NCBI GenBank assembly: GCA_039586795.1
Contig: JBDHJS010000011.1
Span: 32,001-96,000 of the forward strand
Source of the DNA: Gemmatimonadota bacterium
Lineage (GTDB): Bacteria; Gemmatimonadota; Gemmatimonadetes; Palauibacterales; KS3-K002
Direction of reading: 5' to 3'
Length of the DNA stretch: 64,000 bases
In this document: positions 1 to 64,000 of the stretch, piece after piece
Layout of the letters: each line of letters opens with the position of its first letter
Position numbering within the stretch: the stretch's first letter is position 1
Made by a program: the position numbers and the translations under genes
The notes under the pieces: model-generated
Seen by the model: the letters and a program-made list of their open reading frames with translations, nothing else
What the model was told of the DNA's origin: nothing
The model's database searches: none

Positions 1-124
1 GCGCTTGCAACGTTATCGTCCACACCGGGAAGAACAGCGAGAGGATGAGGAGAGCTGCCGCGACACCCACGAGTACCCTCGAGGTGGGCGACAGATCTCC
101 TCGGAACAGATCGACCGTCGTCAT
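1..124 (-). CDS. nosB: NosB-like membrane protein of clade II nos clusters (5' part; runs off the window edge)
   Basis: Manual translation from the ATG at 124 gives MTTVDLFRGDLSPTSRVLVGVAAALLILSLFFPVWTITLQA. This is a TM helix followed by the P-x-W-x-I-x-L-x-A-P start motif typical of NosB. It lies downstream of nosZ. Confidence 0.75.
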   Translation of the reverse strand, partial: MTTVDLFRGDLSPTSRVLVGVAAALLILSLFFPVWTITLQA

Positions 125-126
125 CT

Positions 127-516
127 TCAGGTCCCCCCGCTGACCAATTTCGCGGCGAGCACAGCGGCCGTCCCTGATTTCACGTAGTATTGCCAGGCCA
201 TGTTCCCCATGTTGCCGGCCTTCACGTAGTCCTCAGCGTCGTATGCTTCTTTGGCTGCCGCCAGCGTCTTCTCGCCTTCGTCCGCCCAACGCTGCGCGTC
301 TTTCACCTGGTCCTTGGCCACGGCGTGCTCCTCGGCGCCGCCTTCGATCGCACTGGCGATGACGCTCTCGACTAGCGCCTTAACGCTGTCCGCCTGGGCG
401 ATCCAACTTTCCGCTTTGGCCTTTGGGTCCTGCTCTTGTTGCTGGGCGGGCACGCCCATCAAGGCGTGCCCACTCAACAGCAAGAGAACAGCGAGTGGAA
501 GTGCTAGCTTTCGCAT
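127..516 (-). CDS. Exported all-helical hypothetical protein inside the nos operon
   Basis: Signal peptide (MRKLALPLAVLLLLSGHALMG), AGGAG RBS, Ala/Glu/Lys-rich helical body; tightly packed between nosZ and nosB. Confidence 0.8.
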   Translation of the reverse strand: MRKLALPLAVLLLLSGHALMGVPAQQQEQDPKAKAESWIAQADSVKALVESVIASAIEGGAEEHAVAKDQVKDAQRWADEGEKTLAAAKEAYDAEDYVKAGNMGNMAWQYYVKSGTAAVLAAKLVSGGT

Positions 517-534
517 CGCTGATCTCCTTCTGGT

Positions 535-2484
535 TTACGGCTGCACGAACAAGTAACCCACCATCTCCAGATGCAGCGCCGAACAAAACTCACTGCAGTA
601 GAACGAGAAGACTCCGGACTGGTCGGCGACGAACTCGATCACTTCAGACTCGCCCGGTTCAAGACTGACGTTGATGTTGTACTTGTCGATGGCGAAGCCG
701 TGCGTCGCATCGCGGGTCGTTTCCAGGCTGGTCAAGTGAATGGTCACCCGATCGCCCTGCCGCACTGTGATGTGTTCCGGAATGAAGTGACTACGGATCG
801 CCGTCATGTAGACATCGACGTTGCGTCCGTTGCGCACGACACCCTCTTCACCCGACGATACCGCGTTCGGATCCGTCTCCATCGCGTGCGGGCTAAAGTC
901 TGGCGGATAGACGAGCCATGGGTCCAGCTTGTCCGCCTTGATGATCTGAGCGTAGTGCGGCTCGCCGATTCCGATCGGCATGTCGTACAGCAACTGCATC
1001 TGTTCACCGGTGATGTCGATCAACTGGAAGTTCTGCGGGTGCAGCGGGCCCACTGGCTGAAAGCGATCGATCGACCACTTGTTCAGCGCGACGATGTAGT
1101 TGCCATCCGGCGACCGGGTGTCACCCTCCGCCGCCGCCAGGTGCCCGATGTTGTAGTGGACGCCGATCTTCTCCTTCACGGTCCAATCCTCGAGGCTCCA
1201 GCGCACCACCGCCGATTCGATGAACAGCGACGTGTAGGCGCCGCCCCGGCCGTCGAACTGCGTGTGCAGGGGCCCGAGGCCCAACTCGACCTGCTGCTCC
1301 AAAACCGCGTCGAAGTCGAGGATCGGCACGCCGAACGGGTCGGTGCCCGAGTACGTCTGGTTGGCGATGGCGTCCTGGATCTTCTGGAACGAGTAAACCG
1401 ATACGTGGGGATCCAGCTTACCGGCCGTGACGATGAGGCGGCCGTCCGGCGTTACGTCGGCGCCGTGCGGGCTCTTGGGCTCCGGAATCAGGTAGAGCAG
1501 GCCTTCACGGATCGAGACCTCGAGGGGGATGACGTTCATCCCCTGAATCCGAACCACACCGGTGCCGGCCTGGAAGATCTCCTCGGCGCGGCGCCAGTTG
1601 ATGGCGTGCAGGTAATCCATGTCGTTGGCCGAGACGCCGGCCTCGAACGGAACGCCCGTCGTCTCGATGCCGCCGGTCGCCATCTCGCTGTTGAACGAGC
1701 CAAGAAACGCCCAACCATCGGACGGGCCCTTACCGGCGTCTGCCAGGTCCTGCCAGTAGGGCGGAAGCTCCAGCGTGAAGGTGCGGGACGGATCGATGCG
1801 GCCGGCTTCGCGATCGAACTTCCAGAACGTAGCCGCGCCGCGGTAGCGCTCCTGGTAATCGCTGATGGGTGCATATCTGCCATCCAGCGGAACCGCGTAC
1901 TGGCTCGACTCGATCACGTATTCCGTGTTCGGCGTCACGAACGTGGCGCCGTGGTCCGAACCCATGAGCGGGTTGGCGAGGATCTGCTTGGTCTCGAAGT
2001 CCTTGAGCGAGATCACCGCGACACGCGCGTTCGCCTTGTCGTCGATGAACAAGAACTCGCCGTCGTACTCGCCGTCCGTCTCCGAGATCGCCGGGTGGTG
2101 CGTGTCACCCCAAAGCACCTGCCTGCCATTGATGTCGCCCCCGGCGATCGCCTCCATCGTGCCGCCGGCGCCGTAGCCGAAGCCCTGCCAGGGCTCTGGC
2201 GTGAACGCCGCGATCACCTTGAGGAGGCGCATCGACGGGACGCCGATCACCAGCACCTGTCCCGAGTGCCCGCCCGACGAGAACATTACGTACTCGTCCA
2301 GCTGACCGGTCGGGATGTAGGTCTTGAGCGCCGCCGTGATGTCAGCCTCACTCAAGCCCCGATCGCTGGCGATCTGGCTCACAGATGCGCCCGCTGGACC
2401 GCGAGCACACGACTGCGGGCCCGCGATCGCAAACGCTACGACCGCCAGGGCCACCAGTCCCCAGACTGCGCCTTTTGGTTTCAT
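535..2484 (-). CDS. nosZ: Nitrous-oxide reductase, clade II (Sec-dependent)
   Basis: SSGGHSGQ, DTHHP, PHG, GPLH and EPH CuZ motifs; C-terminal CuA motif (HGF...CSEFCSALHLEM). No twin-arginine signal and no fused cytochrome c. Confidence 0.98.
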   Translation of the reverse strand: MKPKGAVWGLVALAVVAFAIAGPQSCARGPAGASVSQIASDRGLSEADITAALKTYIPTGQLDEYVMFSSGGHSGQVLVIGVPSMRLLKVIAAFTPEPWQGFGYGAGGTMEAIAGGDINGRQVLWGDTHHPAISETDGEYDGEFLFIDDKANARVAVISLKDFETKQILANPLMGSDHGATFVTPNTEYVIESSQYAVPLDGRYAPISDYQERYRGAATFWKFDREAGRIDPSRTFTLELPPYWQDLADAGKGPSDGWAFLGSFNSEMATGGIETTGVPFEAGVSANDMDYLHAINWRRAEEIFQAGTGVVRIQGMNVIPLEVSIREGLLYLIPEPKSPHGADVTPDGRLIVTAGKLDPHVSVYSFQKIQDAIANQTYSGTDPFGVPILDFDAVLEQQVELGLGPLHTQFDGRGGAYTSLFIESAVVRWSLEDWTVKEKIGVHYNIGHLAAAEGDTRSPDGNYIVALNKWSIDRFQPVGPLHPQNFQLIDITGEQMQLLYDMPIGIGEPHYAQIIKADKLDPWLVYPPDFSPHAMETDPNAVSSGEEGVVRNGRNVDVYMTAIRSHFIPEHITVRQGDRVTIHLTSLETTRDATHGFAIDKYNINVSLEPGESEVIEFVADQSGVFSFYCSEFCSALHLEMVGYLFVQP

Positions 2485-2528
2485 GGGCTCTTCACTCCCT
2501 GTTGATGGTTAGCGCTTTCATCGCACTT

Positions 2529-2984
2529 CTATTCACCATTGCTCTGGGAATCCTTGAGTCGGAAATACTCGAACAGCGCCAGCGCGTCTTCGCGTGTCAC
2601 GTTCTGATTCGCCATCGGCGTGAAGTACTCGGCTAGCATCTGCCTCGCGTCTTCGTTGTTCACCAACATCGAATCCGGGTTCACGATCATCGCGATGATG
2701 AACTCGGGGGTGCGACGCTGCGTGACGCCCAATAGGTCGGGCCCAACCAAGCGGCCGCCGCCGACGCGGTGGCAAGCCGTGCAGCCCTTCGACTGCATCA
2801 GACCCTCGCCTGTCGCCGCCAGTTGCTCATCGATTTCGCCGAACTCCATCTGGGACGCTGGAGCACTCGCTTCTGACGCCGCCTCGCCTGCTCCGCTGTC
2901 TGCGCTCCCTTCGCCACCTCCCCCACAGCCGAGCATGAGGGTCGCTGCGATCATCATCGCCATCTCAATCTTCATCACTCGCAT
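2529..2984 (-). CDS. Monoheme cytochrome c lipoprotein, probable NosZ electron donor
   Basis: Lipobox LMLGC, CTACH, VGPDL, distal Met in PMANQ; directly upstream of nosZ. Confidence 0.9.
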   Translation of the reverse strand: MRVMKIEMAMMIAATLMLGCGGGGEGSADSGAGEAASEASAPASQMEFGEIDEQLAATGEGLMQSKGCTACHRVGGGRLVGPDLLGVTQRRTPEFIIAMIVNPDSMLVNNEDARQMLAEYFTPMANQNVTREDALALFEYFRLKDSQSNGE

Positions 2985-3388
2985 TGATCCGCCTTGTCTA
3001 GCAGGTCCGCTAACGCTGTCTCACGGAAGAATTCGATCATCGGGTCCGAAGCGCTCTTCCAGCCGTCATGCAGCCGGCAGGGCGACTCGTCCGAGCACTC
3101 GCCACGCCCCAACACACACCCCTGACGCTGATCGAGAGGGTCGAACGGCCCGATCACGTCGCCGAGGGAAACGTCGGCGGCCGGCCGCGCCAGCTTGAAA
3201 CCGCCGCGGGGCCCCCGCTCCGACACCAGCACGCCCGCACGAGCCAGGGCGTGAAGGATCTTGGAGAGGTAGTTGGGCGGGAGCCCCACCTCAGCAGCGA
3301 TCTCGGAGGCGCGAACCGGCGCATCTTGTTGGTGTTGCGCGACATAGAGCACCGCACGAAGCGCGTATTGGTTGGTTTTCGAGATCAA
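2975..3388 (-). CDS. Rrf2-family transcriptional regulator with three Cys (possible Fe-S sensor)
   Basis: YALRA...YLSKIL..L...G...S.RG..GGF.LA winged-helix signature; CVLGRGECSDESPC; TTG start. Confidence 0.93.
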   Translation of the reverse strand: MISKTNQYALRAVLYVAQHQQDAPVRASEIAAEVGLPPNYLSKILHALARAGVLVSERGPRGGFKLARPAADVSLGDVIGPFDPLDQRQGCVLGRGECSDESPCRLHDGWKSASDPMIEFFRETALADLLDKADQCE

Positions 3389-3450
3389 TTAAGGTCCCGG
3401 TTAGGGCCGCACAGGTTTGACGTGTTTATCATGCTAATATGATCAATTAA
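3383..3450. promoter_or_regulatory. AT-rich promoter/operator region of the rrf2-nos unit
   Basis: Inverted repeat ATCAT-N6-ATGAT (3428-3443); GATCAATTAA occurs twice (3383-3392, 3441-3450). Confidence 0.4.
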
Positions 3451-3584
3451 CTTACGCAACCTTTTCTTCTTTCTCTCTCTAACCCCGATGTACGATGAGA
3501 ATCGGACGTCGAACGTCGATCGCCGAATTGTCCTCGACCGTCGAGCGCCGGCTGTCGGCTGTCCGCTGTCGAAATGTCGCGCCG

Positions 3585-4316
3585 TCAGGCGCGTCCATAC
3601 ACAGAAACGTGAGATGTACTTTGGGGCGTAAACGGCTCCCGTCTCCAGCCCCCCCACCGTTCTTTCAGCTCGAGCCCTGCGAGTCGCGCCATCAGATCGA
3701 GCTCCGAAGGCCAGGCGTAGCGAATCTTCAGCGGGTAGAACTTGTTCCCCTTTTCCGTCAATACCATGTGCCGGCTGGTCACCGTCTGTTTCACCGGATC
3801 GTGTACCGATGCCTCGATCCGTACCGCATCCGGTTCGTGTGATTCCATCCCGACGCGTTGATGGCGATCGAAACGAGAGAGGTCAGGAACAAATGCGTCC
3901 AGTACGAAGACCCCGTCGGCGCTAAGGTGCTCGGCCACGTTTCGGAAGCAGCGCAGCTGATCTTCCTGTGTGATCAGCGCGAAGATGGTGTTGAACGGTA
4001 TGAAGATGACACGGTAACGACCGTCCACCGGTATGTCCGCGAAATCGCCCATAGTGACAGGGATCTGATCTCCGCCCGGCTTCTCTCGCAGCTTTGCGAC
4101 CATATTATCCGAGCCGTCGATTCCGTGGACCTCGACGCCGCGCTCCTGGAGTGGTAGCGCGATGCGGCCGGTGCCGATCCCGAGTTCAAGGGCAGGGCCC
4201 TTCCCTGCTTTTTCGGCGATGAACTCCACGACGGCTTCTTTCTCGAGGGCGGGGTACCAGCCGTCGTAGACTTCCGCTATATGGTCGCCGTAGGTGGCCG
4301 CATCATAGTTTTCCAC
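3585..4316 (-). CDS. Class I SAM-dependent methyltransferase
   Basis: ALELGIGTGRI motif I, VHGID, GDF.D. Confidence 0.92.
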   Translation of the reverse strand: MENYDAATYGDHIAEVYDGWYPALEKEAVVEFIAEKAGKGPALELGIGTGRIALPLQERGVEVHGIDGSDNMVAKLREKPGGDQIPVTMGDFADIPVDGRYRVIFIPFNTIFALITQEDQLRCFRNVAEHLSADGVFVLDAFVPDLSRFDRHQRVGMESHEPDAVRIEASVHDPVKQTVTSRHMVLTEKGNKFYPLKIRYAWPSELDLMARLAGLELKERWGGWRREPFTPQSTSHVSVYGRA

Positions 4317-4360
4317 GTTCCGTTCCCCCTTACCTGCCGAGAACGAGTACTCGGCTTGCC

Positions 4361-5470
4361 ATGGCCCACATTCTGCACAGTTTCTCTGAACTTAGGCACG
4401 GAGGCAACCACTTGGCCACAACTCTACAAGAGATCCTGGACGCGCGAACACGCCCCGGCGAGCTCTACCAGCTCCTCGACGGCGAGAACAATATCCGTTG
4501 CTTCGCCTGCGGCCTCCGCTGCCTCATCCGCGCCGGCCGCCGCGGCGTCTGCCGGGTCCGCTACAACGACGCCGGCACTCTGCAAGTGCCTTCCGATTAC
4601 GTCGTCGCACTACAGTGCGACCCTATCGAAAAGAAGCCGTTCTATCACGCGCTCCCCGGCTCCGGCGCCCTCTCCTTCGGCATGCTCGGCTGCGATCTCC
4701 ACTGCGACTACTGCCAGAACTGGATCACGTCGCAGGCGTTGCGAGACGATGCAGCAGGCGTCGGACCGCGTGACATCAACTCCGACGAAATCGTCGATTT
4801 AGCGGCGAAACGTGACGCGCGCTTCGTCGTCTCCACGTACAACGAGCCGCTCATCACCAGCGAATGGGCGGCGGAGATTTTCGATAAAGCGAAGGCAAAG
4901 GGTTTCCGCACGGCCTACGTCTCCAACGGCAACGCCACGCCCGAGGCCCTCGACTACCTGCGACCCCGACTCGACGCCTTCAAGATCGATCTCAAGACGA
5001 TGAGCGATCGCAAGTACCGAAAGCTGGGCGGCGTTCTCCAACACATCCTCGATACGGTTCGCGAGGCGCACGCTCGGGGCTTCTGGGTCGAGGTCGTCAC
5101 CCTAGTCGTCCCCGGCTTCAACGATTCCGAGGCCGAGCTCGCGGACGCGGCAGAATTCGTCGCCTCCGTCTCGACCGATATCCCATGGCACGTCATCGCC
5201 TTCCACAAGGACTACCGGATGCAGGACCCGGCGGACACGACGGCCCGCCAACTTGTCCGCGCCGCCGAGATCGGCGCCAAGGCCGGGCTCGACTTCGTCT
5301 ACGCCGGGAATCTCCCGGGCCAGGTCGGTCGCTGGGAACACACCCACTGTCCGCACTGTGACCGCCGGCTCATCGAGCGCCTCGGTCACTCGGTCAGGCA
5401 CGATGAGCTTAGTCCGAGAGACGGTAACTGTCCGGGATGCGGGGTCGGGATACCGGGGATCTGGTCGTAG
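4361..5470 (+). CDS. amrS: AmmeMemoRadiSam-system radical SAM enzyme (true start probably near 4412)
   Basis: N-terminal C..C...C......G.C, DPIEKKPFYH, CDLHCDYCQNW, STYNEP, YAGNLPG and C-terminal CPHC/CPGC. Confidence 0.92.
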   Translation: MAHILHSFSELRHGGNHLATTLQEILDARTRPGELYQLLDGENNIRCFACGLRCLIRAGRRGVCRVRYNDAGTLQVPSDYVVALQCDPIEKKPFYHALPGSGALSFGMLGCDLHCDYCQNWITSQALRDDAAGVGPRDINSDEIVDLAAKRDARFVVSTYNEPLITSEWAAEIFDKAKAKGFRTAYVSNGNATPEALDYLRPRLDAFKIDLKTMSDRKYRKLGGVLQHILDTVREAHARGFWVEVVTLVVPGFNDSEAELADAAEFVASVSTDIPWHVIAFHKDYRMQDPADTTARQLVRAAEIGAKAGLDFVYAGNLPGQVGRWEHTHCPHCDRRLIERLGHSVRHDELSPRDGNCPGCGVGIPGIWS

Positions 5471-5653
5471 CCGGGCCTGCTTTTTGCAATTTTTATATAT
5501 ATAGAGTCTTTAGCCCGCGATCGGCCGGGCGCTTGAGCGTTGACGCCCCCTGCTCTGGAGGGAAGCAGCGGGCGCGGCTCGCCGATCGCTGGAGAGTAGT
5601 GTACGCCCGTCAGATGTCCCGTTTTGTCACACGCTGTCCATGAGGAGGCGGAG

Positions 5654-6700
5654 ATGGCAGGCATAGTAGGATACGGGGCCTTCATGCCCCGAAAGCGTAT
5701 CAAGACAGAAGAGATTGCCCGGCAATGGGGCAAGAACCCGGAGTCGATTAAGAGAGGCTTGCTGCTTCAGGAAAAGACGGTCCCCGGCTTCGACGAGGAC
5801 ACGATCACGATCTCCGTGGCGGCGGGTCGTGCCGCTTTGGACCGAGCCGGAATCGATCCACAGAAGGTTGGCGCACTCTACATCGGTTCCGAATCGCATC
5901 CCTACGCGGTGAAGCCGAGCGGCACGGTAGTATCTGAGGCGCTGGGTATCGGGCCGGAAGTTCACATCGCCGACTTCGAGTTCGCGTGCAAGGCGGGCAC
6001 TGAAGCGATGTTCGTCGCGCTCAGCCTGGTCGAAGCGGGTCAGATGGAGTACGCGATGGGGATCGGCGCCGACACATCGCAAGGCGCGCCTGACGACGCG
6101 CTGGAGTTCTCGGCTTCGGCGGGCGGCGCGGCGTACATCTTCGGCAAAGACAATCTCATCGCCGAAGTGCTCCACACGTACAGCTATACGACCGACACGC
6201 CGGACTTCTGGCGGCGCGAGGGTGAGTTCTACCCTCGGCATGGCGGCCGCTTCACCGGCGAGCCAGCGTACTTCACGCACGTGATGGGCGCTACGAGCGG
6301 CATTCTCGAGAGGACGGGTTATAAGCCCGAGCAGTTCGCTTACGTCGTCTTCCACATGCCGAACGGCAAGTTCCCGCTGTCGGTGGGCAAGAAGCTGGGC
6401 TTCAAGCAAGAGCAGCTGGAGACCGGCTGGATCGTCAACATGATGGGCAACACGTACTCCGGCTCTTCGCCCACCGGCCTGGCCGCGATCCTTGATGTGG
6501 CAAAGCCCGACGATCTGATCCTGATCACATCGTTCGGCTCTGGCGCCGGCAGCGACTCCTTCATCTTGAAGGCCACCGATCACCTGCCGAAGGTTCAGGG
6601 CCTCGCGCCAACCGTTCGCTCGATGCTCGATGGGCCACGCCAGTACGTGACCTACGGCGAGTACGCGAAGCTGCGCGAGAAGATCATCGTCAACGACTAG
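5654..6700 (+). CDS. Hydroxymethylglutaryl-CoA synthase, archaeal type
   Basis: GIVGYGA, GSESHPYAVKP, catalytic EFACKAGT, DTPDFWRR, FHMPNGKFP, GNTYSG, SFGSGAGSD; RBS GAGGAG before the ATG at 5654. Confidence 0.93.
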   Translation: MAGIVGYGAFMPRKRIKTEEIARQWGKNPESIKRGLLLQEKTVPGFDEDTITISVAAGRAALDRAGIDPQKVGALYIGSESHPYAVKPSGTVVSEALGIGPEVHIADFEFACKAGTEAMFVALSLVEAGQMEYAMGIGADTSQGAPDDALEFSASAGGAAYIFGKDNLIAEVLHTYSYTTDTPDFWRREGEFYPRHGGRFTGEPAYFTHVMGATSGILERTGYKPEQFAYVVFHMPNGKFPLSVGKKLGFKQEQLETGWIVNMMGNTYSGSSPTGLAAILDVAKPDDLILITSFGSGAGSDSFILKATDHLPKVQGLAPTVRSMLDGPRQYVTYGEYAKLREKIIVND

Positions 6701-6737
6701 AACGCCCGGTAAGACGGCGTAGCCATAGGAGGCAAAT

Positions 6738-7886
6738 ATGCGTGAGGTTGCGATCGTTGGAGCCGGGATGACCCGGTTCGGTGAACTCTGGAAACAGAGC
6801 TTACGTGATATGTTCGCCGAGGCGGCGAACGCCGCGCTCAGCGATGCCGGCGCCGATCACATCGATTCGCTCTACGTGGGATGCATGTCCGGCGGTCAGT
6901 TCGTGGGCCAGGAGCACCTGGGCCCGCTGATGGCCGACCAGATGGGAATGACCGGTATCCCGGCTGTGCACGTCGAGTCCGCCTGCGCGTCCGGCGGGAT
7001 CGCGCTGCGCTCGGCGTTCATGGAAGTAGCGTCGGGGATGAGCGATCTGGTGCTGGCGACAGGCATCGAGAAGATGAACGACGGCGCCGACGTGACGAAC
7101 GTGCTGGCTACGGCGGCGGACCAGGAGCTCGAGGTTTATCACGGCGTGACCTTCCCCGGTCTCTACGCCATGATCGCCCGGGCCCACATGACGAAGTACG
7201 GCACGACCGAAGAAGACCTGGCCTGGGTGTCGGTGAAGAACCATAAGCACGGCGCCATGAATGATAAGGCCCAGTTCCCCCTCGAGGTCACGGTCGAGCA
7301 GGTCCTGGCTTCCGCGATGGTGGCCGAGCCGCTTCGGATGCTCCACTGCTCTCCAGTGACCGACGGTGCGGCCGCCGTGCTGCTCTGCCCGCTCGACATG
7401 GCCAAAGAGTTCACCGACAACCCCGTGAAGATCATCGGCAGTGGCCTATCGACCGGTTCGCTGGCCCTGGCGGATCGTGCAGATCCCGCCTTCCTCGACT
7501 CGGTACAAAGTTCGGGCGAACAGGCCTTCAAGATGGCGGGCGTCGGACCGCGTGACGTGCACGTGGCCGAGGTTCACGACTGCTTCTCCATCGCCGAGAT
7601 CTGCTGTATCGAGGCGCTGGGTTTCGTCGACCAGGGCAAGGGTAACAAGGCCGCGCAGGAAGGTTTCACGGCCATCGGCGGCTGCATCCCGGTGAACACC
7701 AGCGGCGGCCTCAAGAGCAAAGGCCACCCGGTGGGCGCCACCGGCATCGCCCAGGCGATCGAAGTCTTCCGCCAGCTGCGCGGCGAAGCCGGCAAGCGCC
7801 AGGTCGAGAACGCCCACATCGGGCTCACTCAGAACATGGGTGGATCGGGCGCCAGCTCCGTCGTCCATATCTTCCAGGGGGTCTGA
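6738..7886 (+). CDS. Acetoacetyl-CoA thiolase, archaeal/SCP2-like type
   Basis: [33 protein letters not shown]. Confidence 0.93.
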
Positions 7887-7888
7887 TC

Positions 7889-8290
7889 ATGCCGAGTCCT
7901 AGGTACTGGAGAGAGATACCCAACCGCTATCGCCTGGAGGCGGCGAAGTGCACGGGCTGCGGCAAGGTCGTCTTCCCGGCACGCCGCATCTGCCCCGCCT
8001 GTCGTGGCGAAGCGTTCGAGACGATCAACCTGACCCGCAAGGGCAAGGTCATCACGTCGACGGTGATCCACGTGCCGCCTGACGACTTCCTGATGGAAGC
8101 GCCGTACGCCATGGCGGTCATCGAGACCCCGGAGGGAGCGCGGTTGATGGCGCAGGTCGTTGACTGCGAACCGTCGTCGGTGATGCCAGGGATGGAGGTC
8201 GACCTGGAGTTTCGGCTCATCAGGAAGGAAGGAAACAGCGGGATCCTTTGCTACGGGCACAAAGGCGTGCCCGCCGCAAACGGAAGTTAG
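7889..8290 (+). CDS. DUF35 Zn-ribbon/OB-fold scaffold protein
   Basis: CTGC...FPARRICPAC Zn ribbon, OB fold, GILCYGHK tail; follows the thiolase. Confidence 0.92.
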   Translation: MPSPRYWREIPNRYRLEAAKCTGCGKVVFPARRICPACRGEAFETINLTRKGKVITSTVIHVPPDDFLMEAPYAMAVIETPEGARLMAQVVDCEPSSVMPGMEVDLEFRLIRKEGNSGILCYGHKGVPAANGS

Positions 8291-8313
8291 CAGGTCAAAC
8301 GGGAGACCGAACG

Positions 8314-8499
8314 ATGCACAAGATCCAGGTGTGGGCTGAGCTCAAAGACGAGCACTTCCACGCGTACGAGTTGGAGGCGAAGCGCCGCGGCGTGACCGTG
8401 GAGGAGCTCGTTCAGCACACGGTCAACTGCCTGCTGCGTGAACTCGAGGCGGAAGAAGAGGAAGGTGGCGGGCCCGATCACCTGATCAGCGCCAGCTGA
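8314..8499 (+). CDS. Small protein, possibly ribbon-helix-helix-like
   Basis: GGGAG RBS, ATG at 8314; a beta-strand followed by two helices (EAKRRGVTVEELVQ); 61 aa. Confidence 0.6.
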   Translation: MHKIQVWAELKDEHFHAYELEAKRRGVTVEELVQHTVNCLLRELEAEEEEGGGPDHLISAS

Positions 8500-8531
8500 G
8501 TTGTCCGGCTAGCCAGCCTTCAAGACGCGGA

Positions 8532-8573
8532 AACGGCCAGTGCCCCGGGGATCGAACCGGGGCACTGGCCGTT
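8532..8573. terminator. Bidirectional hairpin terminator between convergent genes
   Basis: Perfect 17-bp stem AACGGCCAGTGCCCCGG / CCGGGGCACTGGCCGTT with an 8-nt loop. Confidence 0.8.
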
Positions 8574-8622
8574 CCACATCGATGCCAGGCCCGTCCTCAA
8601 ACGGTGGGCCGTTGGCATGAGG

Positions 8623-9921
8623 CTAGGTCGAGAAGTCCCACTGAATTCTAAACCGCCACTGGTTTTGGTCTTGTAGGCCCGGGAAATCGAACTTGAAGTA
8701 CGTGATGTCCGTCGTCAGCTTGTTCGAGTGCCCGTTGAAGAACCAGTTGAACGCCAGCGAGAACTCCCGCAGCAGATCGTCCCCAAGATCGATGTCAGGG
8801 TTATAGAACGCGGCCTGGCCGGCGATCTCCAGTGGTTGGGGAAACGACTCAAACAGATAGTGGAAGAAGTAGCCCGCCTGGAAGTACAACCCAATCAACG
8901 TCCGCTCCGTGTTGTTGATCGTGTCATCGACGTTCTTCCAGTGAAACTCCTGCTGCCAGGCAAAGCCCTTGTACTTGAAGGCCGTCTCCTGGTACAGCTG
9001 GTTCACCCGGTACTGGCCGGGTTCACCGTCGTCGAAGCCGACCAGCTGACCGCCCCCTGAGGTCGAGAACCGTGTATACGGGCTCTGGTTTGTGACGGCG
9101 GCAAACGCCAGCACGCCCGCCGGCTGCTCGTGGTATTCCACGTCGGAACCCGTGAACGGGACCTGGCGGCCGAAGAAGTTCCACTGTCCGCGGAACATGT
9201 ACATCAGGTTCTCGTCGTCGTTCTCTCTGGCGCCGCGGCCCGTGCCGGTGAATACCGACACCCAGTAGTTGAAGTTGGCGGCGCCCCCGCCGTCCAAATT
9301 TCCGTAGAGCGACACGCCCTGCTGGCGGTCGATGGTGAACGCTCGGTTGACGATCGAGCGCTCCATCATCTGCTGCCGGCCCGACGAGATGATGCGCTCA
9401 CGGCTGTACTGGGCCTTCCACTGCCCGACCTTGAACCGCAGCTGTCGCCACTTTTCCAACATCAGGCGGAAGTCCAGCAGCACCGAATTCCCGACCTCGT
9501 ACTCCATGTAGTACTTCATCCAGGGCCGATAGGCGTTGCCCCCAATCTTGAGGCGGGAGCGATTCACCTTGAACAGGTGCTGATCCGGCGAAGTGAAGTC
9601 GTCGAAGGTGATCGGATCGGAGTCTCGTGGATAGGCGTAACGAAACTGCAGGCGGAGTTGGAGCTGCAACAGCCAGTTGCCATCCGGGCTCCCGAACTCG
9701 AATCCCTTGGATCCGTGACCAATGCGAAAAGCCGGCGCGCTCTGCTGGGCCGTGTCCGGAGTTTCGGAAACGGCCTCAACGGTATCCGCCCCAGCGGGGC
9801 CCTTTTCGGACTCCTGAGCAAGAGCCGGAGCCACACGGGTCACTGTGCCGAGCAGAATGACGAACAGCGCCAGTCCAATGTGCGGAAATGCTGACCGTAC
9901 TTCACGACGGGTCGCTTTCAA
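8623..9921 (-). CDS. OprO/OprP-family (phosphate-selective) porin
   Basis: Signal peptide; RLQFRY, RSRLKIGG, VGQWK..YSRE...SS..Q...ERS motifs; ends RIQWDF. Confidence 0.82.
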   Translation of the reverse strand: MKATRREVRSAFPHIGLALFVILLGTVTRVAPALAQESEKGPAGADTVEAVSETPDTAQQSAPAFRIGHGSKGFEFGSPDGNWLLQLQLRLQFRYAYPRDSDPITFDDFTSPDQHLFKVNRSRLKIGGNAYRPWMKYYMEYEVGNSVLLDFRLMLEKWRQLRFKVGQWKAQYSRERIISSGRQQMMERSIVNRAFTIDRQQGVSLYGNLDGGGAANFNYWVSVFTGTGRGARENDDENLMYMFRGQWNFFGRQVPFTGSDVEYHEQPAGVLAFAAVTNQSPYTRFSTSGGGQLVGFDDGEPGQYRVNQLYQETAFKYKGFAWQQEFHWKNVDDTINNTERTLIGLYFQAGYFFHYLFESFPQPLEIAGQAAFYNPDIDLGDDLLREFSLAFNWFFNGHSNKLTTDITYFKFDFPGLQDQNQWRFRIQWDFST

Positions 9922-10121
9922 TGGATATCCCTCCTGGGTTTAGCGAGCTATGCCGGATCGCGAGGAGGCTCTCTGCCTCCCCGCTGATCCACCGTCGCTA
10001 GGTAGATATCACGCGACCATAACGGGCCCGCAACGACTGTGTAACAGCTATGTATCGAAGCACAGTCCCGTATCGCGAAGGACCTCCCTACCAGAGCAAG
10101 GCTGAGACGGAAAGACCAGGT

Positions 10122-10784
10122 TCACATGCCGGCCAATCGGATGATGAACCCGACGCTGAACACCAGATCGTTCTGCACTTTCGAGCAGGGACTGAACGTG
10201 CCTACTTCCGGATCGTCCTCCAGTTTTGGTTCGAATCGGTAGAAATAGTCCTCGGCGTCGATGCGGATCGCGAACCTCGGCGATAGATCTATCGCGCCGC
10301 CCAGGTTCACGACACCGCCCAGGTCGGTCGTGGCGTCCGCTGCCTCCCAGAAATCTCCCACGTGACCCGACACTGCAAAGCCGAGGCCCGCAAAAACGTA
10401 CCAACCTCGGTACGTCCCGGGCGCGTACCTGAACATCAACTTCGAGCTGGCAAACCAGACGTTGGCGGCACAATTGGTGCCCTGTGCGCACGCATCCGTA
10501 CCGTCCGCCGCTTTCAGCTGTGCATCGCTAATGCTGTAAGCGAAGTTGCCTTCCCAACCGACGATGCGCCCCCACCAGCCGATCAGGCGCGCGCCGAATG
10601 TCGCGCCGGCGTTCTGCTTGATCTCGTAGTCGGTCCCGCTGATCGTCGCGGTGCCCAACTCTCGAGTCGGCACGAAGACTCCGCCGTACGGAATCCACTC
10701 GAACGTCGCCCCTTGTGCTGCTGCGCCGCTGGCACAGACCAGCATAAGGAACGTGGCCGCTACACAACTTCGCCTGACATTCAC
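10122..10784 (-). CDS. Small outer-membrane beta-barrel protein
   Basis: Signal peptide AAAQ; alternating aromatic beta-strands; C-terminal FSVGFIIRL. Confidence 0.75.
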   Translation of the reverse strand: MNVRRSCVAATFLMLVCASGAAAQGATFEWIPYGGVFVPTRELGTATISGTDYEIKQNAGATFGARLIGWWGRIVGWEGNFAYSISDAQLKAADGTDACAQGTNCAANVWFASSKLMFRYAPGTYRGWYVFAGLGFAVSGHVGDFWEAADATTDLGGVVNLGGAIDLSPRFAIRIDAEDYFYRFEPKLEDDPEVGTFSPCSKVQNDLVFSVGFIIRLAGM

Positions 10785-10803
10785 AAAGCTCTCCCGATTT
10801 CGA

Positions 10804-12735
10804 TCACCGCCCAGGAGTGTACCAAATCGGACTTGTGTATGCCCGCTCCTGCGTGATCATCGGCACCTCTGACGGCAGCGTAATGCCGAAGCGCTTGGCC
10901 TCGTACGCCGTCCAGCGCGGCGTCGGGATCTCAAGCACTCGGGCGTAGTAGACAGCCGGCACGTCAGGATCGAAATCGGGATCGGTCCACACCTTGATCA
11001 ACTCCGGGGCACCGATCGTGTTGGTCCAGGTGGCGTTGGCGACGTCCACCGTATTGCCCACCGGCGGCAACTTGCCATCCGCACCGATCGTGCGATCGCC
11101 AGACCACTCCACATCGTAGACCCGCTCGTTGCGGTTTCCGTCGTCGTCCAGCCAGCCCTTCACGATCTGGATACGATCGAGGTTGCCGGAGAGCGGGTCC
11201 TTGAGCGCCGCTACGAGGAAGGTAGGTGCCCCACCATTCGGCGCCGGCGGCAGGTCGGCGCCCATGGGGACGCCCTTCATGTAGCCGGCGTTGGCCGGCA
11301 AGCGGCTCTGCGCGTCCTCTTCGGTGAACTCCCAGCCGCCGAAGAAGCGCACGAGCATCCGCGGCCCAGTGGTCGCGTAGGTCTCCTTGCGCATCATCGC
11401 GTCGAAGATCGCTTCGCGCGTGTTCTCCGTCGCCCAGACGGCGGCGTAGCCCGAACTGACCATGTCCCAGCTCTCGTACTTCTTGTCGCCAAGCTGGGCC
11501 ATCGGGTGCTGGTAGCGAACAGGACTCGGTTCCGTGCCCGAGTGCTTGCCGAAGAAGTTCTCTTCCTCGGCGGTGGCGAGCCCCGTATGGCTGTCGGTAG
11601 AGCCGATCATGCCGAACTTGTACGGGTTCACGCCAAGCTCCTGCTCCAGCTGCAAACCGATCTGGAGGCCGCTACGCGCGTACTCGTACTGCAGCATGTC
11701 GTTCTCTTTCGCCACGCTGAGGTCGAGGTTGCCCTGGTCCCAGGTCTCGTAGTCGGCGAACTCGTCATTCGGCGAGAGGAACGGATGCGCCTCGCCGTCA
11801 CCCTTGATCTGGGTCACCTCGTAGAGCGGCTCCCACTTCGCACGGGTCTCGGCATAGGCGCGGTCGAACGACCGACCGGTGAACGGGTCGAGGATCGGGA
11901 ACATGATGCCGTTGCTCAGGTTGCCGTTGTGGGCAATCGCGAGGACCTGGCCGCCGGTCTTGTCCTCGTACGCACTCAGCCAGTTCCAAAGGTCACGCGG
12001 GTTGTCGCTGCCCAGCGGCGCCAGGGTTGTGTAGGGCTCCACGACACCGGCTTTGTCGCCATCGTCGCGGAAGATCACGACGCGATGCAGGTTGTTGCCC
12101 GCGGTATTGGACGTCCACTCGTAGCCGATGAACGCCGTAAACTCACCGGGATCGTTGTACTCCTCGGCCGCGTCTATCGTCTCATCCCACGCATCACGAT
12201 AGGCCTTGCTGCCCGGTAACGAAGCCAGCGCTTCGGGGAACTCGTTGTTCGAAAACGCCGTGATGACCTCGACGGCGACCTGTACACCCTGTTGCCCACC
12301 TTCCTGAATCATCCCGTACCACCGCTTGCCGGTGGGGTCGGCCAGGAACTCCGGATCGCCGGCAAACAGCCGCGGGAAGAACCCCATGTTGTCCGAATGA
12401 TCCGCGACGACGAGGAAGTCGAGCGGCCTGGAGAGCTTCACCTGTAGACCCGTCGATGAAGTGAGTTCCTCACCTCGGGCAAAGCGGTAGGCATCTACCG
12501 GAGTGAGCCGCGCGCCGAACGCGCCTGCATCCATCGACATCCCCGTATGCAAATGCGTATCGCCCCAGAAGACCTCGGTCGGGAAGTTTCGCCCCGCATA
12601 CGGCGAGTAGTGCTTCTGCGCCTTGAACGCGCCCTCCAGCGACTCGGGCGGGGGCACCGGGTCCTGAGCCAGCGCGGGTGCACTAAGTAAGGCTCCCGCC
12701 AGCGCCAGAAAGATCAAGCATCTCGTGCTCTTCAT
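10804..12735 (-). CDS. DUF3604 protein (PHP-like metallohydrolase fold), paralog 1
   Basis: FWGDTHLHT, DHSD, GYEWTS, NLHRVV, HNGN, GSTDSH, QERAYTSPIWY; signal peptide from the ATG at 12735. Confidence 0.9.
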   Translation of the reverse strand: MKSTRCLIFLALAGALLSAPALAQDPVPPPESLEGAFKAQKHYSPYAGRNFPTEVFWGDTHLHTGMSMDAGAFGARLTPVDAYRFARGEELTSSTGLQVKLSRPLDFLVVADHSDNMGFFPRLFAGDPEFLADPTGKRWYGMIQEGGQQGVQVAVEVITAFSNNEFPEALASLPGSKAYRDAWDETIDAAEEYNDPGEFTAFIGYEWTSNTAGNNLHRVVIFRDDGDKAGVVEPYTTLAPLGSDNPRDLWNWLSAYEDKTGGQVLAIAHNGNLSNGIMFPILDPFTGRSFDRAYAETRAKWEPLYEVTQIKGDGEAHPFLSPNDEFADYETWDQGNLDLSVAKENDMLQYEYARSGLQIGLQLEQELGVNPYKFGMIGSTDSHTGLATAEEENFFGKHSGTEPSPVRYQHPMAQLGDKKYESWDMVSSGYAAVWATENTREAIFDAMMRKETYATTGPRMLVRFFGGWEFTEEDAQSRLPANAGYMKGVPMGADLPPAPNGGAPTFLVAALKDPLSGNLDRIQIVKGWLDDDGNRNERVYDVEWSGDRTIGADGKLPPVGNTVDVANATWTNTIGAPELIKVWTDPDFDPDVPAVYYARVLEIPTPRWTAYEAKRFGITLPSEVPMITQERAYTSPIWYTPGR

Positions 12736-12814
12736 TATCATACCATCCCTGGTTGAGGCTATCGCTATCTCACCAACCACCCATTTACAGCTTACCGCTT
12801 ACCGTCTACCGAAC

Positions 12815-14740
12815 CTACGGCGTATACCAAATCGGACTCGTATACGCCCGCTCCTGCGTGACCATCGGCACCTCGGCCGACATCGTGATCCCAAAGCGCT
12901 TCGCATCGTACGCCGTCCAGCGTGGTGTCGGGATCTCGATCACCCGAGCATAATAGACGGCTGGCAGATCTGGATCGAAGTCCGGATCGGTCCAGACCGT
13001 GATCAGCTCGGGATCGCCGATCGTGTTCGTCCACGTCGCGTTGGCAACATCCACCGTGTTGCCCACCGGCGGCAGCTTGCCGTCGGAGCCGATCCTGCGA
13101 TCGCCGGACCACGCCACGTCGTAGACCCTTTCGTTTCGATTGCCGTCGTCATCCAGCCACCCCTTCACGATCTGGATACGATCGAGGTTGCCGGAGAACG
13201 GATCTTTGAGCGCCGCCACCAAGAACGTCGGCGCGCCGCCGCCCGTCCGCGAGGGCAGGTCGGCGCCCATGGGGACACCCTTCATGTAGCCGACATCGGC
13301 CGGCAAGCGGTTCTGAGCGTCCGCATCCGTGAACTCCCAGCCGCCGAAGAAGCGAACCATCATGCGCGAGCCGGTCGTCGCGTACACTTCACGCCGTTTC
13401 ATCGCATCCCAGATCGCTTCCCGCGTGTTCTCAGTCGCCCACACGGCAGCATACCCGGACGACGCCTGCTCCCAGCCCACGATCGTCACGTCGCCCATTG
13501 CGAGTACAGGGTGTTCCCATCGCATCGGGTCCGGCTCCGTGCCCGAGTGCTTGCCAAAGAAGTTCTCTTCCGCGGCCGTGGCGAGCGATGTGTGGCTATC
13601 TGTGGAGCCGATCATGCCGAACTTGTAAGGATTGACGCCGACCCGTTGCTCGACCTGCAGTCCCAGCTGCAGGGCGGTGCGGGCATACTCGTGCTGCAAC
13701 ATGTCGTCTGTCTTCAGCTCGCTTAGGTTCAGATTGCCCTTGTCCCAAGTCTCGTAGTCGGCGAACTCGTCGTCCGGCGAGAGGAACGGATGCGCTTCTC
13801 CGTCCCCCTTGATCTGTGTCGCCTCGTAAAGCGGCTCCCAGCGGAACCGCGTCTCGGCGTACTCCCGGGTCAGCCTCTGGTTGGTGACCGGGTTGATGAG
13901 CGGGAACATCATCCCGTTGCTCAAGTTGCCGTTGTGCGCAATGGCCAGCAACTGTCCTCCCGTCTTGTCCTCGTAGGCCTGCAGAACCTGCCACAGATCT
14001 TCTGGATGAACGCTGCCCGCCGGCGGCAACATAGTGAACGGCTCGGTCTGGATCGCCTTGTCACCATCGTCCCGGTAGACGACCACGCGGTGCAGGTTGT
14101 TGCCGGGTGGCGCCAGCGACGTCCACTCGTAACCGATGAAGGCCGTAAACCGGCCTGGATCGTCGTACTTCTCCGCCGCCTCGATGGTCGCCTCCCACGC
14201 CGACCGGTATGAAGCGCTACCCGGCGAGTAGACGAGCGCTTCCGGGACCGTGCCTCTCGACGCCATGTCGATGATTTCCAGCGCGGCCGCCACCGCCTGT
14301 TCACCACCCGCCTGGATCATACCGTACCAGCGCTTGCCCGTCGGGTCGGCGAGGATCTCCGGATTGCCCGCGAACAGGTCAGGGAAAAAGCCCATGTTGT
14401 CGGAGTGGTCGGCCACGACCAGCCAGTCAAGAGGTCGGAACAGTTTCACCCGTTGGCCGGTCGCCGACGTGACCTCCTCGCCCCGGGCGAAGCGATAAGC
14501 CTCGTCCAGGCCGAGCCGGTTGCCGAAAGCTCCCGCGTCCATCGACATCGCGGTGTGCAGGTGCGTGTCGCCCCAAAACACCTGGGTCGGGAAGTTGCGC
14601 CCCGCGTAGGGAGAGAAGTGATCCTGCGCCTTGAAAGCACCCTCGAGCGCTTCGGGCGGCGGCACCGGGTCCTGCGCATATGCGACGGACGGCAGCGCGA
14701 GGGCGATGGCCGCCGTCAGTAGAAGTCCCTTCGCTTTCAT
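12815..14740 (-). CDS. DUF3604 protein, paralog 2
   Basis: Same motif set as paralog 1, with long near-identical stretches. Confidence 0.9.
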   Translation of the reverse strand: MKAKGLLLTAAIALALPSVAYAQDPVPPPEALEGAFKAQDHFSPYAGRNFPTQVFWGDTHLHTAMSMDAGAFGNRLGLDEAYRFARGEEVTSATGQRVKLFRPLDWLVVADHSDNMGFFPDLFAGNPEILADPTGKRWYGMIQAGGEQAVAAALEIIDMASRGTVPEALVYSPGSASYRSAWEATIEAAEKYDDPGRFTAFIGYEWTSLAPPGNNLHRVVVYRDDGDKAIQTEPFTMLPPAGSVHPEDLWQVLQAYEDKTGGQLLAIAHNGNLSNGMMFPLINPVTNQRLTREYAETRFRWEPLYEATQIKGDGEAHPFLSPDDEFADYETWDKGNLNLSELKTDDMLQHEYARTALQLGLQVEQRVGVNPYKFGMIGSTDSHTSLATAAEENFFGKHSGTEPDPMRWEHPVLAMGDVTIVGWEQASSGYAAVWATENTREAIWDAMKRREVYATTGSRMMVRFFGGWEFTDADAQNRLPADVGYMKGVPMGADLPSRTGGGAPTFLVAALKDPFSGNLDRIQIVKGWLDDDGNRNERVYDVAWSGDRRIGSDGKLPPVGNTVDVANATWTNTIGDPELITVWTDPDFDPDLPAVYYARVIEIPTPRWTAYDAKRFGITMSAEVPMVTQERAYTSPIWYTP

Positions 14741-14765
14741 GGTTCCCTCCAGTATCTAGCATTGC

Positions 14766-16994
14766 TCACCGAATCCGCTCCTGTTCCAGCACCTCTATGG
14801 AGCGGATCTTCCACATGCCATCAATAGGTACAACGGCGACGCGGGTGTCGTAGCGGTTCTGGCGAAAGTGGCGGTGCCCGAAGTGGGTCACCGTTCCACC
14901 GACAGTCCACGAAGCGTCGGCGTTAAAGCCTCCGTCGTCTCTTGGCTCGATCGCGCCGACATCGAGCACCTCCACGGCGTCGACCAGAGCTCGTGCACCG
15001 CCCCGCTCTTCCATCTCCAGTGAGCGACGATGCTGCAGGTAGACATCCGTCAGCGTCGCGCCCGTCACCGCGACGGCCAGGCGGTCGTAGGCGGCGGCTT
15101 CATCTCGGAACTCGAACGCGCGATACACGTTCGGAAGCACGCTCGCTAGGATGCGCCGCGCCGAGCTTTCTGATGGCGCCGACCCAAGAGAAGCCGACCC
15201 AAGAGAAGCTGGCAATGCGATGGCCACCCGTGCCAGCGGTCCGACGATCAGAGCCAAGGCCAGAGCGATCCGCGCGCCGGCGAATGAGGTGGTCCGCCGC
15301 CGGCCGCGCAGGCCGCCCACGAACAGAACGACGGCCGCCGCAAAAAGTGCCAGCGAGATCAACGGCAGCGGCAGGCGGGCCGGCTCGACGGCCACGCCGG
15401 TCACGGTGACCACCGGGTTCTCCATCAGGTCGTTCTCCCAACGGAGCGCCGGCTGTGCCTCCGTCAGTACCGTCGAAATCGACGCCTCGGGATCGATCAC
15501 GGTGGCCGGGACCGCTGGCGTCGCTTCGCTGAACTCGCTCCAGCTCAAGGTGACGGCGTCGGGCATACCCTCGATCAGGTAGACGATCGTCACGCCGACC
15601 AGCGCTGAGTCCAACGCTTCTCTGACCGGCGTTTGCCGCGGCAGCACGCCCGTCGCGTCGGCCGTCGCGAAACCGACCCGGTCGATGATCTCGTCAGCAA
15701 CTCTTCCATCGATCTCGACGACAGACTGCGACACGACCAGTTCGCCGATTTGCCGCGCGACTTCGCTCTGCGTCTCGATCTCGATATAGCCGTCGCGGCT
15801 GACTCGGAGATCGATAACGCTCGCAACTTCACCCACCCGCACCAAAACCTCGTTACGAACCTCGAACGGTTCCACCGCCAGGTAACTCTGGATCGGCGCA
15901 TCGATCGTTTGCGGCGCCAGTCGCCGTGAGACGGGCAAGCCGGAAGCAGTTCTCGCGCCGGACATACCTGGAAGCCGCGGGTTGGTCGTCACCGACGTCT
16001 CCGGTGCGGGACTGACGAATGCCAGCCCGAGCGCGGCGGCTACCGCCGTTCCACCGATCACGTAGGAGAGGGCAGGCCGAACCCAGGCGGTTCGCCAGCG
16101 GCGAGCGGCCAGCGTGCCGACGCCAGAGACCAGGAGGGCGAGGGCAAGCATTGCCGCGTCCATCCCCAGTACCAGTACGAGGAGCTCGGGCCAGGCAACG
16201 CCCGTCGCGTCCGGCGCCGCCGGTAGCAGGGCAGCCAGGGCGAGCCCGTGAAAGAGGCCGGCACCCGCTGCCAGTCCGTCGATGCGGCGTTGCTCGGGCT
16301 GCGCACGCAGAGTCTCCCGAGCCAGAAACGCCACCGCGATGGCAACGCAGATCTCGGCCGCCGCCGGCTCGAAGGCTCGGCCGATGACCGCGGTCAAAAC
16401 CACCGCCGTGAGCTGACCCACCGCGAAGGCGGAGACGAGGCGGATGGAACCTGTGGCACCGCCCAGCAGAATCAGCGCCAGCAGAAAGGCGACGTGCACC
16501 CAGTGTCCCACGACGTGGCGAGTACCGGTGAGGGTAGCGAGCCGCGCGTCGCGCAACCACGCGTCTATCGCTCCGATGTTCCCTGCCGGTAGCTGCCAGG
16601 ATTCCTCCAACGGATCCAGCGATTGTGCGAACCGCTCGCCAGACAGGAACTCGACTCGGATCACGGTGCTGATCGTCGGATTTGGCATCGGGTAGCTGAT
16701 GCCAACCGTTTTCCCGAGCAGCCCTTCGGAGCAGCGATAGACCTGGCGGTTCATCCAGCCGCTCGGTTGATCGAGGAAGATCCGCTCGCCTTCCGGTCGG
16801 CAACTCTCGGGCAGCACCGGCGTGGGCATCGCCCGAACCGGCAGAACTTTCGGCACGCGCCACTGCACCAGGAAGGAACCGGGCTCGCGCTCTTTGATCT
16901 GCACGTGAACGGGGCGCGTCACATCGCCGAACGCCGGCGCGACAGCCATCGCGACGGCCAGTGCGGAGAGCACCAGCCAAAGGCGCGTCGTCAC
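14766..16994 (-). CDS. HupE/UreJ-family membrane protein fused to a large C-terminal region
   Basis: G..H...HW.H..F...L and GLFHGLALA His motifs in the TM region; C-terminal VYRAF...GTVTHFGHRHFRQNRY. Confidence 0.75.
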   Translation of the reverse strand: MTTRLWLVLSALAVAMAVAPAFGDVTRPVHVQIKEREPGSFLVQWRVPKVLPVRAMPTPVLPESCRPEGERIFLDQPSGWMNRQVYRCSEGLLGKTVGISYPMPNPTISTVIRVEFLSGERFAQSLDPLEESWQLPAGNIGAIDAWLRDARLATLTGTRHVVGHWVHVAFLLALILLGGATGSIRLVSAFAVGQLTAVVLTAVIGRAFEPAAAEICVAIAVAFLARETLRAQPEQRRIDGLAAGAGLFHGLALAALLPAAPDATGVAWPELLVLVLGMDAAMLALALLVSGVGTLAARRWRTAWVRPALSYVIGGTAVAAALGLAFVSPAPETSVTTNPRLPGMSGARTASGLPVSRRLAPQTIDAPIQSYLAVEPFEVRNEVLVRVGEVASVIDLRVSRDGYIEIETQSEVARQIGELVVSQSVVEIDGRVADEIIDRVGFATADATGVLPRQTPVREALDSALVGVTIVYLIEGMPDAVTLSWSEFSEATPAVPATVIDPEASISTVLTEAQPALRWENDLMENPVVTVTGVAVEPARLPLPLISLALFAAAVVLFVGGLRGRRRTTSFAGARIALALALIVGPLARVAIALPASLGSASLGSAPSESSARRILASVLPNVYRAFEFRDEAAAYDRLAVAVTGATLTDVYLQHRRSLEMEERGGARALVDAVEVLDVGAIEPRDDGGFNADASWTVGGTVTHFGHRHFRQNRYDTRVAVVPIDGMWKIRSIEVLEQERIR

Positions 16995-17890
16995 CGGTCG
17001 CCTCCGCTGTTGTCTACCTGGAGCGATCGCTCGCGAATTGCTTCTTCGTCGATCGTTACGGCGTAGCCTTCCAACAGGCCGGCCAGCATGGCGTCGTTCG
17101 CTCGTTGCCGCAGCTCTGACGCGAAGTCTCGCTCCACGAGGTTGCGCACTTCGGCCAGCTCGGGCACGCGCCCCTCCTGAACATCGCTCACCCGCACCAA
17201 GTGCAGCCCGTAGCCCGACGCGACGGGACCTTCCCAGTCGCCGGGCTCCAGCTCGAACAGCGCGTCCGCGAAGCGCTGCCCGAACGCACGCCTGACGTCA
17301 TCCGGTGATTGGGCAGAGTAGTCGTGTTGCAGCATGAAGCGATCGCCACGCTCCGGCGCACGGGCCACCGGACTCGGCAATGCCCTCAGTTCGGCCAACT
17401 CCCGCTCCGCGTCGTCGTATACGGACTCCCCGCGGCGATCGACGTTGTAGTAGATGTGCGTGAAGCTGCGTAACTCCGGCAGTCGATAGTCGTCCAGGTT
17501 CTCCTGGAAGAAGGCAAGCAGCTCCGCCTGCGTCGGCTGCGCCTGCGCGGCCAGGTCTTCGGTGAGGAATTCTATCTTCTGGACCATGCGCCGGCGGATG
17601 ACCTCATCGTCCCGGTCCATCCCCAACTTCAGCGCCTCGCGATACAACACTTCCTGGCGCACCCAATCGTCCGCCAGGCCGCGGAGCTCGGCCTCGGTGG
17701 GTGGACGTTGCCAGCGCGCCTCCCAGTTGGCCGACAGCCATTCGACTTCCGAGAGGCCGACCTCTATACGCTGGCTCGCTTCTTCCTCGGCGCGTCCGCT
17801 GAACAAGGAGTAGCCTGCGAACAGCGCTACCCCCAAGACGAGGAAGTGCACCAGCGGCTCGCGGAGGAAACTCCGCAGTCTATCACTCAT
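16991..17890 (-). CDS. PpiC/parvulin-like peptidyl-prolyl isomerase
   Basis: REPLVHFL anchor, EVLYREA..LG.D..D.VIRRR, FG..FA..LF, W.GPV.SGYGLHLV. Confidence 0.88.
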   Translation of the reverse strand: MSDRLRSFLREPLVHFLVLGVALFAGYSLFSGRAEEEASQRIEVGLSEVEWLSANWEARWQRPPTEAELRGLADDWVRQEVLYREALKLGMDRDDEVIRRRMVQKIEFLTEDLAAQAQPTQAELLAFFQENLDDYRLPELRSFTHIYYNVDRRGESVYDDAERELAELRALPSPVARAPERGDRFMLQHDYSAQSPDDVRRAFGQRFADALFELEPGDWEGPVASGYGLHLVRVSDVQEGRVPELAEVRNLVERDFASELRQRANDAMLAGLLEGYAVTIDEEAIRERSLQVDNSGGDR

Positions 17891-18064
17891 GTGCAGCTAA
17901 CTCCGCCGCAAAACGGCTTCACCTGGTTGTATCCTGAATCCAGCGCCAAGATAGAGCATCATCCAAGGCCAGCAAGACCTGGAGCGGCCTTCTATGTGCC
18001 TTCGTAACACGATATTACGGGTGGGCTGGTCGTCTAGTAACGGCGAGCTCGGCGGGCATGTTCC

Positions 18065-18967
18065 TCACCAGCGGAATTGATAGAAGAGACCGACGGAATC
18101 GAAGTCGGCGCCGCGCTCGACCCGGGCGCCGCTGGCCAGGACCAGCCGCAGTGTGTGCCTCCGGGCGATGGGGACGGCGAACGTCAGTCCGAACCTGAAC
18201 GTGGAGATCCGTGTGTCCTTCTCGGCGCCATCGAGGGTCGTCCGACCGCCATAGCCGTACCCGCCGTCCAGCGCCAGCCACCACCCCCTGGGGAAAGAAC
18301 GGATTACGTGCAGCTTCCCGACCAGCAGCGGCCGCTGCTCCACCGTGGAGCCGCCGAAGAAGTCGGTGTTGTCGGTGAAGAACCAGGCGCCGGCGAACGC
18401 CTCGAAGGTCCATCGGCGGACGACCTGGGAGATGCCGATCTGGGTTCTAAAGGTCCAGCGATTCGAGCCGAGGTTGAGCAGCCTGGACGAATCGTACTGG
18501 CCCAACGGCGTGATCAGTTGGAGGCTGGCCCCGACGATAGTCTTCTGTACGTAGCCAGCATACTCGGCCGGTCGTAGCGCCGGCGCGCCGACGAAGTTCA
18601 CCGACAGACGAACGCGGGGATCCCCAAACCCGGTGACCGCCCGCGCCGTGTCGACCCCTTCAAGTTGACCCTTCCAGTCCGCGTCAGCGAAAGAGACCAC
18701 CACGTCGAGCTTGCTGGATAAACCGAAGAAATCGATGGCGCGCACGTAGGCGCCGATGAAGGTGTGCAGCTTGGCGTCGAGGTCTTCGATGGGGACGACC
18801 GGATCGAGTAGTATGTTCCCCTGGGCGTACACGTAGCCGGCCGCAGCGAAGTTCCATCCGACTGGAACGTTGGTGAGCGCCCGGGGCTCGAGCTCCTGGC
18901 CGCTACCTTGGACAGCGGCCAGGTGAAGCACGAGGGCAAGGAGAGCCAGCCTGCGCATTTGCTTCAT
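18065..18967 (-). CDS. Outer-membrane transporter (MetA-pathway/phenol-degradation-like barrel)
   Basis: QELEPRA..N.PVG.N, GFGDP, PLGQYD..RL.NLG.NRW; ends YQFRW. Confidence 0.78.
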   Translation of the reverse strand: MKQMRRLALLALVLHLAAVQGSGQELEPRALTNVPVGWNFAAAGYVYAQGNILLDPVVPIEDLDAKLHTFIGAYVRAIDFFGLSSKLDVVVSFADADWKGQLEGVDTARAVTGFGDPRVRLSVNFVGAPALRPAEYAGYVQKTIVGASLQLITPLGQYDSSRLLNLGSNRWTFRTQIGISQVVRRWTFEAFAGAWFFTDNTDFFGGSTVEQRPLLVGKLHVIRSFPRGWWLALDGGYGYGGRTTLDGAEKDTRISTFRFGLTFAVPIARRHTLRLVLASGARVERGADFDSVGLFYQFRW

Positions 18968-18987
18968 ATCTTCAGAAGCAGCGCCCG

Positions 18988-19851
18988 CTAGCCAACCGGG
19001 ATCACATAGGTGACGTTCGCCCGGAGTTTAGTCTCCGCGGCCGGGCCCAGCCAGTCATCGGTGGCGAACTCGGTCGCGTACTCGACATAGAAGTTCCAGG
19101 AACCCTTGGGCTTGACCAGCACGTAGCCGAAGCGGACGCCGAGCGGCACCTTCCACCCTCCGAACTCCCAGCTGTGCTGCGCCTGCATGTCGTTGCTGGC
19201 GATGTACCAGCCTTTGCCTAACTGGTAGTTGATGAACGGGTTGATCACGAGCGGGTGGGCACCCGTTTCCGTTCCTTCGCCCGGCGTCACCGTCGGCGGT
19301 CCTTCTTCGGGTTGACCGATATCCACCACATCCCGCTTCCCCCACACCTGCTGCACCAGCAGACCGACCATCATCTTGTCGTTGAAGAAGCGCTGGATGA
19401 CGGCAGCCGCAACACCGAATGACCACTCGCTGCTGCCGACTTTCGAGCTACCCGGGATGACGATGTCGGGCCCGAGGCCCGCGCGTCCCGTCCCCCAGTC
19501 CCACGGTACGATGAGCGCGAACAGATCAGTGGGGCTGAGCCCCCACTCGCCGTCTTTGTTCTGGGTGTAACGAATCGTGAGTCTCGGGAGGATCTTTATC
19601 TTTCCGATCGGAATCGGAGCTACCATACGATACTGAAAGAAGCTCTGGTTACCCTCTGGCCGGACTTCACCCGTGACCATCGTGTCCGATCGGTAGTCCG
19701 GCATGGCCTGATAGGCGAACTGCAGCGACCACTGCGAGGCGGTGGCGTCATTCACCGCCGACTCGCGGCTCTGTTGGGCCGCGGCGCTATTGGTTGTCAA
19801 CGCGAGCACCAGCACCCCGCAAACACCCGCTATGGTCTTTCTCATTCGCAC
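18988..19851 (-). CDS. Putative outer-membrane beta-barrel protein
   Basis: Signal peptide; G..EW..G..A, INPFINY...GWY, W.VPLG motifs. Confidence 0.65.
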   Translation of the reverse strand: MRMRKTIAGVCGVLVLALTTNSAAAQQSRESAVNDATASQWSLQFAYQAMPDYRSDTMVTGEVRPEGNQSFFQYRMVAPIPIGKIKILPRLTIRYTQNKDGEWGLSPTDLFALIVPWDWGTGRAGLGPDIVIPGSSKVGSSEWSFGVAAAVIQRFFNDKMMVGLLVQQVWGKRDVVDIGQPEEGPPTVTPGEGTETGAHPLVINPFINYQLGKGWYIASNDMQAQHSWEFGGWKVPLGVRFGYVLVKPKGSWNFYVEYATEFATDDWLGPAAETKLRANVTYVIPVG

Positions 19852-19857
19852 ATCCTC

Positions 19858-20694
19858 CTAGAAAGCGAGATCAATCACGAACCGCAGATCCCACACCGTT
19901 CCCTTCGTCGGTCGCACGACGTTATAGAACAGCTGCAGACCCAGGTTCATGTCGACAGTACCAAGTCGGAAAAGCCTCTGAGCGCCGCCTCCGATCGGGA
20001 AGTAAACCTTCTCGCCGCTTGGCTTGAGCCAGTAGACGGAGACCCCGTACGGCACGTAAATCAGATCCCATTGCTCCGACAGCGAGTAGTAGATGAACGG
20101 CTTGATCATCAGCATGCTCACCGCTTCACGGTCGGGATCGCCGGCAAACGACCAGATCTGAAGCGCGATAGCCCCCGCGAAGAGCCGGCCGCTCTCGTAC
20201 TCGTAGTCGATGCTGGGACCGATCGACCACTTTCCGCTTCCCAGTGTCTCGGACGAGGCTGTGGGAAACTGAGCTGCCAGACCCGGCGCGAAGTGATGCT
20301 TGCCGTGGTGCGGGCCTTGTTTCGAGAACCAGAAGCCGGTGAGAAGATCGGAGATACCGGTGGCTGCCTCAATGCTACCTGCGACCGGATTGCCCGGCGG
20401 CTGGCCGGGGATGGCGCGCGGGAAATCGGCGACCTCCAGATACGCGATGTTCTTGACCTCGTAGCCCGCCACGCCCAGATAGCTCTCGAGCTCGATACCG
20501 AGAGTTGTGGCGTCGTCCCCTTCGTCTACCATGAAGCTGCGAAATATCCAGTTCCTTAGCCCGCCCACGTGAAAGCCGGCTGAACTCGTGCCGTGATCTT
20601 CGCTGGCACCCTCCTGCGCCCAGCCAGCGCCAGGGGCGCCTGCTAGCACCAGCGAAACCAGCGCGCAGGCACTCGCCAGTCTCTTCATCATCAT
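19858..20694 (-). CDS. Putative outer-membrane beta-barrel protein, distant relative of the neighbour
   Basis: Signal peptide; TGISD, PTAS...LGSGKWSIGP, KPFIYY; C-terminal Phe. Confidence 0.68.
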   Translation of the reverse strand: MMMKRLASACALVSLVLAGAPGAGWAQEGASEDHGTSSAGFHVGGLRNWIFRSFMVDEGDDATTLGIELESYLGVAGYEVKNIAYLEVADFPRAIPGQPPGNPVAGSIEAATGISDLLTGFWFSKQGPHHGKHHFAPGLAAQFPTASSETLGSGKWSIGPSIDYEYESGRLFAGAIALQIWSFAGDPDREAVSMLMIKPFIYYSLSEQWDLIYVPYGVSVYWLKPSGEKVYFPIGGGAQRLFRLGTVDMNLGLQLFYNVVRPTKGTVWDLRFVIDLAF

Positions 20695-20724
20695 TCGGAT
20701 GCTCCTCGCTCATCTCGCGCCGCG

Positions 20725-20763
20725 GGATTGGCGATCGAAGTTCAACTCCGCGATCGCCAATCC
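20725..20763. repeat. 13-bp inverted repeat / hairpin
   Basis: GGATTGGCGATCG-N13-CGATCGCCAATCC in the intergenic region. Confidence 0.6.
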
Positions 20764-20854
20764 GCCATCGCTAACTGCGCCACTCTGTGTCTCATACTCA
20801 TCTCCTTTAGGTGGCTGTCCAATTCATTACTGACTACTGAATCACTCACCGCTC

Positions 20855-23136
20855 TCAATTCGTCCCTTCGGTGAGTCTGAAGATCACTTTATCCAACTCC
20901 CCGGTGAACGGGTAATGGTTTTGGATCCGGTACCCGTTGCTCACCGGTGTTCCAGCATCCACACCCACGTCGAACGTTTCGGAGAGTGAAAACGTGGAGA
21001 TATGCATCTCCGGCATCTCCACCTCATCGACCTTGGTGCCGTTGATGTAGAGCTCTCCGGTTCCGCCAGGAATCCCGGCCGTGCTGCCGCCGGTTTCGAT
21101 GAAGTTGAACTTGATGTGCACTTCACCGCGCGGCAGCGGCTGCGACTCCAGGGAGTAGTAACGCCCGTGGTAGTAGTTGTAGTCGTAGTATGCCCGGTTG
21201 TTCTTGATGTACAGCGTGTATCCGCCGGTGAAGCCACCGCAGGCGACGATCACACCTTCCTCGTTGCCGGTGAGATCGAGCGTGGTCTCGATACTGTGCG
21301 AGCGGCCCTTGACCGGAGCCGAGGCCTTCTCGGCGATACGTCGGGCACCAGGCGCATAGTAGACGAACTCGGTGCGGTCACCGAAAAGCCTGTCCTGCTG
21401 CTTGGCGATGCGCTGGATCATGTCGTCATACAGCGGGTAGACGTTGTTCTCCCAGGCCAGTTCCTCCCAACGCGCCTTGAGCTCCTCGAGTTTTTCGGGA
21501 TACTGATCGGCCACGTTTACAGCTTCGGAAAAATCCTCATCGATGTTATAGAGCTCCCACACGTCGTCCTCGAAGGGCGACGTTCTGTTGAGCTGCCAGG
21601 GCATGCGGTTGGCGTGGATGGTGACCGCCTTCCAGCCGTCCTGGAGGAGTAAGCCATGCTGACGCCGTCGAGGTCCATCTGCTCCTCGCCGTCCAGCTCC
21701 CTTAGGAAGGGCGTGTTCGTCACGTCGAGTATAGTGGCACCGATGTCGGTGATGTGGTGGTACTGGTTGCGGACCTCACCCTTCGCCTGAATCCCGGCCG
21801 GCCAGTGGATGACCAACGGGTCCTGGATGCCACCGCGATGGACGATCTGTTTGAAGTACTGGAAGGGAGTGTTGCCAGCCAGCGCCCATCCCGCGTGGAA
21901 GTGCGGGTAGGTCGTGGGGCCGCCCCAATCGTCGTAGTGCGAGAGGTTTGCTTCGAGCGGGGTCTGCAGCCCGTTCAGGACGTAGGTCTCGTTGAAGCTG
22001 CCGGTGAGGCCGCCTTCGCCTGACGACCCGTTGTCGGCCGTAACCATGATGAGCGTGTTGTCGAGCTGGCCGGTGCGCTCGAGGGTCTCCAGAATACGCC
22101 CAATCTGCTCGTCCACGTGCGTGAGCATCGCGGCAAACACCTCCATCTGTCGAGCGTAAAGCCTCTGTTCCTCCCGGGGGAGACTGTCCCAGGCGGGGAT
22201 TTCCGCCGTGCGCTCAGTGAGCAGCGTACCCTCCGGGATAACCCCCATCTCCAGCTGGTTCTGGTGGATCATCTCCCGGGCGCGGTCCCAGCCCATGTCA
22301 AACCTACCTCTGTACATTTCGATATACTCGGGCGGCGCCTGGTGCGGCGAGTGCATGGCCACCGGAGCCCAGAACAGCATGAAGGGACGGTCGGGCGACG
22401 CGGACAGGTGCGCGGTGATGTTACGGGTCGCCTCGTCGGCCATCGCCTCGCTCCAGTGGTACCCGGGTCTTCCTTCCCAGTCCTCGAGTGGATAGTGATC
22501 CCGCCAAACCAGAGAGCGGAAGTTGTCGGCATCTGCCGCCATGAAGCCGTAGTAGTGATCGAATCCCTCGCCGCTGGGCCAGCGATCGAAGGGGCCGCTC
22601 TCCGAGACCTCGTACAGCGGCGTGTGATCCCATTTCCCGATCGCGTAGTTCACGAAGCCAGCTTCTTGCAGATGTTTCGCGATCGACTTGCCCGACTCGG
22701 GTGGAAAGGCATTGTAGCCCGGGAAGCCCATGGCCGTGAGCGAGTGCGAGCCGAGTCCGATCCGGTGGTGGTTCCGGGCCGCCATGATCGTGGCTCGGGA
22801 CGGCGAGCAGAGCGCCGTGGTGTGGAAGTTGTTGTAGCGCAGCCCGTTCGCCGCCAGCGCGTCGATATTGGGTGTCTCGATGAGCCCGCCGAAGCTTCCC
22901 AGGTGTCCGAAGCCCGTGTCATCTAGTAGAAAGATGATCACGTTGGGTGTTCCCTCCGGCGGCTTGGGCGTAGATGGCCACCACTCCTCCGAGTCCTCGT
23001 ACGACTCGGCAATCTTGCCTTCGAACTCCTGCCCATACTTCTCGAACGACTCGGACCTCTGCTCGCCCGCCGGGGCACAGGCTCCGGCCATGCCGAAGAG
23101 TACAGCGAGGCCGACGAAGATTCTCCAATTGTTCAC
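20855..23136 (-). pseudogene. Cys-type arylsulfatase lipoprotein split by an internal deletion/frameshift
   Basis: LLDD, TTALCSPSR, GKW, DNG, HHITD in ORF 21517-23136. After GVSMAYS the sequence resumes in another frame as QDGWKAVTIHANRMPW...WELYN and continues to 20855. Confidence 0.8.
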
Positions 23137-23197
23137 AGAGTCCTCCTTCTATCTGGTGAAAGGCGGTGTACCCCCGCGTTGCTTCTCTCCAGTCCGC

Positions 23198-23596
23198 TCA
23201 CTTGGCCTTTGAGATTCGCACAGGGCCGAAGACGCCGGTCACATAGATCTCGTTCTCGTTGAGCGGGATGAGAATGCCCCCAGCGGTGTTGAAGATTGGG
23301 CTGGTGCCGAGAATCACCTTGCCGACCTCCTCGCCGGTGTCCCAGTCGACATGCACGAGGCTGTAGACCCCACCCTCCACCGGAGTGAGCGTCACGGTGT
23401 TGCTGGCGGCGGAGACGGGATGGAGGGCCCACTGGAGAGAATAGTTCACTTTCCAGTCGCTCTTGAGCGAAGCTGTTTTTGAATCCCAGCTCCACTTCTC
23501 GGCCCCCACCGTGGCTTCCCGGGTGACTCCGGCCGCGAGCACCGTCTCGAATACCGCCACTGGGCCGAGGGTCCAGGTAATCCCCAGCGGACTCAT
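23198..23596 (-). CDS. Hypothetical protein, probably a C-terminal beta-rich fragment
   Basis: 132 aa, beta-rich, no signal peptide; plausible codon usage. Confidence 0.5.
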   Translation of the reverse strand: MSPLGITWTLGPVAVFETVLAAGVTREATVGAEKWSWDSKTASLKSDWKVNYSLQWALHPVSAASNTVTLTPVEGGVYSLVHVDWDTGEEVGKVILGTSPIFNTAGGILIPLNENEIYVTGVFGPVRISKAK

Positions 23597-23606
23597 TTGA
23601 CCACCG

Positions 23607-24203
23607 TCATCCTAGCTTCCGCGACCCGAGTGCGACCTGCGTGTCGGCGCCCCAGTTGAAATACCAACCCGCCGCATCCATGAAGCCCGTATCGAGGGGC
23701 TGCACCTTATCGGAGTCGACGATCTGCAACGTCCCCATCGTCGGCAGCGACGTGAGCGGCTGGTACACCGTCATGCGGTTGCCTTCCAATTCCTCGACGA
23801 TGAACGCGACAGTGCTCACTCCGGGTCCCAAGTCAAGGAGCGCCGGCTTCATGTTCCTCAACTCTTCGCCGGCCAGCTGATGCGTGATATTGCGTACGAC
23901 GCGGTAGGGCGGGAAGCGATTGAAGTATTCGCGCTCGATCCAGCCGCCGAGCCACCTTGCCGGCGCGGTGTCCTTCAGCATCCCGATCAGAACGAAGATC
24001 AGAAACAGGAAGGTGAGGATGGCCAGCTGACGTCCCGTAGGGCTTAGCATACCGAAGCGCGGAATCAAGTCTTGCAGTGGTTGCGTCAGCAAGACGGTAA
24101 GATCGTAGAACCCGCCGATCAGCAGGTAGGCAAGAAGGAACGGGAGCAGGATAAGAAAGCCGCTCACGAACTTCCTGCCGAGCGTACTCAGGAAGCCGCC
24201 CAT
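23607..24203 (-). CDS. DUF502-family membrane protein
   Basis: F.SG.L.LLP, two TM helices, P.Y..V, VY.P....PT.G. Confidence 0.8.
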   Translation of the reverse strand: MGGFLSTLGRKFVSGFLILLPFLLAYLLIGGFYDLTVLLTQPLQDLIPRFGMLSPTGRQLAILTFLFLIFVLIGMLKDTAPARWLGGWIEREYFNRFPPYRVVRNITHQLAGEELRNMKPALLDLGPGVSTVAFIVEELEGNRMTVYQPLTSLPTMGTLQIVDSDKVQPLDTGFMDAAGWYFNWGADTQVALGSRKLG

Positions 24204-24391
24204 GGTCGGTCATCCCTTTCGGTTGAGCGCGTCTCGGCCGTAGCAAGCGTGTTGGGGCCTGAAGGGAATGTGTGAGAAGTGATTCTAGCAGACTTCGCGT
24301 GCCGCAGGCAAGAGACCTACCGGTCTGTTACAGGATCGTTTAAATCGGGCACGAACCGAACGAAGGGAAGCGCTTCCTGCTCGCGGATCGG

Positions 24392-26758
24392 TTAGAACGA
24401 CGTGTGTTCGGTGCGGGCGATGATCTCGTCCTGGAGGGCTTTGCCGAGGTCGCAGAAGTAGTCGCTGTAGCCGGCGACACGGACGATGAGGTCCCGGTGC
24501 TTATCGGGCTCGGCCTGGGCGGCGCGCAGCGTGGCGGCATCGATGACGTTGAACTGGATGTGGTGGCCGTCCAGCTTGAAATAGGAGCGAACGAGGTGCA
24601 CGAACTTCTCGAGCCCCTCTTCGCCGTCCATCAGGCTTGGTGTAAGCTTCTGGTTGAGGAGGGTTCCTCCCGTACGCGCATGGTCCATCTTCGACGCGGA
24701 TTTCAGCACCGCGGTTGGGCCATTCCGGTCGGCGCCCTGCACCGGCGAGATTCCTTCGGAAAGTGGTTCCGATGCTTTGCGGCCGTCCGCCGATGCGCCG
24801 CACACCGAGCCGAAGTAGATGTGGCACGTCGTGGGCAGCAGGTTGACGTGGTACTTGCCGCCGCGGGTGTTGGGTCGCCCGTCGATTGTCTCGAAATAGG
24901 CCTCGAAGATTTCCTGCATGACTGAATCCGCACAGTCATCATCGTTGCCGTACTTCGGCGTCCGATTCAGCAGCAGCTTCTTTAGGCGGTCGTGTCCCTC
25001 GAAGTCGTTCATTAACGCCTCGAGCAACTCCGTCATCGTCACTGATTTCTCTTCGAACACATGGTGCTTGATGGCGGTCATTGCATCGGTGATCGTGCCG
25101 AGGCCGACGCCCTGGACATACGAGGTGTTGTAGCGAGCGCCGCCGTCGTGGTAGTCCTTTCCGTTCGCGATGCAATCGTCGATCAGTAACGACAAGAAGG
25201 GAGTCGGTATATACGTGGCCCACAATCGCTCGATAACGTTGTTGCCGCGCATTTTGATGTCGACAAAGTGGCGCAGCTGTTTCTTGTATGCTTCGAAGAA
25301 CTCCTCGAATCTGTCAAACGCCCTCGGGTCACCTGTTTCGATCCCGATCCGCTTTCCGGTACGCGGGTCGATCCCGTTGTTGAGCGTGATCTCGAGCACC
25401 TTCGGCATGTTGAAGTAGCCGGTCAGGTTGTAGTTCTCTTTCCCGAACGCGCCCACCTCAACGCAACCACTGGAGCCGCCGTTACGAGCGTCCTCCACCG
25501 ACTTACCCTGCCGCACGAGCTCCTGGACAATCAGGTCGGCGTTGAAGATCGATGGCTGTCCAAAGCCGGTTTTGATGATCCTTCCCGCCCGCTTGAGGAA
25601 ACGATCGGGGTTCATCTTGGAGAGCTGAACCGACGAGCTTGGCTGCACCAGCCGCATCTCCTCGATGACGTCGAGCATCAGATAGGTGACGTCATTGACC
25701 GCGTCCGTGCCGTCTTCGTTGATCCCGCCCGTGTTGATCTGAGCGAAGTCGGTATAGGTGTTGCTCTCCTCGGCCGTGACACCGACCTTCGGCGGCGCCG
25801 GTTGGTTGTTGAACTTGATCCAGAAGCACTGAAGCAGCTCGCGCGCCCGTTCCTCGGTGAGGGTCCCGTCGTCAAGCCCCTTCTTGTAGAACGGATAGAG
25901 ATGACGATCCAGGTGGCCCGGGTTGAACGCATCCCACGTGTTGAGCTCGGTGATCACGCCCAGGTGTACGAACCAGTAGTGCTGCAACGCTTCCCAGAAG
26001 TCCCGCGGCGGGTGCAAGGGCACGTGGGTGCAGATATCGACCATCCGCTCCAACTCGGCCTTTCGCTCCGGATCGCGGGTCTTGTGCGCCAGGTCGCGGA
26101 TCTTCTCGGCGTGTCGCTCGGCGTAACGAGATAGGGCTTGCGCGGCGACCTTCATTGCCTTGAGTTGCTGCTCCTTAGCGTAAGCCTCCGGATCGTTCAG
26201 CCAGTCGAGGGCCTCGATCCGCGCATTGATGTCTTCCTTGAAGTTGCCCAGACCCTTCGGATAGATCTTGTCGTCGAGCACGGTATGCCCGGGTGCCCGC
26301 TGCTCCATAAACTCGGTGAAGATCCCGGCCTCGTATGCGGCTTTCCACTCCTCCGTCATCTCTGACATGATGACGTCGCGCAGCGAGCGATTCTTCCAGA
26401 ACGGGATCATCCGGCGCTCGAAGAGCGTCCGGGTCCGATCATCGACCGAGAACGAAACCTTCTCCCGCGAGTCGAGGATTTCGAGGTCCTGAAGGCTGTG
26501 GCAGCATACTTCTGGATACGTCGGCGTCGCCTTCGGCGCCGGTCCGCGCTCGCCGACGATCAACTCGCCCTCTTCGATGAAGATCTCTTTGTTTTCCAGA
26601 ATGTGTTTGAAGGCAAGCGCACGCCGCATGGGCGCGGAGAGCGTGCCGTGGTCCTGCTCGTAGAACTCCGTTATCAGCTCGGCCCGCTCCGACGAAACGC
26701 TGGGCTGGGCTCCGAGGCTCAGCTTCCGAAGCTTCTTTACCCTATCGCTGAGACTCAT
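24392..26758 (-). CDS. hypD: Glycyl radical enzyme, trans-4-hydroxy-L-proline dehydratase type
   Basis: FTEFMEQRAPGHT, ELNTWDAF, NQPAPPKVG...ES.TYTDF, SGCVE, YFN, LPTTCH, RVAGYSDYF. Confidence 0.88.
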   Translation of the reverse strand: MSLSDRVKKLRKLSLGAQPSVSSERAELITEFYEQDHGTLSAPMRRALAFKHILENKEIFIEEGELIVGERGPAPKATPTYPEVCCHSLQDLEILDSREKVSFSVDDRTRTLFERRMIPFWKNRSLRDVIMSEMTEEWKAAYEAGIFTEFMEQRAPGHTVLDDKIYPKGLGNFKEDINARIEALDWLNDPEAYAKEQQLKAMKVAAQALSRYAERHAEKIRDLAHKTRDPERKAELERMVDICTHVPLHPPRDFWEALQHYWFVHLGVITELNTWDAFNPGHLDRHLYPFYKKGLDDGTLTEERARELLQCFWIKFNNQPAPPKVGVTAEESNTYTDFAQINTGGINEDGTDAVNDVTYLMLDVIEEMRLVQPSSSVQLSKMNPDRFLKRAGRIIKTGFGQPSIFNADLIVQELVRQGKSVEDARNGGSSGCVEVGAFGKENYNLTGYFNMPKVLEITLNNGIDPRTGKRIGIETGDPRAFDRFEEFFEAYKKQLRHFVDIKMRGNNVIERLWATYIPTPFLSLLIDDCIANGKDYHDGGARYNTSYVQGVGLGTITDAMTAIKHHVFEEKSVTMTELLEALMNDFEGHDRLKKLLLNRTPKYGNDDDCADSVMQEIFEAYFETIDGRPNTRGGKYHVNLLPTTCHIYFGSVCGASADGRKASEPLSEGISPVQGADRNGPTAVLKSASKMDHARTGGTLLNQKLTPSLMDGEEGLEKFVHLVRSYFKLDGHHIQFNVIDAATLRAAQAEPDKHRDLIVRVAGYSDYFCDLGKALQDEIIARTEHTSF

Positions 26759-27669
26759 GGCCGCTCACCCCTCACAGTTACATCCAGTTCGTATACTTCC
26801 AATTGCCTCACGACTTCTACTATAAGTTCCCGAGCCGGCGGTTCGAGAGCGGGGAGCTTGTGCTCCCGATCGAGCCGTCCGTACTTCTCGACGCCAATCC
26901 TGTGATACGGGAGAATGTCCACGGGATACTTCGACGGCAACTCAGAAAGAAAAGTTCCCATAGCGCTCACGTTTTCCGCATCGTCGTTGATACCGGGATG
27001 AAGCGGAAAACGCACGATCGCGTGCCCATCGTTCTCGGCCAACCAGCGCAGGTTCTCATGAATCGAACGGTTCGATTGACCCGTGAACTCGGTATGCCGG
27101 TGATCGTCCATCACCTTCAGGTCAAACAGGAAGATATCGACTCGCTTCGCCACGCGCCTGAAGATGTTCGGCGCGATGTTTCCGGATGTGTCCACCGCCG
27201 TCCGAATCCCACGCGCTTTGCACCCGTCGAGCAAGCCGATGAGGAATTCCGGTTGATGCAGCGGTTCGCCCCCGGAGAACGTGACGCCGCCTCCCGACTC
27301 GTCGTAGTAAATCGTGTCCTTCTCGATCTCTTCCAGCACGTCTTCAACGCTGACTTCACGACCGACAATCTCGATCGCTCCGCTGAGACAGACGTCGGCA
27401 CAGGCGCCGCACAGATCGCAACGAGCGCGATCGATTCGCACGGCTGTTCCGTTCTTGGAAATGGCGATTGGAGCACAGACGTCGATGCAGTCACCGCAAA
27501 GATCGCAGCGACTCTCCCTCAGCATCAACTCCGGCTCGAACTTCTGACTCTCCGGATTGTGACAAAGCCAGCAGCCCAGCGGGCAGCCCTTGAGGAATAC
27601 AGTCGTACGAAGGCCCGGTCCGTCGTGGATGGCGAACTTCTTGATGTCGAAGATGGTACCGCTGTTCAA
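26755..27669 (-). CDS. Glycyl-radical enzyme activating protein with ferredoxin insert
   Basis: HDGPGLRTTVFLKGCPLGCWLCHNPES, two CxxCxxCxxxC motifs, GGVTFSGGEP. Confidence 0.95.
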   Translation of the reverse strand: MNSGTIFDIKKFAIHDGPGLRTTVFLKGCPLGCWLCHNPESQKFEPELMLRESRCDLCGDCIDVCAPIAISKNGTAVRIDRARCDLCGACADVCLSGAIEIVGREVSVEDVLEEIEKDTIYYDESGGGVTFSGGEPLHQPEFLIGLLDGCKARGIRTAVDTSGNIAPNIFRRVAKRVDIFLFDLKVMDDHRHTEFTGQSNRSIHENLRWLAENDGHAIVRFPLHPGINDDAENVSAMGTFLSELPSKYPVDILPYHRIGVEKYGRLDREHKLPALEPPARELIVEVVRQLEVYELDVTVRGERP

Positions 27670-27832
27670 TAGATATACCCCAGTTCGTAGACGAACTCTG
27701 CCCAGCCCGCCCTGGGGGATTCAGTTGGGGCTAATGTGGATTATTACAACTATATCAGAATTCCGCCATGCGCAAAGACAGCCGCCTTAACGCATTGCAC
27801 CCCAACGTCTTAGGCCCTCTGTACGCCGGGCT

Positions 27833-30800
27833 TTACAGCGGTTCGTATCGCCAGGTCGGCACGCCGCGCCCCGGCGTCCATGGCGCGCCCGCCGCCTCCA
27901 GCGCGTCCTCCAACGCTGCCAGATCGGTCTCGATCAGCGCCCGCAGCCGCGCCAGCACTTCACCGAACGCCTGTCCCGCCACCTCGTAGTTCCGCTGGTG
28001 CGTCGTGGTCGGTGCCGCGCTGCTCCAGAATCCGCCCACAGCACGCTGCACGCGCCGAGTGATCGACGGCGGTATGTACTCAGCCCGGCTAGAGATCGTC
28101 CGGTCGCCCTGCAGGTCCACCTGGATATCCAAAAGCTGCTTCTCCAGCGACCTGATCTGCTCGAGAAGCGCTGCATCCGCCGCCGGCGCATCCATCACCG
28201 CCTGCTTCGCGTAGCTCAGCTCTTCCAGCGTCTGATCGACCACCTGATTGGCGCCGAGCACCGCGCGCTGTAGTCGCCCCAGTTTGTTTCTGAACTCGAG
28301 GAGCGCCGCCTGGTCGGCGGCGGCGAGCGTCGCGAGACCAAGCGGCTTCGCCTCGAAGATCTGAGGTGCGCCCATCGGCGTTAGCACTCCGTCGACGACC
28401 TTGCCCAGCTGAACGGTGTAGGCGCCGGGCATCGCCATTGGGCCGGACTGATCGCTCCCCGGCCGCGAGGGTCGGAATCCAGAATAGCGCAGGTCCCACG
28501 CAACGCGATGGATCCCGGAGGAAGACCGCCCTCTGATTCTGCGCACCACGTTTCCGTCACTGTCGGTGACAGTGAGGATGATCACGGGAGCCTCTTCACG
28601 ATCTTCTTCCCGCAACTCATCCCAGCTTGGGTAGTATACCGGCTCCCCTTCCCTGCGCAGGTTCGCCTCATGGCGCTGCCGGCGTTGCTTTGCCGTTTCC
28701 AACCCGTCTTTCAGGTAGTAGGTGAAGATGGCTCCGAAGGACGGATTGGGCGCCGTATAGAACGAGTGCCCCTGCGAGCCCTTCTGGCTGTATCCCATCG
28801 GGCCTGCCGGGATGTACATCAGAGCGTCTTTGACCGGGAAGATGTGCGCCTCTTCGGCGAGCAACGCAGCGTTCACCGCACGCAGCGGTGAGTAATCATC
28901 GAGTATGTAGATCCCGCGACCAAACGATGCGGCAACGAGATCGTTCTCCCGGCGTTGAATTTCCAGGTCGCGGAACGCGATGGTCGGCACACCGCTCGTC
29001 AACTCGATCCAGTTGCTTCCGCCGTCTAGCGAAGAGAAGAGGCCAAGCTCCGTGCCGACGAATAGCAGGTCCGGATTCACGTGATCTTCCTGGATCGACC
29101 ACGTTACGTGTCGCTCCGGAAGGTTACCGGCGATCGAGCTCCAACTGCGACCCTTGTCGGTGCTCTTGAGCACATAGGGGCTGAAGTCGCCTTCTTTGTG
29201 GTTGTTGAAGACGGCGTAGACCGTGTTCACATCGTTACGCGACGCGAGCACGTCGGCCACGTACGTCATGTCAGGCACCCCGGGAAAACGATCGACTCTT
29301 CTCCAGGTCGCGCCATCGTCTTCGCTCACCTGGATCAGCCCATCGTCCGTGCCAACGTAGAGTAACCCTTCCTGCAGCGGCGATTCATCCAGCGACACGA
29401 TCGTCCCGAACGGAGAGGTAAAGACGTTCTTCCACACCGCGTCAACGCCCCAAACGGTACCCATCACCTCGCGACGATTGCGGTCCATCCCGCGGCTCAG
29501 GTCGGGGCTGATCGCCTCCCAAGTGTTCGCCCGGTCGTCACTTTTATATAGACGGTTCGCCGCGAAGTAGAGCCGCGTCGGCGAGAACGGGCTGATGATC
29601 AGCGGCGAGTCCCAGTGCCAGCGGAGCGCCGGCTCACCGGGCTCCGGCTGCGGTTGGATGTCCAGCCGCTCGCCACTGGCCCGGTCGTAGCGCACGATCC
29701 CGGCGTACTGCGACTGCGAGTACAGAATGTCGGGGTTGCCGGGTTCGACCCGGGTCTGGAATCCGTCGCCGCCTACCGTGATGATCCAGTCGCTGTTGCG
29801 GATGCCGTGCAAGTTGTTGGTGCGTGACGGGCCGCCCAGCGTCGAGTTGTCCTGTGTACCGCAGTAGACGTTGTAGAAGGGCACGTCGTCATCGATGCCG
29901 ACGCGATAGCACTGGGTGATGGGCATGTTCGAGATGAACTTCCACGTATCGCCGCGATCCCACGACTCATAGATACCGCCGTCACTTCCCACCATCAGGT
30001 AATCGGGATCGTGGGGGTCGAACACGAGGGCATGGTTATCGACGTGCTTGAACCGCGAGCCCAACCGTTCGAAAGTGCGACCGCCATCTTCCGTGTAGTG
30101 AATCATCACGTCCATTGCATAGACGCGATCGAACTTGTGGGGGTCGGCGAAAATCTCGCCGTAGTACTGGGGATCGACGACGATGTAATCGCTCATCTTC
30201 TCCCAGCGCTCGCCGCGGTTCGACGAACGGAAGAACCCGCTTCTGTCATCGGCCGCCGCGACCAATGCATAGACCACGTCAGGGTGCTGGGGCGAGACGG
30301 CGATGGCGATGCGACCCAGGTCGACCGAGGGGATGCCGTTCATCACCTTCTTCCAGGTCGCGCCCCCGTCAATCGTCTTGTAGATCGCGGACTCGGGACC
30401 GCCGGCCACGAGCACTCCGACGTGTCGGCGCCGCTGGTACGACACGGCGTAGATTACGTCCGGGTTGCGAGGATCGAAGGCCAGGTCGGCGATGCCGGTG
30501 TTCTCGCTGATCTCCAGCACGAGCTGCCACGTCGCTCCGCCATCCGGCGTCCGGTACAAGCCCCGGTCACCGCCCGGCGCCCAGAGCGGGCCCTGCGCGG
30601 CGACGTACACCACATCGCTGTCGCGCGGGTCGATGAGGATCTTGCCGATGTGCTCCGAGTTCTCGAGTCCGACATTCGTCCAACTGCGTCCGCCATCGAG
30701 ACTCTTGTAGATGCCATCGCCGTAGCCGGCGCTCCGCTGACTGGCGTTCTCACCCGTACCGAGCCACAACACATCCGGGTCATTCGGGTCGATGGCGATG

Positions 30801-31102
30801 ACACCCATCGAGTAGGAGCCATAGTCATCGAAGATCGGATCCCACGTCGTCCCGTTGTTTACCGTCTTCCAGACGTTGCCCGACGATACCGCCACGTACC
30901 ATGTACTGGGATTTGTTGGATCTTTGACGATGTCACCGATGCGGCCCGACATGACCGCCGGCCCGATGTTTCTCAACCTCAAGCCGCTAAACGTTCGCGA
31001 AGTCATGCCCTCGGACCCGCGACCCTGTCCGAGTACGGCGTGCGGATTGAGAGCTAGCACCGCGGCGAGCGCCAGAACGACGAATCTCATATGTCCCTCC
31101 AT
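27833..31102 (-). CDS. Secreted VPS10/BNR-repeat beta-propeller protein (glycosyl-hydrolase-like)
   Basis: RNIGPAVMSGRI, many S.DGG..W Asp-boxes, GTQDN, GGDGF, helical C-terminus. Confidence 0.88.
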   Translation of the reverse strand: MEGHMRFVVLALAAVLALNPHAVLGQGRGSEGMTSRTFSGLRLRNIGPAVMSGRIGDIVKDPTNPSTWYVAVSSGNVWKTVNNGTTWDPIFDDYGSYSMGVIAIDPNDPDVLWLGTGENASQRSAGYGDGIYKSLDGGRSWTNVGLENSEHIGKILIDPRDSDVVYVAAQGPLWAPGGDRGLYRTPDGGATWQLVLEISENTGIADLAFDPRNPDVIYAVSYQRRRHVGVLVAGGPESAIYKTIDGGATWKKVMNGIPSVDLGRIAIAVSPQHPDVVYALVAAADDRSGFFRSSNRGERWEKMSDYIVVDPQYYGEIFADPHKFDRVYAMDVMIHYTEDGGRTFERLGSRFKHVDNHALVFDPHDPDYLMVGSDGGIYESWDRGDTWKFISNMPITQCYRVGIDDDVPFYNVYCGTQDNSTLGGPSRTNNLHGIRNSDWIITVGGDGFQTRVEPGNPDILYSQSQYAGIVRYDRASGERLDIQPQPEPGEPALRWHWDSPLIISPFSPTRLYFAANRLYKSDDRANTWEAISPDLSRGMDRNRREVMGTVWGVDAVWKNVFTSPFGTIVSLDESPLQEGLLYVGTDDGLIQVSEDDGATWRRVDRFPGVPDMTYVADVLASRNDVNTVYAVFNNHKEGDFSPYVLKSTDKGRSWSSIAGNLPERHVTWSIQEDHVNPDLLFVGTELGLFSSLDGGSNWIELTSGVPTIAFRDLEIQRRENDLVAASFGRGIYILDDYSPLRAVNAALLAEEAHIFPVKDALMYIPAGPMGYSQKGSQGHSFYTAPNPSFGAIFTYYLKDGLETAKQRRQRHEANLRREGEPVYYPSWDELREEDREEAPVIILTVTDSDGNVVRRIRGRSSSGIHRVAWDLRYSGFRPSRPGSDQSGPMAMPGAYTVQLGKVVDGVLTPMGAPQIFEAKPLGLATLAAADQAALLEFRNKLGRLQRAVLGANQVVDQTLEELSYAKQAVMDAPAADAALLEQIRSLEKQLLDIQVDLQGDRTISSRAEYIPPSITRRVQRAVGGFWSSAAPTTTHQRNYEVAGQAFGEVLARLRALIETDLAALEDALEAAGAPWTPGRGVPTWRYEPL

Positions 31103-31381
31103 GACGTGCGGGGCTGATCGTCAGGTTCGGATCTTGTCGTGCATGGCTATAGGATGGGGTCTGTCGACCCGGGCGCAACCACCGGCTCGGCGGATCGAAT
31201 CGCTGCGGCTCTCTGGCGCGCGCTGCTACAACTGTCCCGATACGCTACACCTGTTCGCTGGGCCTGCGGGCCCTGATATTCCTTTGCCCAAGCGACTTAC
31301 CGGCCGGGCATGATCTCTGCCCTTACCGTTCCGCGTTCGCATCGAATCATTCATCGAGACCGATAAACTGGAGGAAAGGCC

Positions 31382-32434
31382 GTGTCTGTTTTTGCGCGAG
31401 CAAGAATTCCCGTCCTGGCAGCGGCCGCTGCCTGCACCGCAGTCGCCTGTAGCGACAGCATCGGTCCGGGCGGGACAGCAGCACAGTTCACGCAGGATAT
31501 CACGTTCGAACAATTTGAGGACGCGATAGCGGCGGGAGATCCGGTACGCGTGGAGGCGAAGGTGACTTCGGTTTCCGGCGGTCCCCCGTATGTCTTGCGC
31601 GAACTGGAGATCGAGGAGCTAGAAGACCTGGCGGACCGCGAGGAAGTGAAGAGTCGGGTCACGGAGTTGCAGTCAACCGCTGCGTGCGAAGGCACGCTGG
31701 TTCTGGAGCTCGAGAACGCGGTCGTCGCCTACAATGACGCAACCCGCTTCGAGCGTGACGACGACGGCGACATGACTTGCCAGGAGTTTCTCGACTACAT
31801 CAACGGCGAGCTGGGCGCGGGCCGGCGGCCGGAGATCGAGGCAAAGCGAGAGCCTCGTTTCGACGCTGGGGTCCCCACTCCGCAGGCGCCCGACAATCCC
31901 GTTTTCGACGCGTCGCGCATCGAGGTAGAGGACGAAAGCTCCGATGCCGAGCTGGAGATGAGCATCGACGACGACAATCTCCTCGACTGCAGCACACTGG
32001 CCAGTCCGCCCGCCGGTTGCGTCGCGGTGCTTAAGATACTCGACGTTATGATGGTCATCGATGACATGACCGACCTCGAAGCCGAGATCGACGATGATGC
32101 AAACGAGGCTGAGTTCGAGGGATTCGCGGCGAGTGTCGATATGGACGCGAACGATCCTTCGATCGGAACGGTAACGCTCACCGATGGTCGGGTCATCCGT
32201 ATCACGGAGTTTACTGAGATCGAGAGCGCCGATGTCGGCGACGACGATAACCTCGGCTCGTTAGCAGAAGTGGACGCCGCTTTGCAGGCGGGGCTCATGG
32301 TTGAGGCCGAGGCCGAGGGAGTGCTCGACGAAAGCGATCCCAACATCCTCATTGCCCACGAGGCCGAGTTCGAGATCGAGGATGATGATGACGATGACGA
32401 TGACGACGATGACAACAGCGGCTCGGGCGCCTAG
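31382..32434 (+). CDS. Very acidic lipoprotein with DUF5666-like repeats and a poly-Asp tail
   Basis: GGAGG RBS, lipobox TAVAC, three G..V/IE.E/K...E.E.E units; ends D10-NSGSGA. Confidence 0.75.
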   Translation: MSVFARARIPVLAAAAACTAVACSDSIGPGGTAAQFTQDITFEQFEDAIAAGDPVRVEAKVTSVSGGPPYVLRELEIEELEDLADREEVKSRVTELQSTAACEGTLVLELENAVVAYNDATRFERDDDGDMTCQEFLDYINGELGAGRRPEIEAKREPRFDAGVPTPQAPDNPVFDASRIEVEDESSDAELEMSIDDDNLLDCSTLASPPAGCVAVLKILDVMMVIDDMTDLEAEIDDDANEAEFEGFAASVDMDANDPSIGTVTLTDGRVIRITEFTEIESADVGDDDNLGSLAEVDAALQAGLMVEAEAEGVLDESDPNILIAHEAEFEIEDDDDDDDDDDDNSGSGA

Positions 32435-32483
32435 CGTTTGACGAGCCGTCCGCAGGAACCCTTGCGAAGTCCGCACACCGCGC

Positions 32484-32511
32484 ACGGCGCCCCGTTCCAT
32501 CGGGGCGCCGT
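32484..32511. terminator. Bidirectional hairpin terminator
   Basis: 11-bp stem ACGGCGCCCCG / CGGGGCGCCGT between convergent genes. Confidence 0.75.
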
Positions 32512-32516
32512 TCTAT

Positions 32517-34064
32517 CTAGAAGAAGATGATGTAGAGCGCGACCGTCAGGACCACCACGCCCAGACACATCGCGTCGAAAACCCGGTCCTTTTCCGCCAG
32601 CGCCACCGCCGCCGCTTCCTTCGATGCCGTATCGAACGCTGCCGTTCGCTCCGGCTCCGGGCTCATGTACGAGATCGCCATCAGCATCATGATCAGCGTC
32701 AGCCCGGCCAGCCACATCTGGTCGAGAAACGCTACGCCCGGCGTGATCAGCTTGATAACGATGGTCACCGGTAGCGTCAGCCCCATCGTCCAGGCCGCGG
32801 CCCGTGCCGTGGCGCCCTTCCAGAACAGACCGCCCAGGAAGACGACCGCCACGCCTGGCGTGATCAGCCCCCAGAACTCCTGGATGTAGCTGAACACCCG
32901 CTCGAACCGCATCAGTCCCGGCGCCCAAGCCGCGGCGAGCAGCAAGAACACGACGGTGCTAGCACGGCCGATCGTGATCAGGTGCTTCTGTGAGACCTCT
33001 TTGCGCAGATGCCGGTTGTAGATATCCACCGTGAAGATCGTCGCCGACGAATTGAGCATCGAGTCGAGGCTCGACATGATGGCCGCCAGGAGTGCCGCGA
33101 ACATCAATCCTGTGAGGCCGGCCGGCAGCAACCGCTCGATCAACAGCGGATAGGCCACGTCGGAGGTCTGCGCCAACTCGTCCCGGTACAAGATCCAGGC
33201 GATGATACCGGGGATCACGACGATGAACGGGATGAAGAGCTTGATATAGGCAGCGAACACCGTTCCGTAGAGGCCGTGCTTCACATCGCGCGCCGCCAGC
33301 GTACGCTGCGTTATGAACTGGTTGGCGCCCCAGTAGAATAGGTTGGCGATCCACAACCCGCCGAAGAAGATCGCGAACCAGGGCAACTCCGGATGACTGA
33401 GCGGTAGGACCGTGTGGAACTTGTCCCCCGCCTCCGCCATCACCACATCCCAACCACCTACCGCCTTGAGACCGATCACCGTGACGATGGCGCCGCCGGC
33501 CAACAGCATCAGCCCCTGGATCACATCGGACCAGACCACGGCCTTGAGCCCACCGTATGCAGTATAGGCGCCGGCGAAAACGGCCAGTATCACGATGCCC
33601 CAGCCCAACGGCAAATCGAAGATCGTCTGCAGCGCCAACCCACCCGAGTAGAGCACCGTCGCCATGGCAACGAACACGTAGGCCAGAATCATGTATGCGG
33701 CGAGGAAGCTGCGGGATCTAACGTCAAACCGCCTTTCCAAGTACTCCGGCATCGTCGTGATGCCCAGCTTGAGAAACTTGGGCAGGAACCAGCGGGCCAC
33801 GATTACCAACGTGATCGCCGCCATCCACTCGTACGACGCGATCGCCAACCCGAAATCGACACCCGAGCCCGCCATCCCCACGAAGTGCTCCGTCGAGATG
33901 TTGCTAGCGATCAGGCTGATCCCGATGACCCACCACGGCAGGTTGCGGCCGGCCAGGAAGTAGTCGGCGGCCACCTTCTCCCGGCGACCGGCGATCACGG
34001 CTACGGCGGCGACGACCAGGAAGTAGGCTACGAATGCGACGGTGTCGAGCGTCGTGAAGCCCAA
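32517..34064 (-). CDS. Sodium:solute symporter (SSS family, sugar-type)
   Basis: DYFLAGR, ASNISTEHFVGMAG, YEW, GGLKAVVWSD, NQFITQR, AAIMSSLDS. Confidence 0.95.
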   Translation of the reverse strand: MGFTTLDTVAFVAYFLVVAAVAVIAGRREKVAADYFLAGRNLPWWVIGISLIASNISTEHFVGMAGSGVDFGLAIASYEWMAAITLVIVARWFLPKFLKLGITTMPEYLERRFDVRSRSFLAAYMILAYVFVAMATVLYSGGLALQTIFDLPLGWGIVILAVFAGAYTAYGGLKAVVWSDVIQGLMLLAGGAIVTVIGLKAVGGWDVVMAEAGDKFHTVLPLSHPELPWFAIFFGGLWIANLFYWGANQFITQRTLAARDVKHGLYGTVFAAYIKLFIPFIVVIPGIIAWILYRDELAQTSDVAYPLLIERLLPAGLTGLMFAALLAAIMSSLDSMLNSSATIFTVDIYNRHLRKEVSQKHLITIGRASTVVFLLLAAAWAPGLMRFERVFSYIQEFWGLITPGVAVVFLGGLFWKGATARAAAWTMGLTLPVTIVIKLITPGVAFLDQMWLAGLTLIMMLMAISYMSPEPERTAAFDTASKEAAAVALAEKDRVFDAMCLGVVVLTVALYIIFF

Positions 34065-34080
34065 GGTCAGGCCTCCCTAC

Positions 34081-34090
34081 TGAAGTACGA
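34081..34090 (+). repeat. Left copy of a 10-bp direct repeat flanking the cytochrome island
   Basis: TGAAGTACGA, identical at 49602-49611. Confidence 0.5.
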
Positions 34091-34170
34091 GTCTGTCTAA
34101 CTAGAGATCGGTCGGGACGCTGGTGCGGAGCCGATTCTAACCGTCCGCCATCACCGCATCAAGCATCGAA

Positions 34171-34887
34171 TCACCAGCGTGATACGCTTGAAGATGGAGA
34201 AACCGAAAACTGTGGGACTGTCACATGGCAACTGAGGCATACAGGATTGGTGCTGGGATCCTTCAGCAGGTGGCCATCGGCCGAGCCGTGCAGTTGGTGG
34301 CATTCGGTGCAAGCCAGCGCCGAGTGGTTTTCCGGCGACGGCATCTCGGCTGCGTGGCATACCGTGCAGACGATGAGCTGCTCCACGGGATCCGGTATGA
34401 TATTCGGTCCGGGTGCGTGCGGTTCGTGACAGTCGACGCAACCGATCCCGTCAGCAAGGTTCGGCGCCGCGGTCAGCGGCGTGAACGTACCACCCAGCGA
34501 CTCCGGCGACGTCGTCAGGATACTCGGTGCGGCTCCGCTGTTGTAGTCGCCGAGGGGGTGGTCGTTGTCCAGGCTCGGCCCCAGGTAGCCCCCCACCGGA
34601 TTGGCGGTCGCAATGAACTCGGGCTGCTGATCGCGTAACGCCGTCGTCCAGTGACAGCGCAGACAGCTCTCGGAGCGGGCACCGAGGCCTGGCGTCTGGA
34701 TGACGGAGCTCGCGTTGGGATCGATCTTCAGCAGGTACGGCGCCTGGGTCGAGGGGTGGGCGGTGTGACAGAGCGAGCAGTTCCCGATCTCCGGGTCGAT
34801 CTCCGTGGGAACCTCCACGTGCTGACCGTTGAGCGGTCCTGCCACCGCAAAGAGGAGAGTAGCGGCAAAAGCGCCGGGACGCGTCAT
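34171..34887 (-). CDS. Exported hexaheme cytochrome c
   Basis: Signal peptide; CSLCH, CLRCH, CVDCH, CTVCH, CTECH, CLSCH; LDNDHP motif. Confidence 0.9.
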   Translation of the reverse strand: MTRPGAFAATLLFAVAGPLNGQHVEVPTEIDPEIGNCSLCHTAHPSTQAPYLLKIDPNASSVIQTPGLGARSESCLRCHWTTALRDQQPEFIATANPVGGYLGPSLDNDHPLGDYNSGAAPSILTTSPESLGGTFTPLTAAPNLADGIGCVDCHEPHAPGPNIIPDPVEQLIVCTVCHAAEMPSPENHSALACTECHQLHGSADGHLLKDPSTNPVCLSCHVTVPQFSVSPSSSVSRW

Positions 34888-34889
34888 CG

Positions 34890-36818
34890 TCAGAAGACCC
34901 TCGAGAATCGGAAGTAGAGTCTGTTCTGCCCGCTACTCGAGGAGTTGCTCCACATCAGGTGATCGTAGCGGCCTTCCAGCCTCATCAAACCGATTCTGAA
35001 CTCGGCGCCCAGGCCACCGCCGATGAACCTGCCGTGTATCGGCTTCAACCCGCGGCCCAGCTGCTGCGACCAATCGTAGGCGCTCAGCTGACCCGTGACC
35101 CGGAGACCCGGCATCGCGAACCACTCGAGCGCTGCTCGGCCCTGAAAGATGTCGTATCGCGTTTCGTTGCGGCGGGTGCTCCAATTGGCTCGCAGGCTCC
35201 CGTTGACCCTGGGGCCGAAGCGATAGCCGAAACCGCCAAACACCGAGAATATGTCCGTCGTGATCGGATCGAATCGATTCCGAACCCATTCCGCACCGGC
35301 GTCGAGTTGGCCGAACTGCGTCGGCGTCTGGAACTGGAGCCCCGTAGTCATGATCTGCGTCTCGAAGAAGACGATGACCGGATCGCTCTCCGTGGGCAGA
35401 TTCAGCGTGTTTCGATGATAGGCGCGGAAACTCCTGAACGTCAGGTCCAGCGAATACAGTACCTGGAAGAACTCGGCGCTGGCGCTAGGCAACAGATTGT
35501 AACGGTAGTCAACCAGTACGACGTCGCCCGCCTGAATCCGTCCGCCCGGCAACGCCACGAATTCCAAGTAGGGGCCGCTGGGAACTAGGCGATAGTCCAG
35601 CCCGTCTTCGTAGAGGATTGTCCCATCCTCGTTCGTCGCCCGAACACTGGTCGGATCCGGCTGGAATTGATCGAGCAGGAACCGCCGCGATTCGGTGATT
35701 TCATGTGGCTCACCCAGAGCCGTGCCGACACCGCCGCTCCCGACCTGCTGCGATCGCCAACGATAGCCGGCGGCACCACTCGCTTGGAGCAACGTCCCAA
35801 AGGGCAGCTGCGCATTACCACCAGCGTTGATATCGACCAGATAGTTCCGCATGCTGCCGCGATTGAAGTTTCGCCAGTCCCCGCGTCCGCTCACACCGAA
35901 GCTCAGCGTGCGTGATGCCTGGACCCGCTCACTGATCGCCGCGGTGTAGATGCGGTTGCGATCGAATGGTGTCTTCGAGTCGGCGACGCTCCACTGAAGG
36001 TTCGTGCTCACGTCCAACGTATGTCGGAGTACCGCCGCCTGACTGAACACGATCGACGTCGAGGGGAAGAACTGGTTTCTTCGGTCCCAGTACTGGAAGT
36101 TCGTAATTAGCGCGCTGCCCTTCCCCCAGCGCTGCCGGTTGTTCAACAACGCTCTATACCATTTTATGTCCTGGGGCCGCAGCAGGTCGTCCAACTCGAA
36201 CCGTTCCAGTGTGATGCGAGTCTTACTGCTCTGCGCATAGAGAACGGCGCGTTCCGACTTCTGGCGGCGCCGCATACCGCGGTCGAGACCAGCTGTGGTC
36301 AGAACGTCCGCCTCGGCCATCTGGAACTGTCCCGTGAACGTCATGTACGGCGTGCGAAGATCTCCACCCACCGTGAAGCCGCTGTTCTCTGCTTCGGCTC
36401 GCGTGCCGAAAATCCCACTGAAGTTGTCTCGCGTCCGGTAGGCCTGGACGAACATCGAAGCCGGCGCTCCGCTCAGCACCCGGATACCGCCGGACCCGAA
36501 CAACGCGTTGCGGGAGCCGGACTGGCGAACATCGCCGCTGCGCCAGGCAAGTTGGGATAGCGCGGGCCGGAAGTTGACATCGAACGAAAGCAGACGAGGG
36601 CTATAGATCGATCCGCGGACTCGGAGCAACAGTGATTCCCGCAACGCCTGGTTGGTGAAAGCGGGGACGCCGCGCCCGAACGATCGTTGTCCATCGTAAC
36701 CGAGCAGCAGTTCACCCTCCGGGCGGTCTACGCTGAACAGCCCTTGCCCTAGCGCGGAGTGGGCGAGTATCAGCGACGCGGCGGCCGCGATGCCCAGGGT
36801 GCACGCCCGGCGAATCAT
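34890..36818 (-). CDS. Large outer-membrane beta-barrel associated with multiheme cytochromes
   Basis: ATG at 36818 overlaps the upstream stop; signal peptide; amphipathic strands; ends FSRVF; paralog of 46638-48563. Confidence 0.82.
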   Translation of the reverse strand: MIRRACTLGIAAAASLILAHSALGQGLFSVDRPEGELLLGYDGQRSFGRGVPAFTNQALRESLLLRVRGSIYSPRLLSFDVNFRPALSQLAWRSGDVRQSGSRNALFGSGGIRVLSGAPASMFVQAYRTRDNFSGIFGTRAEAENSGFTVGGDLRTPYMTFTGQFQMAEADVLTTAGLDRGMRRRQKSERAVLYAQSSKTRITLERFELDDLLRPQDIKWYRALLNNRQRWGKGSALITNFQYWDRRNQFFPSTSIVFSQAAVLRHTLDVSTNLQWSVADSKTPFDRNRIYTAAISERVQASRTLSFGVSGRGDWRNFNRGSMRNYLVDINAGGNAQLPFGTLLQASGAAGYRWRSQQVGSGGVGTALGEPHEITESRRFLLDQFQPDPTSVRATNEDGTILYEDGLDYRLVPSGPYLEFVALPGGRIQAGDVVLVDYRYNLLPSASAEFFQVLYSLDLTFRSFRAYHRNTLNLPTESDPVIVFFETQIMTTGLQFQTPTQFGQLDAGAEWVRNRFDPITTDIFSVFGGFGYRFGPRVNGSLRANWSTRRNETRYDIFQGRAALEWFAMPGLRVTGQLSAYDWSQQLGRGLKPIHGRFIGGGLGAEFRIGLMRLEGRYDHLMWSNSSSSGQNRLYFRFSRVF

Positions 36819-37675
36819 CCCGATTCGGGCTCCTCCGATTCGAGTTCCGCGTGGCAGCGATTGCACTCCATCACCCCGAACGCCGTTGTGCCGTCGTGGC
36901 AGGCGCCGCACTGACGCCCGGTCTGAATCTCGTCCATCGTCACCTCGACGGCCCCAGCTTCCATCGCGAACGGCTCGGGATGGCAAGCGGAGCACTTGTA
37001 GCGAATCCGGTGCGACCAGTGCGGGAAGATCGACGGAGGTAGTGATGCCATGTTGCGGGCGTTGTCGCTTGTCGTATCACGCTGGAATACCAGGTCGGTC
37101 TCGAGCGCTGCCGTCATTCGACCTTCCGGCATCTTCATCTTCGAGTGGCAACGTTCGCAGGTCGGCACGCTAAACGCGACCGATCCGTGACAGACGCCGC
37201 AACTCTCGCCGCGATTGATCGCCGCCATGGATGTGCTATCGCCTCGGCTGCGGTAGATCGACGGATGACAGCTCTTGCAGTCCATCCACTCGACGTGCGC
37301 TGAATGGGGGAAGTACGTCTCCATGGCGCCGAAATAGTAGTCGAACCCAAAGCTCTCGCCGCCGGATTCCTCGGTTCCCGGAGGACCGGGGAGCGGGTCG
37401 ATGATCCCCTCCCGCACCGCGGCGACCCAATCGATGCCGCCTGCCGCATCCAACGGGAGCATGGCCAGCACCGTGTCAGGGTCCAGCGTCTCCTCGATCG
37501 GCAACGGCTGCCTCACCGTATCGACGAACTGGATGCCGGCCATCGCCTGAGAGGCCGACGGGTCCTCCGGCGCCGGCTCCGGGATGTCGAAGACAGTGGA
37601 GGCGACACTACAGCACCAGAAGACCAGCAGCCCGAGAGAAAGCCCGGGCGCCAACAGGCGACTCGACCGCTTCAC
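36815..37675 (-). CDS. Hexaheme cytochrome with two c7-type triheme domains, probable lipoprotein
   Basis: F.H..H....CxxCH...CGxCH...C.RCH occurs twice (6 CXXCH); IDWV motif; Cys follows a hydrophobic leader. Confidence 0.9.
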   Translation of the reverse strand: MKRSSRLLAPGLSLGLLVFWCCSVASTVFDIPEPAPEDPSASQAMAGIQFVDTVRQPLPIEETLDPDTVLAMLPLDAAGGIDWVAAVREGIIDPLPGPPGTEESGGESFGFDYYFGAMETYFPHSAHVEWMDCKSCHPSIYRSRGDSTSMAAINRGESCGVCHGSVAFSVPTCERCHSKMKMPEGRMTAALETDLVFQRDTTSDNARNMASLPPSIFPHWSHRIRYKCSACHPEPFAMEAGAVEVTMDEIQTGRQCGACHDGTTAFGVMECNRCHAELESEEPESG

Positions 37676-38781
37676 GAGCCGCTAACCTCGCCGTTCGACT
37701 TGGGCTCCACGCGCGCGTAGATCGAGACCTTGTCTGGACCGTACTGGTTGGTGACGATCACCAGGTAGTGCGCCTCCAAGCCCGGGTCTACCAGGTCCTG
37801 GAAGAGATGCAGGTTGTCGTAGTCGATCGTCACCTTGGCCGGCAGATACATCGTTCCGGGGCCCTGATAGGGACCGCCGAAGAACATCAGTAGGTCGCCC
37901 TCGTCGTTGAACATCTGGACATTCTGGAAGCCCGCGTCGACCACGTAGAGGATCCCTTCACGATCCACAGCGATCCCTTTCGGCCGAACGAACATCCCCC
38001 AGCCATTCCCGTATTTGCCAACCGACCGAACGAATTCGCCATCGAGTGTGTACACCTTGATTTTGAAGTCACCGAAGTCGCTAACGTACAGCTCGTCGTC
38101 GGTGATCCAGATGTTGGTGGGCTGGAAGACCGAGTTCGGACTGCCTTCCTCAACGTTGGGTAGGCTGGCGATCGGTTGCCGCGTCGCTTTGTCGAACGCC
38201 ACCACCCGGTGTCCGCGCAAATCGGCTACCCAGACACGATCCTCGGTGACGAACACGTCAACCGGAGTCACCATTTCCCCGTGTCCGAAAGCGCCCAGGA
38301 AAGCGCCCGTCGTATCGTACACCAGCACCTCACTGCGACCCACATCGGCAACGTAGAGCGTACCTTCGACAGGATCGGCAAAGCAGTTGATCGGCTTGGC
38401 GAACGCGCCCTGGCCACTGGGTGCCCAGACCTCGAACCTACCCTCGACGAAGTCGAGCACTTCAACGCCCGGTCGCATCGAGTCGCAGGTGTAGAGGCGG
38501 CCGTTCATCAACGTGGCGCCGTACGGCTTGACGATCGGTTCCCAGGCCTTCGTCTGGTTCTCGCCGGTCAGCGTTTGCAGGAAACCCGATCCGCTGCCCT
38601 TCTCGAAATCCTCCGAGCTACCGTAGCGGGCCAGAAACTGGATCCGCGCCGTATCCGGCGGCTCTGGAAAGACCATCGCTCGCTCCGGCTCCACATCTCC
38701 CGACGCACCCTTGGGCCCGCAACCCGTCACGGCTGCCAGCACCACGATCAGCATCGCCTGGATCCAGTGTCTCGTCTTCAT
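37672..38781 (-). CDS. NHL-repeat beta-propeller lipoprotein
   Basis: Lipobox VTGC, P.PPDT.RIQFL, FVRPKGIAVD, DAGFQNVQ, YLPA; GGAGG RBS. Confidence 0.9.
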   Translation of the reverse strand: MKTRHWIQAMLIVVLAAVTGCGPKGASGDVEPERAMVFPEPPDTARIQFLARYGSSEDFEKGSGSGFLQTLTGENQTKAWEPIVKPYGATLMNGRLYTCDSMRPGVEVLDFVEGRFEVWAPSGQGAFAKPINCFADPVEGTLYVADVGRSEVLVYDTTGAFLGAFGHGEMVTPVDVFVTEDRVWVADLRGHRVVAFDKATRQPIASLPNVEEGSPNSVFQPTNIWITDDELYVSDFGDFKIKVYTLDGEFVRSVGKYGNGWGMFVRPKGIAVDREGILYVVDAGFQNVQMFNDEGDLLMFFGGPYQGPGTMYLPAKVTIDYDNLHLFQDLVDPGLEAHYLVIVTNQYGPDKVSIYARVEPKSNGEVSGS

Positions 38782-38824
38782 CTCTGTATTCCTCCACCGC
38801 TTAGATAAGCCCACTTGTAAGTGA

Positions 38825-38851
38825 AGTGGGAGGGCGCGGAGCCCTCCCACT
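38825..38851 (-). terminator. Hairpin after OmcE-like gene 1 (attenuator or mRNA stabiliser)
   Basis: 11-bp stem AGTGGGAGGGC / GCCCTCCCACT; no U-tract. Confidence 0.6.
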
Positions 38852-38877
38852 CCGATTGCTGCTTCAGACTAAACTGA

Positions 38878-39579
38878 CTACCCCTTCGCGTGACACGTCG
38901 TGCAGATCTGATCCTGCGACTTCGGGATGTTGAGCGAATGGGGGTTGTTGAACTTGTTATGAACGTCGTGGCAGCTCGAGCACTGCAGCTGCCCACGGTC
39001 CAGCAACACTTCCTCCAGCGACCCAGAAACCACGTGGCCGTTGAAGGCGGTCAGATTCAGCGCCGTCGCCGAGGGCGCAACCAAGAACCCGTCGGCCGTC
39101 GCGAGAGCGTCGTCATACACGAACGAAATCGGATGGGCATGGCTCAAGTCACCATTCTGCGGATGCGGAACCGTGTAGGTCGGGTCCGCCGGCGCATACA
39201 TCGCGCCCCATCCGTACTGATCGACGCCAACCGTACCGTCATGGCAGCTCAGGCACAGAATCGCCGTGCCCGTCGGCTGACCCACGGTGGCCGCGCCGTC
39301 AAACGTCTCACTCTGAACGGCGTCGTACATCACATACGACGTGGTCGTCGACAGCTTGTGGAACCACAGCGGCTGGCCGACGCCCGGGGTGTGAGCGTTG
39401 TGGCACACCGTGCACATATCCTCGCCGCCCACGTTCCAGGTGCCCTCACCCGTGTCGTACGAGCTAGGATTGTAGTGTGTGACCCCGTCACTGAAGTCGT
39501 GCCCTGAGCCGGAGAACTGCGCCTGCGCCGGTGCGGCGACGAACAGCACAGCCAGCCCAATTAACCAGAGCTTCTTCAT
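38878..39579 (-). CDS. omcE: OmcE-like exported tetraheme cytochrome c (copy 1)
   Basis: Signal AQAQ, HDFS, CTVCHNAH, PLW, CLSCHDG, DLSHAHPISF, CSSCHDVH, terminal CTTCHAK; AAGGAG RBS. Confidence 0.75.
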   Translation of the reverse strand: MKKLWLIGLAVLFVAAPAQAQFSGSGHDFSDGVTHYNPSSYDTGEGTWNVGGEDMCTVCHNAHTPGVGQPLWFHKLSTTTSYVMYDAVQSETFDGAATVGQPTGTAILCLSCHDGTVGVDQYGWGAMYAPADPTYTVPHPQNGDLSHAHPISFVYDDALATADGFLVAPSATALNLTAFNGHVVSGSLEEVLLDRGQLQCSSCHDVHNKFNNPHSLNIPKSQDQICTTCHAKG

Positions 39580-39645
39580 TGTTTGGTCTCCTTTGGATCC
39601 CATTGCTGCGAGCCGGGTTCTGGTCGTTCCCGGCCCAGTTAAAAG

Positions 39646-39679
39646 TCCGGTTGGGGCTTAGTTACTTCCGGTTGGGGCT
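39646..39679. repeat. Tandem 13-bp direct repeat with 21-bp period in the OmcE-like gene 1 leader
   Basis: TCCGGTTGGGGCT at 39646-39658 and 39667-39679. Confidence 0.7.
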
Positions 39680-39964
39680 GACTACAACGGTCGTTTACAA
39701 CTTCCGTTTCAGTGCCTCTTCCGGCTCCTCCTTTCTTACTCGTCGGCCCGCAGATCTAACGGGGTCACGTTCCTTGATACACAACGGCGCCCGCCGGATC
39801 AGGTAGGGGGAGAGCGGTGCAATACGCATCCGTTGCCGCACAGCTCCCGAAACCGGGGGCGCCCTCAGCATGACAGGCCGCGAGTGGTCGTGGGTCCTCT
39901 CCGATGGCCCCGGCGTGCCACGCTCCCGGAGCCAAACCCATTTCCTGAATGGGCATTTCCTCAA

Positions 39965-39979
39965 GCAGATGTCGTACCA
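39965..39979 (-). promoter_or_regulatory. Candidate sigma54 (-24/-12) promoter for the left operon
   Basis: Minus strand TGGTACG-ACAT-CTGC(T); GG-N10-GC spacing. Confidence 0.55.
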
Positions 39980-40299
39980 ATCTGGGGTGGAAAGAACCAC
40001 GTGTCCCAAACCGTCCGATTGGCCAGCACCGTCCGTGTAAGGCTAACAAGAATAACTATTTAGAGAGATTGCCCTGAAGGTGCGATATGTCCCGGCGAAG
40101 CGAGGCGTTCATGCCACGTGTCGCCCTGCCTCAACGACGGCATCCGCGTTGTGGCAATACGTCACGTCGTATCAACAAGCGTTCTCGATAAGCGGTGTTG
40201 GTCAGCCCCACGGCCTGATATCACCTGACCAAAGACGTCGAGCCCCGACAGCTTGCGCTGTCGGGGCCCGCCCTCCACCCAGTCCTCGAACCAGAGGAT

Positions 40300-42219
40300 C
40301 TAGAACCTTCCTCCATCGCCGTGGCGGTGGCAGTTGTAGCAGTTTTCCTTGCCCGTCATCGAGCTGCGATCGTGACAGGTGTTGCACCACCACCCACCAC
40401 TAGTCAGGTCGGCCTTGTCCAGGTTGTTGGTGATTCCGTATTCCCACTCGGCGGCGCCTTTGCGATCCCAAAACGCCAGCGCGGTGTCATCCGGCGCCAT
40501 ACCCAGCGTCTGATCGAGAACTCGGAACAAGGTCGTCGTGCCTATGCCGGCGCTCTGGTCGATGATCACGTGATTCGAATGGCACGACCAACACGGCATC
40601 ACATCGCCTATGCCCCAGCCTATTCCGGCCCGCAGGTCCACACTCGAGCCGGTCCGAACTCCCATACCGTCGTTGACCCACGTCGTGCGGATGTTCGTGA
40701 TCGCCGTTGTCTGGTCCTGAACTGAGGACGGGAAGCTCCCATCATGACAGTCGAGACAGAATTCGCTGAGGATGTCTCCCGCCGACTGGTATGCCGTAAA
40801 ATACCAGTCCGTGCCGGGAATGTGGCCGTCGCTTGGATCGGGATCGATCAGGTACTTCTGCGCAGCGGTCAGCGTATGCGGATTATGGCAGTTCGTGCAT
40901 TCAATCTTCGCCCCGCTACGGGCCTGTGCTGGCTGCTGGATGTCGTGTCGATCATTCAGGTTCGCGTTTGACCCCAGGCCGGTAGCCGTTTGGACCCAGT
41001 TGATCGCCCGCGCGAACCCGGTCGCCAGGTCGGTGGTTGCCGGGCCATCGGAGTCATGACAGTCGAGACAGAAACCCTCTTCTTCTTCGGTCCGCGTCGT
41101 GGGGTCGGGCGCGACGTCCCCAGGGGCGAGTATTCTGGCCTTTTGCGACCCGTGGCTCGCATGACACCCGAAACTGCCATCGCCAAAGCAGCCAACGATG
41201 GCCGCCGACTGTTTGTGGGAGGCGGTAGTCCACGCCGAGGCGTCGATTAGCGGGCGAGTCAATCCATCCGAGAACGGGGCGAGCGTTCCGTTCGCGCCAT
41301 CTAGATCATGGCAAGAAACGCAGAACGCCTCCAGCTTCGCCGCCTCCGCCGACTGAGTTTGCGGGTCGCCCGTCAATATGTATACGGTCGTCGAATCATC
41401 CGCGTTCTTGAGGCGCACGTTACCCGCCTGGTGGGCGCTGAACTCGTGACAGACCAGGCAATCGCCATCCACGTACGACGCCCCGACATGGTTGCTGGCC
41501 CAGGACATCTCCGGAACGATCGGGCGGCGACTGTTCGGCCCGCTGGTGCCCTGCCCGCCCGTGTCGTGGCAGCTCCCGCACGGTCCGCCCCCGGCGAATC
41601 CGCTCTCGTGAGTGTGACAATCGGTGCAGGTCCGCCCGACTTCGTGCGTATGGTCACTGACGTCCGGAAGGTTCAGCCCGTTCTGATGGTTACTCGTCTC
41701 CGTATGGCACGCCTCGCACACACCATCGTAATCACCGTCTCCATCCTCGTCGCCGTCGGCGAACGAATGAAGCGATGGCTGCCCCGCATCGGTCCCGCGA
41801 CTCGTAAACGACACGGGCAGATCACCACTCACCGGCGTCGTCATCATCTCGCGGATCATCGATAGGTTCGCGGCCGTCTCTCCTTCATGGTCGTGACAGT
41901 CCCAACAGCCCGTTGCCGCTCGGCCGAACTCGGTGTGTCGGGCTCCGTTGTGTACCTCGAACGGACCCTTCGGAACATCTACCCAGACTCCATCCCGGTC
42001 GACCTGCGCCGGACCGGCATCGCTGTGGCACGACCAACAGAGATCTTCAACGACGTCGAATTCTCGCAGCGCGCTGAACGAGCCGCCGTGCAGGTCATGG
42101 CAAAAGCTGCAGTTGTGACTGATCTGCGCGTGTGCCGTCGCCGATTCCTGAAGCGCCGGAATGACGGGCGCGATGAGGCTCCACCCCACGAGTCCCAAGA
42201 GCCAGGCGATCGGCCTCAT
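40300..42219 (-). CDS. Exported large multiheme cytochrome c (14 CXXCH plus one CX7CH)
   Basis: 14 canonical motifs counted by hand; CFGDGSFGCH; signal peptide ending AHA; DGDEDGDGDYD loop. Confidence 0.92.
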   Translation of the reverse strand: MRPIAWLLGLVGWSLIAPVIPALQESATAHAQISHNCSFCHDLHGGSFSALREFDVVEDLCWSCHSDAGPAQVDRDGVWVDVPKGPFEVHNGARHTEFGRAATGCWDCHDHEGETAANLSMIREMMTTPVSGDLPVSFTSRGTDAGQPSLHSFADGDEDGDGDYDGVCEACHTETSNHQNGLNLPDVSDHTHEVGRTCTDCHTHESGFAGGGPCGSCHDTGGQGTSGPNSRRPIVPEMSWASNHVGASYVDGDCLVCHEFSAHQAGNVRLKNADDSTTVYILTGDPQTQSAEAAKLEAFCVSCHDLDGANGTLAPFSDGLTRPLIDASAWTTASHKQSAAIVGCFGDGSFGCHASHGSQKARILAPGDVAPDPTTRTEEEEGFCLDCHDSDGPATTDLATGFARAINWVQTATGLGSNANLNDRHDIQQPAQARSGAKIECTNCHNPHTLTAAQKYLIDPDPSDGHIPGTDWYFTAYQSAGDILSEFCLDCHDGSFPSSVQDQTTAITNIRTTWVNDGMGVRTGSSVDLRAGIGWGIGDVMPCWSCHSNHVIIDQSAGIGTTTLFRVLDQTLGMAPDDTALAFWDRKGAAEWEYGITNNLDKADLTSGGWWCNTCHDRSSMTGKENCYNCHRHGDGGRF

Positions 42220-43163
42220 TTCGCAGCGACCCCCGGATAGACCTTCACCGATGCGCTGCGATTGCTCACCACTAAGACGTCGCCATTCTTCGTGATCAGT
42301 ACGTCGGTGGGCACTCTCAGCTCGGGGCGGCCGCCGATCTCGCCCGTCAACTCCTTCGTTGCCCGGTCAAAGACCAACACCGTGCCCAACAAGGCATCCG
42401 CGACATAGATCCTGCCCCGGTCGTCCACCGCCAGACCCTGCGGTCGAGAGAACCCTCCCGGACAACTCATGCCGCAGCTCACCTCACCAGGGATCTGATC
42501 GACATGGCGACCATCATAGTCGAAGATCTTGATCGAGGCGGCGCCGCCATCCACTCCCCAGTCGCTCACCAGCAACTCGTTCCGAGCGCCGTTCACGGCG
42601 ATCCCCATCGGCGTGGCCAGCTGCTCAGGGCCGCTTCCCGGACTCGAGATCACGCGCTGCAAACCGCCCAGCTCGTCAAACACCCTCACTTCTCGAGCGC
42701 GCCCATCGAGTACGAATACCAGCCCCTGGCCGTCGTCTGCCGCCAGGTCGATCGGATACTCGACCGCTCCGGCGCCGAACGTGCCCGTTGCGCTTCCAGT
42801 TGTCGTCGAGAAGATCTCTACCGTTCGACGGGTACCGTTGCCCACGAAGATGCGATCGCCCAGAGCGACGACGCCCAACGCCTGGCCCGAGACGGCTATG
42901 CCGCGGGCTGGGGTCTGCGAGGTGGGATCGATCTCCACCACCAGGTCCAGGCGACTGTCCGTCACCAGGACTTGTCCACCTGAAGTCAGCGCGAGCCGCA
43001 ACGGCGATCTAAGAGTTATCGCGCCGAGCAAGCCGAAGGTGACTTCCTCCCCGCCTTCTTCACCCCCGGTGGGCGTTCGTTCCTCTCTCCAACAGCCGTG
43101 CGTGAATAACAGCATGCTGGCGAGCAGGCTGAACAGCACTCCACGGAAGGAAAAGACTCTCAT
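42216..43163 (-). CDS. NHL-repeat lipoprotein
   Basis: Lipobox THGC, FSRPQGLAVDDRGRIYVAD, P.GIAV repeats. Confidence 0.88.
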   Translation of the reverse strand: MRVFSFRGVLFSLLASMLLFTHGCWREERTPTGGEEGGEEVTFGLLGAITLRSPLRLALTSGGQVLVTDSRLDLVVEIDPTSQTPARGIAVSGQALGVVALGDRIFVGNGTRRTVEIFSTTTGSATGTFGAGAVEYPIDLAADDGQGLVFVLDGRAREVRVFDELGGLQRVISSPGSGPEQLATPMGIAVNGARNELLVSDWGVDGGAASIKIFDYDGRHVDQIPGEVSCGMSCPGGFSRPQGLAVDDRGRIYVADALLGTVLVFDRATKELTGEIGGRPELRVPTDVLITKNGDVLVVSNRSASVKVYPGVAAK

Positions 43164-43208
43164 CGGTATGCTACCCTCGATTTACGACCGTACTCCGATA
43201 GGAATTTG

Positions 43209-43223
43209 GCAAGTAGCCTGCCA
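43209..43223 (-). promoter_or_regulatory. Candidate sigma54 promoter for the NHL + 14-heme unit
   Basis: Minus strand TGGCAGG-CTAC-TTGC, about 45 nt upstream of the ATG at 43163. Confidence 0.65.
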
Positions 43224-43606
43224 AGGAAGAAAGGAAGCGGAGTGCCATAAAAGGGAGAACGATTATTAATAGCGGTTCTGGGCACGAGAATGGACCGTAA
43301 TGAGCCACGTCGAGACATGGTGAGTCGTTATGGCACACCGTTGCTTGACTAACGGGGCATCTGTGTACTCAACGTTACTTATATACAGGTGCGTCCATGG
43401 TCCGCGCTTGAGAATGATAATTATTCGCGTTCGATGTTCTTCCTGAAAGTTGTTCGCGATTTGCTTGTAGAGAGCGCGTTCTGCAACGACTCCCAGTCGA
43501 CGAGGAGCGGTCAATTCGTCGGAACTTGCAGAGCCGATAGGGTCAAGATGTCCATATCGCTAGCCATAATCGTGAAAACGATCGCAGAGCTACTTCAACT
43601 TTCAAT

Positions 43607-43621
43607 CGGAACGACTTTTGC
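43607..43621 (+). promoter_or_regulatory. Candidate sigma54 promoter for the right operon
   Basis: CGGAACG-ACTT-TTGC(A); GG-N10-GC spacing. Confidence 0.5.
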
Positions 43622-43892
43622 ACTCTGTCGCAGCACTCCCCTCCGCCTATGGCGACATGTCTGAAGCCGTGAATCCCTGGAAACAACTGAGAGTCTAGCA
43701 GGACAAGCCCTAATTGTAGGGCAAGCGCTGTTTACAGGTCCCCCGCTCCGCCCCGCCAGGTCTGTCTCCCGCCGATTCCCCTGGCCCTGTTACAGCAGTT
43801 TGGACATTAGCCCGTGAGTACCGACCACTGAGACTCGACGCGGGACGCCGCGGGGCTCACGGATGATCAAACCCCGAGTTGAGGAGGGACCA

Positions 43893-44537
43893 ATGAAACG
43901 GTTGTTCAGCCTGATCACCGCCTTCATCCTGGCGGCGGCGACGACGGCGAGCGCTCAGCAGATTTCGGGTAGCGCGCACGACTTCAGCGCGGCTGCTTGG
44001 AACAGTACGGGAGAGATCTGCATCGTCTGTCACGCGCCGCATAACAATCAGAGCCCTGCCGGTGAACTAATTTGGAACCGCACTGCCAGTGCCGCGTCCT
44101 ACACGATGTACTCGAACACTAGCGGGACATTCCAGGCGTCTGCCACGATCGCGGCGACGCCAAACGCGGAGTCCAAGGTCTGCCTGAGTTGCCACGACGG
44201 CACTGTCGCACTCGAGTCATTTGGCGGCAACGGTGCCGTAACGACGACGGTGATGGGCGACGTCAACGCAGCAGCGGACGTCGGGTCGGACCTGTCGGAC
44301 GACCATCCGATCTCGTTCGACTACACGAACGCGCTTGCGACAAGCGACGGCGATCTGGCTACTCCGGGCGACAACGGTACCGCTCCCGATGGCAACATGC
44401 CGTTGTTCGGCGCGACCTATCGGATGGAGTGCGCCACGTGCCACGACGTGCACAACGATGTACCGGTTGGCAATGCCAGCCTGCTTTATGTGGACAACGC
44501 GGCCAGCGCGCTCTGTCTTACTTGTCACACCAAGTAG
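43893..44537 (+). CDS. omcE: OmcE-like exported tetraheme cytochrome c (copy 2)
   Basis: Signal ASAQ, HDFS, EICIVCHAPHN, IWNR, YTMYS, SKVCLSCHDG, GSDLSDDHPISF, MPLF, MECATCHDVH, SALCLTCHTK; GAGGAGG RBS. Confidence 0.82.
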   Translation: MKRLFSLITAFILAAATTASAQQISGSAHDFSAAAWNSTGEICIVCHAPHNNQSPAGELIWNRTASAASYTMYSNTSGTFQASATIAATPNAESKVCLSCHDGTVALESFGGNGAVTTTVMGDVNAAADVGSDLSDDHPISFDYTNALATSDGDLATPGDNGTAPDGNMPLFGATYRMECATCHDVHNDVPVGNASLLYVDNAASALCLTCHTK

Positions 44538-44600
44538 CACACGCATAGGGCGGAGCGTCATCGAGAGTTCGAGTCGCCAGTTACCGCCATACGAGAGGCC

Positions 44601-44622
44601 AGGGGGCGCTCCGGCGCCCCTT
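44601..44622 (+). terminator. Hairpin after OmcE-like gene 2
   Basis: AGGGGGCGC-TCCG-GCGCCCCTT. Confidence 0.55.
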
Positions 44623-44654
44623 CGCCTTAACGCTCTAGACCAACAACTCGATCG

Positions 44655-45773
44655 ATGAACAGCCACCGACTGATCCCAGTAGTGCTACTCGCCGCTGCCG
44701 CTGGAACACTGCTGACGGCGTGCTCCTCGACTGCTCCAACACCGGAGCTAACCCAGCCGCGAGAGCTGATCGTCTACCCCACCCCACCGGACACACCACG
44801 TATCCAATTCTTGACACGTTATTCGACTTCAGCTGACATCGAGCCGGAGCGACGCAGGTCGATTTGGGAGTCGATTGCGGGTGAAGACGATTCGGCGAAC
44901 GAAGAGAAGCAGATCGTCAAGCCTTACGGCGTGGCCATGGCGCAGGGCAGAATCTACGTCTGTGACACGGGCGCCATCGCGGTTGATATCATAGACATCC
45001 CGGCGCAGTCGTTGTCTCGTTTCCAGCCCCGCAGTTTTGGCAAGCTCAGTAAGCCGCTTGGCTGCTTCGCAGACGAGTCCGACGGCTCACTATTCGTCGC
45101 CGATGCTGATCGCCAGCAAGTTGTCGTTTATGGGAACGACGGATCCTATCGAGCCAGCTTCGGAGAGCGAGAGAGCATCCGACCGAGTGCCGTATTCGTC
45201 GTCGGTGACAGTATCTTCGCGGCCGATCTGAACGGACAGCGCGTCGCGGTCTACGCGCGCAGCGACCAGCGACTGCTGGGCTTCATTCCAGCCGACACGA
45301 CCGACCCGGCGGCAAGGCTATTCGCTCCCACCAACCTGTTCGTCACTAACGATCACGTGTACGTGACGGACTTCGGGTCCTTCCAGGTGAAGATCTATGA
45401 CCGCAACGGTCGGTTCGTTCGGACACTTGGGCGCTATGGGTCCGGGCTTGGACAGTTCGTTCGCCCCAAGGGCGTGGCCGTCGATCGCAACAGCAACGTC
45501 TACGTCGTCGATGCGGGCTTCGAGAACGTCCAGGTGTTCGATGCAGAGGGCAAGCTGCTGATGTTCTTTGGCGGCCCATACGAGGGCCCGGGCGACCTGT
45601 ACCTGCCGGCCGGGATCACCATCGACTATGAGAACGTCGACCTGTTCCGACACCTCGTTCATCCCGGTTTCCAACTCAAGTATCTCGTCCTCGTAACCAG
45701 CCAATACGGTCCCGACAAAGTCAACGTCTACGGCTTCATCGGCCCCGAGGAGACCCCGTCCCATGCGCCTTGA
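44655..45773 (+). CDS. NHL-repeat beta-propeller lipoprotein (paralog of 37672-38781)
   Basis: Lipobox LTAC, PTPPDTPRIQFL, FVRPKGVAVD, QYGPDKV. Confidence 0.9.
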   Translation: MNSHRLIPVVLLAAAAGTLLTACSSTAPTPELTQPRELIVYPTPPDTPRIQFLTRYSTSADIEPERRRSIWESIAGEDDSANEEKQIVKPYGVAMAQGRIYVCDTGAIAVDIIDIPAQSLSRFQPRSFGKLSKPLGCFADESDGSLFVADADRQQVVVYGNDGSYRASFGERESIRPSAVFVVGDSIFAADLNGQRVAVYARSDQRLLGFIPADTTDPAARLFAPTNLFVTNDHVYVTDFGSFQVKIYDRNGRFVRTLGRYGSGLGQFVRPKGVAVDRNSNVYVVDAGFENVQVFDAEGKLLMFFGGPYEGPGDLYLPAGITIDYENVDLFRHLVHPGFQLKYLVLVTSQYGPDKVNVYGFIGPEETPSHAP

Positions 45774-46641
45774 TACAGGCAAAACGCTCCTCGCCATCTG
45801 TCTTACCGTTGGCGCCCTTTCATGCCGCTCGGCCGCCGAATTGTTCCTCGACATCTCCGAGCCGCCGGGGAACGAGCAATATGCGCCGGCTGCTAACGTC
45901 AGTCAGTCGCAGAGCGTTATGTTAGCGGTTCCAACCGACACCGCCCGACCCCCGATCGAGAGTGTGGACGGCATGGACTCTGTGCTGGTCATGCTGCCAC
46001 AGGCGCCCGACGGAAGCATCGACTGGGTTACGGCGATTCGCGATACGGTAATCCGACCTCGGAACGCACCGCGAGGAGTTGGATCTGTTCGGGAGTCACT
46101 CAGTTTCGATTTCTACTTCGGTGAATTCGAGACCTACTTCCCCCATTCCGCCCACGCGGAGTGGATGGAATGCACCAGTTGTCACCCAACCATCTATCGC
46201 CGCCGCGGTGCCTCAACATCGATGAAGGAGATCGGGGAAGGCCAGTCCTGCGGTCGCTGCCACGGAAGTGTTGCATTCTCCACTGCCGCCTGCGAACGCT
46301 GCCACACGGCAATGAAGTTGCCGGAAGGTCGCCAAAAGCCGAATCTCGGTGCCGTCTACACGTTCTCGCGCTCGGAGACCGCAACCAATATCGCGACCGA
46401 CTCCGTCTTCCCGCCCGCGGTGTTCTCGCATGGCTTCCACCGTATACGCTATACCTGCGCGGCTTGTCACAACGATCTGTTTCCCATGGCGCGCAGCGCG
46501 CCCGGAACGGTGACGATGAAGTCGATTCAAAATGGTGAGGCATGCGGGACGTGTCATAACGGTTCGACCGCGTTCGGCGTTCTGCAGTGCGGGCTCTGCC
46601 ATCAGAAGGTCGAAAGCGACTCCGAGGGCAGTGGACCGTGA
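45763..46641 (+). CDS. Hexaheme double c7-type cytochrome lipoprotein
   Basis: Lipobox ALSC; CTSCH, CGRCH, CERCH, CAACH, CGTCH, CGLCH; IDWV motif. Confidence 0.9.
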   Translation: MRLDTGKTLLAICLTVGALSCRSAAELFLDISEPPGNEQYAPAANVSQSQSVMLAVPTDTARPPIESVDGMDSVLVMLPQAPDGSIDWVTAIRDTVIRPRNAPRGVGSVRESLSFDFYFGEFETYFPHSAHAEWMECTSCHPTIYRRRGASTSMKEIGEGQSCGRCHGSVAFSTAACERCHTAMKLPEGRQKPNLGAVYTFSRSETATNIATDSVFPPAVFSHGFHRIRYTCAACHNDLFPMARSAPGTVTMKSIQNGEACGTCHNGSTAFGVLQCGLCHQKVESDSEGSGP

Positions 46642-48563
46642 ATCGTCTGCAGTTCTTGACGGTTTGTGGACTTGCGGCGCTACTCACCGCCGGAGCGCGA
46701 GCGTCACCGGCACAGCACGTCATCAAGCTATCGCGGACCGGCGGTATCGTTGGATTGGAGTTTGATGGCTACAGTCTTCAGAACTCCTCTGGCTTCCACG
46801 ATGGCCAACGGACCTTTCGCGAATACGTCAATCTTCAAATAACAGGGTCAGTACTCGACCCCCGGGTCCTGCTCTTCGACGTCGGCCTTAGACCTCGAAT
46901 AGAACAGACCTCGTGGAACGCCACCTACGAGTCATCGAGTGGCGGCTCCACGAACCTCGACGCCCGACTGGCCGCCCACCTGTTCAGCCGCGGCAAGATC
47001 TCGCTTCAGGCAGAGGCGATGCGCCTCTCGAACAACGCGCAAGTGCGCTTTGATGAAGAACAGAGCGTTTCCTATCAAGAGCTGCGACTGCGCCTCAACA
47101 CCAGGTTCAGGCCCCTTCCCCTGTGGATCGAGCTTCGAAACCTGCAAAACAACCTCGATTTCTCTCGACCCCAGGGCGTCAGTCTCATGCGTGACGAGCA
47201 GAGTCGCTCTGTTTGGATGCGTGCTCAGAACAGCAAGACCTTTCTTGAATACCAGCACGTTGATTTCTCGGACAACCTGTACGACCGGAGAGTCGTCACC
47301 GACAGGGCTACCGCCACGCACCATATGGGTTGGGGCAAAGGTAGCAGTCTACGCTCGATTCTCACTTATTCTGATCGAGCGGGCGTTGGTCCGTTTCGCC
47401 GATTCGCTTGGAACGAATACGTCAACATCCGGCACACGCTTGACGTTCAGACTGATCTACGCTTCCGACTCTTCGACCAGGTTAGCCGCGGCCTGAAATC
47501 GAAAGGCTGGTTCGTCGATCTTCGACCGCAAACCAGACTGGCCAGAGAAGCCCACGTCGCGTTGAGTGGCCTGGCGGAACGGCGACAGTATGCGCTCGTA
47601 GACTTTCGACGTTATGAACTGAAACCGATGGCCGACGCCGCTTTCGATTTGCCTGCCGGCATGAGACTCATCGCCTCCGGCGCGGTGGGTTATCGCTGGC
47701 AAGTCCAGTCGGCCGACGAAGCATCCGTCGGAGACGTGCTGGATGAACGGCACGAGGTCGACCAGTTCGGTCGGTTCATCCTCGATGAGATTTCGGTGAT
47801 CTCGAGTTCCGTGCTCATCACCAGCGAAGACCGTTCCGTCGTTTTCGAGGAGGGGATCGACTACCAGATCTTTGAGCAGGGTCCGCGCACCGAAGTACTG
47901 TCCCTACCCGGAGGTCGTATACAGCCGCAGGACATTGTTCTGGTAAGCTATAGTTTCCGCCTCATCGATGATCTGAGCTCGGACGCTCTACTCGCCAACT
48001 ACAACGTCAATCTCCAGCTTGGCCCACTCGCCTTCTTCAACCATATGAACCTGGTGGATCCAGCTCAGCAGAGTTCACCCAGGGCTCCAGGTTCGCCAGG
48101 CTATTACCAGAATTTGCAGGCGGGAGTTGCCTATCAAAGTCGTACTCCTTTCGGATCGGTAGACGTCAGGGCCGAGTACGATGCGACAACCACCGATGCG
48201 ATCACGTATCAGATGTTCCGCGTACGGGCAACGTTGTCGGCACGACTGCTTAGAGGGATGGGCAGCACCGTCGGCGTGGCATGGCAGAACGGCCTTGCTG
48301 ACCGCGGGCGTCCAATCTCGCGCCTCGATGCAAATGCAGCGGTCAACTGGAGTCCTATCCCCCGCCTCGCACTCGTTGGCGCCCTGACGGCCTACAGGGG
48401 ACACGCCGATTTTCAACGAGATACGTTCCTCGGCTTCGGTCTCGGTGCCGAGTGGAGCCTGCGGCGACTTCGCATGTTCGCCAGGTACGACTATCGGTCA
48501 TGGGACACCCGGACTCAGCAACAGGAAAGCCGTATCCGAACCGGCATAGCACGATTCTTCTGA
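46638..48563 (+). CDS. Large outer-membrane beta-barrel (paralog of 34890-36818)
   Basis: GTG overlaps the upstream TGA; signal peptide; GS..PR.L.FDV..RP and WGKGS shared with the paralog; ends ARFF. Confidence 0.82.
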   Translation: MNRLQFLTVCGLAALLTAGARASPAQHVIKLSRTGGIVGLEFDGYSLQNSSGFHDGQRTFREYVNLQITGSVLDPRVLLFDVGLRPRIEQTSWNATYESSSGGSTNLDARLAAHLFSRGKISLQAEAMRLSNNAQVRFDEEQSVSYQELRLRLNTRFRPLPLWIELRNLQNNLDFSRPQGVSLMRDEQSRSVWMRAQNSKTFLEYQHVDFSDNLYDRRVVTDRATATHHMGWGKGSSLRSILTYSDRAGVGPFRRFAWNEYVNIRHTLDVQTDLRFRLFDQVSRGLKSKGWFVDLRPQTRLAREAHVALSGLAERRQYALVDFRRYELKPMADAAFDLPAGMRLIASGAVGYRWQVQSADEASVGDVLDERHEVDQFGRFILDEISVISSSVLITSEDRSVVFEEGIDYQIFEQGPRTEVLSLPGGRIQPQDIVLVSYSFRLIDDLSSDALLANYNVNLQLGPLAFFNHMNLVDPAQQSSPRAPGSPGYYQNLQAGVAYQSRTPFGSVDVRAEYDATTTDAITYQMFRVRATLSARLLRGMGSTVGVAWQNGLADRGRPISRLDANAAVNWSPIPRLALVGALTAYRGHADFQRDTFLGFGLGAEWSLRRLRMFARYDYRSWDTRTQQQESRIRTGIARFF

Positions 48564-49390
48564 TGGCTCGATCGACTCGACCGCTGAATCTGCTGCTGAC
48601 CCTGGCCCTGCTATCTGCTGTCCAGGTGCCTGCGTTCGCCCAGCACGACGACATCTCCGTCACCACTCCAGAGAGGTCATCAAGTGGCTGCGTGTTGTGT
48701 CACGCGTCGCACGATGCCGGGCCAACCGTCAAGAGCCTACGCATTGATCCCTTGGTCGCATCCGAATACTCAGCCGCCGGCCTCTCTCCCGCATCTCTCA
48801 GTTGCCTGCGATGTCATTCCACGTGGAGCGCCCGGCTGCGACAACCGGAGTACGTCAACTTGGGAGTGGCTCCATCCCCAGGCGGAAAGCTCTTCGGGAC
48901 CTATCTGCAGGACGATCATCCGGTAGGCGAAGCTTCGCGCCCCGGGCTACCCATGAGGGGAGACGACGCGGATCCATGGTCTAGTTCCGTCGGGATTGGA
49001 AGCGTCGTTCCGAGCCCCGGGACCCACGTACCCGAGTGCAACACCTGCCACGACCCCCATTCTCGCAACGGGCTTCTCATCGCACCCGAGGAGGAGCATT
49101 TCTTCTGCGGCGCGTGCCACGACAGGACTCAGGCCTCATCGACCACGCATACAAACGTCCCCTGCACTGGCTGTCACGCCCTCCACAACGCATCCTCGAC
49201 CAAACTTCTGGCGGAACATGATGTCGACCGGCTCTGCCTCTCCTGTCACACTGCCGCTGGCGTTCCCTCCCTGTCACGCAACTACTCCGAACGCCGAGCC
49301 GAGCTACTAAGCATGCTGGCAGTTCCACGAACGAACATGCATGGCGAGTCGCGTTCCGATCGCTGCACGGGCTGCCACCTGCCTCACTGA
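48563..49390 (+). CDS. Exported heptaheme cytochrome c
   Basis: ATG at 48563; CVLCH, CLRCH, CNTCH, CGACH, CTGCH, CLSCH, CTGCH; LQDDHPVG motif. Confidence 0.9.
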   Translation: MARSTRPLNLLLTLALLSAVQVPAFAQHDDISVTTPERSSSGCVLCHASHDAGPTVKSLRIDPLVASEYSAAGLSPASLSCLRCHSTWSARLRQPEYVNLGVAPSPGGKLFGTYLQDDHPVGEASRPGLPMRGDDADPWSSSVGIGSVVPSPGTHVPECNTCHDPHSRNGLLIAPEEEHFFCGACHDRTQASSTTHTNVPCTGCHALHNASSTKLLAEHDVDRLCLSCHTAAGVPSLSRNYSERRAELLSMLAVPRTNMHGESRSDRCTGCHLPH

Positions 49391-49526
49391 ACACCAGCAC
49401 TCTGCACCAAAAACGCCGCGGCAACTGCGCTCACGCGGGAGCGGTCGACGGCCGAGCTTCGTAAGTGCTACACTATTTGACTTTGGCTGATCGTGCCGCG
49501 ATGTTGCAGCTGTAGAGAAGACCGAA

Positions 49527-49602
49527 GCCCCGGTCGTTAAAGGGTCCTTTTGGAAGACGTTTCATTGGTCCCTCCTCAACGGCGGCCGGGGCCTATTCTT
49601 TT
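49527..49602 (+). ncRNA. Candidate antisense sRNA / 3'-UTR hairpin complementary to the RBS-start of OmcE-like gene 2
   Basis: 49558-49580 is the exact reverse complement of 43878-43900. It sits in a long imperfect stem (GCCCCGGTCG / CGGCCGGGGC) followed by TATTCTTTT. Confidence 0.5.
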
Positions 49603-49611
49603 GAAGTACGA
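49602..49611 (+). repeat. Right copy of the 10-bp direct repeat flanking the cytochrome island
   Basis: TGAAGTACGA, identical at 34081-34090. Confidence 0.5.
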
Positions 49612-49696
49612 CCTCCCTCCCTCATCTGAGACCACCGCACTCGTTGGTGGTAGGTGGCCCTCAGGCTGACACGCATAGCAGCATACCCGGTAGTGA

Positions 49697-53047
<3,351 letters not shown>

Positions 53048-53055
53048 AAAGTGGG

Positions 53056-53092
53056 GAGTAGGGGGTGGTGGGTGATCCGGCTCCCCCTACTC
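53056..53092. terminator. Hairpin between convergent genes
   Basis: GAGTAGGGGG / CCCCCTACTC. Confidence 0.55.
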
Positions 53093-53094
53093 GC

Positions 53095-54486
53095 CTAATG
53101 CTTGTCGAAATCGGCGACGAACGCTCGCAATACGTTTGCGTCCTCGGCGTAGTGTGTCCACAGGCACGCGACGCGACCGTCGTAGGCGCTGATGCCGTTG
53201 TAGTCTCCGAAGAAGCGGTCCGTCTGCGGCTCGAACGGCTCGTCGCTGATCCGATACTCCTCGAACGATCGCCCGCCGTCCGTCGAACGCGCCAGGTAGA
53301 CGTGGACGCCCTTGCCGTCTCGTGCCCGACGATCGTAGTAGACGATGTTGACGCTGCCATCCACCGGATCGACGCTCATCCAGGTGAAGAACTGTGCTCG
53401 GTTGTTCTTCAGCCTGTCCTGGTTGACCCGTAACGGCTCGCTCCAGGTGACGCCGTGATCTGTGGAGCGGGATAGGAACACGTCGGGGTCGCCGTGCCGC
53501 TCGTCGACCCAGTTCACGTAGACCGTGCCGCGGTGTAAACCCTCCGATATGTCCACCGCTGTGACCGGCATGCCGTTGGCCCGAGGCGTCCCCTCGATCT
53601 CGATGTCCCAGCCGCCGGGCTGCTCGAGGATGGTCCACGCATCCTTCCAGCTCGCTCCGCCATCCTTCGATAATGTGAACTCGATGCCCCGGGGACCGCT
53701 CCATGCCATGTACACCGTGCCCTCGGGTCCCGCCGCCGGGACCGCGCCCTCCACCGTGTCGTCGCTGTCCACCGCGTCGCCGCCAGGCGCCGGTATCCGC
53801 TGCGGCCGCGAAAACGTGCGCCCACCGTCGTCAGATCGCACGACATATATAAAGGATGAGTCCCGCGGCGAGTCGCTGCCGTAGCGGGTGAAGCGAGTCC
53901 ATGCGATGTAGATGCTGCCCTGGTACGGACTGTCCTTGGAGAGATCGATTCCTGGATAGGGCTTGTCCTCGAACGGAACGATGCTGTTCAGATGCTCGAC
54001 CAGGATAACTTCGTCGCCGTAGCTCAGGCCGCCATCGTCCGAGGCTCGCAGAAAGAGACCATTGCGCGGATAGACGCCCTCCGGATTCCGAAGGTGGCGG
54101 AAGCCCAGGTAGCTGCGATAGACCCGGCCTTCATGGTCGATCACGACCGCATCGTCGCCCTGCACCTTGTCCGCTGGGTTGGGCATGGCAACGGATGTCC
54201 AGGTCTTGCCACCATCCCACGATACGTAGGTGAAGTTGCTGATCTTCCACCCGTTCCAGACGCGCAGCGTGACCACCGCCGAACCGACGATGTGGTTCAC
54301 ATTCGTCGGGTCGATGGCGATCGCCGTCTCAACAGCGCTGTGTGGTCCGGTCGTCACGGCGACCGGGGCCGGTAGGTCTCGCGCCAACCCCGCTTCCGGC
54401 GGTTGCGGGGTCTGGGCGCTCGCCGTTGCCGTGAAGGCACCGGCGAGCGTCAGGGTCATGCAAAGGGCCAGAAACCGCCGGAGCAT
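53095..54486 (-). CDS. BNR/Asp-box (sialidase-like) secreted protein
   Basis: Signal peptide from the ATG at 54486; several S.DGG..W/F boxes; DKP; GDY. Confidence 0.82.
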   Translation of the reverse strand: MLRRFLALCMTLTLAGAFTATASAQTPQPPEAGLARDLPAPVAVTTGPHSAVETAIAIDPTNVNHIVGSAVVTLRVWNGWKISNFTYVSWDGGKTWTSVAMPNPADKVQGDDAVVIDHEGRVYRSYLGFRHLRNPEGVYPRNGLFLRASDDGGLSYGDEVILVEHLNSIVPFEDKPYPGIDLSKDSPYQGSIYIAWTRFTRYGSDSPRDSSFIYVVRSDDGGRTFSRPQRIPAPGGDAVDSDDTVEGAVPAAGPEGTVYMAWSGPRGIEFTLSKDGGASWKDAWTILEQPGGWDIEIEGTPRANGMPVTAVDISEGLHRGTVYVNWVDERHGDPDVFLSRSTDHGVTWSEPLRVNQDRLKNNRAQFFTWMSVDPVDGSVNIVYYDRRARDGKGVHVYLARSTDGGRSFEEYRISDEPFEPQTDRFFGDYNGISAYDGRVACLWTHYAEDANVLRAFVADFDKH

Positions 54487-54488
54487 CG

Positions 54489-56747
54489 TCACTCCTCCGT
54501 CTCCGACGCCTGCGGCCCGGCCGGCATGTTCTCCATCAAGTAGTTGGTGAGCAGCGTGTACAGATGCAGCGTCGTGCCGCGACCTTCGTAGATGCCGTGC
54601 GAACGGTTTGGGTACGGCATGATCGTGAACTGCTTGCCCGCCTCGACCAGCGCGTTGACCAACACCTCGGTGCCCTGATAGTGGACGTTGTCGTCTCCCG
54701 TACCGTGCACGATCAGAAGATTCCCTTGCAGCCGATCGGCAAACGTCACCGGCGACGACTGCTCGTACTCCGTCGGGTTGTCTTGGGGCAACCCCATGTA
54801 CCGTTCCTGATAGATCGTGTCGTACAGCCGAACGTCCGGTACCGGCGCGACGGCCATCGCCGTGCTGTAGAAATCCGGGTAGCGGAAGATCATGTTGAGG
54901 CTCATCGAGCCGCCACCGCTCCAGCCCCAGATGCCGATCCGCGCCGGATCGACGTGGGACCACTGCCCAACCGCACGCGCGGCAGCGGCCTGATCGAACG
55001 AGGCGTGGACACCGATCTTCTTGTAGACGACCTTGCGCCAGTCGCGACCGCGCGGCGCCGGCGTACCCCGATTATCGATGCTCATCACGATATAGCCCTG
55101 CTGCGTCAGCATCAGATGCCACAGGTAGTTCCTGCCCATCCACGCGTCACGCACCGTCTGTCCCCACGGCTCGCCATAGACATAGAACAGGACGGGGTAT
55201 TTCTTCGACGGGTCGAAATCCGGCGGCCGCATCTCGAACCCATCCAGCATCACGCCTTCACCGTTGTCCACGCGGAAGAAACGCGACTCGCCGCGGTCCA
55301 GCGACTCGATCGTCGCCCGCAGTCGTGCGTTGTCGACCAGCGTTCTCACCACCTCATGGTCCGGCAATCTTACCAGCTCGATGATCGGCGGCGTCATGAA
55401 GCTCGAGTAGGTGTGGAAGGCGAAGCGCGCATCGCGCGAGATCTGATACGAGTGGGTGCCCGGCTGACCGGCGGGCGTCAGGCGTTCGGCCCTCCCGCTG
55501 CCGTCCAGCGGTGTGCGATACAGGTAGCGCTGCTTCGGATCGTCCGGTGACGCGATGTAGTAGAGCCAGCCGCCGTCCTCGTCGATGTGCTGAACGCTCA
55601 CGATGTCGTAGTCGCCCGGCGTGATCAGCTGCATGTCCTGCCCATCTCGAGATATTATGTAGACATGCCGCCAACCGTCCCGCTCGCTCACCCAGGTGAA
55701 GCGCTTCCCATCGTCCAGCCATTCCAGATCCTCGACGACGTCGAGCCAGGCCTCATCCGTCTCGGTTACTATCGTCCGCGCTTCGCCGCTGCTCGCCTTG
55801 GCCAGCGTGAGCCAGTTCGTGTTCTGTAGGCGGTTCAAGTGCTGGATTACGACTTCGTCCGAATCGTCCGCCCACTCCATGCGCGGGATGTAGTTGTTCC
55901 GCGGATCGCCCTCCATCCCGATCCAGCGCGTATCACCGCCATCAGCGCTGACCACACCGACTTTGACGGCTGAGTTGGTTTCGCCGGCCTTCGGATACGG
56001 GAACTCGATAAGCCTCGGATAGAGCGAATCCGTGTTGTTGATCATCGTGAACCACGGCACGCCCTCGGTGTCGAACTGCCAGTAGGCGATCCGTTCGCCG
56101 TTCGGACTCCAGCGGAAGCCGTCGCGCAAAAAGAACTCTTCTTCGTAGACCCAATCGGACGTCCCGTTGACGATCCACTCCGATCCGTCATCGGTAAGCG
56201 CGATGATCTCGCCGCTCTCCAGGTCTTCGACGTAGATATTGTTCTCCTGGACATAGCCTACTCGGCCACCATCCGGCGAGAACTTGGCGAACATGAGCGT
56301 CGCCTCTTCGGCATCGCCGCCTACCTGGCGGAGCGCGCCCGACCCGAGATCCAGCACCCAGTAGTCGCCCCGCGTGTTCGATCGCCATACGCGCCGCGTA
56401 TTGGTGAAGATCAGCAGCTTGGATCCGTCGTCCGACCATTGATAGCCGGAGATCCACAGCGGTTGCCTGGCACCTGCCGGCGTCAGCACCGCCGCCGAGA
56501 CCAGAACTTCTCGAGCGCCCGTCTCGGGATCGTATTTCACGATCTCGCGGGCCCGCCGGTTGGCAGTGAACTCCAGGGTCGTGTAGCTGCCGTCCTCCAT
56601 CCAGCGGGCCGGCCCGAAGAACTGGCCACTGAAATCGGCGGAGGCGAAGATCCGCTCAAGGGCGAGCTCTGACGGCTGCTGCGCTAGCAGCGACGTGGCG
56701 AGCAGCATCAGGATCAGGACCGCGAAGGTCGTACGAATGCGATTCAC
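54489..56747 (-). CDS. S9B dipeptidyl-peptidase IV family protein
   Basis: DWVYEEE, YPKAG, GWSGGG nucleophile elbow, HGTGDDNVH, RSH; GTG start at 56747. Confidence 0.95.
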   Translation of the reverse strand: MNRIRTTFAVLILMLLATSLLAQQPSELALERIFASADFSGQFFGPARWMEDGSYTTLEFTANRRAREIVKYDPETGAREVLVSAAVLTPAGARQPLWISGYQWSDDGSKLLIFTNTRRVWRSNTRGDYWVLDLGSGALRQVGGDAEEATLMFAKFSPDGGRVGYVQENNIYVEDLESGEIIALTDDGSEWIVNGTSDWVYEEEFFLRDGFRWSPNGERIAYWQFDTEGVPWFTMINNTDSLYPRLIEFPYPKAGETNSAVKVGVVSADGGDTRWIGMEGDPRNNYIPRMEWADDSDEVVIQHLNRLQNTNWLTLAKASSGEARTIVTETDEAWLDVVEDLEWLDDGKRFTWVSERDGWRHVYIISRDGQDMQLITPGDYDIVSVQHIDEDGGWLYYIASPDDPKQRYLYRTPLDGSGRAERLTPAGQPGTHSYQISRDARFAFHTYSSFMTPPIIELVRLPDHEVVRTLVDNARLRATIESLDRGESRFFRVDNGEGVMLDGFEMRPPDFDPSKKYPVLFYVYGEPWGQTVRDAWMGRNYLWHLMLTQQGYIVMSIDNRGTPAPRGRDWRKVVYKKIGVHASFDQAAAARAVGQWSHVDPARIGIWGWSGGGSMSLNMIFRYPDFYSTAMAVAPVPDVRLYDTIYQERYMGLPQDNPTEYEQSSPVTFADRLQGNLLIVHGTGDDNVHYQGTEVLVNALVEAGKQFTIMPYPNRSHGIYEGRGTTLHLYTLLTNYLMENMPAGPQASETEE

Positions 56748-56853
56748 GTGATTCTCCTTCGTTGGTTTGTTGAGGGCCGCGCGAAATCTACCCCGGGGCC
56801 GGGTTTCGCGCACCTGCTGAGATGGGGAGAATCCTAGGAGAACTGAGGAGTTC

Positions 56854-56885
56854 GAGGGGCGACCCGCCTTAGCGGGTGGCCCCTC
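56854..56885 (-). terminator. Hairpin downstream of the PilX-like gene
   Basis: 14-bp stem with one mismatch, GAGGGGCGACCCGC / GCGGGTGGCCCCTC. Confidence 0.65.
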
Positions 56886-56893
56886 AGATCTTT

Positions 56894-59119
56894 CTAATAC
56901 GCTTCACGCATCGCGGTGCGGAACACGTATCCTACGTTCGGCGTGCCCGGAGGCAGGTTCGCGGGGTCGCGAAAATCGATATCGAACGCCCAGTTGCGCT
57001 GCGGGGGCGTATAGTACGTCCCGTTCCAGGTGCCCGTCGTCTTCTGACTGGTGAACGGGCTAATCAGCGAGCCCAGGTAGTTGAAGTCCACCTTATTGCT
57101 GCCATTCCGCCAGTGCTCAAGGAAGCGGGGGAAGTTCTCGAGACCGCCGCCATACCAATCCTTGTAGTAGGCGGTCGAGCCGTCGGCGGCGCACGATGTT
57201 TCGTGATGATCGCAGGGAGTTGCCCAATGCCCGGCCAGGATGGCGCCGTTCACCGTAGTCTCGCTCGAGCTCTGCTTCTTCCACTTGGGCTGCCATTTCG
57301 TGTACTCGATACACGGGTTGGTCCAGCTCACAAGACCGGTGCATGTGTCGATGTCGTTCTGCGCAGGCCGATTGTCCGCATCATCCCAAGCGTTCGACAG
57401 AATCGTTATGCCGTCACCCATGAGTGAGGTGGACTTCTTGTCGATCGAGTTGTAATCGCCGCGTACGTAGAGCGGCCACTCTGTAGCGACGGTCAACCGG
57501 TTGGGGAGCAGCGAGCCGTTTACCAGTCGAACCGCCGGATCTACGGTGGCGTCCGGCAAGTAGTCGCGGGTTACCGGCGCGTAATTGCCGACCTCCGCCG
57601 GAACGAGGAACTCGACGTAGACAATCTCCGTCTGACGAGCCGTGCTCACCGCCTCCCACGCAGCCAGCTGCGTCATGTCTATGTTGAGAACGTCCTTCAG
57701 TTCAGTCTCGCGTCCGTCGTAAAAATCCGACCATTCCCACTGAAAGATCTTGCACATGTCGGTTTGGGACAGTGCTTCCCCGCCCATGGACCGGTCGACC
57801 GTGATGTTCGGCCATAGCCTATCGGCCTCCGCCATCACGCTCAGCAAGTCGTGCCAGTAGGCCGTCCCGTCTACACCTTCACCGTCATTATCAGCGCCTA
57901 ACACCTCAACGCGGATGCCATCGACGGCGCTGGGAATGTCAACCTTGAACCTGCACTCCCCAATCAGCTCTTTCGAATAGACCGTCGCACCGTCCGCGTA
58001 TACTGTGACGTCTGCATTAAAACCGTCGCAGTTCACGCCCAGGATCTTGAAATCCACGCTGTTCCCTGGGATGACCGGGTCCAAGGCAGTGATCGACAAC
58101 ACGCCGTCAACGGCATCCGGATCGTACTTGGGCGGAGTACCACCACAGACGTCGCCCAGCGTCCTGACGTTCACGAGATCCACTGTCACGTAAGTGTCAG
58201 CTTTCCAGGCCAGCTTGATCTGCCTTTCTGCCTCGCTGTCATCACCTTCCCGCGGTCGAATCACCTCATAGGCTGGTGTTCCCAGGGGGAGCGGAATGCG
58301 CAGTGAGTCAACGTCAAAAGCGCCCGTCATGACGCGGCAATCGAATGCCGAACAACTCTGAGCCTTGAACGCTTCGGGATCCGAGTACGTCCGGCTATCG
58401 AAATTCAAGGCAATTTCATTACCGCTGGCGTCGTTGATGAACACGCCGTTCTTGACGCTGTGAAAGTCCTTGCGGTCGTGGAATATCTCATTCGGGGTGG
58501 TGATGATGTCCCTGTACCAGGCGTTGTTTGAGCTCAGGTAGATGTTCCCGTTCGAATGAACTCGACCGAGAAACTCCATCGGCGGCCCGTTGGTCGCTTC
58601 CAGATCCTGTTCGAAGAACACGCCGAACTGGAAGATCGGGATCGCTTGCGCTTTTGCCCTCAGGATGATCGCCGAGCGGTCGCCCAACGGGTTCTTCGCC
58701 GAGGAGTAGATGTCGACGTTTTGCGTTAGCGCGTTGAGTCCCGCGTATGGACCGTCGGTCACAGTCTCGACGATGGCGTCGCCTAACCTCTCGACGTAGA
58801 AGCTGTCGAATTCGATGTAACTCAGAGTCGGCGGATTGATGTTGAGCAGATCGGCGTCCGAGAGATGGCCGTCAGATAGCATCGCCTTCAGCTGGGCCAG
58901 CGTCGCTTCGCCACCCGCCTCCGCCGCGTAATAGACCCGCGTGTCCTGGTAGTCGCTTCCTGATGTGCGAAGCGCGCTTACCGCTCCATTCAGCGCCGCC
59001 GCCGTCAGCATCGCCACCAACGCGATCAACATCAACGTCGCGATCAGAGCGAGCCCGCTACGGTCCTCAAGGTGCCGCAGCTCGATCAGTTGTTTGGCTG
59101 GTCTCCGCAACCTGTCCAT
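56894..59119 (-). CDS. Large protein with a PilX-type N-terminal pilin-like domain
   Basis: RSG|LALIATLMLIALV leader, YYAAEAG, G.VHSNGNIY, GGLENFPRFLE.W, Y.PP.R.W.FD..F....LPPGTP. Confidence 0.78.
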   Translation of the reverse strand: MDRLRRPAKQLIELRHLEDRSGLALIATLMLIALVAMLTAAALNGAVSALRTSGSDYQDTRVYYAAEAGGEATLAQLKAMLSDGHLSDADLLNINPPTLSYIEFDSFYVERLGDAIVETVTDGPYAGLNALTQNVDIYSSAKNPLGDRSAIILRAKAQAIPIFQFGVFFEQDLEATNGPPMEFLGRVHSNGNIYLSSNNAWYRDIITTPNEIFHDRKDFHSVKNGVFINDASGNEIALNFDSRTYSDPEAFKAQSCSAFDCRVMTGAFDVDSLRIPLPLGTPAYEVIRPREGDDSEAERQIKLAWKADTYVTVDLVNVRTLGDVCGGTPPKYDPDAVDGVLSITALDPVIPGNSVDFKILGVNCDGFNADVTVYADGATVYSKELIGECRFKVDIPSAVDGIRVEVLGADNDGEGVDGTAYWHDLLSVMAEADRLWPNITVDRSMGGEALSQTDMCKIFQWEWSDFYDGRETELKDVLNIDMTQLAAWEAVSTARQTEIVYVEFLVPAEVGNYAPVTRDYLPDATVDPAVRLVNGSLLPNRLTVATEWPLYVRGDYNSIDKKSTSLMGDGITILSNAWDDADNRPAQNDIDTCTGLVSWTNPCIEYTKWQPKWKKQSSSETTVNGAILAGHWATPCDHHETSCAADGSTAYYKDWYGGGLENFPRFLEHWRNGSNKVDFNYLGSLISPFTSQKTTGTWNGTYYTPPQRNWAFDIDFRDPANLPPGTPNVGYVFRTAMREAY

Positions 59120-59588
59120 CTCTCACCCCATCGTGTGAGTTGCTCTGGCGATCCCCTTCGGGGACCGAACGGCATCCGTAACCTGCGATACCTCTGCTCA
59201 ACTTCAGCGGCGGGTAAGAACCTACGGGCGGGTGCTTCGGCTAAGGATCGAGTGCTGCTGACGGGGAAAAGGCGGCTCCACGAACTGTGGCGTACGGTCC
59301 ACACTCACTCCGGGATGAATCCCGCGAAATCCGTCATTTCCGTAGCATCGATGCCACAGTCATTCCGGGACGGTCCGCAGTAGCCTTTATAGTACTTGCC
59401 TTTCTGGCAACCCAGGGGGGCCGGGTCTGATGGGTTAAAAAGCAACCTGCGTACCAAGGCCTACAGAATTGCCGATCGGGCTGAGCCCGGTTCAGGGCGG
59501 CCTGGGAACCCGTTCGGAGCCATCCGGGTAACAGAATGCCCAGCGTCGCTCTCCCGGACGGCCCGTTTTCTCACAGCCTCAAGCTCTT

Positions 59589-62500
59589 TTGACCGAGATC
59601 GTCTCCTTTCTGCTGGCGCTGATCCCCGCCTTCTACATCGGCTGGCTGGGCCGCGGATTGGTGCGTCGGATTGATGACCCGGCCTTCCCCGAGTTCCGCC
59701 TCGCCGCCGGCCGGCGCCTGGTCTTCGTCTTCATCATCTGTATCGCCGCCAGCGTCGCGGCGAACGTCAGCTACATCGCGGCGAAGGTGGGGCTCGCTGT
59801 GCTCACGTCGCTCGCCGCCGACTTCCCCGCGCGGCGCCGAATTTTCGGCGAAACGCGCGGGTTGTTTGCCTATCTCTCTCAAACGCTGCGCTTTTGGATC
59901 GCTATGCTAGGCGCGCTGCTCCTCCTGGCAGCCACGCCGCTCTTCGTCGGACCGATCCAAGGTGCCGCGATGCCGGTGGCCACCCTCGTGCTGACGATCT
60001 CTTTGCTCTGGACCCATTTCAACGCCCTACTCTTCCCTAAGATCATCGGGGCGAGTCCTCTGCGGGATCGTGCTCTGGAAAGCGGTTTCGACTCGGTCAT
60101 CGCCCGGGCACACTGTCCATCGCCTGCGCTTCATGTCGCCGATGCGCCGGGTGGCCACTGGGTAAACGCCTTCGCTCTGCCATCGCTCCATAGACCGGGT
60201 GTGCTGTTCACCGCGGGGCTGCTGGAATCGCTCACAGCGGACGAGACGCGGGCCATCTTCGCGCATGAGGTCGCCCATCTGGAGCAATTCAACCGGCGTC
60301 GGCTGCTGCTGCGCGAGTTGGGTCTGGTGGTCCTGTCCCTCAGCCTATTGGGTGCGCTTGTCGCCTTCGGCGCCGATTCGGCGGTGTTCGGAACGCTGGT
60401 CTGGGTTTGGCCACTGGTTGTCCTGGCCTTCGTAGCCGCGATGATGTCGAGCAGCCAGTCCCGGGAGCACGAGAGCGATCTGCGGGCACTAGAGCTGACG
60501 GACACACCGGAGCCGCTGATCGCAGCGCTCACAAAGCTACACGATCTCCTACGGCTGCCACGCCGTTGGCGCGAGGAGAGCGAAGGTCGCATGTCACACC
60601 CGAGCCTTGCCAGGCGGCTGCGGGCGATTCGCGACGCGGCTGCGGAGCGAGGGCTGGACGTCGAGCGGGTCGACGACGTTTCGGACTTGGTGGTGCGGGA
60701 TACCAAAGACCCCGGTCAGGTGGCGCTGCTGGCAGCGGATCGACTCTACTGGTTCCACGGTGTAGATGCTGAAGCGGGTCTCGACGCCGCTGCCGTCCTC
60801 GCCGCGGCGCAGGAATACCGATCGATACGCTACGCCGATCTAACAGATCTTCGATTGGTCGTCGCTGCTCCCGACAGTTATCGCTTGTTGGCCGTCGACA
60901 GCCGTGGCGCTAAGCTCGAGCTCGCCCTCGGGGTAGAAGACGTCCCCCGGGTCAAGGCCATGCTGGAGACGGTCGATCTACAAGTCCGCAGCACATCGCT
61001 GGCGGAATCCAAGAAGATGGTTCAGCTGTCGGCCGGACAGATCAAAGACCGGCTCCTCGGGGCGTTGATCTCCCTGCTCGCGCTGCTTCCTCCCATCTCA
61101 TTGCCGCTAACCCTCACGGGCCTTCTCGTTCTCGCCAAGCCTTCACGAGTCGCCTTGCTGGCGGCAGGGGCCATCGGCTTTGCAGCCGGCCTTCTGGGAT
61201 TGAGAGCCTTTCCTGGAATGACCCTCGGCGGAGACGCCGCGCTGATCGTTCTGGTGCTCGAGGCTCTGCTGGGAATGCTGGCGATCATTCGTTCGACAGC
61301 GCGGCACCGAGCGCAACTGCCGGAACCGGGCAAGGCCTGGCGCTGGACGCTGGGTCTGCTGGGAGGCTTGGGAGCGCTGTACGTGGTGGGGTTCGCCGGA
61401 CGGCTCGACTCTCCGTTGCCCATCATGCAGACCCACCTCTGGGCACGTCATGAGTTCGGGTTCATTCTTGTCCTGTTCGGTCTGGCGGCTCTTCTATTCA
61501 CCGCGAGAGACCGCAGGTTGCGGATACCGGCTGCCATGGCGGTAGTGATGGCCGCCGTGCTCGTCACGCTCGGATCGACCTGGTTCGCGAGTCAATTCAG
61601 CGACGACCCGCTGGCCAGTCGGCCGGTGGTATTGACGACGGAGTGGATCGGTACAGAGCGAGTCCGCGAGGTCGCGCTCGATGGATACGCTGTGGAACTG
61701 AAACTGTCGCCCTCTGGGTCTAGGTTTGCCGTACGCCTCGCAGACTGGGGCGATGAGGATTATTGGTCGAGCGATCTCGGCTATCGCGTAGAGCTGGAGG
61801 ATGGCGGTTTCGCGATTGTTAACGCGGACGATCTGGAATTCCTGGCGGACGATCGTGTCGCTACTCTGAGCTACTCTGAGACCGGCGAGCTGTTGCTGGA
61901 GACGCTACACCTGGATGGATCTGGCGCGGCGAAGTATAAGGTCACGCTACCTCCCATCGAACACCCCACCTTGCGGGTCGACCCTGAAGCCAGCGCCTGG
62001 GAAGTAATCGGCACCGACATATATGAGGGTCGCGCCACCCGAGTCTCCGGCAAGTTCGAGAGCGTCGACTACGTGAGAAGTGACTGGAATCTCGATGCGT
62101 CGGAGGACGCCTACACCTCGGACTTCGTGGTGAACGGCGGCCGGCAAGCGCTGGCCGTGCGCAGCCACTTCGCGATCGGCGGCCTCGGAAGTCTGGCGTT
62201 GGCCCTGGGCCCGATCTCCGGCTACGCCTCGACGTCTGAGCTCCTCACCGTCTATCAGGAAGAACACGAATCCCTAGCGCTCACATCCCTCATGGTCTGG
62301 TGCGCCGAGCCGGCGGCGCTCCAAGATGATTTCGTTTGCGCCGCCAACGACCGAGAGTCGCGCACCGTCATCTGGTCGATCGATCCGAACGAGAAGCGGA
62401 TAACGCCAATCGGCTCCGTGTTCGGTCATTACTATCAGTTGACCTCGATATCCGGCGACCGTCTGCTGTTGGGTGGCTATGGAAGCCAGCCGATGATGCT

Positions 62501-62750
62501 GGATGTCACCGCTGAACGCGCGTGGGCGCTCGAGCTCGACAGTGAAGCACCAGCCGAGACTGCCACCGACACGCTATCTGGAGACCTCGGCGATCTGTTC
62601 TGGGATGCGCTATTTGGTGCATCCTTCTCAGGACCCTCCTACGAAGTGCTGGCCATGCAAGGAAACGCTCTTGCGGTCGCGCTCCCGGCGGGGGATTCCA
62701 CCCGCGTCACGGTATACCGGTTCCCAGACGACCGGTTCTCCTCCCGCTAG
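59589..62750 (+). CDS. M48-family membrane metalloprotease with long membrane and soluble C-terminal extension
   Basis: NAFA, AHEVAH (HExxH), E.ESD, SHP...RL; many TM segments. Confidence 0.82.
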   Translation: MTEIVSFLLALIPAFYIGWLGRGLVRRIDDPAFPEFRLAAGRRLVFVFIICIAASVAANVSYIAAKVGLAVLTSLAADFPARRRIFGETRGLFAYLSQTLRFWIAMLGALLLLAATPLFVGPIQGAAMPVATLVLTISLLWTHFNALLFPKIIGASPLRDRALESGFDSVIARAHCPSPALHVADAPGGHWVNAFALPSLHRPGVLFTAGLLESLTADETRAIFAHEVAHLEQFNRRRLLLRELGLVVLSLSLLGALVAFGADSAVFGTLVWVWPLVVLAFVAAMMSSSQSREHESDLRALELTDTPEPLIAALTKLHDLLRLPRRWREESEGRMSHPSLARRLRAIRDAAAERGLDVERVDDVSDLVVRDTKDPGQVALLAADRLYWFHGVDAEAGLDAAAVLAAAQEYRSIRYADLTDLRLVVAAPDSYRLLAVDSRGAKLELALGVEDVPRVKAMLETVDLQVRSTSLAESKKMVQLSAGQIKDRLLGALISLLALLPPISLPLTLTGLLVLAKPSRVALLAAGAIGFAAGLLGLRAFPGMTLGGDAALIVLVLEALLGMLAIIRSTARHRAQLPEPGKAWRWTLGLLGGLGALYVVGFAGRLDSPLPIMQTHLWARHEFGFILVLFGLAALLFTARDRRLRIPAAMAVVMAAVLVTLGSTWFASQFSDDPLASRPVVLTTEWIGTERVREVALDGYAVELKLSPSGSRFAVRLADWGDEDYWSSDLGYRVELEDGGFAIVNADDLEFLADDRVATLSYSETGELLLETLHLDGSGAAKYKVTLPPIEHPTLRVDPEASAWEVIGTDIYEGRATRVSGKFESVDYVRSDWNLDASEDAYTSDFVVNGGRQALAVRSHFAIGGLGSLALALGPISGYASTSELLTVYQEEHESLALTSLMVWCAEPAALQDDFVCAANDRESRTVIWSIDPNEKRITPIGSVFGHYYQLTSISGDRLLLGGYGSQPMMLDVTAERAWALELDSEAPAETATDTLSGDLGDLFWDALFGASFSGPSYEVLAMQGNALAVALPAGDSTRVTVYRFPDDRFSSR

Positions 62751-63028
62751 GAGACAGCGAGCCCACCCCTCTCTCCGCTTGCCCTCCGCTCTTCGGCCGG
62801 GTAAGATGCCCCGCTGACGAACGACACTCCTTCTCAACTCGCGATCACCTTGGTCAACTTCACGGCATTGGACTGGTTCTGGGCCTGCACCTTCCTGCTG
62901 CCGATGAACACTGGCTTACTTGCCCGCCATCTTGCCCTCTCGCGGCCGGGCAGGATAACATGCCTCGCTGACAGCCTTTTCCAGCCATTAACTCGAAACA
63001 TGGGACTCCGCGGTTTGGGCGGGGTGCG

Positions 63029-64000
63029 ATGAGCGGACAGCCAAGAGTGAGCTCCCGAGAAGCAGCCACATTCTTTCGGGCGTCGGACGAACAGCCGATT
63101 CGTGCCGAGATCTTCGGCATCGAGCGGCTGGAGCAACACGCCGAGAGCCTCGCACGGGCACAGGTAACGACCGGGAAACCAAGCCGCGGAAGGAACTTGC
63201 TCCCCAGGGTCCACGAGAACGGCCGCACGTTGCTGGCTGCGTATCGCAACATCGTCGATGCGGTCCGTGAAAAGAGCGAGATCACCCCGGCCGAGGAGTG
63301 GTTTCTTGACAACTTCCATATCGTCGAAGAGCAGCTGAGGGAGATTCGCGACCATCTTCCGCGCCGCTACTACCGCTTGTTGCCCAAGATCGCCGAGGGT
63401 CATCTCGCGCTCTATCCACGCGTCTACGGCCTGGCCTGGGCCTATGTCGCCCACACCGACAGTCGCTTCGAGTTGGAGACGCTGGAGCACTTCGTGGACG
63501 CCTATCAACGAGTTCAGCCACTCACGATCGGCGAAGTCTGGGCAGTTGCCATCCTGCTTCGCGTCGCACTGGTCGAGAATCTGCGACGCTTAGCACAGCA
63601 GATCATCAGCTCCCGGCAGGCGCGCGCCGCAGCCGACGATCTGGCGGATCGATTCCTCGGACTCGGCGGTCGACCGGTCGAGCAGGCGCATGACATTCTG
63701 GACGGTCTCAGCGACGCTCCTTTGACGGATGCCTTTGCCGTCGAGCTCGTTCAGCGTCTGCGTGACCAGGACCCTTCGGTGATGCCAGCCCTTGACTGGC
63801 TGAACAGGAAGCTGAGTGCGCAGGGAACCTCCGCCGCCGAAATGGTCGCGCGCGAACACCAGGCTCAAGCCGCCGCCAACGCCACCGTTCGAAACATCAT
63901 CGGCAGCATGCGATGGATGTCATCCATCGACTGGCTGGACTTCTTCGAGGACGTCAGCCTGACAGACCGCATCCTGCGCACGGCCCCTGGCTTCGCGGGG
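63029..64000 (+). CDS. ndvB: Cyclic beta-1,2-glucan synthase, N-terminal part (runs off the window edge)
   Basis: Manual translation: PIRAEIFGIERLEQHAESLA, TPAEEWFLDNFHIVEEQLREIR..LP..YY..LP, PRVYGLAW..VAHTDS, LTIGEVWAV...LR..LVENLRR. Confidence 0.88.
   Translation, partial: MSGQPRVSSREAATFFRASDEQPIRAEIFGIERLEQHAESLARAQVTTGKPSRGRNLLPRVHENGRTLLAAYRNIVDAVREKSEITPAEEWFLDNFHIVEEQLREIRDHLPRRYYRLLPKIAEGHLALYPRVYGLAWAYVAHTDSRFELETLEHFVDAYQRVQPLTIGEVWAVAILLRVALVENLRRLAQQIISSRQARAAADDLADRFLGLGGRPVEQAHDILDGLSDAPLTDAFAVELVQRLRDQDPSVMPALDWLNRKLSAQGTSAAEMVAREHQAQAAANATVRNIIGSMRWMSSIDWLDFFEDVSLTDRILRTAPGFAG

Follow-up and report, generated by a model that had tools for sequence, protein, structure and literature searches.

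The cluster comprises 12 genes, seven on the minus strand (L5, L4, L3, L2, L1, C2 and C1) and five on the plus strand (R1 to R5), within a window of 64,000 nucleotides, by which we mean the whole stretch of DNA that was analysed. Two five-gene modules, L1-L5 and R1-R5, face outward with the same gene order, and the genes of an NHL protein (C1) and a 14-haem cytochrome (C2) lie between them. CXXCH motifs were counted in seven of the proteins: six in L5, six in L3, four in L1, 14 in C2, four in R1, six in R3 and seven in R5. This makes 47 motifs in the 4515 aa of the 12 proteins, where the Cys/His content of these proteins predicts 0.08 and the genome-wide composition 0.012. The genes, the motif count and the two outward modules around the central pair were all found where the initial annotation had placed them. 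The top partner of each L protein was its R counterpart, with identities of 34% for the tetrahaems, 46% for the NHL proteins, 49% for the double-c7 cytochromes, 27% for the barrels and 32% for the 6/7-haem cytochromes. Pfam and NCBIfam agreed with the cytochrome, c7 and NHL assignments.

Gene starts were refined by eye, using ribosome-binding sites and overlaps (Table 1). Adjacent genes mostly overlap by 1-11 nt, and the ATG of L4 overlaps the stop codon of L3 (ATGA). The exceptions are a gap of 96-117 nt 3' of each tetrahaem gene and the L4-L5 junction, where the genes are 2 nt apart. As had been annotated, no ccm/res or quinol-dehydrogenase gene was found among the 36 window ORFs scanned; CcmF/CcmC-type and NapC/NirT-type genes are present elsewhere in the host genome.

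Table 1. Predicted features of the cluster, in positions of the window. Refined starts are those of L1 (39579), L2 (38781), L4 (36818), R1 (43893), R4 (46638) and R5 (48563).
Feature	Position	Strand	Description	Basis or remark
L5	34171..34887	-	238-aa hexahaem: OmcE-like tetrahaem head and two C-terminal haems	hhalign of family
L4	34890..36818	-	642-aa outer-membrane beta-barrel	signal peptide, C-terminal ...RVF, homologous to modelled R4
L3	36815..37675	-	286-aa hexahaem, two c7-type trihaem domains	TIGR04257 128.7 bits, 2 stretches
L2	37672..38781	-	369-aa NHL beta-propeller lipoprotein	lipobox VTGC (by eye)
L1-L2 gap stem-loop	38824..38852	-	12-bp G+C stem-loop	z -0.90, not beyond shuffles
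L1	38878..39579	-	233-aa OmcE-family tetrahaem	homology to 9YUQ and 7TFS, 8 invariant His
Sigma-54-like GG-N10-GC	39964..39979	-	upstream of L1	positional hint only
C2	40300..42219	-	639-aa 14-haem cytochrome	counterpart of other phyla's undecahaem
C1	42216..43163	-	315-aa NHL beta-propeller, the cluster's second propeller	4-nt overlap with C2
Sigma-54-like GG-N10-GC	43208..43223	-	upstream of C1	hint only
Sigma-54-like GG-N10-GC	43607..43622	+	upstream of R1	hint only
R1	43893..44537	+	214-aa OmcE-family tetrahaem	homology to 9YUQ and 7TFS, conserved His
R1-R2 gap stem-loop	44595..44628	+	G+C-rich stem-loop	z -3.04; 0/200 shuffles fold as well
R2	44655..45773	+	372-aa NHL beta-propeller lipoprotein	lipobox LTAC (by eye)
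R3	45763..46641	+	292-aa hexahaem lipoprotein, two c7-type trihaem domains	TIGR04257 117.8 bits; lipobox ALSC (by eye)
R4	46638..48563	+	641-aa outer-membrane beta-barrel	structure model
R5	48563..49390	+	275-aa heptahaem: OmcE-like tetrahaem head (residues ~20-188) and C-terminal trihaem tail	
23-nt inverted copy	49558..49580	-	perfect copy of R1 ribosome-binding site and start codon (43878-43900)	168-190 nt past R5 stop

Both tetrahaems showed full-length homology to the subunits of solved OmcE filaments. R1 matched 9YUQ with an E-value of 4.7e-30 and 7TFS with 5.2e-26 (residues 18-224 against 11-232), and the corresponding values of L1 were 1.4e-18 and 1.4e-13. The eight haem-ligand histidines did not vary among the 27 aligned family members, L1 and R1 included, and those of R1 were aligned with histidines of 7TFS. 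R1 contains exactly eight histidines, four in CXXCH motifs and four distal. Homology and ligands thus place L1 and R1 in the OmcE family, as proposed in the initial annotation; that they would also polymerise into filaments, we infer from sequence. Relatives of the tetrahaems were found across many phyla. In the available part of PMC13712944, OmcE-like tetrahaems are described as widespread, and wire formation as not necessary for all of them.

The R5/L5 family was matched to OmcE-like proteins by hhalign (probability 98.8, E 1.2e-16). L5 also matched MtrA weakly (6r2q_A, 2.7e-5), and the structure model of the heptahaem was unusable (pLDDT 45.4). L3 is probably a lipoprotein, judging from an N-terminal Cys-containing signal read by eye. 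The Pfam scores of the NHL proteins R2 and C1 were 52 and 61 bits, and their lipoboxes were likewise read by eye; L2 is the only NHL protein of the L module itself. Homologues of C2, 36-51% identical, were present in nine Gemmatimonadota loci. When the C2 family was compared with the undecahaems of other phyla by hhalign, residues 351-550 of C2 were aligned with residues 248-433 over 168 columns (E 4.8e-25), indicating at the profile level that the two share a domain of about 200 residues. The further multihaem cytochromes in a full set are three: the double-c7 hexahaem, the heptahaem and the 14-haem protein.

The AF2 model of R4 (pLDDT 91.7, pTM 0.79) contained 28 long strands, in agreement with the earlier reading of the ~640-aa proteins as barrels, and a conserved small beta insert spans roughly residues 364-441. 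Foldseek and VIA-align matched the model to large outer-membrane barrels only, and these matches were generic. Neither L4 nor R4 had a significant family in Pfam or NCBIfam, the sole listing being a sub-threshold phage tail tube match (E 0.0074). A profile built from L4 and R4 detected 62 barrel ORFs in 89 loci scanned, including 49 of 76 loci outside Gemmatimonadota, one of them in a Geobacter MAG, where the family reaches the barrel of an omcE-type cluster with an E-value of 2.5e-16. Model and profile together indicated that L4 and R4 are outer-membrane barrels of about 28 predicted strands, from the same family as the barrels in the omcE-type clusters of other phyla.

Eight post-tetrahaem gaps were folded, and only four of the eight beat their shuffles at z <= -2. 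The sigma-54-like motif occurred 19 times window-wide against 23 expected; rpoN is present in the host genome. Expression was examined in one run of a sediment RNA library as assembled contigs, and such libraries can hold DNA. Two contigs with 0 differences span 38859-39890, that is, all of L1 and 311 nt upstream, and the end at 38859 lies just before the stem-loop of the L1-L2 gap. L1 is the only gene of the cluster with exact-match contigs. Depth over the other genes was 0-0.7 in the same run, bins of R1 excepted, and what matched R1 was no more than pieces of 36-40 nt with 2-4 differences, derived from other organisms.

The host was placed in Gemmatimonadota by GyrB, which bears out the assignment made from the sequence earlier. 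Its genome contains 39 ORFs with at least three CXXCH motifs, the window also encodes a NosZ-type N2O reductase, and DNA of the window is present in sediment metagenomes. The barrel was found in 22 of 401 Gemmatimonadota genomes (13 of 147 genera), and among the 401 searched this genome alone had two barrel matches. In the 21 Gemmatimonadota loci examined, the double-c7 gene always lay beside the barrel, the heptahaem was present in 14, and an NHL gene paired with a C2-like gene in 11, nine of which encode 13-14 haems. Gene content therefore indicates that the conserved unit in this phylum is one of seven genes, including the NHL and 14-haem pair. The initial annotation had called each module self-contained; this does not hold, because the window has one such pair, on which the left module would rely. 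Its further suggestions, a chaperone role for the NHL protein, a relay role for the c7 protein and two nanowire types, are putative. Our literature search found no paper on such a cluster in Gemmatimonadota, or in such a layout, so the module does not appear to have been described already for this lineage.

A genome of the same family showed the order of the window: DPP-IV (68% identity), beta-galactosidase (70%), the five-gene module, C1-C2 and an SSF transporter (83%). Its locus is single-copy, with C1-C2 at the same place as in the window and without the L module. In a concatenated tree of 1752 columns, obtained by a quick search only, the L and R modules were sisters (SH-aLRT 99), and they were also sisters in the c7 tree with a support of 89. 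An AU test rejected the grouping of R with the syntenic relative (p 0.0017), the tested group having been chosen after the tree had been seen. The branches of L and R are long (1.16 and 1.09; median 0.63), so long-branch attraction could have contributed to their pairing. Since the modules are sister lineages and the syntenic relative lacks L, we concluded from these comparisons that R1-R5 with C1-C2 represent the ancestral locus, and that L1-L5 arose long ago in this lineage as an inverted duplicate, which was inserted between C2 and the neighbouring transporter gene. Of the mirror-image island proposed earlier, the symmetry of gene order is real, but in composition the region does not stand out as an island, with a GC of 0.58-0.63 where the remainder of the window has 0.58-0.66. 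Nor is the mirror symmetry a functional one, because in the synteny comparison the central pair goes with the right module.

Two other histories of the left module were weighed. Transfer from another Gemmatimonadota lineage, instead of duplication within its own, would suit the patchy occurrence of the cluster across the phylum, the higher BLAST scores of several relatives' proteins against L than against R, and the weakly supported backbone of the concatenated tree (80-94). We judge it highly improbable, as it conflicts with the sister placement of the modules in both trees and with the AU test, and the L module has unremarkable GC and no flanking mobile-element genes. It is also very unlikely, in our view, that the left module is a redundant copy heading for loss, which would leave the cell with a single working system. 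None of the five L genes is disrupted, and their signal peptides and coupled starts are in place; L1 retains every haem ligand and has its exact RNA contigs, and the 27-49% identity between L and R with open frames suggests that the L genes were long retained under selection. Such decay would nevertheless account for the missing seventh haem of L5, which R5 and all 14 Gemmatimonadota homologues keep, and for the lack of an NHL and 14-haem pair of its own, and both module copies stand on long branches.

We consider it probable that the region is the Gemmatimonadota version of an omcE-type outer-membrane electron-transfer cluster, similar to uet in make-up, with a duplicated module. A host quinol dehydrogenase and periplasmic carriers would deliver electrons to the double-c7 lipoprotein on the inner side of the outer membrane. 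From there the electrons would cross the barrel via a cytochrome lodged inside, for which the OmcE-headed heptahaem encoded directly after the barrel is the candidate, and enter an extracellular tetrahaem polymer whose subunits may be joined through histidine-haem ligands, in the manner of Geobacter OmcE. The gap after each tetrahaem gene, with its possible stem-loop, may allow the tetrahaem to be made in excess of the other parts. The window has neither an undecahaem nor a pentahaem before the barrel, so the membrane path may differ from that in model organisms. Because both modules diverged fast after the duplication, two distinct wires, or wire-and-socket sets, are probably made in the cell. 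Potential, partner or regulation may set them apart, and both modules may draw on the single NHL and 14-haem pair. Electrons could flow out of the cell, with Fe(III)/Mn(IV) or partner cells as acceptors, or into it from reduced minerals.

The same genes could instead encode a porin-cytochrome conduit without a wire, running inward as is proposed for Uet in cathode- and iron-oxidising bacteria, in which the tetrahaem is a monomeric surface or periplasmic cytochrome and a short haem chain lies in the barrel. Electrons from Fe(II) minerals or partner cells would then feed, for example, N2O or O2 respiration. The encoded components (c7 trihaem domains, 28-strand barrel, two NHL proteins, tetrahaem) match those described for uet, whose authors propose electron uptake and leave polymerisation open (bioRxiv 10.1101/2022.05.06.490989), and Uet genes were reported in iron-oxidising Gallionella (PMC10734462); the NosZ gene in the window and the presence of the DNA in sediment metagenomes also point this way. 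We regard this conduit as rather unlikely, however, because L1 and R1 are nearer to proven filament formers than one would expect of a generic cytochrome, given their full-length homology, the eight ligand histidines kept and the exact histidine count of R1, and because a first gene set apart from the rest and exact RNA contigs limited to L1 are in keeping with a subunit produced in excess. Whether a wire forms is a matter apart from which way electrons flow, so a wire could also run inward. An unlikely elaboration of the wire is that R5/L5 form its socket, with the undecahaem of other phyla re-partitioned in Gemmatimonadota into the heptahaem and the 14-haem protein, and two diverged wire-plus-socket sets sharing one 14-haem and NHL pair. 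The head of R5/L5 would accept the first OmcE subunit via the same His-haem link, the trihaem tail would extend across the 28-strand barrel as far as the double-c7 lipoprotein, and the perfect 23-nt anti-RBS copy at the operon end might regulate translation of R1. If this were true, the cell would be a natural experiment, with two electrically distinct wires in one cell.

Among known systems, the description of Desulfovibrio ferrophilus IS5 in the available part of PMC5815863 offers a likeness: its outer-membrane cytochrome clusters, DFE_448-451 and DFE_461-465, comprise multihaem cytochromes co-expressed with NHL beta-propeller proteins thought to stabilise the outer-membrane complex; that part describes no OmcE-type subunit or barrel. 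The MtrCAB and Geobacter Pcc conduits follow the same logic as the present cluster, a large barrel encoded together with periplasmic and surface multihaem cytochromes, but have no OmcE-type subunit and no NHL propellers. MtrB (6r2q_B) was among the Foldseek matches of the barrel, as a generic match (E 1.6e-7, TM 0.32) with 26 strands against 28 here. An MtrCAB-type complex was rejected: TIGR03508 (DmsE/MtrA decahaem) reached 50.2 bits at best against a cut-off of 192.2, and the barrel belongs to no Pfam or NCBIfam family.

The uetABCDEFGHIJ cluster of 'Ca. Tenderia electrophaga', other Tenderiales and some Gallionella (bioRxiv 10.1101/2022.05.06.490989; PMC10734462) encodes the tetrahaem UetA, the 28-strand barrel UetC, c7 trihaems, two NHL proteins and the undecahaem UetJ. 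Likened by composition only, it shares with our cluster the tetrahaem, the predicted 28-strand barrel, c7-type trihaem domains, two NHL proteins and a large extracellular-type cytochrome. The 12 proteins here contain no PPIase (UetB) or cupredoxin (UetF) domain, the c7 domains are fused pairwise in one lipoprotein where uet has three single proteins, and the large cytochrome has 14 haems instead of 11. Rotamase_2 and cupredoxin matches elsewhere in the window belong to other genes.

The closest comparison is with the omcE cluster. The available part of PMC13712944 describes OmcE genes of Geobacter relatives as adjoining beta-propeller lipoproteins, cytochromes and a large barrel, as the initial annotation had stated for NHL and cytochrome genes, and defines the minimal cluster as OmcE, a large beta-barrel, two beta-propeller lipoproteins and two multihaem cytochromes. 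The usual order that we found in other phyla (tetrahaem, NHL, small cytochrome, barrel, NHL, large cytochrome) fits this description, and the locus of the Geobacter MAG has the order tetrahaem, NHL, cytochrome, barrel, NHL, large cytochrome. Like the clusters of Desulfuromonadia (G. sulfurreducens, 7TFS; OmcE bundles of Desulfuromonas soudanensis, 9YUQ), the window encodes a tetrahaem of the OmcE family in which every haem ligand is present, a large outer-membrane barrel from the barrel family of those clusters, two beta-propeller lipoproteins (R2 and C1) and at least two further multihaem cytochromes, that is, all parts of the minimal cluster. It differs in that Gemmatimonadota lie outside the five phyla listed in that part of PMC13712944, and in lacking a glycosylation block. 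A double-c7 hexahaem precedes the barrel where others have a pentahaem (28 of 36 loci of other phyla), an OmcE-headed heptahaem follows the barrel, a 14-haem protein takes the place of the undecahaem, and five of the seven genes are duplicated. The large OmcE-headed cytochromes of other phyla carry 11 CXXCH in 46 of 49 cases; this ~570-aa undecahaem after the second NHL gene is absent from the window, and its OmcE-like head is found in R5/L5 instead. Since the undecahaem is missing, C2 shares with it only the stretch of about 200 residues, and the head resides in R5/L5, gene content and homology lead us to call the cluster a variant of the published omcE cluster and not a new kind of system.

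The island (window positions 34171-49390) consisted of twelve close-packed genes, which formed a left and a right five-gene module (L1-L5 and R1-R5: tetrahaem cytochrome, NHL lipoprotein, double-c7 hexahaem cytochrome, barrel of ~641 residues, and 6/7-haem cytochrome) and a central pair, the NHL protein C1 and the 14-haem cytochrome C2. In total, 47 CXXCH motifs were counted in 4515 residues, against 0.08 predicted by composition. Searches with Pfam and NCBIfam confirmed paired-CXXCH and c7 cytochromes and NHL propellers among the island proteins, and gave no significant family for either L4 or R4, the two ~641-residue proteins. The best within-island match of every L protein was its R counterpart, with 27-49% identity. 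Comparison of the two modules as DNA gave short coding-motif matches only, as expected at this level of protein identity. The initial annotation, which had described two outward-facing operons of the same gene order around an NHL and 14-haem unit, was correct in this respect, and only start codons were refined.

Gene layout of the island and candidate regulatory features (positions in the window)
Feature	Position	Strand	Remark
L5 (6 CXXCH), L4 (barrel), L3 (6), L2 (NHL), L1 (4)		-	left module
C2 (14 CXXCH), C1 (NHL)		-	720-bp gap between L1 and C2
R1 (4 CXXCH), R2 (NHL), R3 (6), R4 (barrel), R5 (7)		+	right module; divergent from C1 across 729 bp
Stem-loop after L1	38824-38852	-	
Stem-loop after R1	44595-44628	+	
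Sigma-54-like GG-N10-GC upstream of L1	39964-39979		right orientation
Sigma-54-like GG-N10-GC upstream of C1	43208-43223		right orientation
Sigma-54-like GG-N10-GC upstream of R1	43607-43622		right orientation

When the tetrahaem proteins were searched against all PDB chains with phmmer, R1 matched 9YUQ (4.7e-30) and, almost end to end, 7TFS (5.2e-26), L1 matched the same two entries (1.4e-18 and 1.4e-13, respectively), and neither protein had any other significant match among those chains. The entry 7TFS, which itself gives only "Cytochrome c", is the OmcE filament of G. sulfurreducens. The entry 9YUQ is the OmcE bundle of Desulfuromonas soudanensis (PMC13712944). When R1 and L1 were aligned with 25 relatives from the database, eight histidines were invariant, four within CXXCH and four elsewhere, the same pattern as that described for haem ligation in OmcE (PMC13712944); R1 contained exactly eight histidines. 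The relatives of R1 were numerous, with 2367 of 2990 candidates matching at E <=1e-5. At the level of sequence, the phmmer matches and the invariant histidines argue for the OmcE type that had been proposed for both tetrahaems.

The barrel R4 was modelled with AlphaFold2 from a 56-row alignment taken from the relatives' loci (pLDDT 91.7, pTM 0.79), and in the model the chain formed 28 long strands, with a small insert of beta structure around residues 364-441. Foldseek and VIA-align matched it to large outer-membrane barrels only (the usher FimD, LptD, MtrB, and TonB-dependent receptors), by partial alignments with TM 0.2-0.4 and Z 13-16, none of which stood out. As judged from the model, R4 is a predicted barrel, but of no solved family, in agreement with the proposal that the ~640-residue proteins are barrels. 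The naming of a specific barrel family was rejected, since these searches gave generic large barrels alone. A scan of 89 loci with a profile built from the two sequences of L4 and R4 detected 62 barrel ORFs, one of them in a Geobacter MAG at 2.5e-16. The insert of R4 (window positions ~47727-47960) lies between strands 17 and 18, where it interrupts the barrel, and it is the site of the best-conserved motif that the barrel family has across phyla; the sole invariant tyrosine of the alignment belongs to this motif. The insert may be a plug, a docking site, or something else.

Gemmatimonadota is a common phylum of soil and sediment, and to our knowledge there is little evidence for extracellular electron transfer in it. 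GyrB, encoded on another contig of the same genome, was 82-92% identical to many proteins; among the top 120 matches listed, all those with an organism name were from Gemmatimonadota or Gemmatimonadetes, including Palauibacterales, with Longimicrobiales at 73-76%. The assignment of the host to this phylum was thereby upheld. The genome, 97.8% complete with 0.17% contamination, carried 39 ORFs with at least three CXXCH and 319 motifs altogether, so that the host has further candidate electron conduits beyond the island. Ccm-type maturation genes, NapC/NirT-family genes, and rpoN were present elsewhere in this genome; ResB was not found in it, the Ccm-type genes being there instead. Other dense multihaem clusters were observed outside the window, with ORFs of 17, 18, 17, and 13 CXXCH on one contig (C13), 19 on a second (C53), and 21 on a third (C80). 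The window also encoded a NosZ-type N2O reductase (535-2484), two tandem DUF3604 paralogues (10804-14740, E ~1e-245 each), and a glycyl-radical enzyme with its activase (24392-27669), which together suggest facultatively anaerobic life in sediment.

Among species-representative genomes, 623 of the 643 pattern matches listed encoded relatives of R1. The best 80 of these at least 623 relatives gave 78 loci, from Bacteroidota, Calditrichota, Ignavibacteria, Verrucomicrobiota, Planctomycetota, several proteobacterial classes, Nitrospirota, and Acidobacteriota, and they also included the Geobacter MAG and two Gemmatimonadota MAGs. The usual gene order in the loci of the best 80 relatives was tetrahaem, NHL, small cytochrome, barrel, second NHL, and large cytochrome. 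The slot of the small cytochrome was readable in 36 loci and was occupied by a pentahaem in 28, a nonahaem in six, and a double-c7 hexahaem in two, both of Gemmatimonadota; the six pentahaems and nonahaems of this slot that were scanned were DmsE-like paired-CXXCH proteins. Among 49 large cytochromes of the cross-phylum loci, 46 had 11 CXXCH, and the large cytochrome was OmcE-like over its first ~210 residues.

A search with L4 found the barrel in 22 of 401 Gemmatimonadota genomes (13 of 147 genera), the window's own genome counted, and this genome alone among the 401 had two barrels. Gene content was compared in 21 Gemmatimonadota loci: 20 genomes each contributed the surroundings of the barrel (at most 20 kb), and one named MAG locus was added. 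A double-c7 gene adjoined the barrel in all 21 loci, and the heptahaem was present in 14. In 11, a C1-like NHL gene preceded the gene for a C2-like cytochrome, which had 13-14 haems in nine of them and was a short form of 4-5 haems in two (L095 and L101). In two near-identical loci (L110 and L111, of genomes G391 and G098), C1-C2 were replaced by an NHL and an undecahaem in the classic form. All seven genes were collinear on one strand in two genomes. The gene content of the 21 loci indicates that the conserved unit in Gemmatimonadota has seven genes, including C1-C2, and not five, and the modules are therefore not the self-contained units that the initial annotation had supposed.

Profile comparison related these parts to the cluster of other phyla. 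The first ~190 residues of the heptahaem family aligned with the whole OmcE-like domain (probability 98.8, E 1.2e-16), and the OmcE-like head, which is on the undecahaem elsewhere, is on the heptahaem in Gemmatimonadota. The 14-haem family and the middle of the undecahaem had a stretch of ~200 residues in common (168 aligned columns, E 4.8e-25), which makes C1-C2 the counterpart of the pair of second NHL and undecahaem. With undecahaem, 14-haem, and short 4-5-haem forms all present, Gemmatimonadota hold several stages of the large-cytochrome slot. This re-partitioned list of parts separates the OmcE-like head from the remainder of the large cytochrome and is usable for experiment.

Apart from the host, one genome of its family was sampled (G305), and it encoded homologues of three neighbours in the window, a DPP-IV peptidase (68% identity), a beta-galactosidase (70%), and an SSF transporter (83%). 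In G305, these three genes flanked one five-gene module with divergent C1-C2, and the whole was ordered like the right half of the window. The left module is what the island has in addition, as an insertion that separates C2 from the transporter gene. In a tree of the five concatenated proteins (17 modules, 1752 columns, quick search), L and R were sisters with SH-aLRT 99, on branches of 1.16 and 1.09 compared with a median of 0.63, and the c7 tree alone also paired L with R with support of 89. The grouping of R with the G305 module was rejected by the AU test (delta lnL 33.2, p 0.0017), in which the group was chosen after the tree had been seen and the long branches share the model's pull. 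On our reading, the module was duplicated in inverted orientation long ago within the host lineage, both copies then probably diverged fast, and L5 has since lost the seventh haem. Two long-diverged paralogous modules in one cell must share one component, and this helps to separate wire-specific from generic parts.

Near-identical DNA was found in nine sediment metagenome runs of eight studies, each with at least one-fifth of the sampled words; the top run may be the source of the window itself. Exact pieces across both modules were recovered from three DNA runs of three studies, one of them with depth in 29 of 30 bins. One contig of a DNA run fused position 37370 (within L3) to 43936 (within R1) with 20 other letters between, at depth 4.5; chimeric assembly could account for this, as could a different arrangement in a related strain. 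In one sediment RNA library, two contigs without differences jointly covered 38859-39890, that is, all of L1 and 311 nt upstream. Depth over the rest of the island was at most 0.7 except in the R1 bins, where it was due solely to 36-40-nt pieces that showed 2-4 differences, and the same library gave no exact contigs for R1 or for any other island gene besides L1; uncovered parts carry no weight as negatives. The two contigs are weak, though direct, support for a transcription of L1 that is strong and selective.

Each tetrahaem gene was followed by a gap of 96-117 nt with a G+C-rich stem-loop (z -3.04 for R1 and -0.90 for L1). The corresponding gap was folded in six relatives, and a strong stem was found in five (L023, L051, L094, L095, and L096, including the Geobacter MAG), with z <=-2 in three; together with the two window gaps, four of the eight reached z <=-2 against shuffles. 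Two other relatives (L098 and L099) had 2-nt spacing and no such gap. Stem-loops after the subunit gene would fit its higher expression than that of the accessory genes. The RNA fold of the R1 3' region was unremarkable (z -0.65). The sigma-54-like motifs of L1 and R1 had GGnACGAC..T.TGC in common. GG-N10-GC was not enriched in the window (19 matches, 23 expected), and it is by position alone, upstream of L1, C1, and R1, that the motifs are suggestive. Scans of the island gave two sigma-70 promoter-like sites (3.4 expected) and eight terminator-like sites (10.5 expected).

A perfect 23-nt inverted repeat was also observed, with an estimated chance probability in 16 kb of roughly 1e-6. One arm (43878-43900) comprises the ribosome-binding site, the ATG, and five further bases of R1, and the other (49558-49580) lies 168-190 nt beyond the R5 stop and heads a 30-codon ORF on the - strand. 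No comparable repeat was found in the loci of six relatives. The repeat may act on R1 as an anti-RBS element or through antisense RNA, or it may be a duplication scar.

In the electron path that we propose, electrons would start at a quinol dehydrogenase and periplasmic carriers encoded outside the island and would pass to the double-c7 lipoprotein. The next carrier would be a cytochrome held inside the 28-strand barrel, the favoured candidate being the OmcE-headed heptahaem, and the final stage would be an extracellular polymer of the tetrahaem; flow along this path may run outward or inward. The cluster also has conserved partners in its NHL propellers and its 14-haem protein. The AlphaFold2 model of R5 from a 15-row alignment was unusable (pLDDT 45.4), and prediction of a complex of R4 (22-641) and R5 (27-275) scored 0.00 in two runs, a result with no weight either way for a heptahaem in the barrel.

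The omcE cluster has been defined in PMC13712944 (mBio 2026), where its barrel is a putative secretion pore or anchor, and where the anchoring, start, electron supply, secretion, and assembly of nanowires are posed as unanswered questions; the accessible text of that source gives homologues with this gene context in five phyla, of which Gemmatimonadota is not one. In the literature on Gemmatimonadota together with OmcE, OmcS, cytochrome nanowires, or multihaem extracellular electron transfer, the cluster was not found described in this phylum, which is listed among the taxa carrying FeGenie iron-cycling genes (PMC8478452). NHL propellers adjoining outer-membrane cytochromes were reported earlier for D. 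ferrophilus (PMC5815863). The uet gene cluster of Tenderiales consists of the tetrahaem UetA, a PPIase, the 28-strand barrel UetC, the c7 trihaems UetD/E/G, a cupredoxin, two NHL proteins, and the undecahaem UetJ; electron uptake was proposed by its authors (bioRxiv 10.1101/2022.05.06.490989), and uet has also been reported in Gallionella (PMC10734462).

The kind of cluster and the host named in the initial annotation thus stood, and its novelty was overstated: the island is a variant of a known, widespread cluster and by itself leaves existing knowledge unchanged. The host phylum is new for the cluster relative to the literature searched, and the duplicated layout is unique among the 401 genomes searched. 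The locus adds Gemmatimonadota to the carriers of the omcE-type system.

Follow-up and report, generated by a model that had tools for sequence, protein, structure and literature searches.

A 64,000-nucleotide stretch of one contig from a Gemmatimonadota genome (hereinafter the window, to which all coordinates without a locus or genome handle refer) holds a 12-gene cluster comprising the operon headed by omcE1, a second, divergent copy of that operon, and two further genes. Its features are given below, together with a respiratory gene elsewhere in the window:

43607..43621, + strand: candidate sigma-54 (−24/−12) promoter of the omcE1 operon, two mismatches to the consensus, 286 nt upstream
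43893..44537, + strand: omcE1, OmcE-family tetrahaem cytochrome, 214 aa, Sec signal 1-21, eight His; putative filament subunit
44595..44628, + strand: GC-rich stem-loop 3′ of omcE1 (z −2.7 for 44560-44650)
44655..45773, + strand: NHL β-propeller lipoprotein, lipobox Cys23
45763..46641, + strand: hexahaem cytochrome with two c7 domains (TIGR04257, 117.8 bits against a cut-off of 40; PF14522), probable periplasmic relay
46638..48563, + strand: probable outer-membrane β-barrel, ~640 aa, C-terminal Phe (GTG at 46587 a possible upstream start)
48563..49390, + strand: heptahaem cytochrome whose N-terminal OmcE module precedes an MtrA-like tail of paired CXXCH; His conserved at 15 places; candidate anchor or cap
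42216..43163, − strand: second NHL β-propeller, common to both operon copies (sigma-54-type site at 43209-43223, − strand)
40300..42219, − strand: 14-haem cytochrome, 639 aa, adjoining the operon in relatives too
39965-39979, − strand: sigma-54-type site of omcE2 (pattern match)
38878..39579, − strand: omcE2, OmcE paralogue, 233 aa, 36% identical to omcE1 (9YUQ, E 1.3e-18; 7TFS, E 2e-13)
37672..38781, − strand: NHL lipoprotein paralogue, 44% identical to the + strand copy
36815..37675, − strand: double-c7 hexahaem paralogue, 49% identical
34890..36818, − strand: barrel paralogue with C-terminal Phe, 27% identical; 19 amphipathic segments, within the shuffle range (maximum 21)
34171..34887, − strand: hexahaem paralogue of the heptahaem protein, without a seventh haem motif or the two His that go with it
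535-2484, − strand: clade II (Sec-dependent) nosZ (TIGR04246, above cut-off)

Two operon copies and their candidate promoters

The first gene of the plus-strand run (omcE1, NHL, double-c7, barrel, heptahaem; all five intact, with stops and starts overlapping or close) opens at the ATG at 43893 behind a GAGGAGG ribosome-binding site and closes with the TAG at 44537; starting instead from the in-frame ATG 43863 would lengthen the protein to 224 aa, but the position of the ribosome site favours 43893. The stem-loop behind omcE1 might act as an mRNA stabiliser or partial terminator, which would leave the subunit in excess over the downstream products. Opposite this operon runs a complete paralogous set, 27-49% identical gene by gene, and the fact that both copies are still open at such divergence implies long selection. 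The seventh haem motif missing from the terminal hexahaem gene of the second copy was not found downstream of it in any frame.

A sigma-54-type site lies in all three promoter regions of the cluster, and rpoN is present in the genome. Among 24 upstream regions, which we chose ourselves and scanned at a two-mismatch cut, nine carry such a site against 0.7 expected: the three of the window, 2 of 12 from other Gemmatimonadota, none of five from other phyla or distant loci, and all four from Desulfuromonadales-type loci. Taken across the entire window, the pattern shows no enrichment (50 against 55 expected), the signal being confined to upstream regions. No sigma-70 promoter was found and Rfam gave no match; going by these sites, expression of the omcE1 operon is probably under sigma-54 control. 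Two RNA-labelled runs contained 6% of the words, as only short, low-depth contigs scattered across genes and spacers, a pattern that speaks neither for expression nor for a habitat.

A perfect 23-bp inverted repeat joins the ribosome site and start codon of omcE1 (43878-43900) to a second arm at 49558-49580, 168 nt past the last gene of the operon and within a hairpin followed by a U-rich run (+ strand, z −2.0). The repeat has just these two exact copies genome-wide, where exact inverted pairs of at least 20 nt spaced 0.2-20 kb apart number 12; it may be the trace of an inversion, an invertible switch, or a 3′-end antisense to the omcE1 start. The idea of a conserved antisense or invertible element at omcE starts was rejected: the inverted copy was found in no other locus, and a second match in genome G011 proved to come from overlapping contigs. 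The omcE genes of the family share the start motif itself.

Among the larger flanking ORFs scanned are genes for a sodium:solute symporter (SSF), a GH2 β-galactosidase and an S9 peptidase. Elsewhere the window encodes a PFL-like glycyl-radical enzyme (24392-27669, − strand) with an apparent activating enzyme. At 31382-32434 (+ strand) lies the gene for a probable lipoprotein of 350 aa that is very acidic, matches DUF5666 weakly and has a poly-Asp tail.

Homology of omcE1 to the OmcE filament subunits

OmcE is a four-haem protein that Geobacter stacks into conductive extracellular filaments and that serves metal reducers. A PDB sequence search with omcE1 recovered 9YUQ (residues 1-214, E 4.2e-30) and 7TFS (residues 8-214, E 5.9e-26), both OmcE filaments, and as the third-best match reached only E 0.39, the similarity is not due to chance; no OmcS match appeared at E≤1. 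The two structures are OmcE of Geobacter sulfurreducens (7TFS) and DSOUD_2954 of Desulfuromonas soudanensis (9YUQ) (Petersen et al., 2026; PMC13712944). An AlphaFold2 model of omcE1, built without haems from a 119-sequence alignment and of mediocre confidence (pLDDT 67.6), matched 7TFS in Foldseek (E 9.9e-8, TM 0.54, 32% identity; the one significant match of the four listed) and in a VIA comparison (Z 11.2, rmsd 3.3 over 164 residues, 35% identity); in a VIA scan of 48,161 chains, 7TFS alone reached Z≥2. omcE1 is a genuine OmcE relative over its full length, in sequence and in fold, and the family assignment of the original prediction, made from the sequence alone, therefore holds. Identity to the solved subunit in these two structural comparisons is only 32-35%; in the alignment to OmcE that the prediction had proposed, every His ligand is conserved. 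OmcS (6EF8/6NEF) is a hexahaem protein of ~400 aa, unlike the tetrahaem, 214-aa omcE1.

Each motif named in that prediction is present in omcE1 and in the same order: HDFS (29-32), ICIVCHAPHN (42-51), WNR (61-63), YTMYS (70-74), SKVCLSCHDG (94-103), GSDLSDDHPISF (131-142), PLF (170-172), ECATCHDVH (179-187) and SALCLTCHTK (205-214), the last forming the chain terminus. The mature protein has exactly eight His, four within CXXCH and four outside (H29, H50, H138 and H187), the latter being the extra His of that prediction; each of the eight aligns with a His of 7TFS and of 9YUQ, and all are conserved without exception in 119 of 119 aligned sequences. omcE1 also shares with the solved subunits the WNR and DHP motifs and the flush C-terminus. 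All 120 top homologues likewise have the four motifs, a His three residues after the first (+3), and a C-terminus two to three residues past the fourth. A ninth His stands at position 63 in 113 of the 119 aligned sequences, where omcE1, 7TFS and 9YUQ have the Arg of WNR, so His counts on their own are suggestive rather than diagnostic.

The expected signal, of cleavable Sec type, is read by eye as MKR, a hydrophobic core and an ASA-Q junction, and a lipobox scan found no Cys, in agreement with the proposed lack of a lipid anchor. The protein is small and acidic (net charge −16), and its Pfam match is to the generic Paired_CXXCH family. An Ala/Thr/Ser/Asn-rich composition, from which room for glycosylation had been read, is indeed seen (42% of the mature chain); the glycosylation itself finds no support, the chain having six N-x-S/T sequons and neither D/E-x-N-x-S/T nor D-S/T-hydrophobic motifs, and the larger flanking ORFs scanned beside the cluster including no glycosylation or trailing glycosyltransferase gene. 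According to PMC13712944, D. soudanensis OmcE, which comes from a minimal cluster, shows no glycan density, and minimal marine omcE clusters also have no glycosyltransferase genes.

Relatives of omcE1 are very common: we recovered 2364 proteins among 2916 candidates, and named genomes from many phyla yielded 52 loci. Homologues were found in 8 of 30 further genomes from the same family, in 2 of 30 from the sister family and, at E≤1e-20, in at least 21 of 400 others from the phylum, a minimum since only seven candidates per genome were scored; the system in this phylum is real but patchy. Likely OmcE homologues have been given for five phyla (Petersen et al., 2026; PMC13712944); the string 'Gemmatimonad' is absent from the main text of that paper, whose supplement of more than 500 modelled proteins may include entries. 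Within the full-text portions returned by a literature search for OmcE and Gemmatimonad, we found no work examining nanowires. omcE1 is a member of a described and common family in a little-studied, uncultured Gemmatimonadota host, a phylum other than those of the two solved OmcE proteins and outside those five. RecA places the host accordingly: all named sequences among its best 120 RecA matches are labelled Gemmatimonadota, and one at 93% bears a shortened label, 'Candidatus Kutch...', which we take to mean Kutchimonas of the order Palauibacterales (PMC10469786). Two Gemmatimonadota subunits have five CXXCH motifs, one of them inserted (L085:3269-3970 and L104:9731-10432), and probably belong to the branched five-haem OmcE-like family of Petersen et al. 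(PMC13712944).

Cluster relatives and a proposed filament model

A minimal omcE cluster is described as OmcE with two multihaem cytochromes, two propeller lipoproteins and a large barrel, and an OmcE is rated a 'likely nanowire' when a large β-barrel and a β-propeller lipoprotein are encoded nearby (Petersen et al., PMC13712944). By that rule the gene context of omcE1 qualifies, its barrel being a probable one: the cluster has a lipobox NHL protein at 44655, NHL proteins at 37672 and 42216, and further multihaem genes for 6, 7 and 14 haems. The ~640-aa protein is probably a barrel judging from its composition, with 22 amphipathic segments against a shuffle mean of 12.9 and maximum of 20, and it fits the large-barrel description in size, C-terminal Phe and amphipathic excess. 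It has no Pfam, NCBIfam or relevant PDB match and no MtrB/PioB family match; an atlas lead gives Porin_4 in 33% of a 0.89 cluster.

The compared loci are those that we take, from gene layout and flanking genes, to be of Desulfuromonas type and uet type. Like the former, the omcE1 cluster combines OmcE with two kinds of β-propeller, multihaems and, probably, a large barrel; unlike them, it has double-c7, heptahaem and 14-haem proteins in place of the 8-haem and 9-23-haem proteins, lies outside the purH-resB-ffh context, comes in two divergent copies, and has no glycosylation genes seen beside it. Its barrel shows no detectable kinship to six Desulfuromonas-type barrels (best E 0.0054; hhalign 2.8%) and is marginally alike to eight uet-type barrels (best E 7.5e-5). 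In the MtrA/MtrB conduit (6R2Q) the barrel is of similar size and MtrA is matched by the heptahaem tail, but the DmsE family scored nowhere near its cut-off in the omcE1 cluster. The gene order omcE, NHL, c7, barrel, heptahaem recurs, with variants, in most Gemmatimonadota loci examined.

The uet cluster of Ca. Tenderia and Gallionellaceae, tied to electron uptake, encodes a tetrahaem UetA, a barrel UetC, the c7 proteins UetD/E/G, the NHL proteins UetH/I and an undecahaem UetJ (bioRxiv 10.1101/2022.05.06.490989). The omcE1 cluster resembles it in the tetrahaem, the probable barrel, the c7 domains and a pair of NHL proteins, and also in having a longer cytochrome with an OmcE-like start; it differs in fusing c7 domains in one hexahaem and in having a heptahaem where uet has the undecahaem, and none of its 12 genes codes for an undecahaem UetJ, a PPIase UetB or a cupredoxin UetF. 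The uet-like loci (L018, L019, L021, L022, L027-L029, L031-L035 and L038; Gallionella, Magnetovibrio and others), identified by layout rather than by alignment to Tenderia proteins, encode UetJ-type 11-haem proteins that open with an OmcE module; E values of their matches to omcE1 range from about 1e-18 to 1e-26. Where these loci reach far enough, an OmcE-family tetrahaem gene lies upstream of that for the 11-haem protein, and the two features together link the uet and omcE clusters.

As to how omcE1 would work, Sec export would be followed by haem loading through a Ccm system, for which the genome has CcmC- and CcmF-type WWD motifs. In STC and OmcS, a His three residues after motif i ligates haem i−2, and a His before motif i ligates haem i+1. 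By this pattern H29 of omcE1 would serve haem 2, H138 haem 4 and H187 haem 1, and because the chain stops two residues past haem 4, haem 3 would have no second ligand from its own chain. H50, three residues after the first CXXCH, would then be spare and would complete haem 3 of the next subunit, making the protein a self-complementary unit that stacks head to tail into a continuous bis-His haem chain. Both OmcS and OmcE have an interface haem for which the adjoining subunit supplies one His (PMC9473688; PMC12954529); in OmcS it is the penultimate haem that the neighbour ligates (PMC6584659), as proposed here for omcE1, and OmcE has one unsatisfied interface haem (PMC13712944). We infer that omcE1 is likely to polymerise into an extracellular cytochrome filament of OmcE type, with omcE1 as the repeating unit. 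The propellers and the barrel would be its chaperones and the means of exporting or mounting it, the double-c7 and heptahaem proteins would link it to periplasmic and inner-membrane carriers, and it would serve to pass respiratory electrons, outward or inward, between the cell and solids or other cells. Points against this reading are the low identity to the solved subunit, the mediocre model, a barrel that is probable from composition and has no detectable kinship to the Desulfuromonas-type barrels, and the ninth His of most aligned sequences.

The kinship with uet opens another reading, which we regard as rather unlikely: that omcE1 is a member or short oligomer of a Uet-like porin-cytochrome conduit, docking through the same donor and acceptor His interface on the heptahaem or 14-haem protein at the outer membrane without any micrometre-long filament. 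It draws on the uet layout (tetrahaem, barrel, c7 trihaems, NHL, 11-haem) of loci recovered with omcE1 as query in Gallionella, Magnetovibrio and similar bacteria, on the c7 domains common to uet and this cluster, with no c7-domain gene detected in the Desulfuromonas-type loci, and on the MtrA-like tail of the heptahaem protein; the uet system itself has been modelled as a porin-cytochrome conduit with a polymer only as a possibility (bioRxiv 10.1101/2022.05.06.490989). However, omcE1 would offer a donor His at one end and an open acceptor at the other, with nothing in its sequence to stop chain growth, and both structurally studied OmcE proteins make long filaments (PMC13712944). A soluble, monomeric periplasmic tetrahaem carrier in an STC-like role that merely retains the OmcE fold would suit the Sec signal without lipid anchor, the small acidic chain and the generic Paired_CXXCH match, but it is very improbable given the conserved coupling to barrel and propeller genes, the invariant +3 His and flush C-terminus, and nearest structures that are filaments. 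That omcE1 is unexpressed, one of the two divergent copies being silent or decaying, is hardly credible: the patchiness of the cluster in the family (8 of 30 other genomes), the seventh haem lost from the terminal cytochrome of the second copy, and the orphan inverted copy of the omcE1 start behind the operon are set against five intact genes in the omcE1 copy, fully conserved ligands, a sigma-54 site, and paralogues both still open at 27-49% identity.

The genome offers partners for the proposed filament. It has 39 ORFs with at least three CXXCH, of which an 11-haem/cytochrome-b protein, presumably of CbcL-like architecture, and a 21-haem NapC/NirT-domain protein are candidates for the quinol side. 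With the clade II nosZ, an aa3-type oxidase and dsrA in the genome, extracellular electron transfer could, if the filament is made, be linked to the respiration of N2O, sulfur or oxygen. A search for narG found none in the genome, which is 97.8% complete. The dsr genes (dsrJ, dsrA and a dsrB-like gene, G000:C73:66070-70893) encode a dissimilatory sulfite reductase, reductive or oxidative. Large multihaem clusters (13-21 haems) lie at G000:C13, C53, C80 and C97, mostly with no family above cut-off, and in other bacteria we noted 41-haem proteins with regular paired-CXXCH repeats (L048:845-3913 and L049:703-3759; Fibrobacteraceae- and Krumholzibacteriia-labelled contigs).

The heptahaem protein as a candidate anchor

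How OmcE filaments end and connect to the cell has been stated to be an open question, and an ideal anchor has been described as a protein with nine His and four haems, none having been found in the omcE clusters treated there (Petersen et al., PMC13712944). A profile of 12 heptahaem family members, searched against the PDB, matched OmcE over positions 5-191 (9YUQ, E 2e-14; 7TFS, E 1.2e-10), MtrA through the tail (6R2Q, E 1.5e-18, best stretch 156-269) and OmcS weakly (E 3.7e-4); hhalign against an OmcE profile gave 99.1%. The 11 seven-haem members have 15 His in equivalent places, the donor-type His included, and 15 His for seven haems (2n+1) is one above the bis-His need. In a tree of 98 OmcE modules, made by a quick method and not used for transfer or order of events, the hexa- and heptahaem modules stand apart with support 99, and omcE1 is not placed.

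We tentatively propose, as a possibility still on the doubtful side, that the operon encodes both the subunit and, in the heptahaem protein, the filament's terminator or anchor. Its N-terminal module would offer an OmcE-type donor His with its own haems all satisfied and would thereby cap the base of the growing filament, and its MtrA-like tail would sit in the barrel, wiring the filament to the periplasmic double-c7 protein. A census bears on this: among 21 other Gemmatimonadota loci with a barrel match, fetched by genome handle, 18 encode, besides the subunit, another protein that has an OmcE module and an extension containing His (a heptahaem in 14 loci, an 11-haem protein in one, a pentahaem with an extra terminal His in two, a nine-His-type tetrahaem in one), and the remaining three end at a contig edge. 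These loci are kin, selected with a barrel profile from the window's relatives. Counting all loci with a barrel match, 31 of 36 have such a protein (L053-L073, short duplicates, dropped), against none of six Desulfuromonas-type loci, the kind with solved filaments. Also against the anchor role is the window's own second copy, whose hexahaem has no closing motif.

In loci without the heptahaem gene, the same operon encodes a nine-His tetrahaem (L103), a pentahaem with an extra C-terminal His (L100 and L102) or an 11-haem protein that has the OmcE module as well (L099); the L103 protein has the hypothetical anchor pattern of PMC13712944, and UetJ-like proteins would be counterparts of these. The paralogues L103:10416-11168(−), L100:9009-9755(+) and L102:8852-9706(+) have the extra His 9-10 residues past the last CXXCH and share an operon with a normal subunit. 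Other OmcE paralogues have no +3 His (L082:5452-6048, L084:3174-3806, L086:8916-9701, L018:1-843 and L028:3-926); by the same ligand ledger they would be acceptor-only and thus candidate caps for the tip or opposite end. The Desulfuromonas-type 8-haem protein (L088:11596-12672, and in L089, L090, L091, L095 and L096) has an OmcE-like C-terminal module and no N-terminal donor His, and may be an acceptor-type partner. On an anchor encoded within the operon, only Petersen et al. (PMC13712944) was relevant among the literature matches listed.

If omcE1 makes a filament, electron exchange with minerals or partner cells takes place in a widespread phylum with hardly any cultured members, although, the OmcE family being so broad, a record for a new phylum is a modest gain. 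Of greater use is the concrete candidate, encoded in the operon itself, for how OmcE filaments end and join the cell. If the heptahaem protein is indeed the anchor, an usher- or anchor-like assembly route for OmcE-class nanowires would become directly testable, and Gemmatimonadota would be added to the nanowire builders.

Follow-up and report, generated by a model that had tools for sequence, protein, structure and literature searches.

A candidate small RNA complementary to the translation start region of an adjoining OmcE-like cytochrome gene in Gemmatimonadota

Results

The OmcE-like operon and the element at its 3′ side

The stretch of DNA analysed here (the window) comprises 64,000 nucleotides from the genome of a Gemmatimonadota bacterium (G000), a metagenome-assembled draft of 107 contigs and 4,675,178 bp that is 97.8% complete. 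It carries an operon of five genes, the first of which encodes a tetrahaem cytochrome whose full length is matched by PDB chains 9yuq_N (E 4e-30) and 7tfs_A (E 6e-26); we take entry 7tfs to be the OmcE filament of Geobacter. Of two in-frame ATGs, the one at 43893 was preferred to that at 43863, farther upstream, as the start of this gene, because it yields a signal-peptide-like N-terminus (MKRLFSL...) that is common to the homologues. The remaining operon genes had been regarded as export machinery in the first-pass annotation, for which a Pfam scan of the operon provided no evidence. Beyond the last stop codon (49390) lies the element with which this study is concerned, its promoter-like box beginning 87 nt and its hairpin 137 nt past that codon. 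The features are as follows.

43878-43900, plus strand: predicted target, the OmcE-like translation start region (Shine-Dalgarno GGAGG at 43883-43887, ATG at 43893-43895)
43893-44537, plus strand: OmcE-like tetrahaem cytochrome, 214 aa, first gene of the operon (Pfam Paired_CXXCH_1)
44655-49390, plus strand: rest of the operon, the four genes after the OmcE-like gene
44655-45773, plus strand: NHL beta-propeller (Pfam)
45763-46641, plus strand: c7-type cytochrome (Pfam)
46587-48563, plus strand: 658-aa protein, no Pfam match
48452-49390, plus strand: multihaem cytochrome, last gene of the operon (Pfam)
49473-49565, minus strand: 30-aa ORF MKRLPKGPFNDRGFGLLYSCNIAARSAKVK*, not conserved and probably not a gene
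49477-49484, plus strand: TTGACTTT box, -35-like, invariant in four of four aligned versions
49500-49505, plus strand: -10-like hexamer GATGTT, 17 nt after TTGACT
49513-49603, plus strand: predicted small RNA of about 91 nt, its 5′ end placed from the -10-like hexamer
49527-49592, plus strand: long imperfect hairpin (fold and consensus)
49558-49580, plus strand: 23-nt stretch complementary to the target
49567-49580, plus strand: 14-nt core GGUCCCUCCUCAAC, invariant in four of four versions
49593-49603, plus strand: U-rich tail CUAUUCUUUUG after the stem, with comparable tails in the other versions

An exact antisense copy of the start region

A search of the window located the 23-mer GTTGAGGAGGGACCAATGAAACG at 43878-43900 on the plus strand and its exact reverse complement at 49558-49580. 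The left copy spans the Shine-Dalgarno sequence GGAGG, a 5-nt spacer, the ATG and the following 5 nt of the cytochrome gene, and these two sites are the only ones in the whole 4,675,178-bp genome even when up to three mismatches are allowed. Both the coordinates and the genome-wide search thus bear out the initial observation of an exact antisense copy of the ribosome-binding site and start codon. That such a match is not expected by chance also held, since none of 100 dinucleotide-preserving shuffles of the window contained two matches to the 23-mer. The sequence GAGGAGGGACC is likewise confined to the two sites in this genome.

For a baseline, 3155 start codons with a Shine-Dalgarno sequence before them were collected crudely from G000, and a second exact 23-nt copy of each was sought, in either orientation, anywhere in the genome. 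Eight had one, and among these the OmcE-like gene and the element form the only pair with both copies on one contig. For at least four of the other seven, the start site itself lies less than 100 nt from where a contig begins, a position suggestive of assembly overlap. The antisense copy is real and goes beyond a chance repeat.

Structure of the element and strand preference of folding

Folding of the 91 nt confirmed that the right copy resides within a long imperfect hairpin with a U-rich tail. The outer stem of the G000 element consists of 12 bp (49527-49538 with 49581-49592), three U-G pairs included, and across the four versions of the element described below it is GC-rich and 10-13 bp long. 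Within it follow inner helices, AGGG/CCCU and then the apical UGGAA-GACG-UUUCA, the apical hairpin being variable among versions. The last seven nucleotides of the invariant core, CCUCAAC (49574-49580), fall on the 3′ side of an internal loop of the hairpin and have an unpaired probability of at least 0.9 in G000 and G018, the two versions computed.

For the 91 nt the computed folding energy is -37.1 kcal/mol (z-score -2.56), and one of 200 shuffles folded equally well. In all four versions the plus strand folds better than the minus strand (-37.1, -38.7, -34.2 and -37.9 kcal/mol against -30.9, -35.2, -29.5 and -34.3 kcal/mol in the same order), and the z-scores are -2.56, -4.52, -1.91 and -2.45 for the plus strand and -1.21, -2.98, -0.77 and -1.67 for the minus strand. 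Two of the 23 consensus pairs are changed on both sides, and several one-sided changes keep the pairing, in an alignment of four sequences. An RNA made from the plus strand fits the pairing-preserving changes and also the U-G pairs, which the minus strand would turn into A-C mismatches.

Upstream of the stem, by 42-46 nt, the TTGACTTT box and a -10-like hexamer are conserved. In each of the four versions a TAnnTT-like hexamer lies 16-18 nt after the TTGACT of the box, with unconserved spacers; in the three versions other than G000 it reads TAATTT, TAGGTT and TAAGTT, at hand-counted spacings of 16, 16 and 18 nt. A simple promoter scan scored below its threshold in both G000 and G018, the G000 site matching 8 of 12 hexamer positions where the threshold is 9. 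The leader before the stem is 20-23 nt long in the four versions. A simple terminator scan did not call the element, its loop being over the limit of the scan; each of the four versions has an outer stem rich in GC and a U-rich tail, the region enclosed by the stem is about 42 nt, and the U run is interrupted. Taken together, this layout is that predicted for a small, independently transcribed plus-strand RNA of about 90 nt. A search of 49300-49800 on both strands with Rfam 15 (cmscan, E up to 10) matched the element to no family; its sole return was a 14-nt chance match to CRISPR-DR45 (E 9.1) outside the element.

Distribution of the element

A 501-nt query centred on the antisense copy had matches in two of 41 related genomes, G000 included. 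The foreign match was in G018, a member of another genus of the same family, and was limited to window positions 49525-49599, at 86% identity; the OmcE-like proteins of the two genomes are 46% identical. The element stands out as an island of conservation.

R1, a covariance model of the G000 and G018 copies, found a third copy in another genus, G003 (E 7e-12), giving true copies in three of 31 genomes of the family and three of 145 genomes of the order. In a metagenome scan, three of ten matches were true copies, of which two were near-identical to G018 (99.97% and 99.69%) and one, on contig L044, was a new version. Four distinct versions are therefore in hand, three from as many genera of one Gemmatimonadota family and one from the metagenome contig. 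A second model (R2) was built from all four, and the covariance models score the G000 element at 105 and 91 bits. When 151 genomes that sample the phylum evenly, G000 among them, were searched with R2, no further true copy emerged, and in an exact-pattern scan of species-representative genomes L023, a G018 contig, was the only true copy among ten stretches. On this sampling, the element family is narrow, with four distinct sequences.

Several candidates were discarded on inspection. R2 matched eight other genomes at nine places, each of them either a plain terminator or unrelated sequence without the core, and weak matches of R1 in two genomes of the order (G089 and G114) and one of the family (G023) were ordinary terminators. 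A further weak R1 match, in G009 (E 0.6), lay outside the inspected set.

The target motif in homologous loci

Directly 5′ of the ATG, the motif TTGAGGAGGGA is present in six of 11 homologous loci (G000, G005, G010, G011, G017 and G018). It takes the form GTTGAGGAGGGACC in G000, G018 and G010, ATTGAGGAGGGACC in G017, GTTGAGGAGGGAGG in G005 and CTTGAGGAGGGAGT in G011. The 5′UTRs around it align poorly between loci, and a GACG loop occurs both in the apical hairpin of the element and in a 5′UTR motif conserved upstream of the target gene. An Rfam scan of the target-gene 5′UTRs from G000 and G018 gave no relevant match. By eye, an upstream CUCAAC or CCUCA that could form a local hairpin with the start motif was noticed in G018, G017 and G005.

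Four orthologous operons (G005, G010, G011 and G017) keep the motif with no element found, which makes the conservation of the motif independent of the element. The DNA downstream of the operon was read in G005 and G017, where the element is absent, and the G010 contig ends inside the operon. With its filters off, R1 returned nothing above 10 bits on the loci of G005, G020, G012, G017 and G011; in G020 the target motif is missing along with the element. Judged by these sequences, the target motif is older or more widespread than the element, and its conservation must have an additional cause, perhaps a very strong Shine-Dalgarno sequence or local hairpins. The target gene was not found in the G003 assembly, which is 71% complete, and both the G003 and the L044 loci are cut by contig ends.

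Genomic context and synteny

In G000, the terminator scan called none between the last stop codon at 49390 and the element. The arrangement in G018 is different: the OmcE-like homologue is followed by ORFs that agree with the G000 operon in order and size and end at L019:6021 (the last two were scanned against Pfam), and the element lies at L019:17535-17609, 11.5 kb past the end of the operon. Between them is a polysaccharide cluster of nine genes on both strands that encode glycosyltransferases, sulfotransferases, a flippase-like protein, a DUF354 protein and a TPR protein, and both genes directly flanking the element are on the opposite strand. Given this 11.5-kb cluster and the opposite-strand flanks, the G018 element is neither the terminator of the operon nor part of its mRNA. 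The element is nonetheless on the same contig and the same strand as the operon in both genomes where this is visible (G000 and G018).

Farther out, a BNR-repeat gene (window 53095-54963, minus strand) lies beyond the element in G000 and in a G018-like contig (L048), and the stretch of G003 that matches the window corresponds to the overlap of the annotated BNR and DPP IV (54489-56813, minus strand) ORFs. The space between the element and the BNR/DPP IV genes is occupied by a GH2 beta-galactosidase gene in G000 and by other genes in G018; in G003, a 270-aa ORF that looks methyltransferase-like by eye lies between the element and the BNR/DPP IV match. In G020, which lacks the element, the operon directly abuts the BNR homologue. 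We also noted by eye that the operon of G005, again with no element, is followed by an ORF with a GH2 beta-galactosidase-like N-terminus; an alignment of the spacer between this operon and lacZ with that of the window was unconvincing. The arrangement suggests vertical inheritance, and the simplest history would be an element inherited vertically at the 3′ side of the operon, with later insertions and losses.

Predicted pairing with the start region

Pairing of the element with the start region was computed as region-restricted duplex plus opening energies, whole-length duplex folding having over-extended the duplex. In G000, 23 perfect base pairs extend over the Shine-Dalgarno sequence, the AUG and codons 2-3, with an energy of -22.0 kcal/mol. 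In G018 the energy is -18.4 kcal/mol; 16 perfect base pairs (ACGUUGAGGAGGGACC) come first, the AUG falls in a small internal loop, and an 8-bp helix that takes in GAAACG follows. Conservation of the site pair across two genera amounts to 16 nt or more. At either end the 14 invariant nucleotides reach past the Shine-Dalgarno sequence, and base pairs form again beyond the AUG in G000 as well as in G018. In G018 the 12-mer TTGAGGAGGGAC has exactly two sites in the genome, namely the OmcE-like start region and the element. A second start region in G000, that of a sodium:solute symporter gene on contig C30, matches 16 nt of the element.

Evidence from sequencing runs

Four sequencing runs were available as assembled contigs only, without strand, ends or expression level, and the RNA-library pieces of X19 and X20 may be DNA. 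Run X19, from an RNA library, provided two assembled contigs identical to the window, 49135-49394 and 49394-49575, which are strandless and for which DNA carry-over is possible. A contig of run X1 corresponds to 49261-49720 with no differences to the window, and X1 may be the window's own source sample.

Discussion

On balance, we lean towards reading the element as a new small RNA of the anti-Shine-Dalgarno kind, transcribed from a promoter of its own, that would repress translation of the cytochrome subunit. The antisense 23-mer would then be the target-recognition part of a plus-strand small RNA of about 90 nt (roughly 49513-49603), transcribed from its own sigma-70-type promoter (TTGACT, 17 nt, GATGTT) and ending at its own long hairpin and U-rich tail; in G000 the RNA could also arise by read-through from the cytochrome operon. 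Pairing would start between the unpaired CCUCAAC of the internal loop and GUUGAGG in the start region of the OmcE-like mRNA. The duplex would subsequently spread over the Shine-Dalgarno sequence and, in G000, over the AUG and codons 2-3 as well. Such a duplex could block binding of the 30S subunit, and we infer that the outcome would be less of the filament-forming cytochrome subunit.

If this prediction is true, the element would be a concrete regulator of extracellular electron-transfer filaments in marine-sediment bacteria, the habitat being that indicated by the labels of four runs only. It would also stand as an unusually clean example of an RNA that lies beside its own target operon and matches the ribosome-binding site of the first gene over 23 perfect base pairs, and the site pair is a ready system for reporter and compensatory-mutation work. 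No small RNA of Gemmatimonadota is described in Rfam or in the open-access literature searched, nor does that literature describe small-RNA control of OmcE-type cytochrome "nanowire" genes. The four sequences appear to represent a previously undescribed, narrowly distributed candidate small RNA family whose predicted target is the ribosome-binding site of the adjoining OmcE-like gene.

A bolder version, which we offer tentatively, concerns the origin of such an RNA. The small RNA gene might have arisen from an inverted copy of the start region of its target and been kept matched since then, possibly by gene conversion, as a dedicated single-target governor at the end of the operon. Inverted copying of the target is a route proposed for young plant microRNA genes. 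Were this so, synthesis of the OmcE-like subunit would be coupled to, or capped relative to, the other four products of the operon.

Other explanations need to be weighed against an anti-Shine-Dalgarno small RNA. First, the element could be a conserved structured RNA or DNA element that serves some other purpose, for instance as a hairpin bound by a protein, as an insulating terminator or as a small RNA directed elsewhere, in which case its complementarity to the start region would be incidental and due to common descent from a copied start region or to mimicry of a strong Shine-Dalgarno sequence. We consider this somewhat unlikely. The retention of the target motif in four genomes with no element found is consistent with such a role, as are the generic anti-Shine-Dalgarno nature of the core CCCUCCUC, the 16-nt match to the symporter start region and the GACG loop common to the element and the 5′UTR motif of the target. 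However, incidental complementarity would not predict that, in G018, the OmcE-like start region should be the sole site of the complementary 12-mer or that GAGGAGGGACC is limited to two sites in G000, and a generic match fits poorly with an invariant stretch that exceeds the Shine-Dalgarno sequence on both sides and with pairing that resumes past the AUG in both genomes. The location of the element on the contig and strand of the operon, wherever this can be seen, also speaks for a connection between the two.

Second, the element might lack a promoter and act as the 3′UTR of the 5.7-kb operon mRNA, folding back in the manner of icaR to pair with the start region at the 5′ end of the same molecule. 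The RNA-library contigs, which are continuous from the last gene into the element, would suit such an arrangement, as would the lack of a called terminator between 49390 and the element in G000, and icaR is a documented precedent (PMC3868564). Yet in G018 the element is conserved at a distance of 11.5 kb with four opposite-strand genes in between, which means that fold-back within one mRNA is not the general mechanism, and the TTGACTTT box and -10-like hexamer are conserved upstream of the stem; we therefore regard this explanation as quite unlikely. The same evidence bears on the first hypothesis of the first-pass annotation, namely a 3′-end-derived small RNA or fold-back element that represses the subunit. 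Its small-RNA part is favoured by conservation in three genera, the promoter-like box, strand-specific folding and the invariant, accessible complementary core, with the change that the element appears to have a promoter of its own; its fold-back part does not stand as a general mechanism, given the position of the element in G018.

Third, the right copy could be the relic of a duplicated gene start or a minus-strand gene for a small protein, as had also been considered. The minus strand at 49473-49565 does read as an open frame of 30 codons, and in G000 the Shine-Dalgarno sequence, its spacing, the ATG and the next 5 nt are identical to those of the real gene; outside the core, G018 and L044 also resemble the start region (GAAACG). 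Against a gene, the ATG is present in one of the four versions, being AACG in G018, AAAG in L044 and absent in G003, and by our own reading a stop codon interrupts the G018 frame a few codons in. Resemblance to the real gene also ends sharply at the borders of the 23 nt, folding favours the plus strand, and the conserved promoter-like box faces the opposite way. A neutral relic would not keep 78-86% identity across genera, and a passive relic is rejected as a sufficient account since it fails to explain this conservation. The explanation is distinctly improbable as a description of the element today, although copying of a gene start may be its ancient origin.

Fourth, a perfect 23-bp inverted repeat that brackets a whole operon could in principle permit its inversion and hence phase variation. 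This earlier suggestion found no support and is very improbable: no Resolvase-family (serine recombinase) gene was found in the genome, its three Phage_integrase-family (tyrosine recombinase) genes are on contigs C85, C50 and C22 and not on C79, which carries the operon, no joint at the arms was seen in the four runs (in all of which 43700-43900, a stretch that takes in the left arm, is without cover), the arms in G018 are imperfect and 17 kb apart, and inversion leaves the hairpin, the promoter box and the tail unexplained. Finally, a chance match or an assembly artefact is a scarcely credible source of the repeat even for a metagenome-assembled draft of 107 contigs, since the shuffled sequences did not reproduce it, separately assembled (Logan) contigs of X1, X2 and X19 reproduce the context of the right arm without differences, and both the start-region site and the element recur in G018, all of which makes misassembly unlikely.

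With regard to known systems, the nearest functional precedents for the proposed small RNA appear to be 3′UTR-derived small RNAs that exert feedback on their own operon. In the account given in PMC9438474, OppZ and CarZ of Vibrio cholerae are 3′UTR-derived small RNAs that inhibit translation of a cistron of their own operon (oppB in the case of OppZ), and PcrX of Rhodobacter sphaeroides destabilises pufLMX of its own operon in a negative feedback. The likeness is in the place of the small RNA gene, at the 3′ end of a polycistronic operon, and in its pairing with a cistron of that operon. Such pairing was found by computation in G000 and G018; as to position, the G000 element is 87-137 nt past the stop codon and the G018 element 11.5 kb away. 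OppZ, CarZ and PcrX are released by RNase E, promoterless, dependent on Hfq and imperfect in their pairing. The element, in contrast, has a conserved promoter-like box, is directed at the first cistron, could form 23 perfect base pairs and is detached from the operon in G018. It has no sequence homology to these RNAs, and Hfq (PF17209) was not found in G000, a draft of 97.8% completeness. The conserved promoter-like box disfavours release by RNase E from a transcript with no promoter for the element itself.

The 3′UTR of icaR in Staphylococcus aureus is also close. There, a UCCCCUG motif in the 3′UTR pairs with the Shine-Dalgarno sequence of the same mRNA, blocks initiation and creates double-stranded RNA (PMC3868564), and the resemblance is in a C-rich anti-Shine-Dalgarno motif in a 3′ region that faces the Shine-Dalgarno sequence of an upstream gene. 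The icaR case involves a single gene and the two UTRs of one mRNA and depends on RNase III, whereas the element would act across five genes and 5.7 kb and probably has its own promoter. An interaction within one mRNA is possible in G000 and impossible in G018. RNase III domains (PF14622, PF00636) were not found in G000, a soft negative in that the models detected them in only 8 of 14 control genomes, and icaR-like cleavage of the putative duplex is on this account unsupported.

The small RNAs cuckoo, CcsR and NfeR1 of alphaproteobacteria, together with RsaE/RoxS, act in trans and occlude ribosome-binding sites with an unpaired, C-rich anti-Shine-Dalgarno sequence similar to that of 16S rRNA. 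RNAs of the cuckoo/CcsR/NfeR1 type contain several short hairpins with CCUCCUCCC in their apical loops and have many targets. The relationship to this group seems looser: the element does not show repeated hairpins with apical CCUCCUCCC loops and instead forms one long hairpin, carries GGUCCCUCCUCAAC on the 3′ side of an internal loop and has a long gene-specific match. As may hold for the element, small RNAs whose promoter lies near the end of an upstream gene or operon have a terminator in common with the parent mRNA; unlike it, with its predicted target in its own operon, they act on unrelated mRNAs.

Possible local structure in the leader of the OmcE-like gene

When the orthologous start regions of the OmcE-like tetrahaem cytochrome gene, the predicted target of the element, were inspected by eye, the complement of the conserved start motif was found directly 5' of the motif in several of them.

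Start motif and local complement in orthologues, paired by eye
G018, L009 1440-1500: CUCAAC-GUUGAG
G017, L011: CCUCAA-UUGAGG
G005, L007: CCUCA-ga-GUUGAGG

In G018, G017 and G005, the motif and its upstream complement could thus form a small local hairpin that would mask the SD. Visual inspection of G018 also showed, approximately 25 nt 5' of the SD, a hairpin that resembles a terminator and has seven consecutive T.

Further upstream, about 45 nt 5' of the SD, five of the eight orthologous 5'UTRs share a second motif, GGGACGC(C), which has no match in Rfam.

Positions of the GGGACGC(C) motif
window 43840-43860: 5'UTR of the OmcE-like gene
loci L006, L009, L010 and L011: orthologous 5'UTRs

In G000 (the genome of the window), G020 and G017, this motif is able to fold as a small hairpin, CNCGG-GACG-CCGNG, with a compensatory change in the G020 version. 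In the element, the versions from G000, G018 and the metagenomic L044 have the same GACG loop at the tip of their apical hairpin.

Possible variants, possible partners and a different hairpin

Contigs from metagenome run X2 carry insertions inside the element (a G after window position 49566 and GG after 49579), which suggests that more natural variants of it exist. Elsewhere in G000, outside the window, another start region has 16 contiguous nt matching the element.

Possible second target in G000
C30:67333-67348: GCCGTTGAGGAGGGAC, with an ATG 2 nt further on, start region of a 541-aa ORF

From its sequence, we take this ORF to resemble a sodium:solute symporter. The site, whose counterpart is absent in G018, could be an additional, lineage-specific target of the element or a chance match. 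Searches of the G000 genome, rated 97.8% complete, turned up neither Hfq (PF17209) nor an RNase III domain (PF14622, PF00636); this may reflect a problem of sensitivity, since among 14 control genomes only 8 gave hits to the RNase III models.

The related genome G011 contains a long hairpin that differs from the element.

Intergenic hairpin in G011
L064 about 1440-1560 (G011:C468): GGGGAAACC...GGUUUCCCC, then UUUCGCC

Its apical region contains UCCCUCCUCAACGG, with 12 nt complementary to the OmcE-like start region of G011 itself, and the 11-mer is too common in that genome to rule out chance complementarity. The covariance models of the element did not pick it up, and the approximately 250 nt 5' of it contain no TTGAC.

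Genomic surroundings

In G018, the cytochrome operon and the element are separated by an 11.5-kb cluster (L019 6064-17168) encoding GT4 and GT2 glycosyltransferases, two sulfotransferases, a flippase-like protein and a TPR protein, which is missing at the corresponding position in G000. Upstream of the OmcE-like operon and divergent from it lies another cytochrome cluster (window 38884-43163, minus strand).

Second cytochrome cluster
42216-43163, minus: NHL protein
40300-42219, minus: multihaem cytochrome, 639 aa
38884-39600, minus: OmcE-like paralogue, 38% identical to the first gene of the OmcE-like operon
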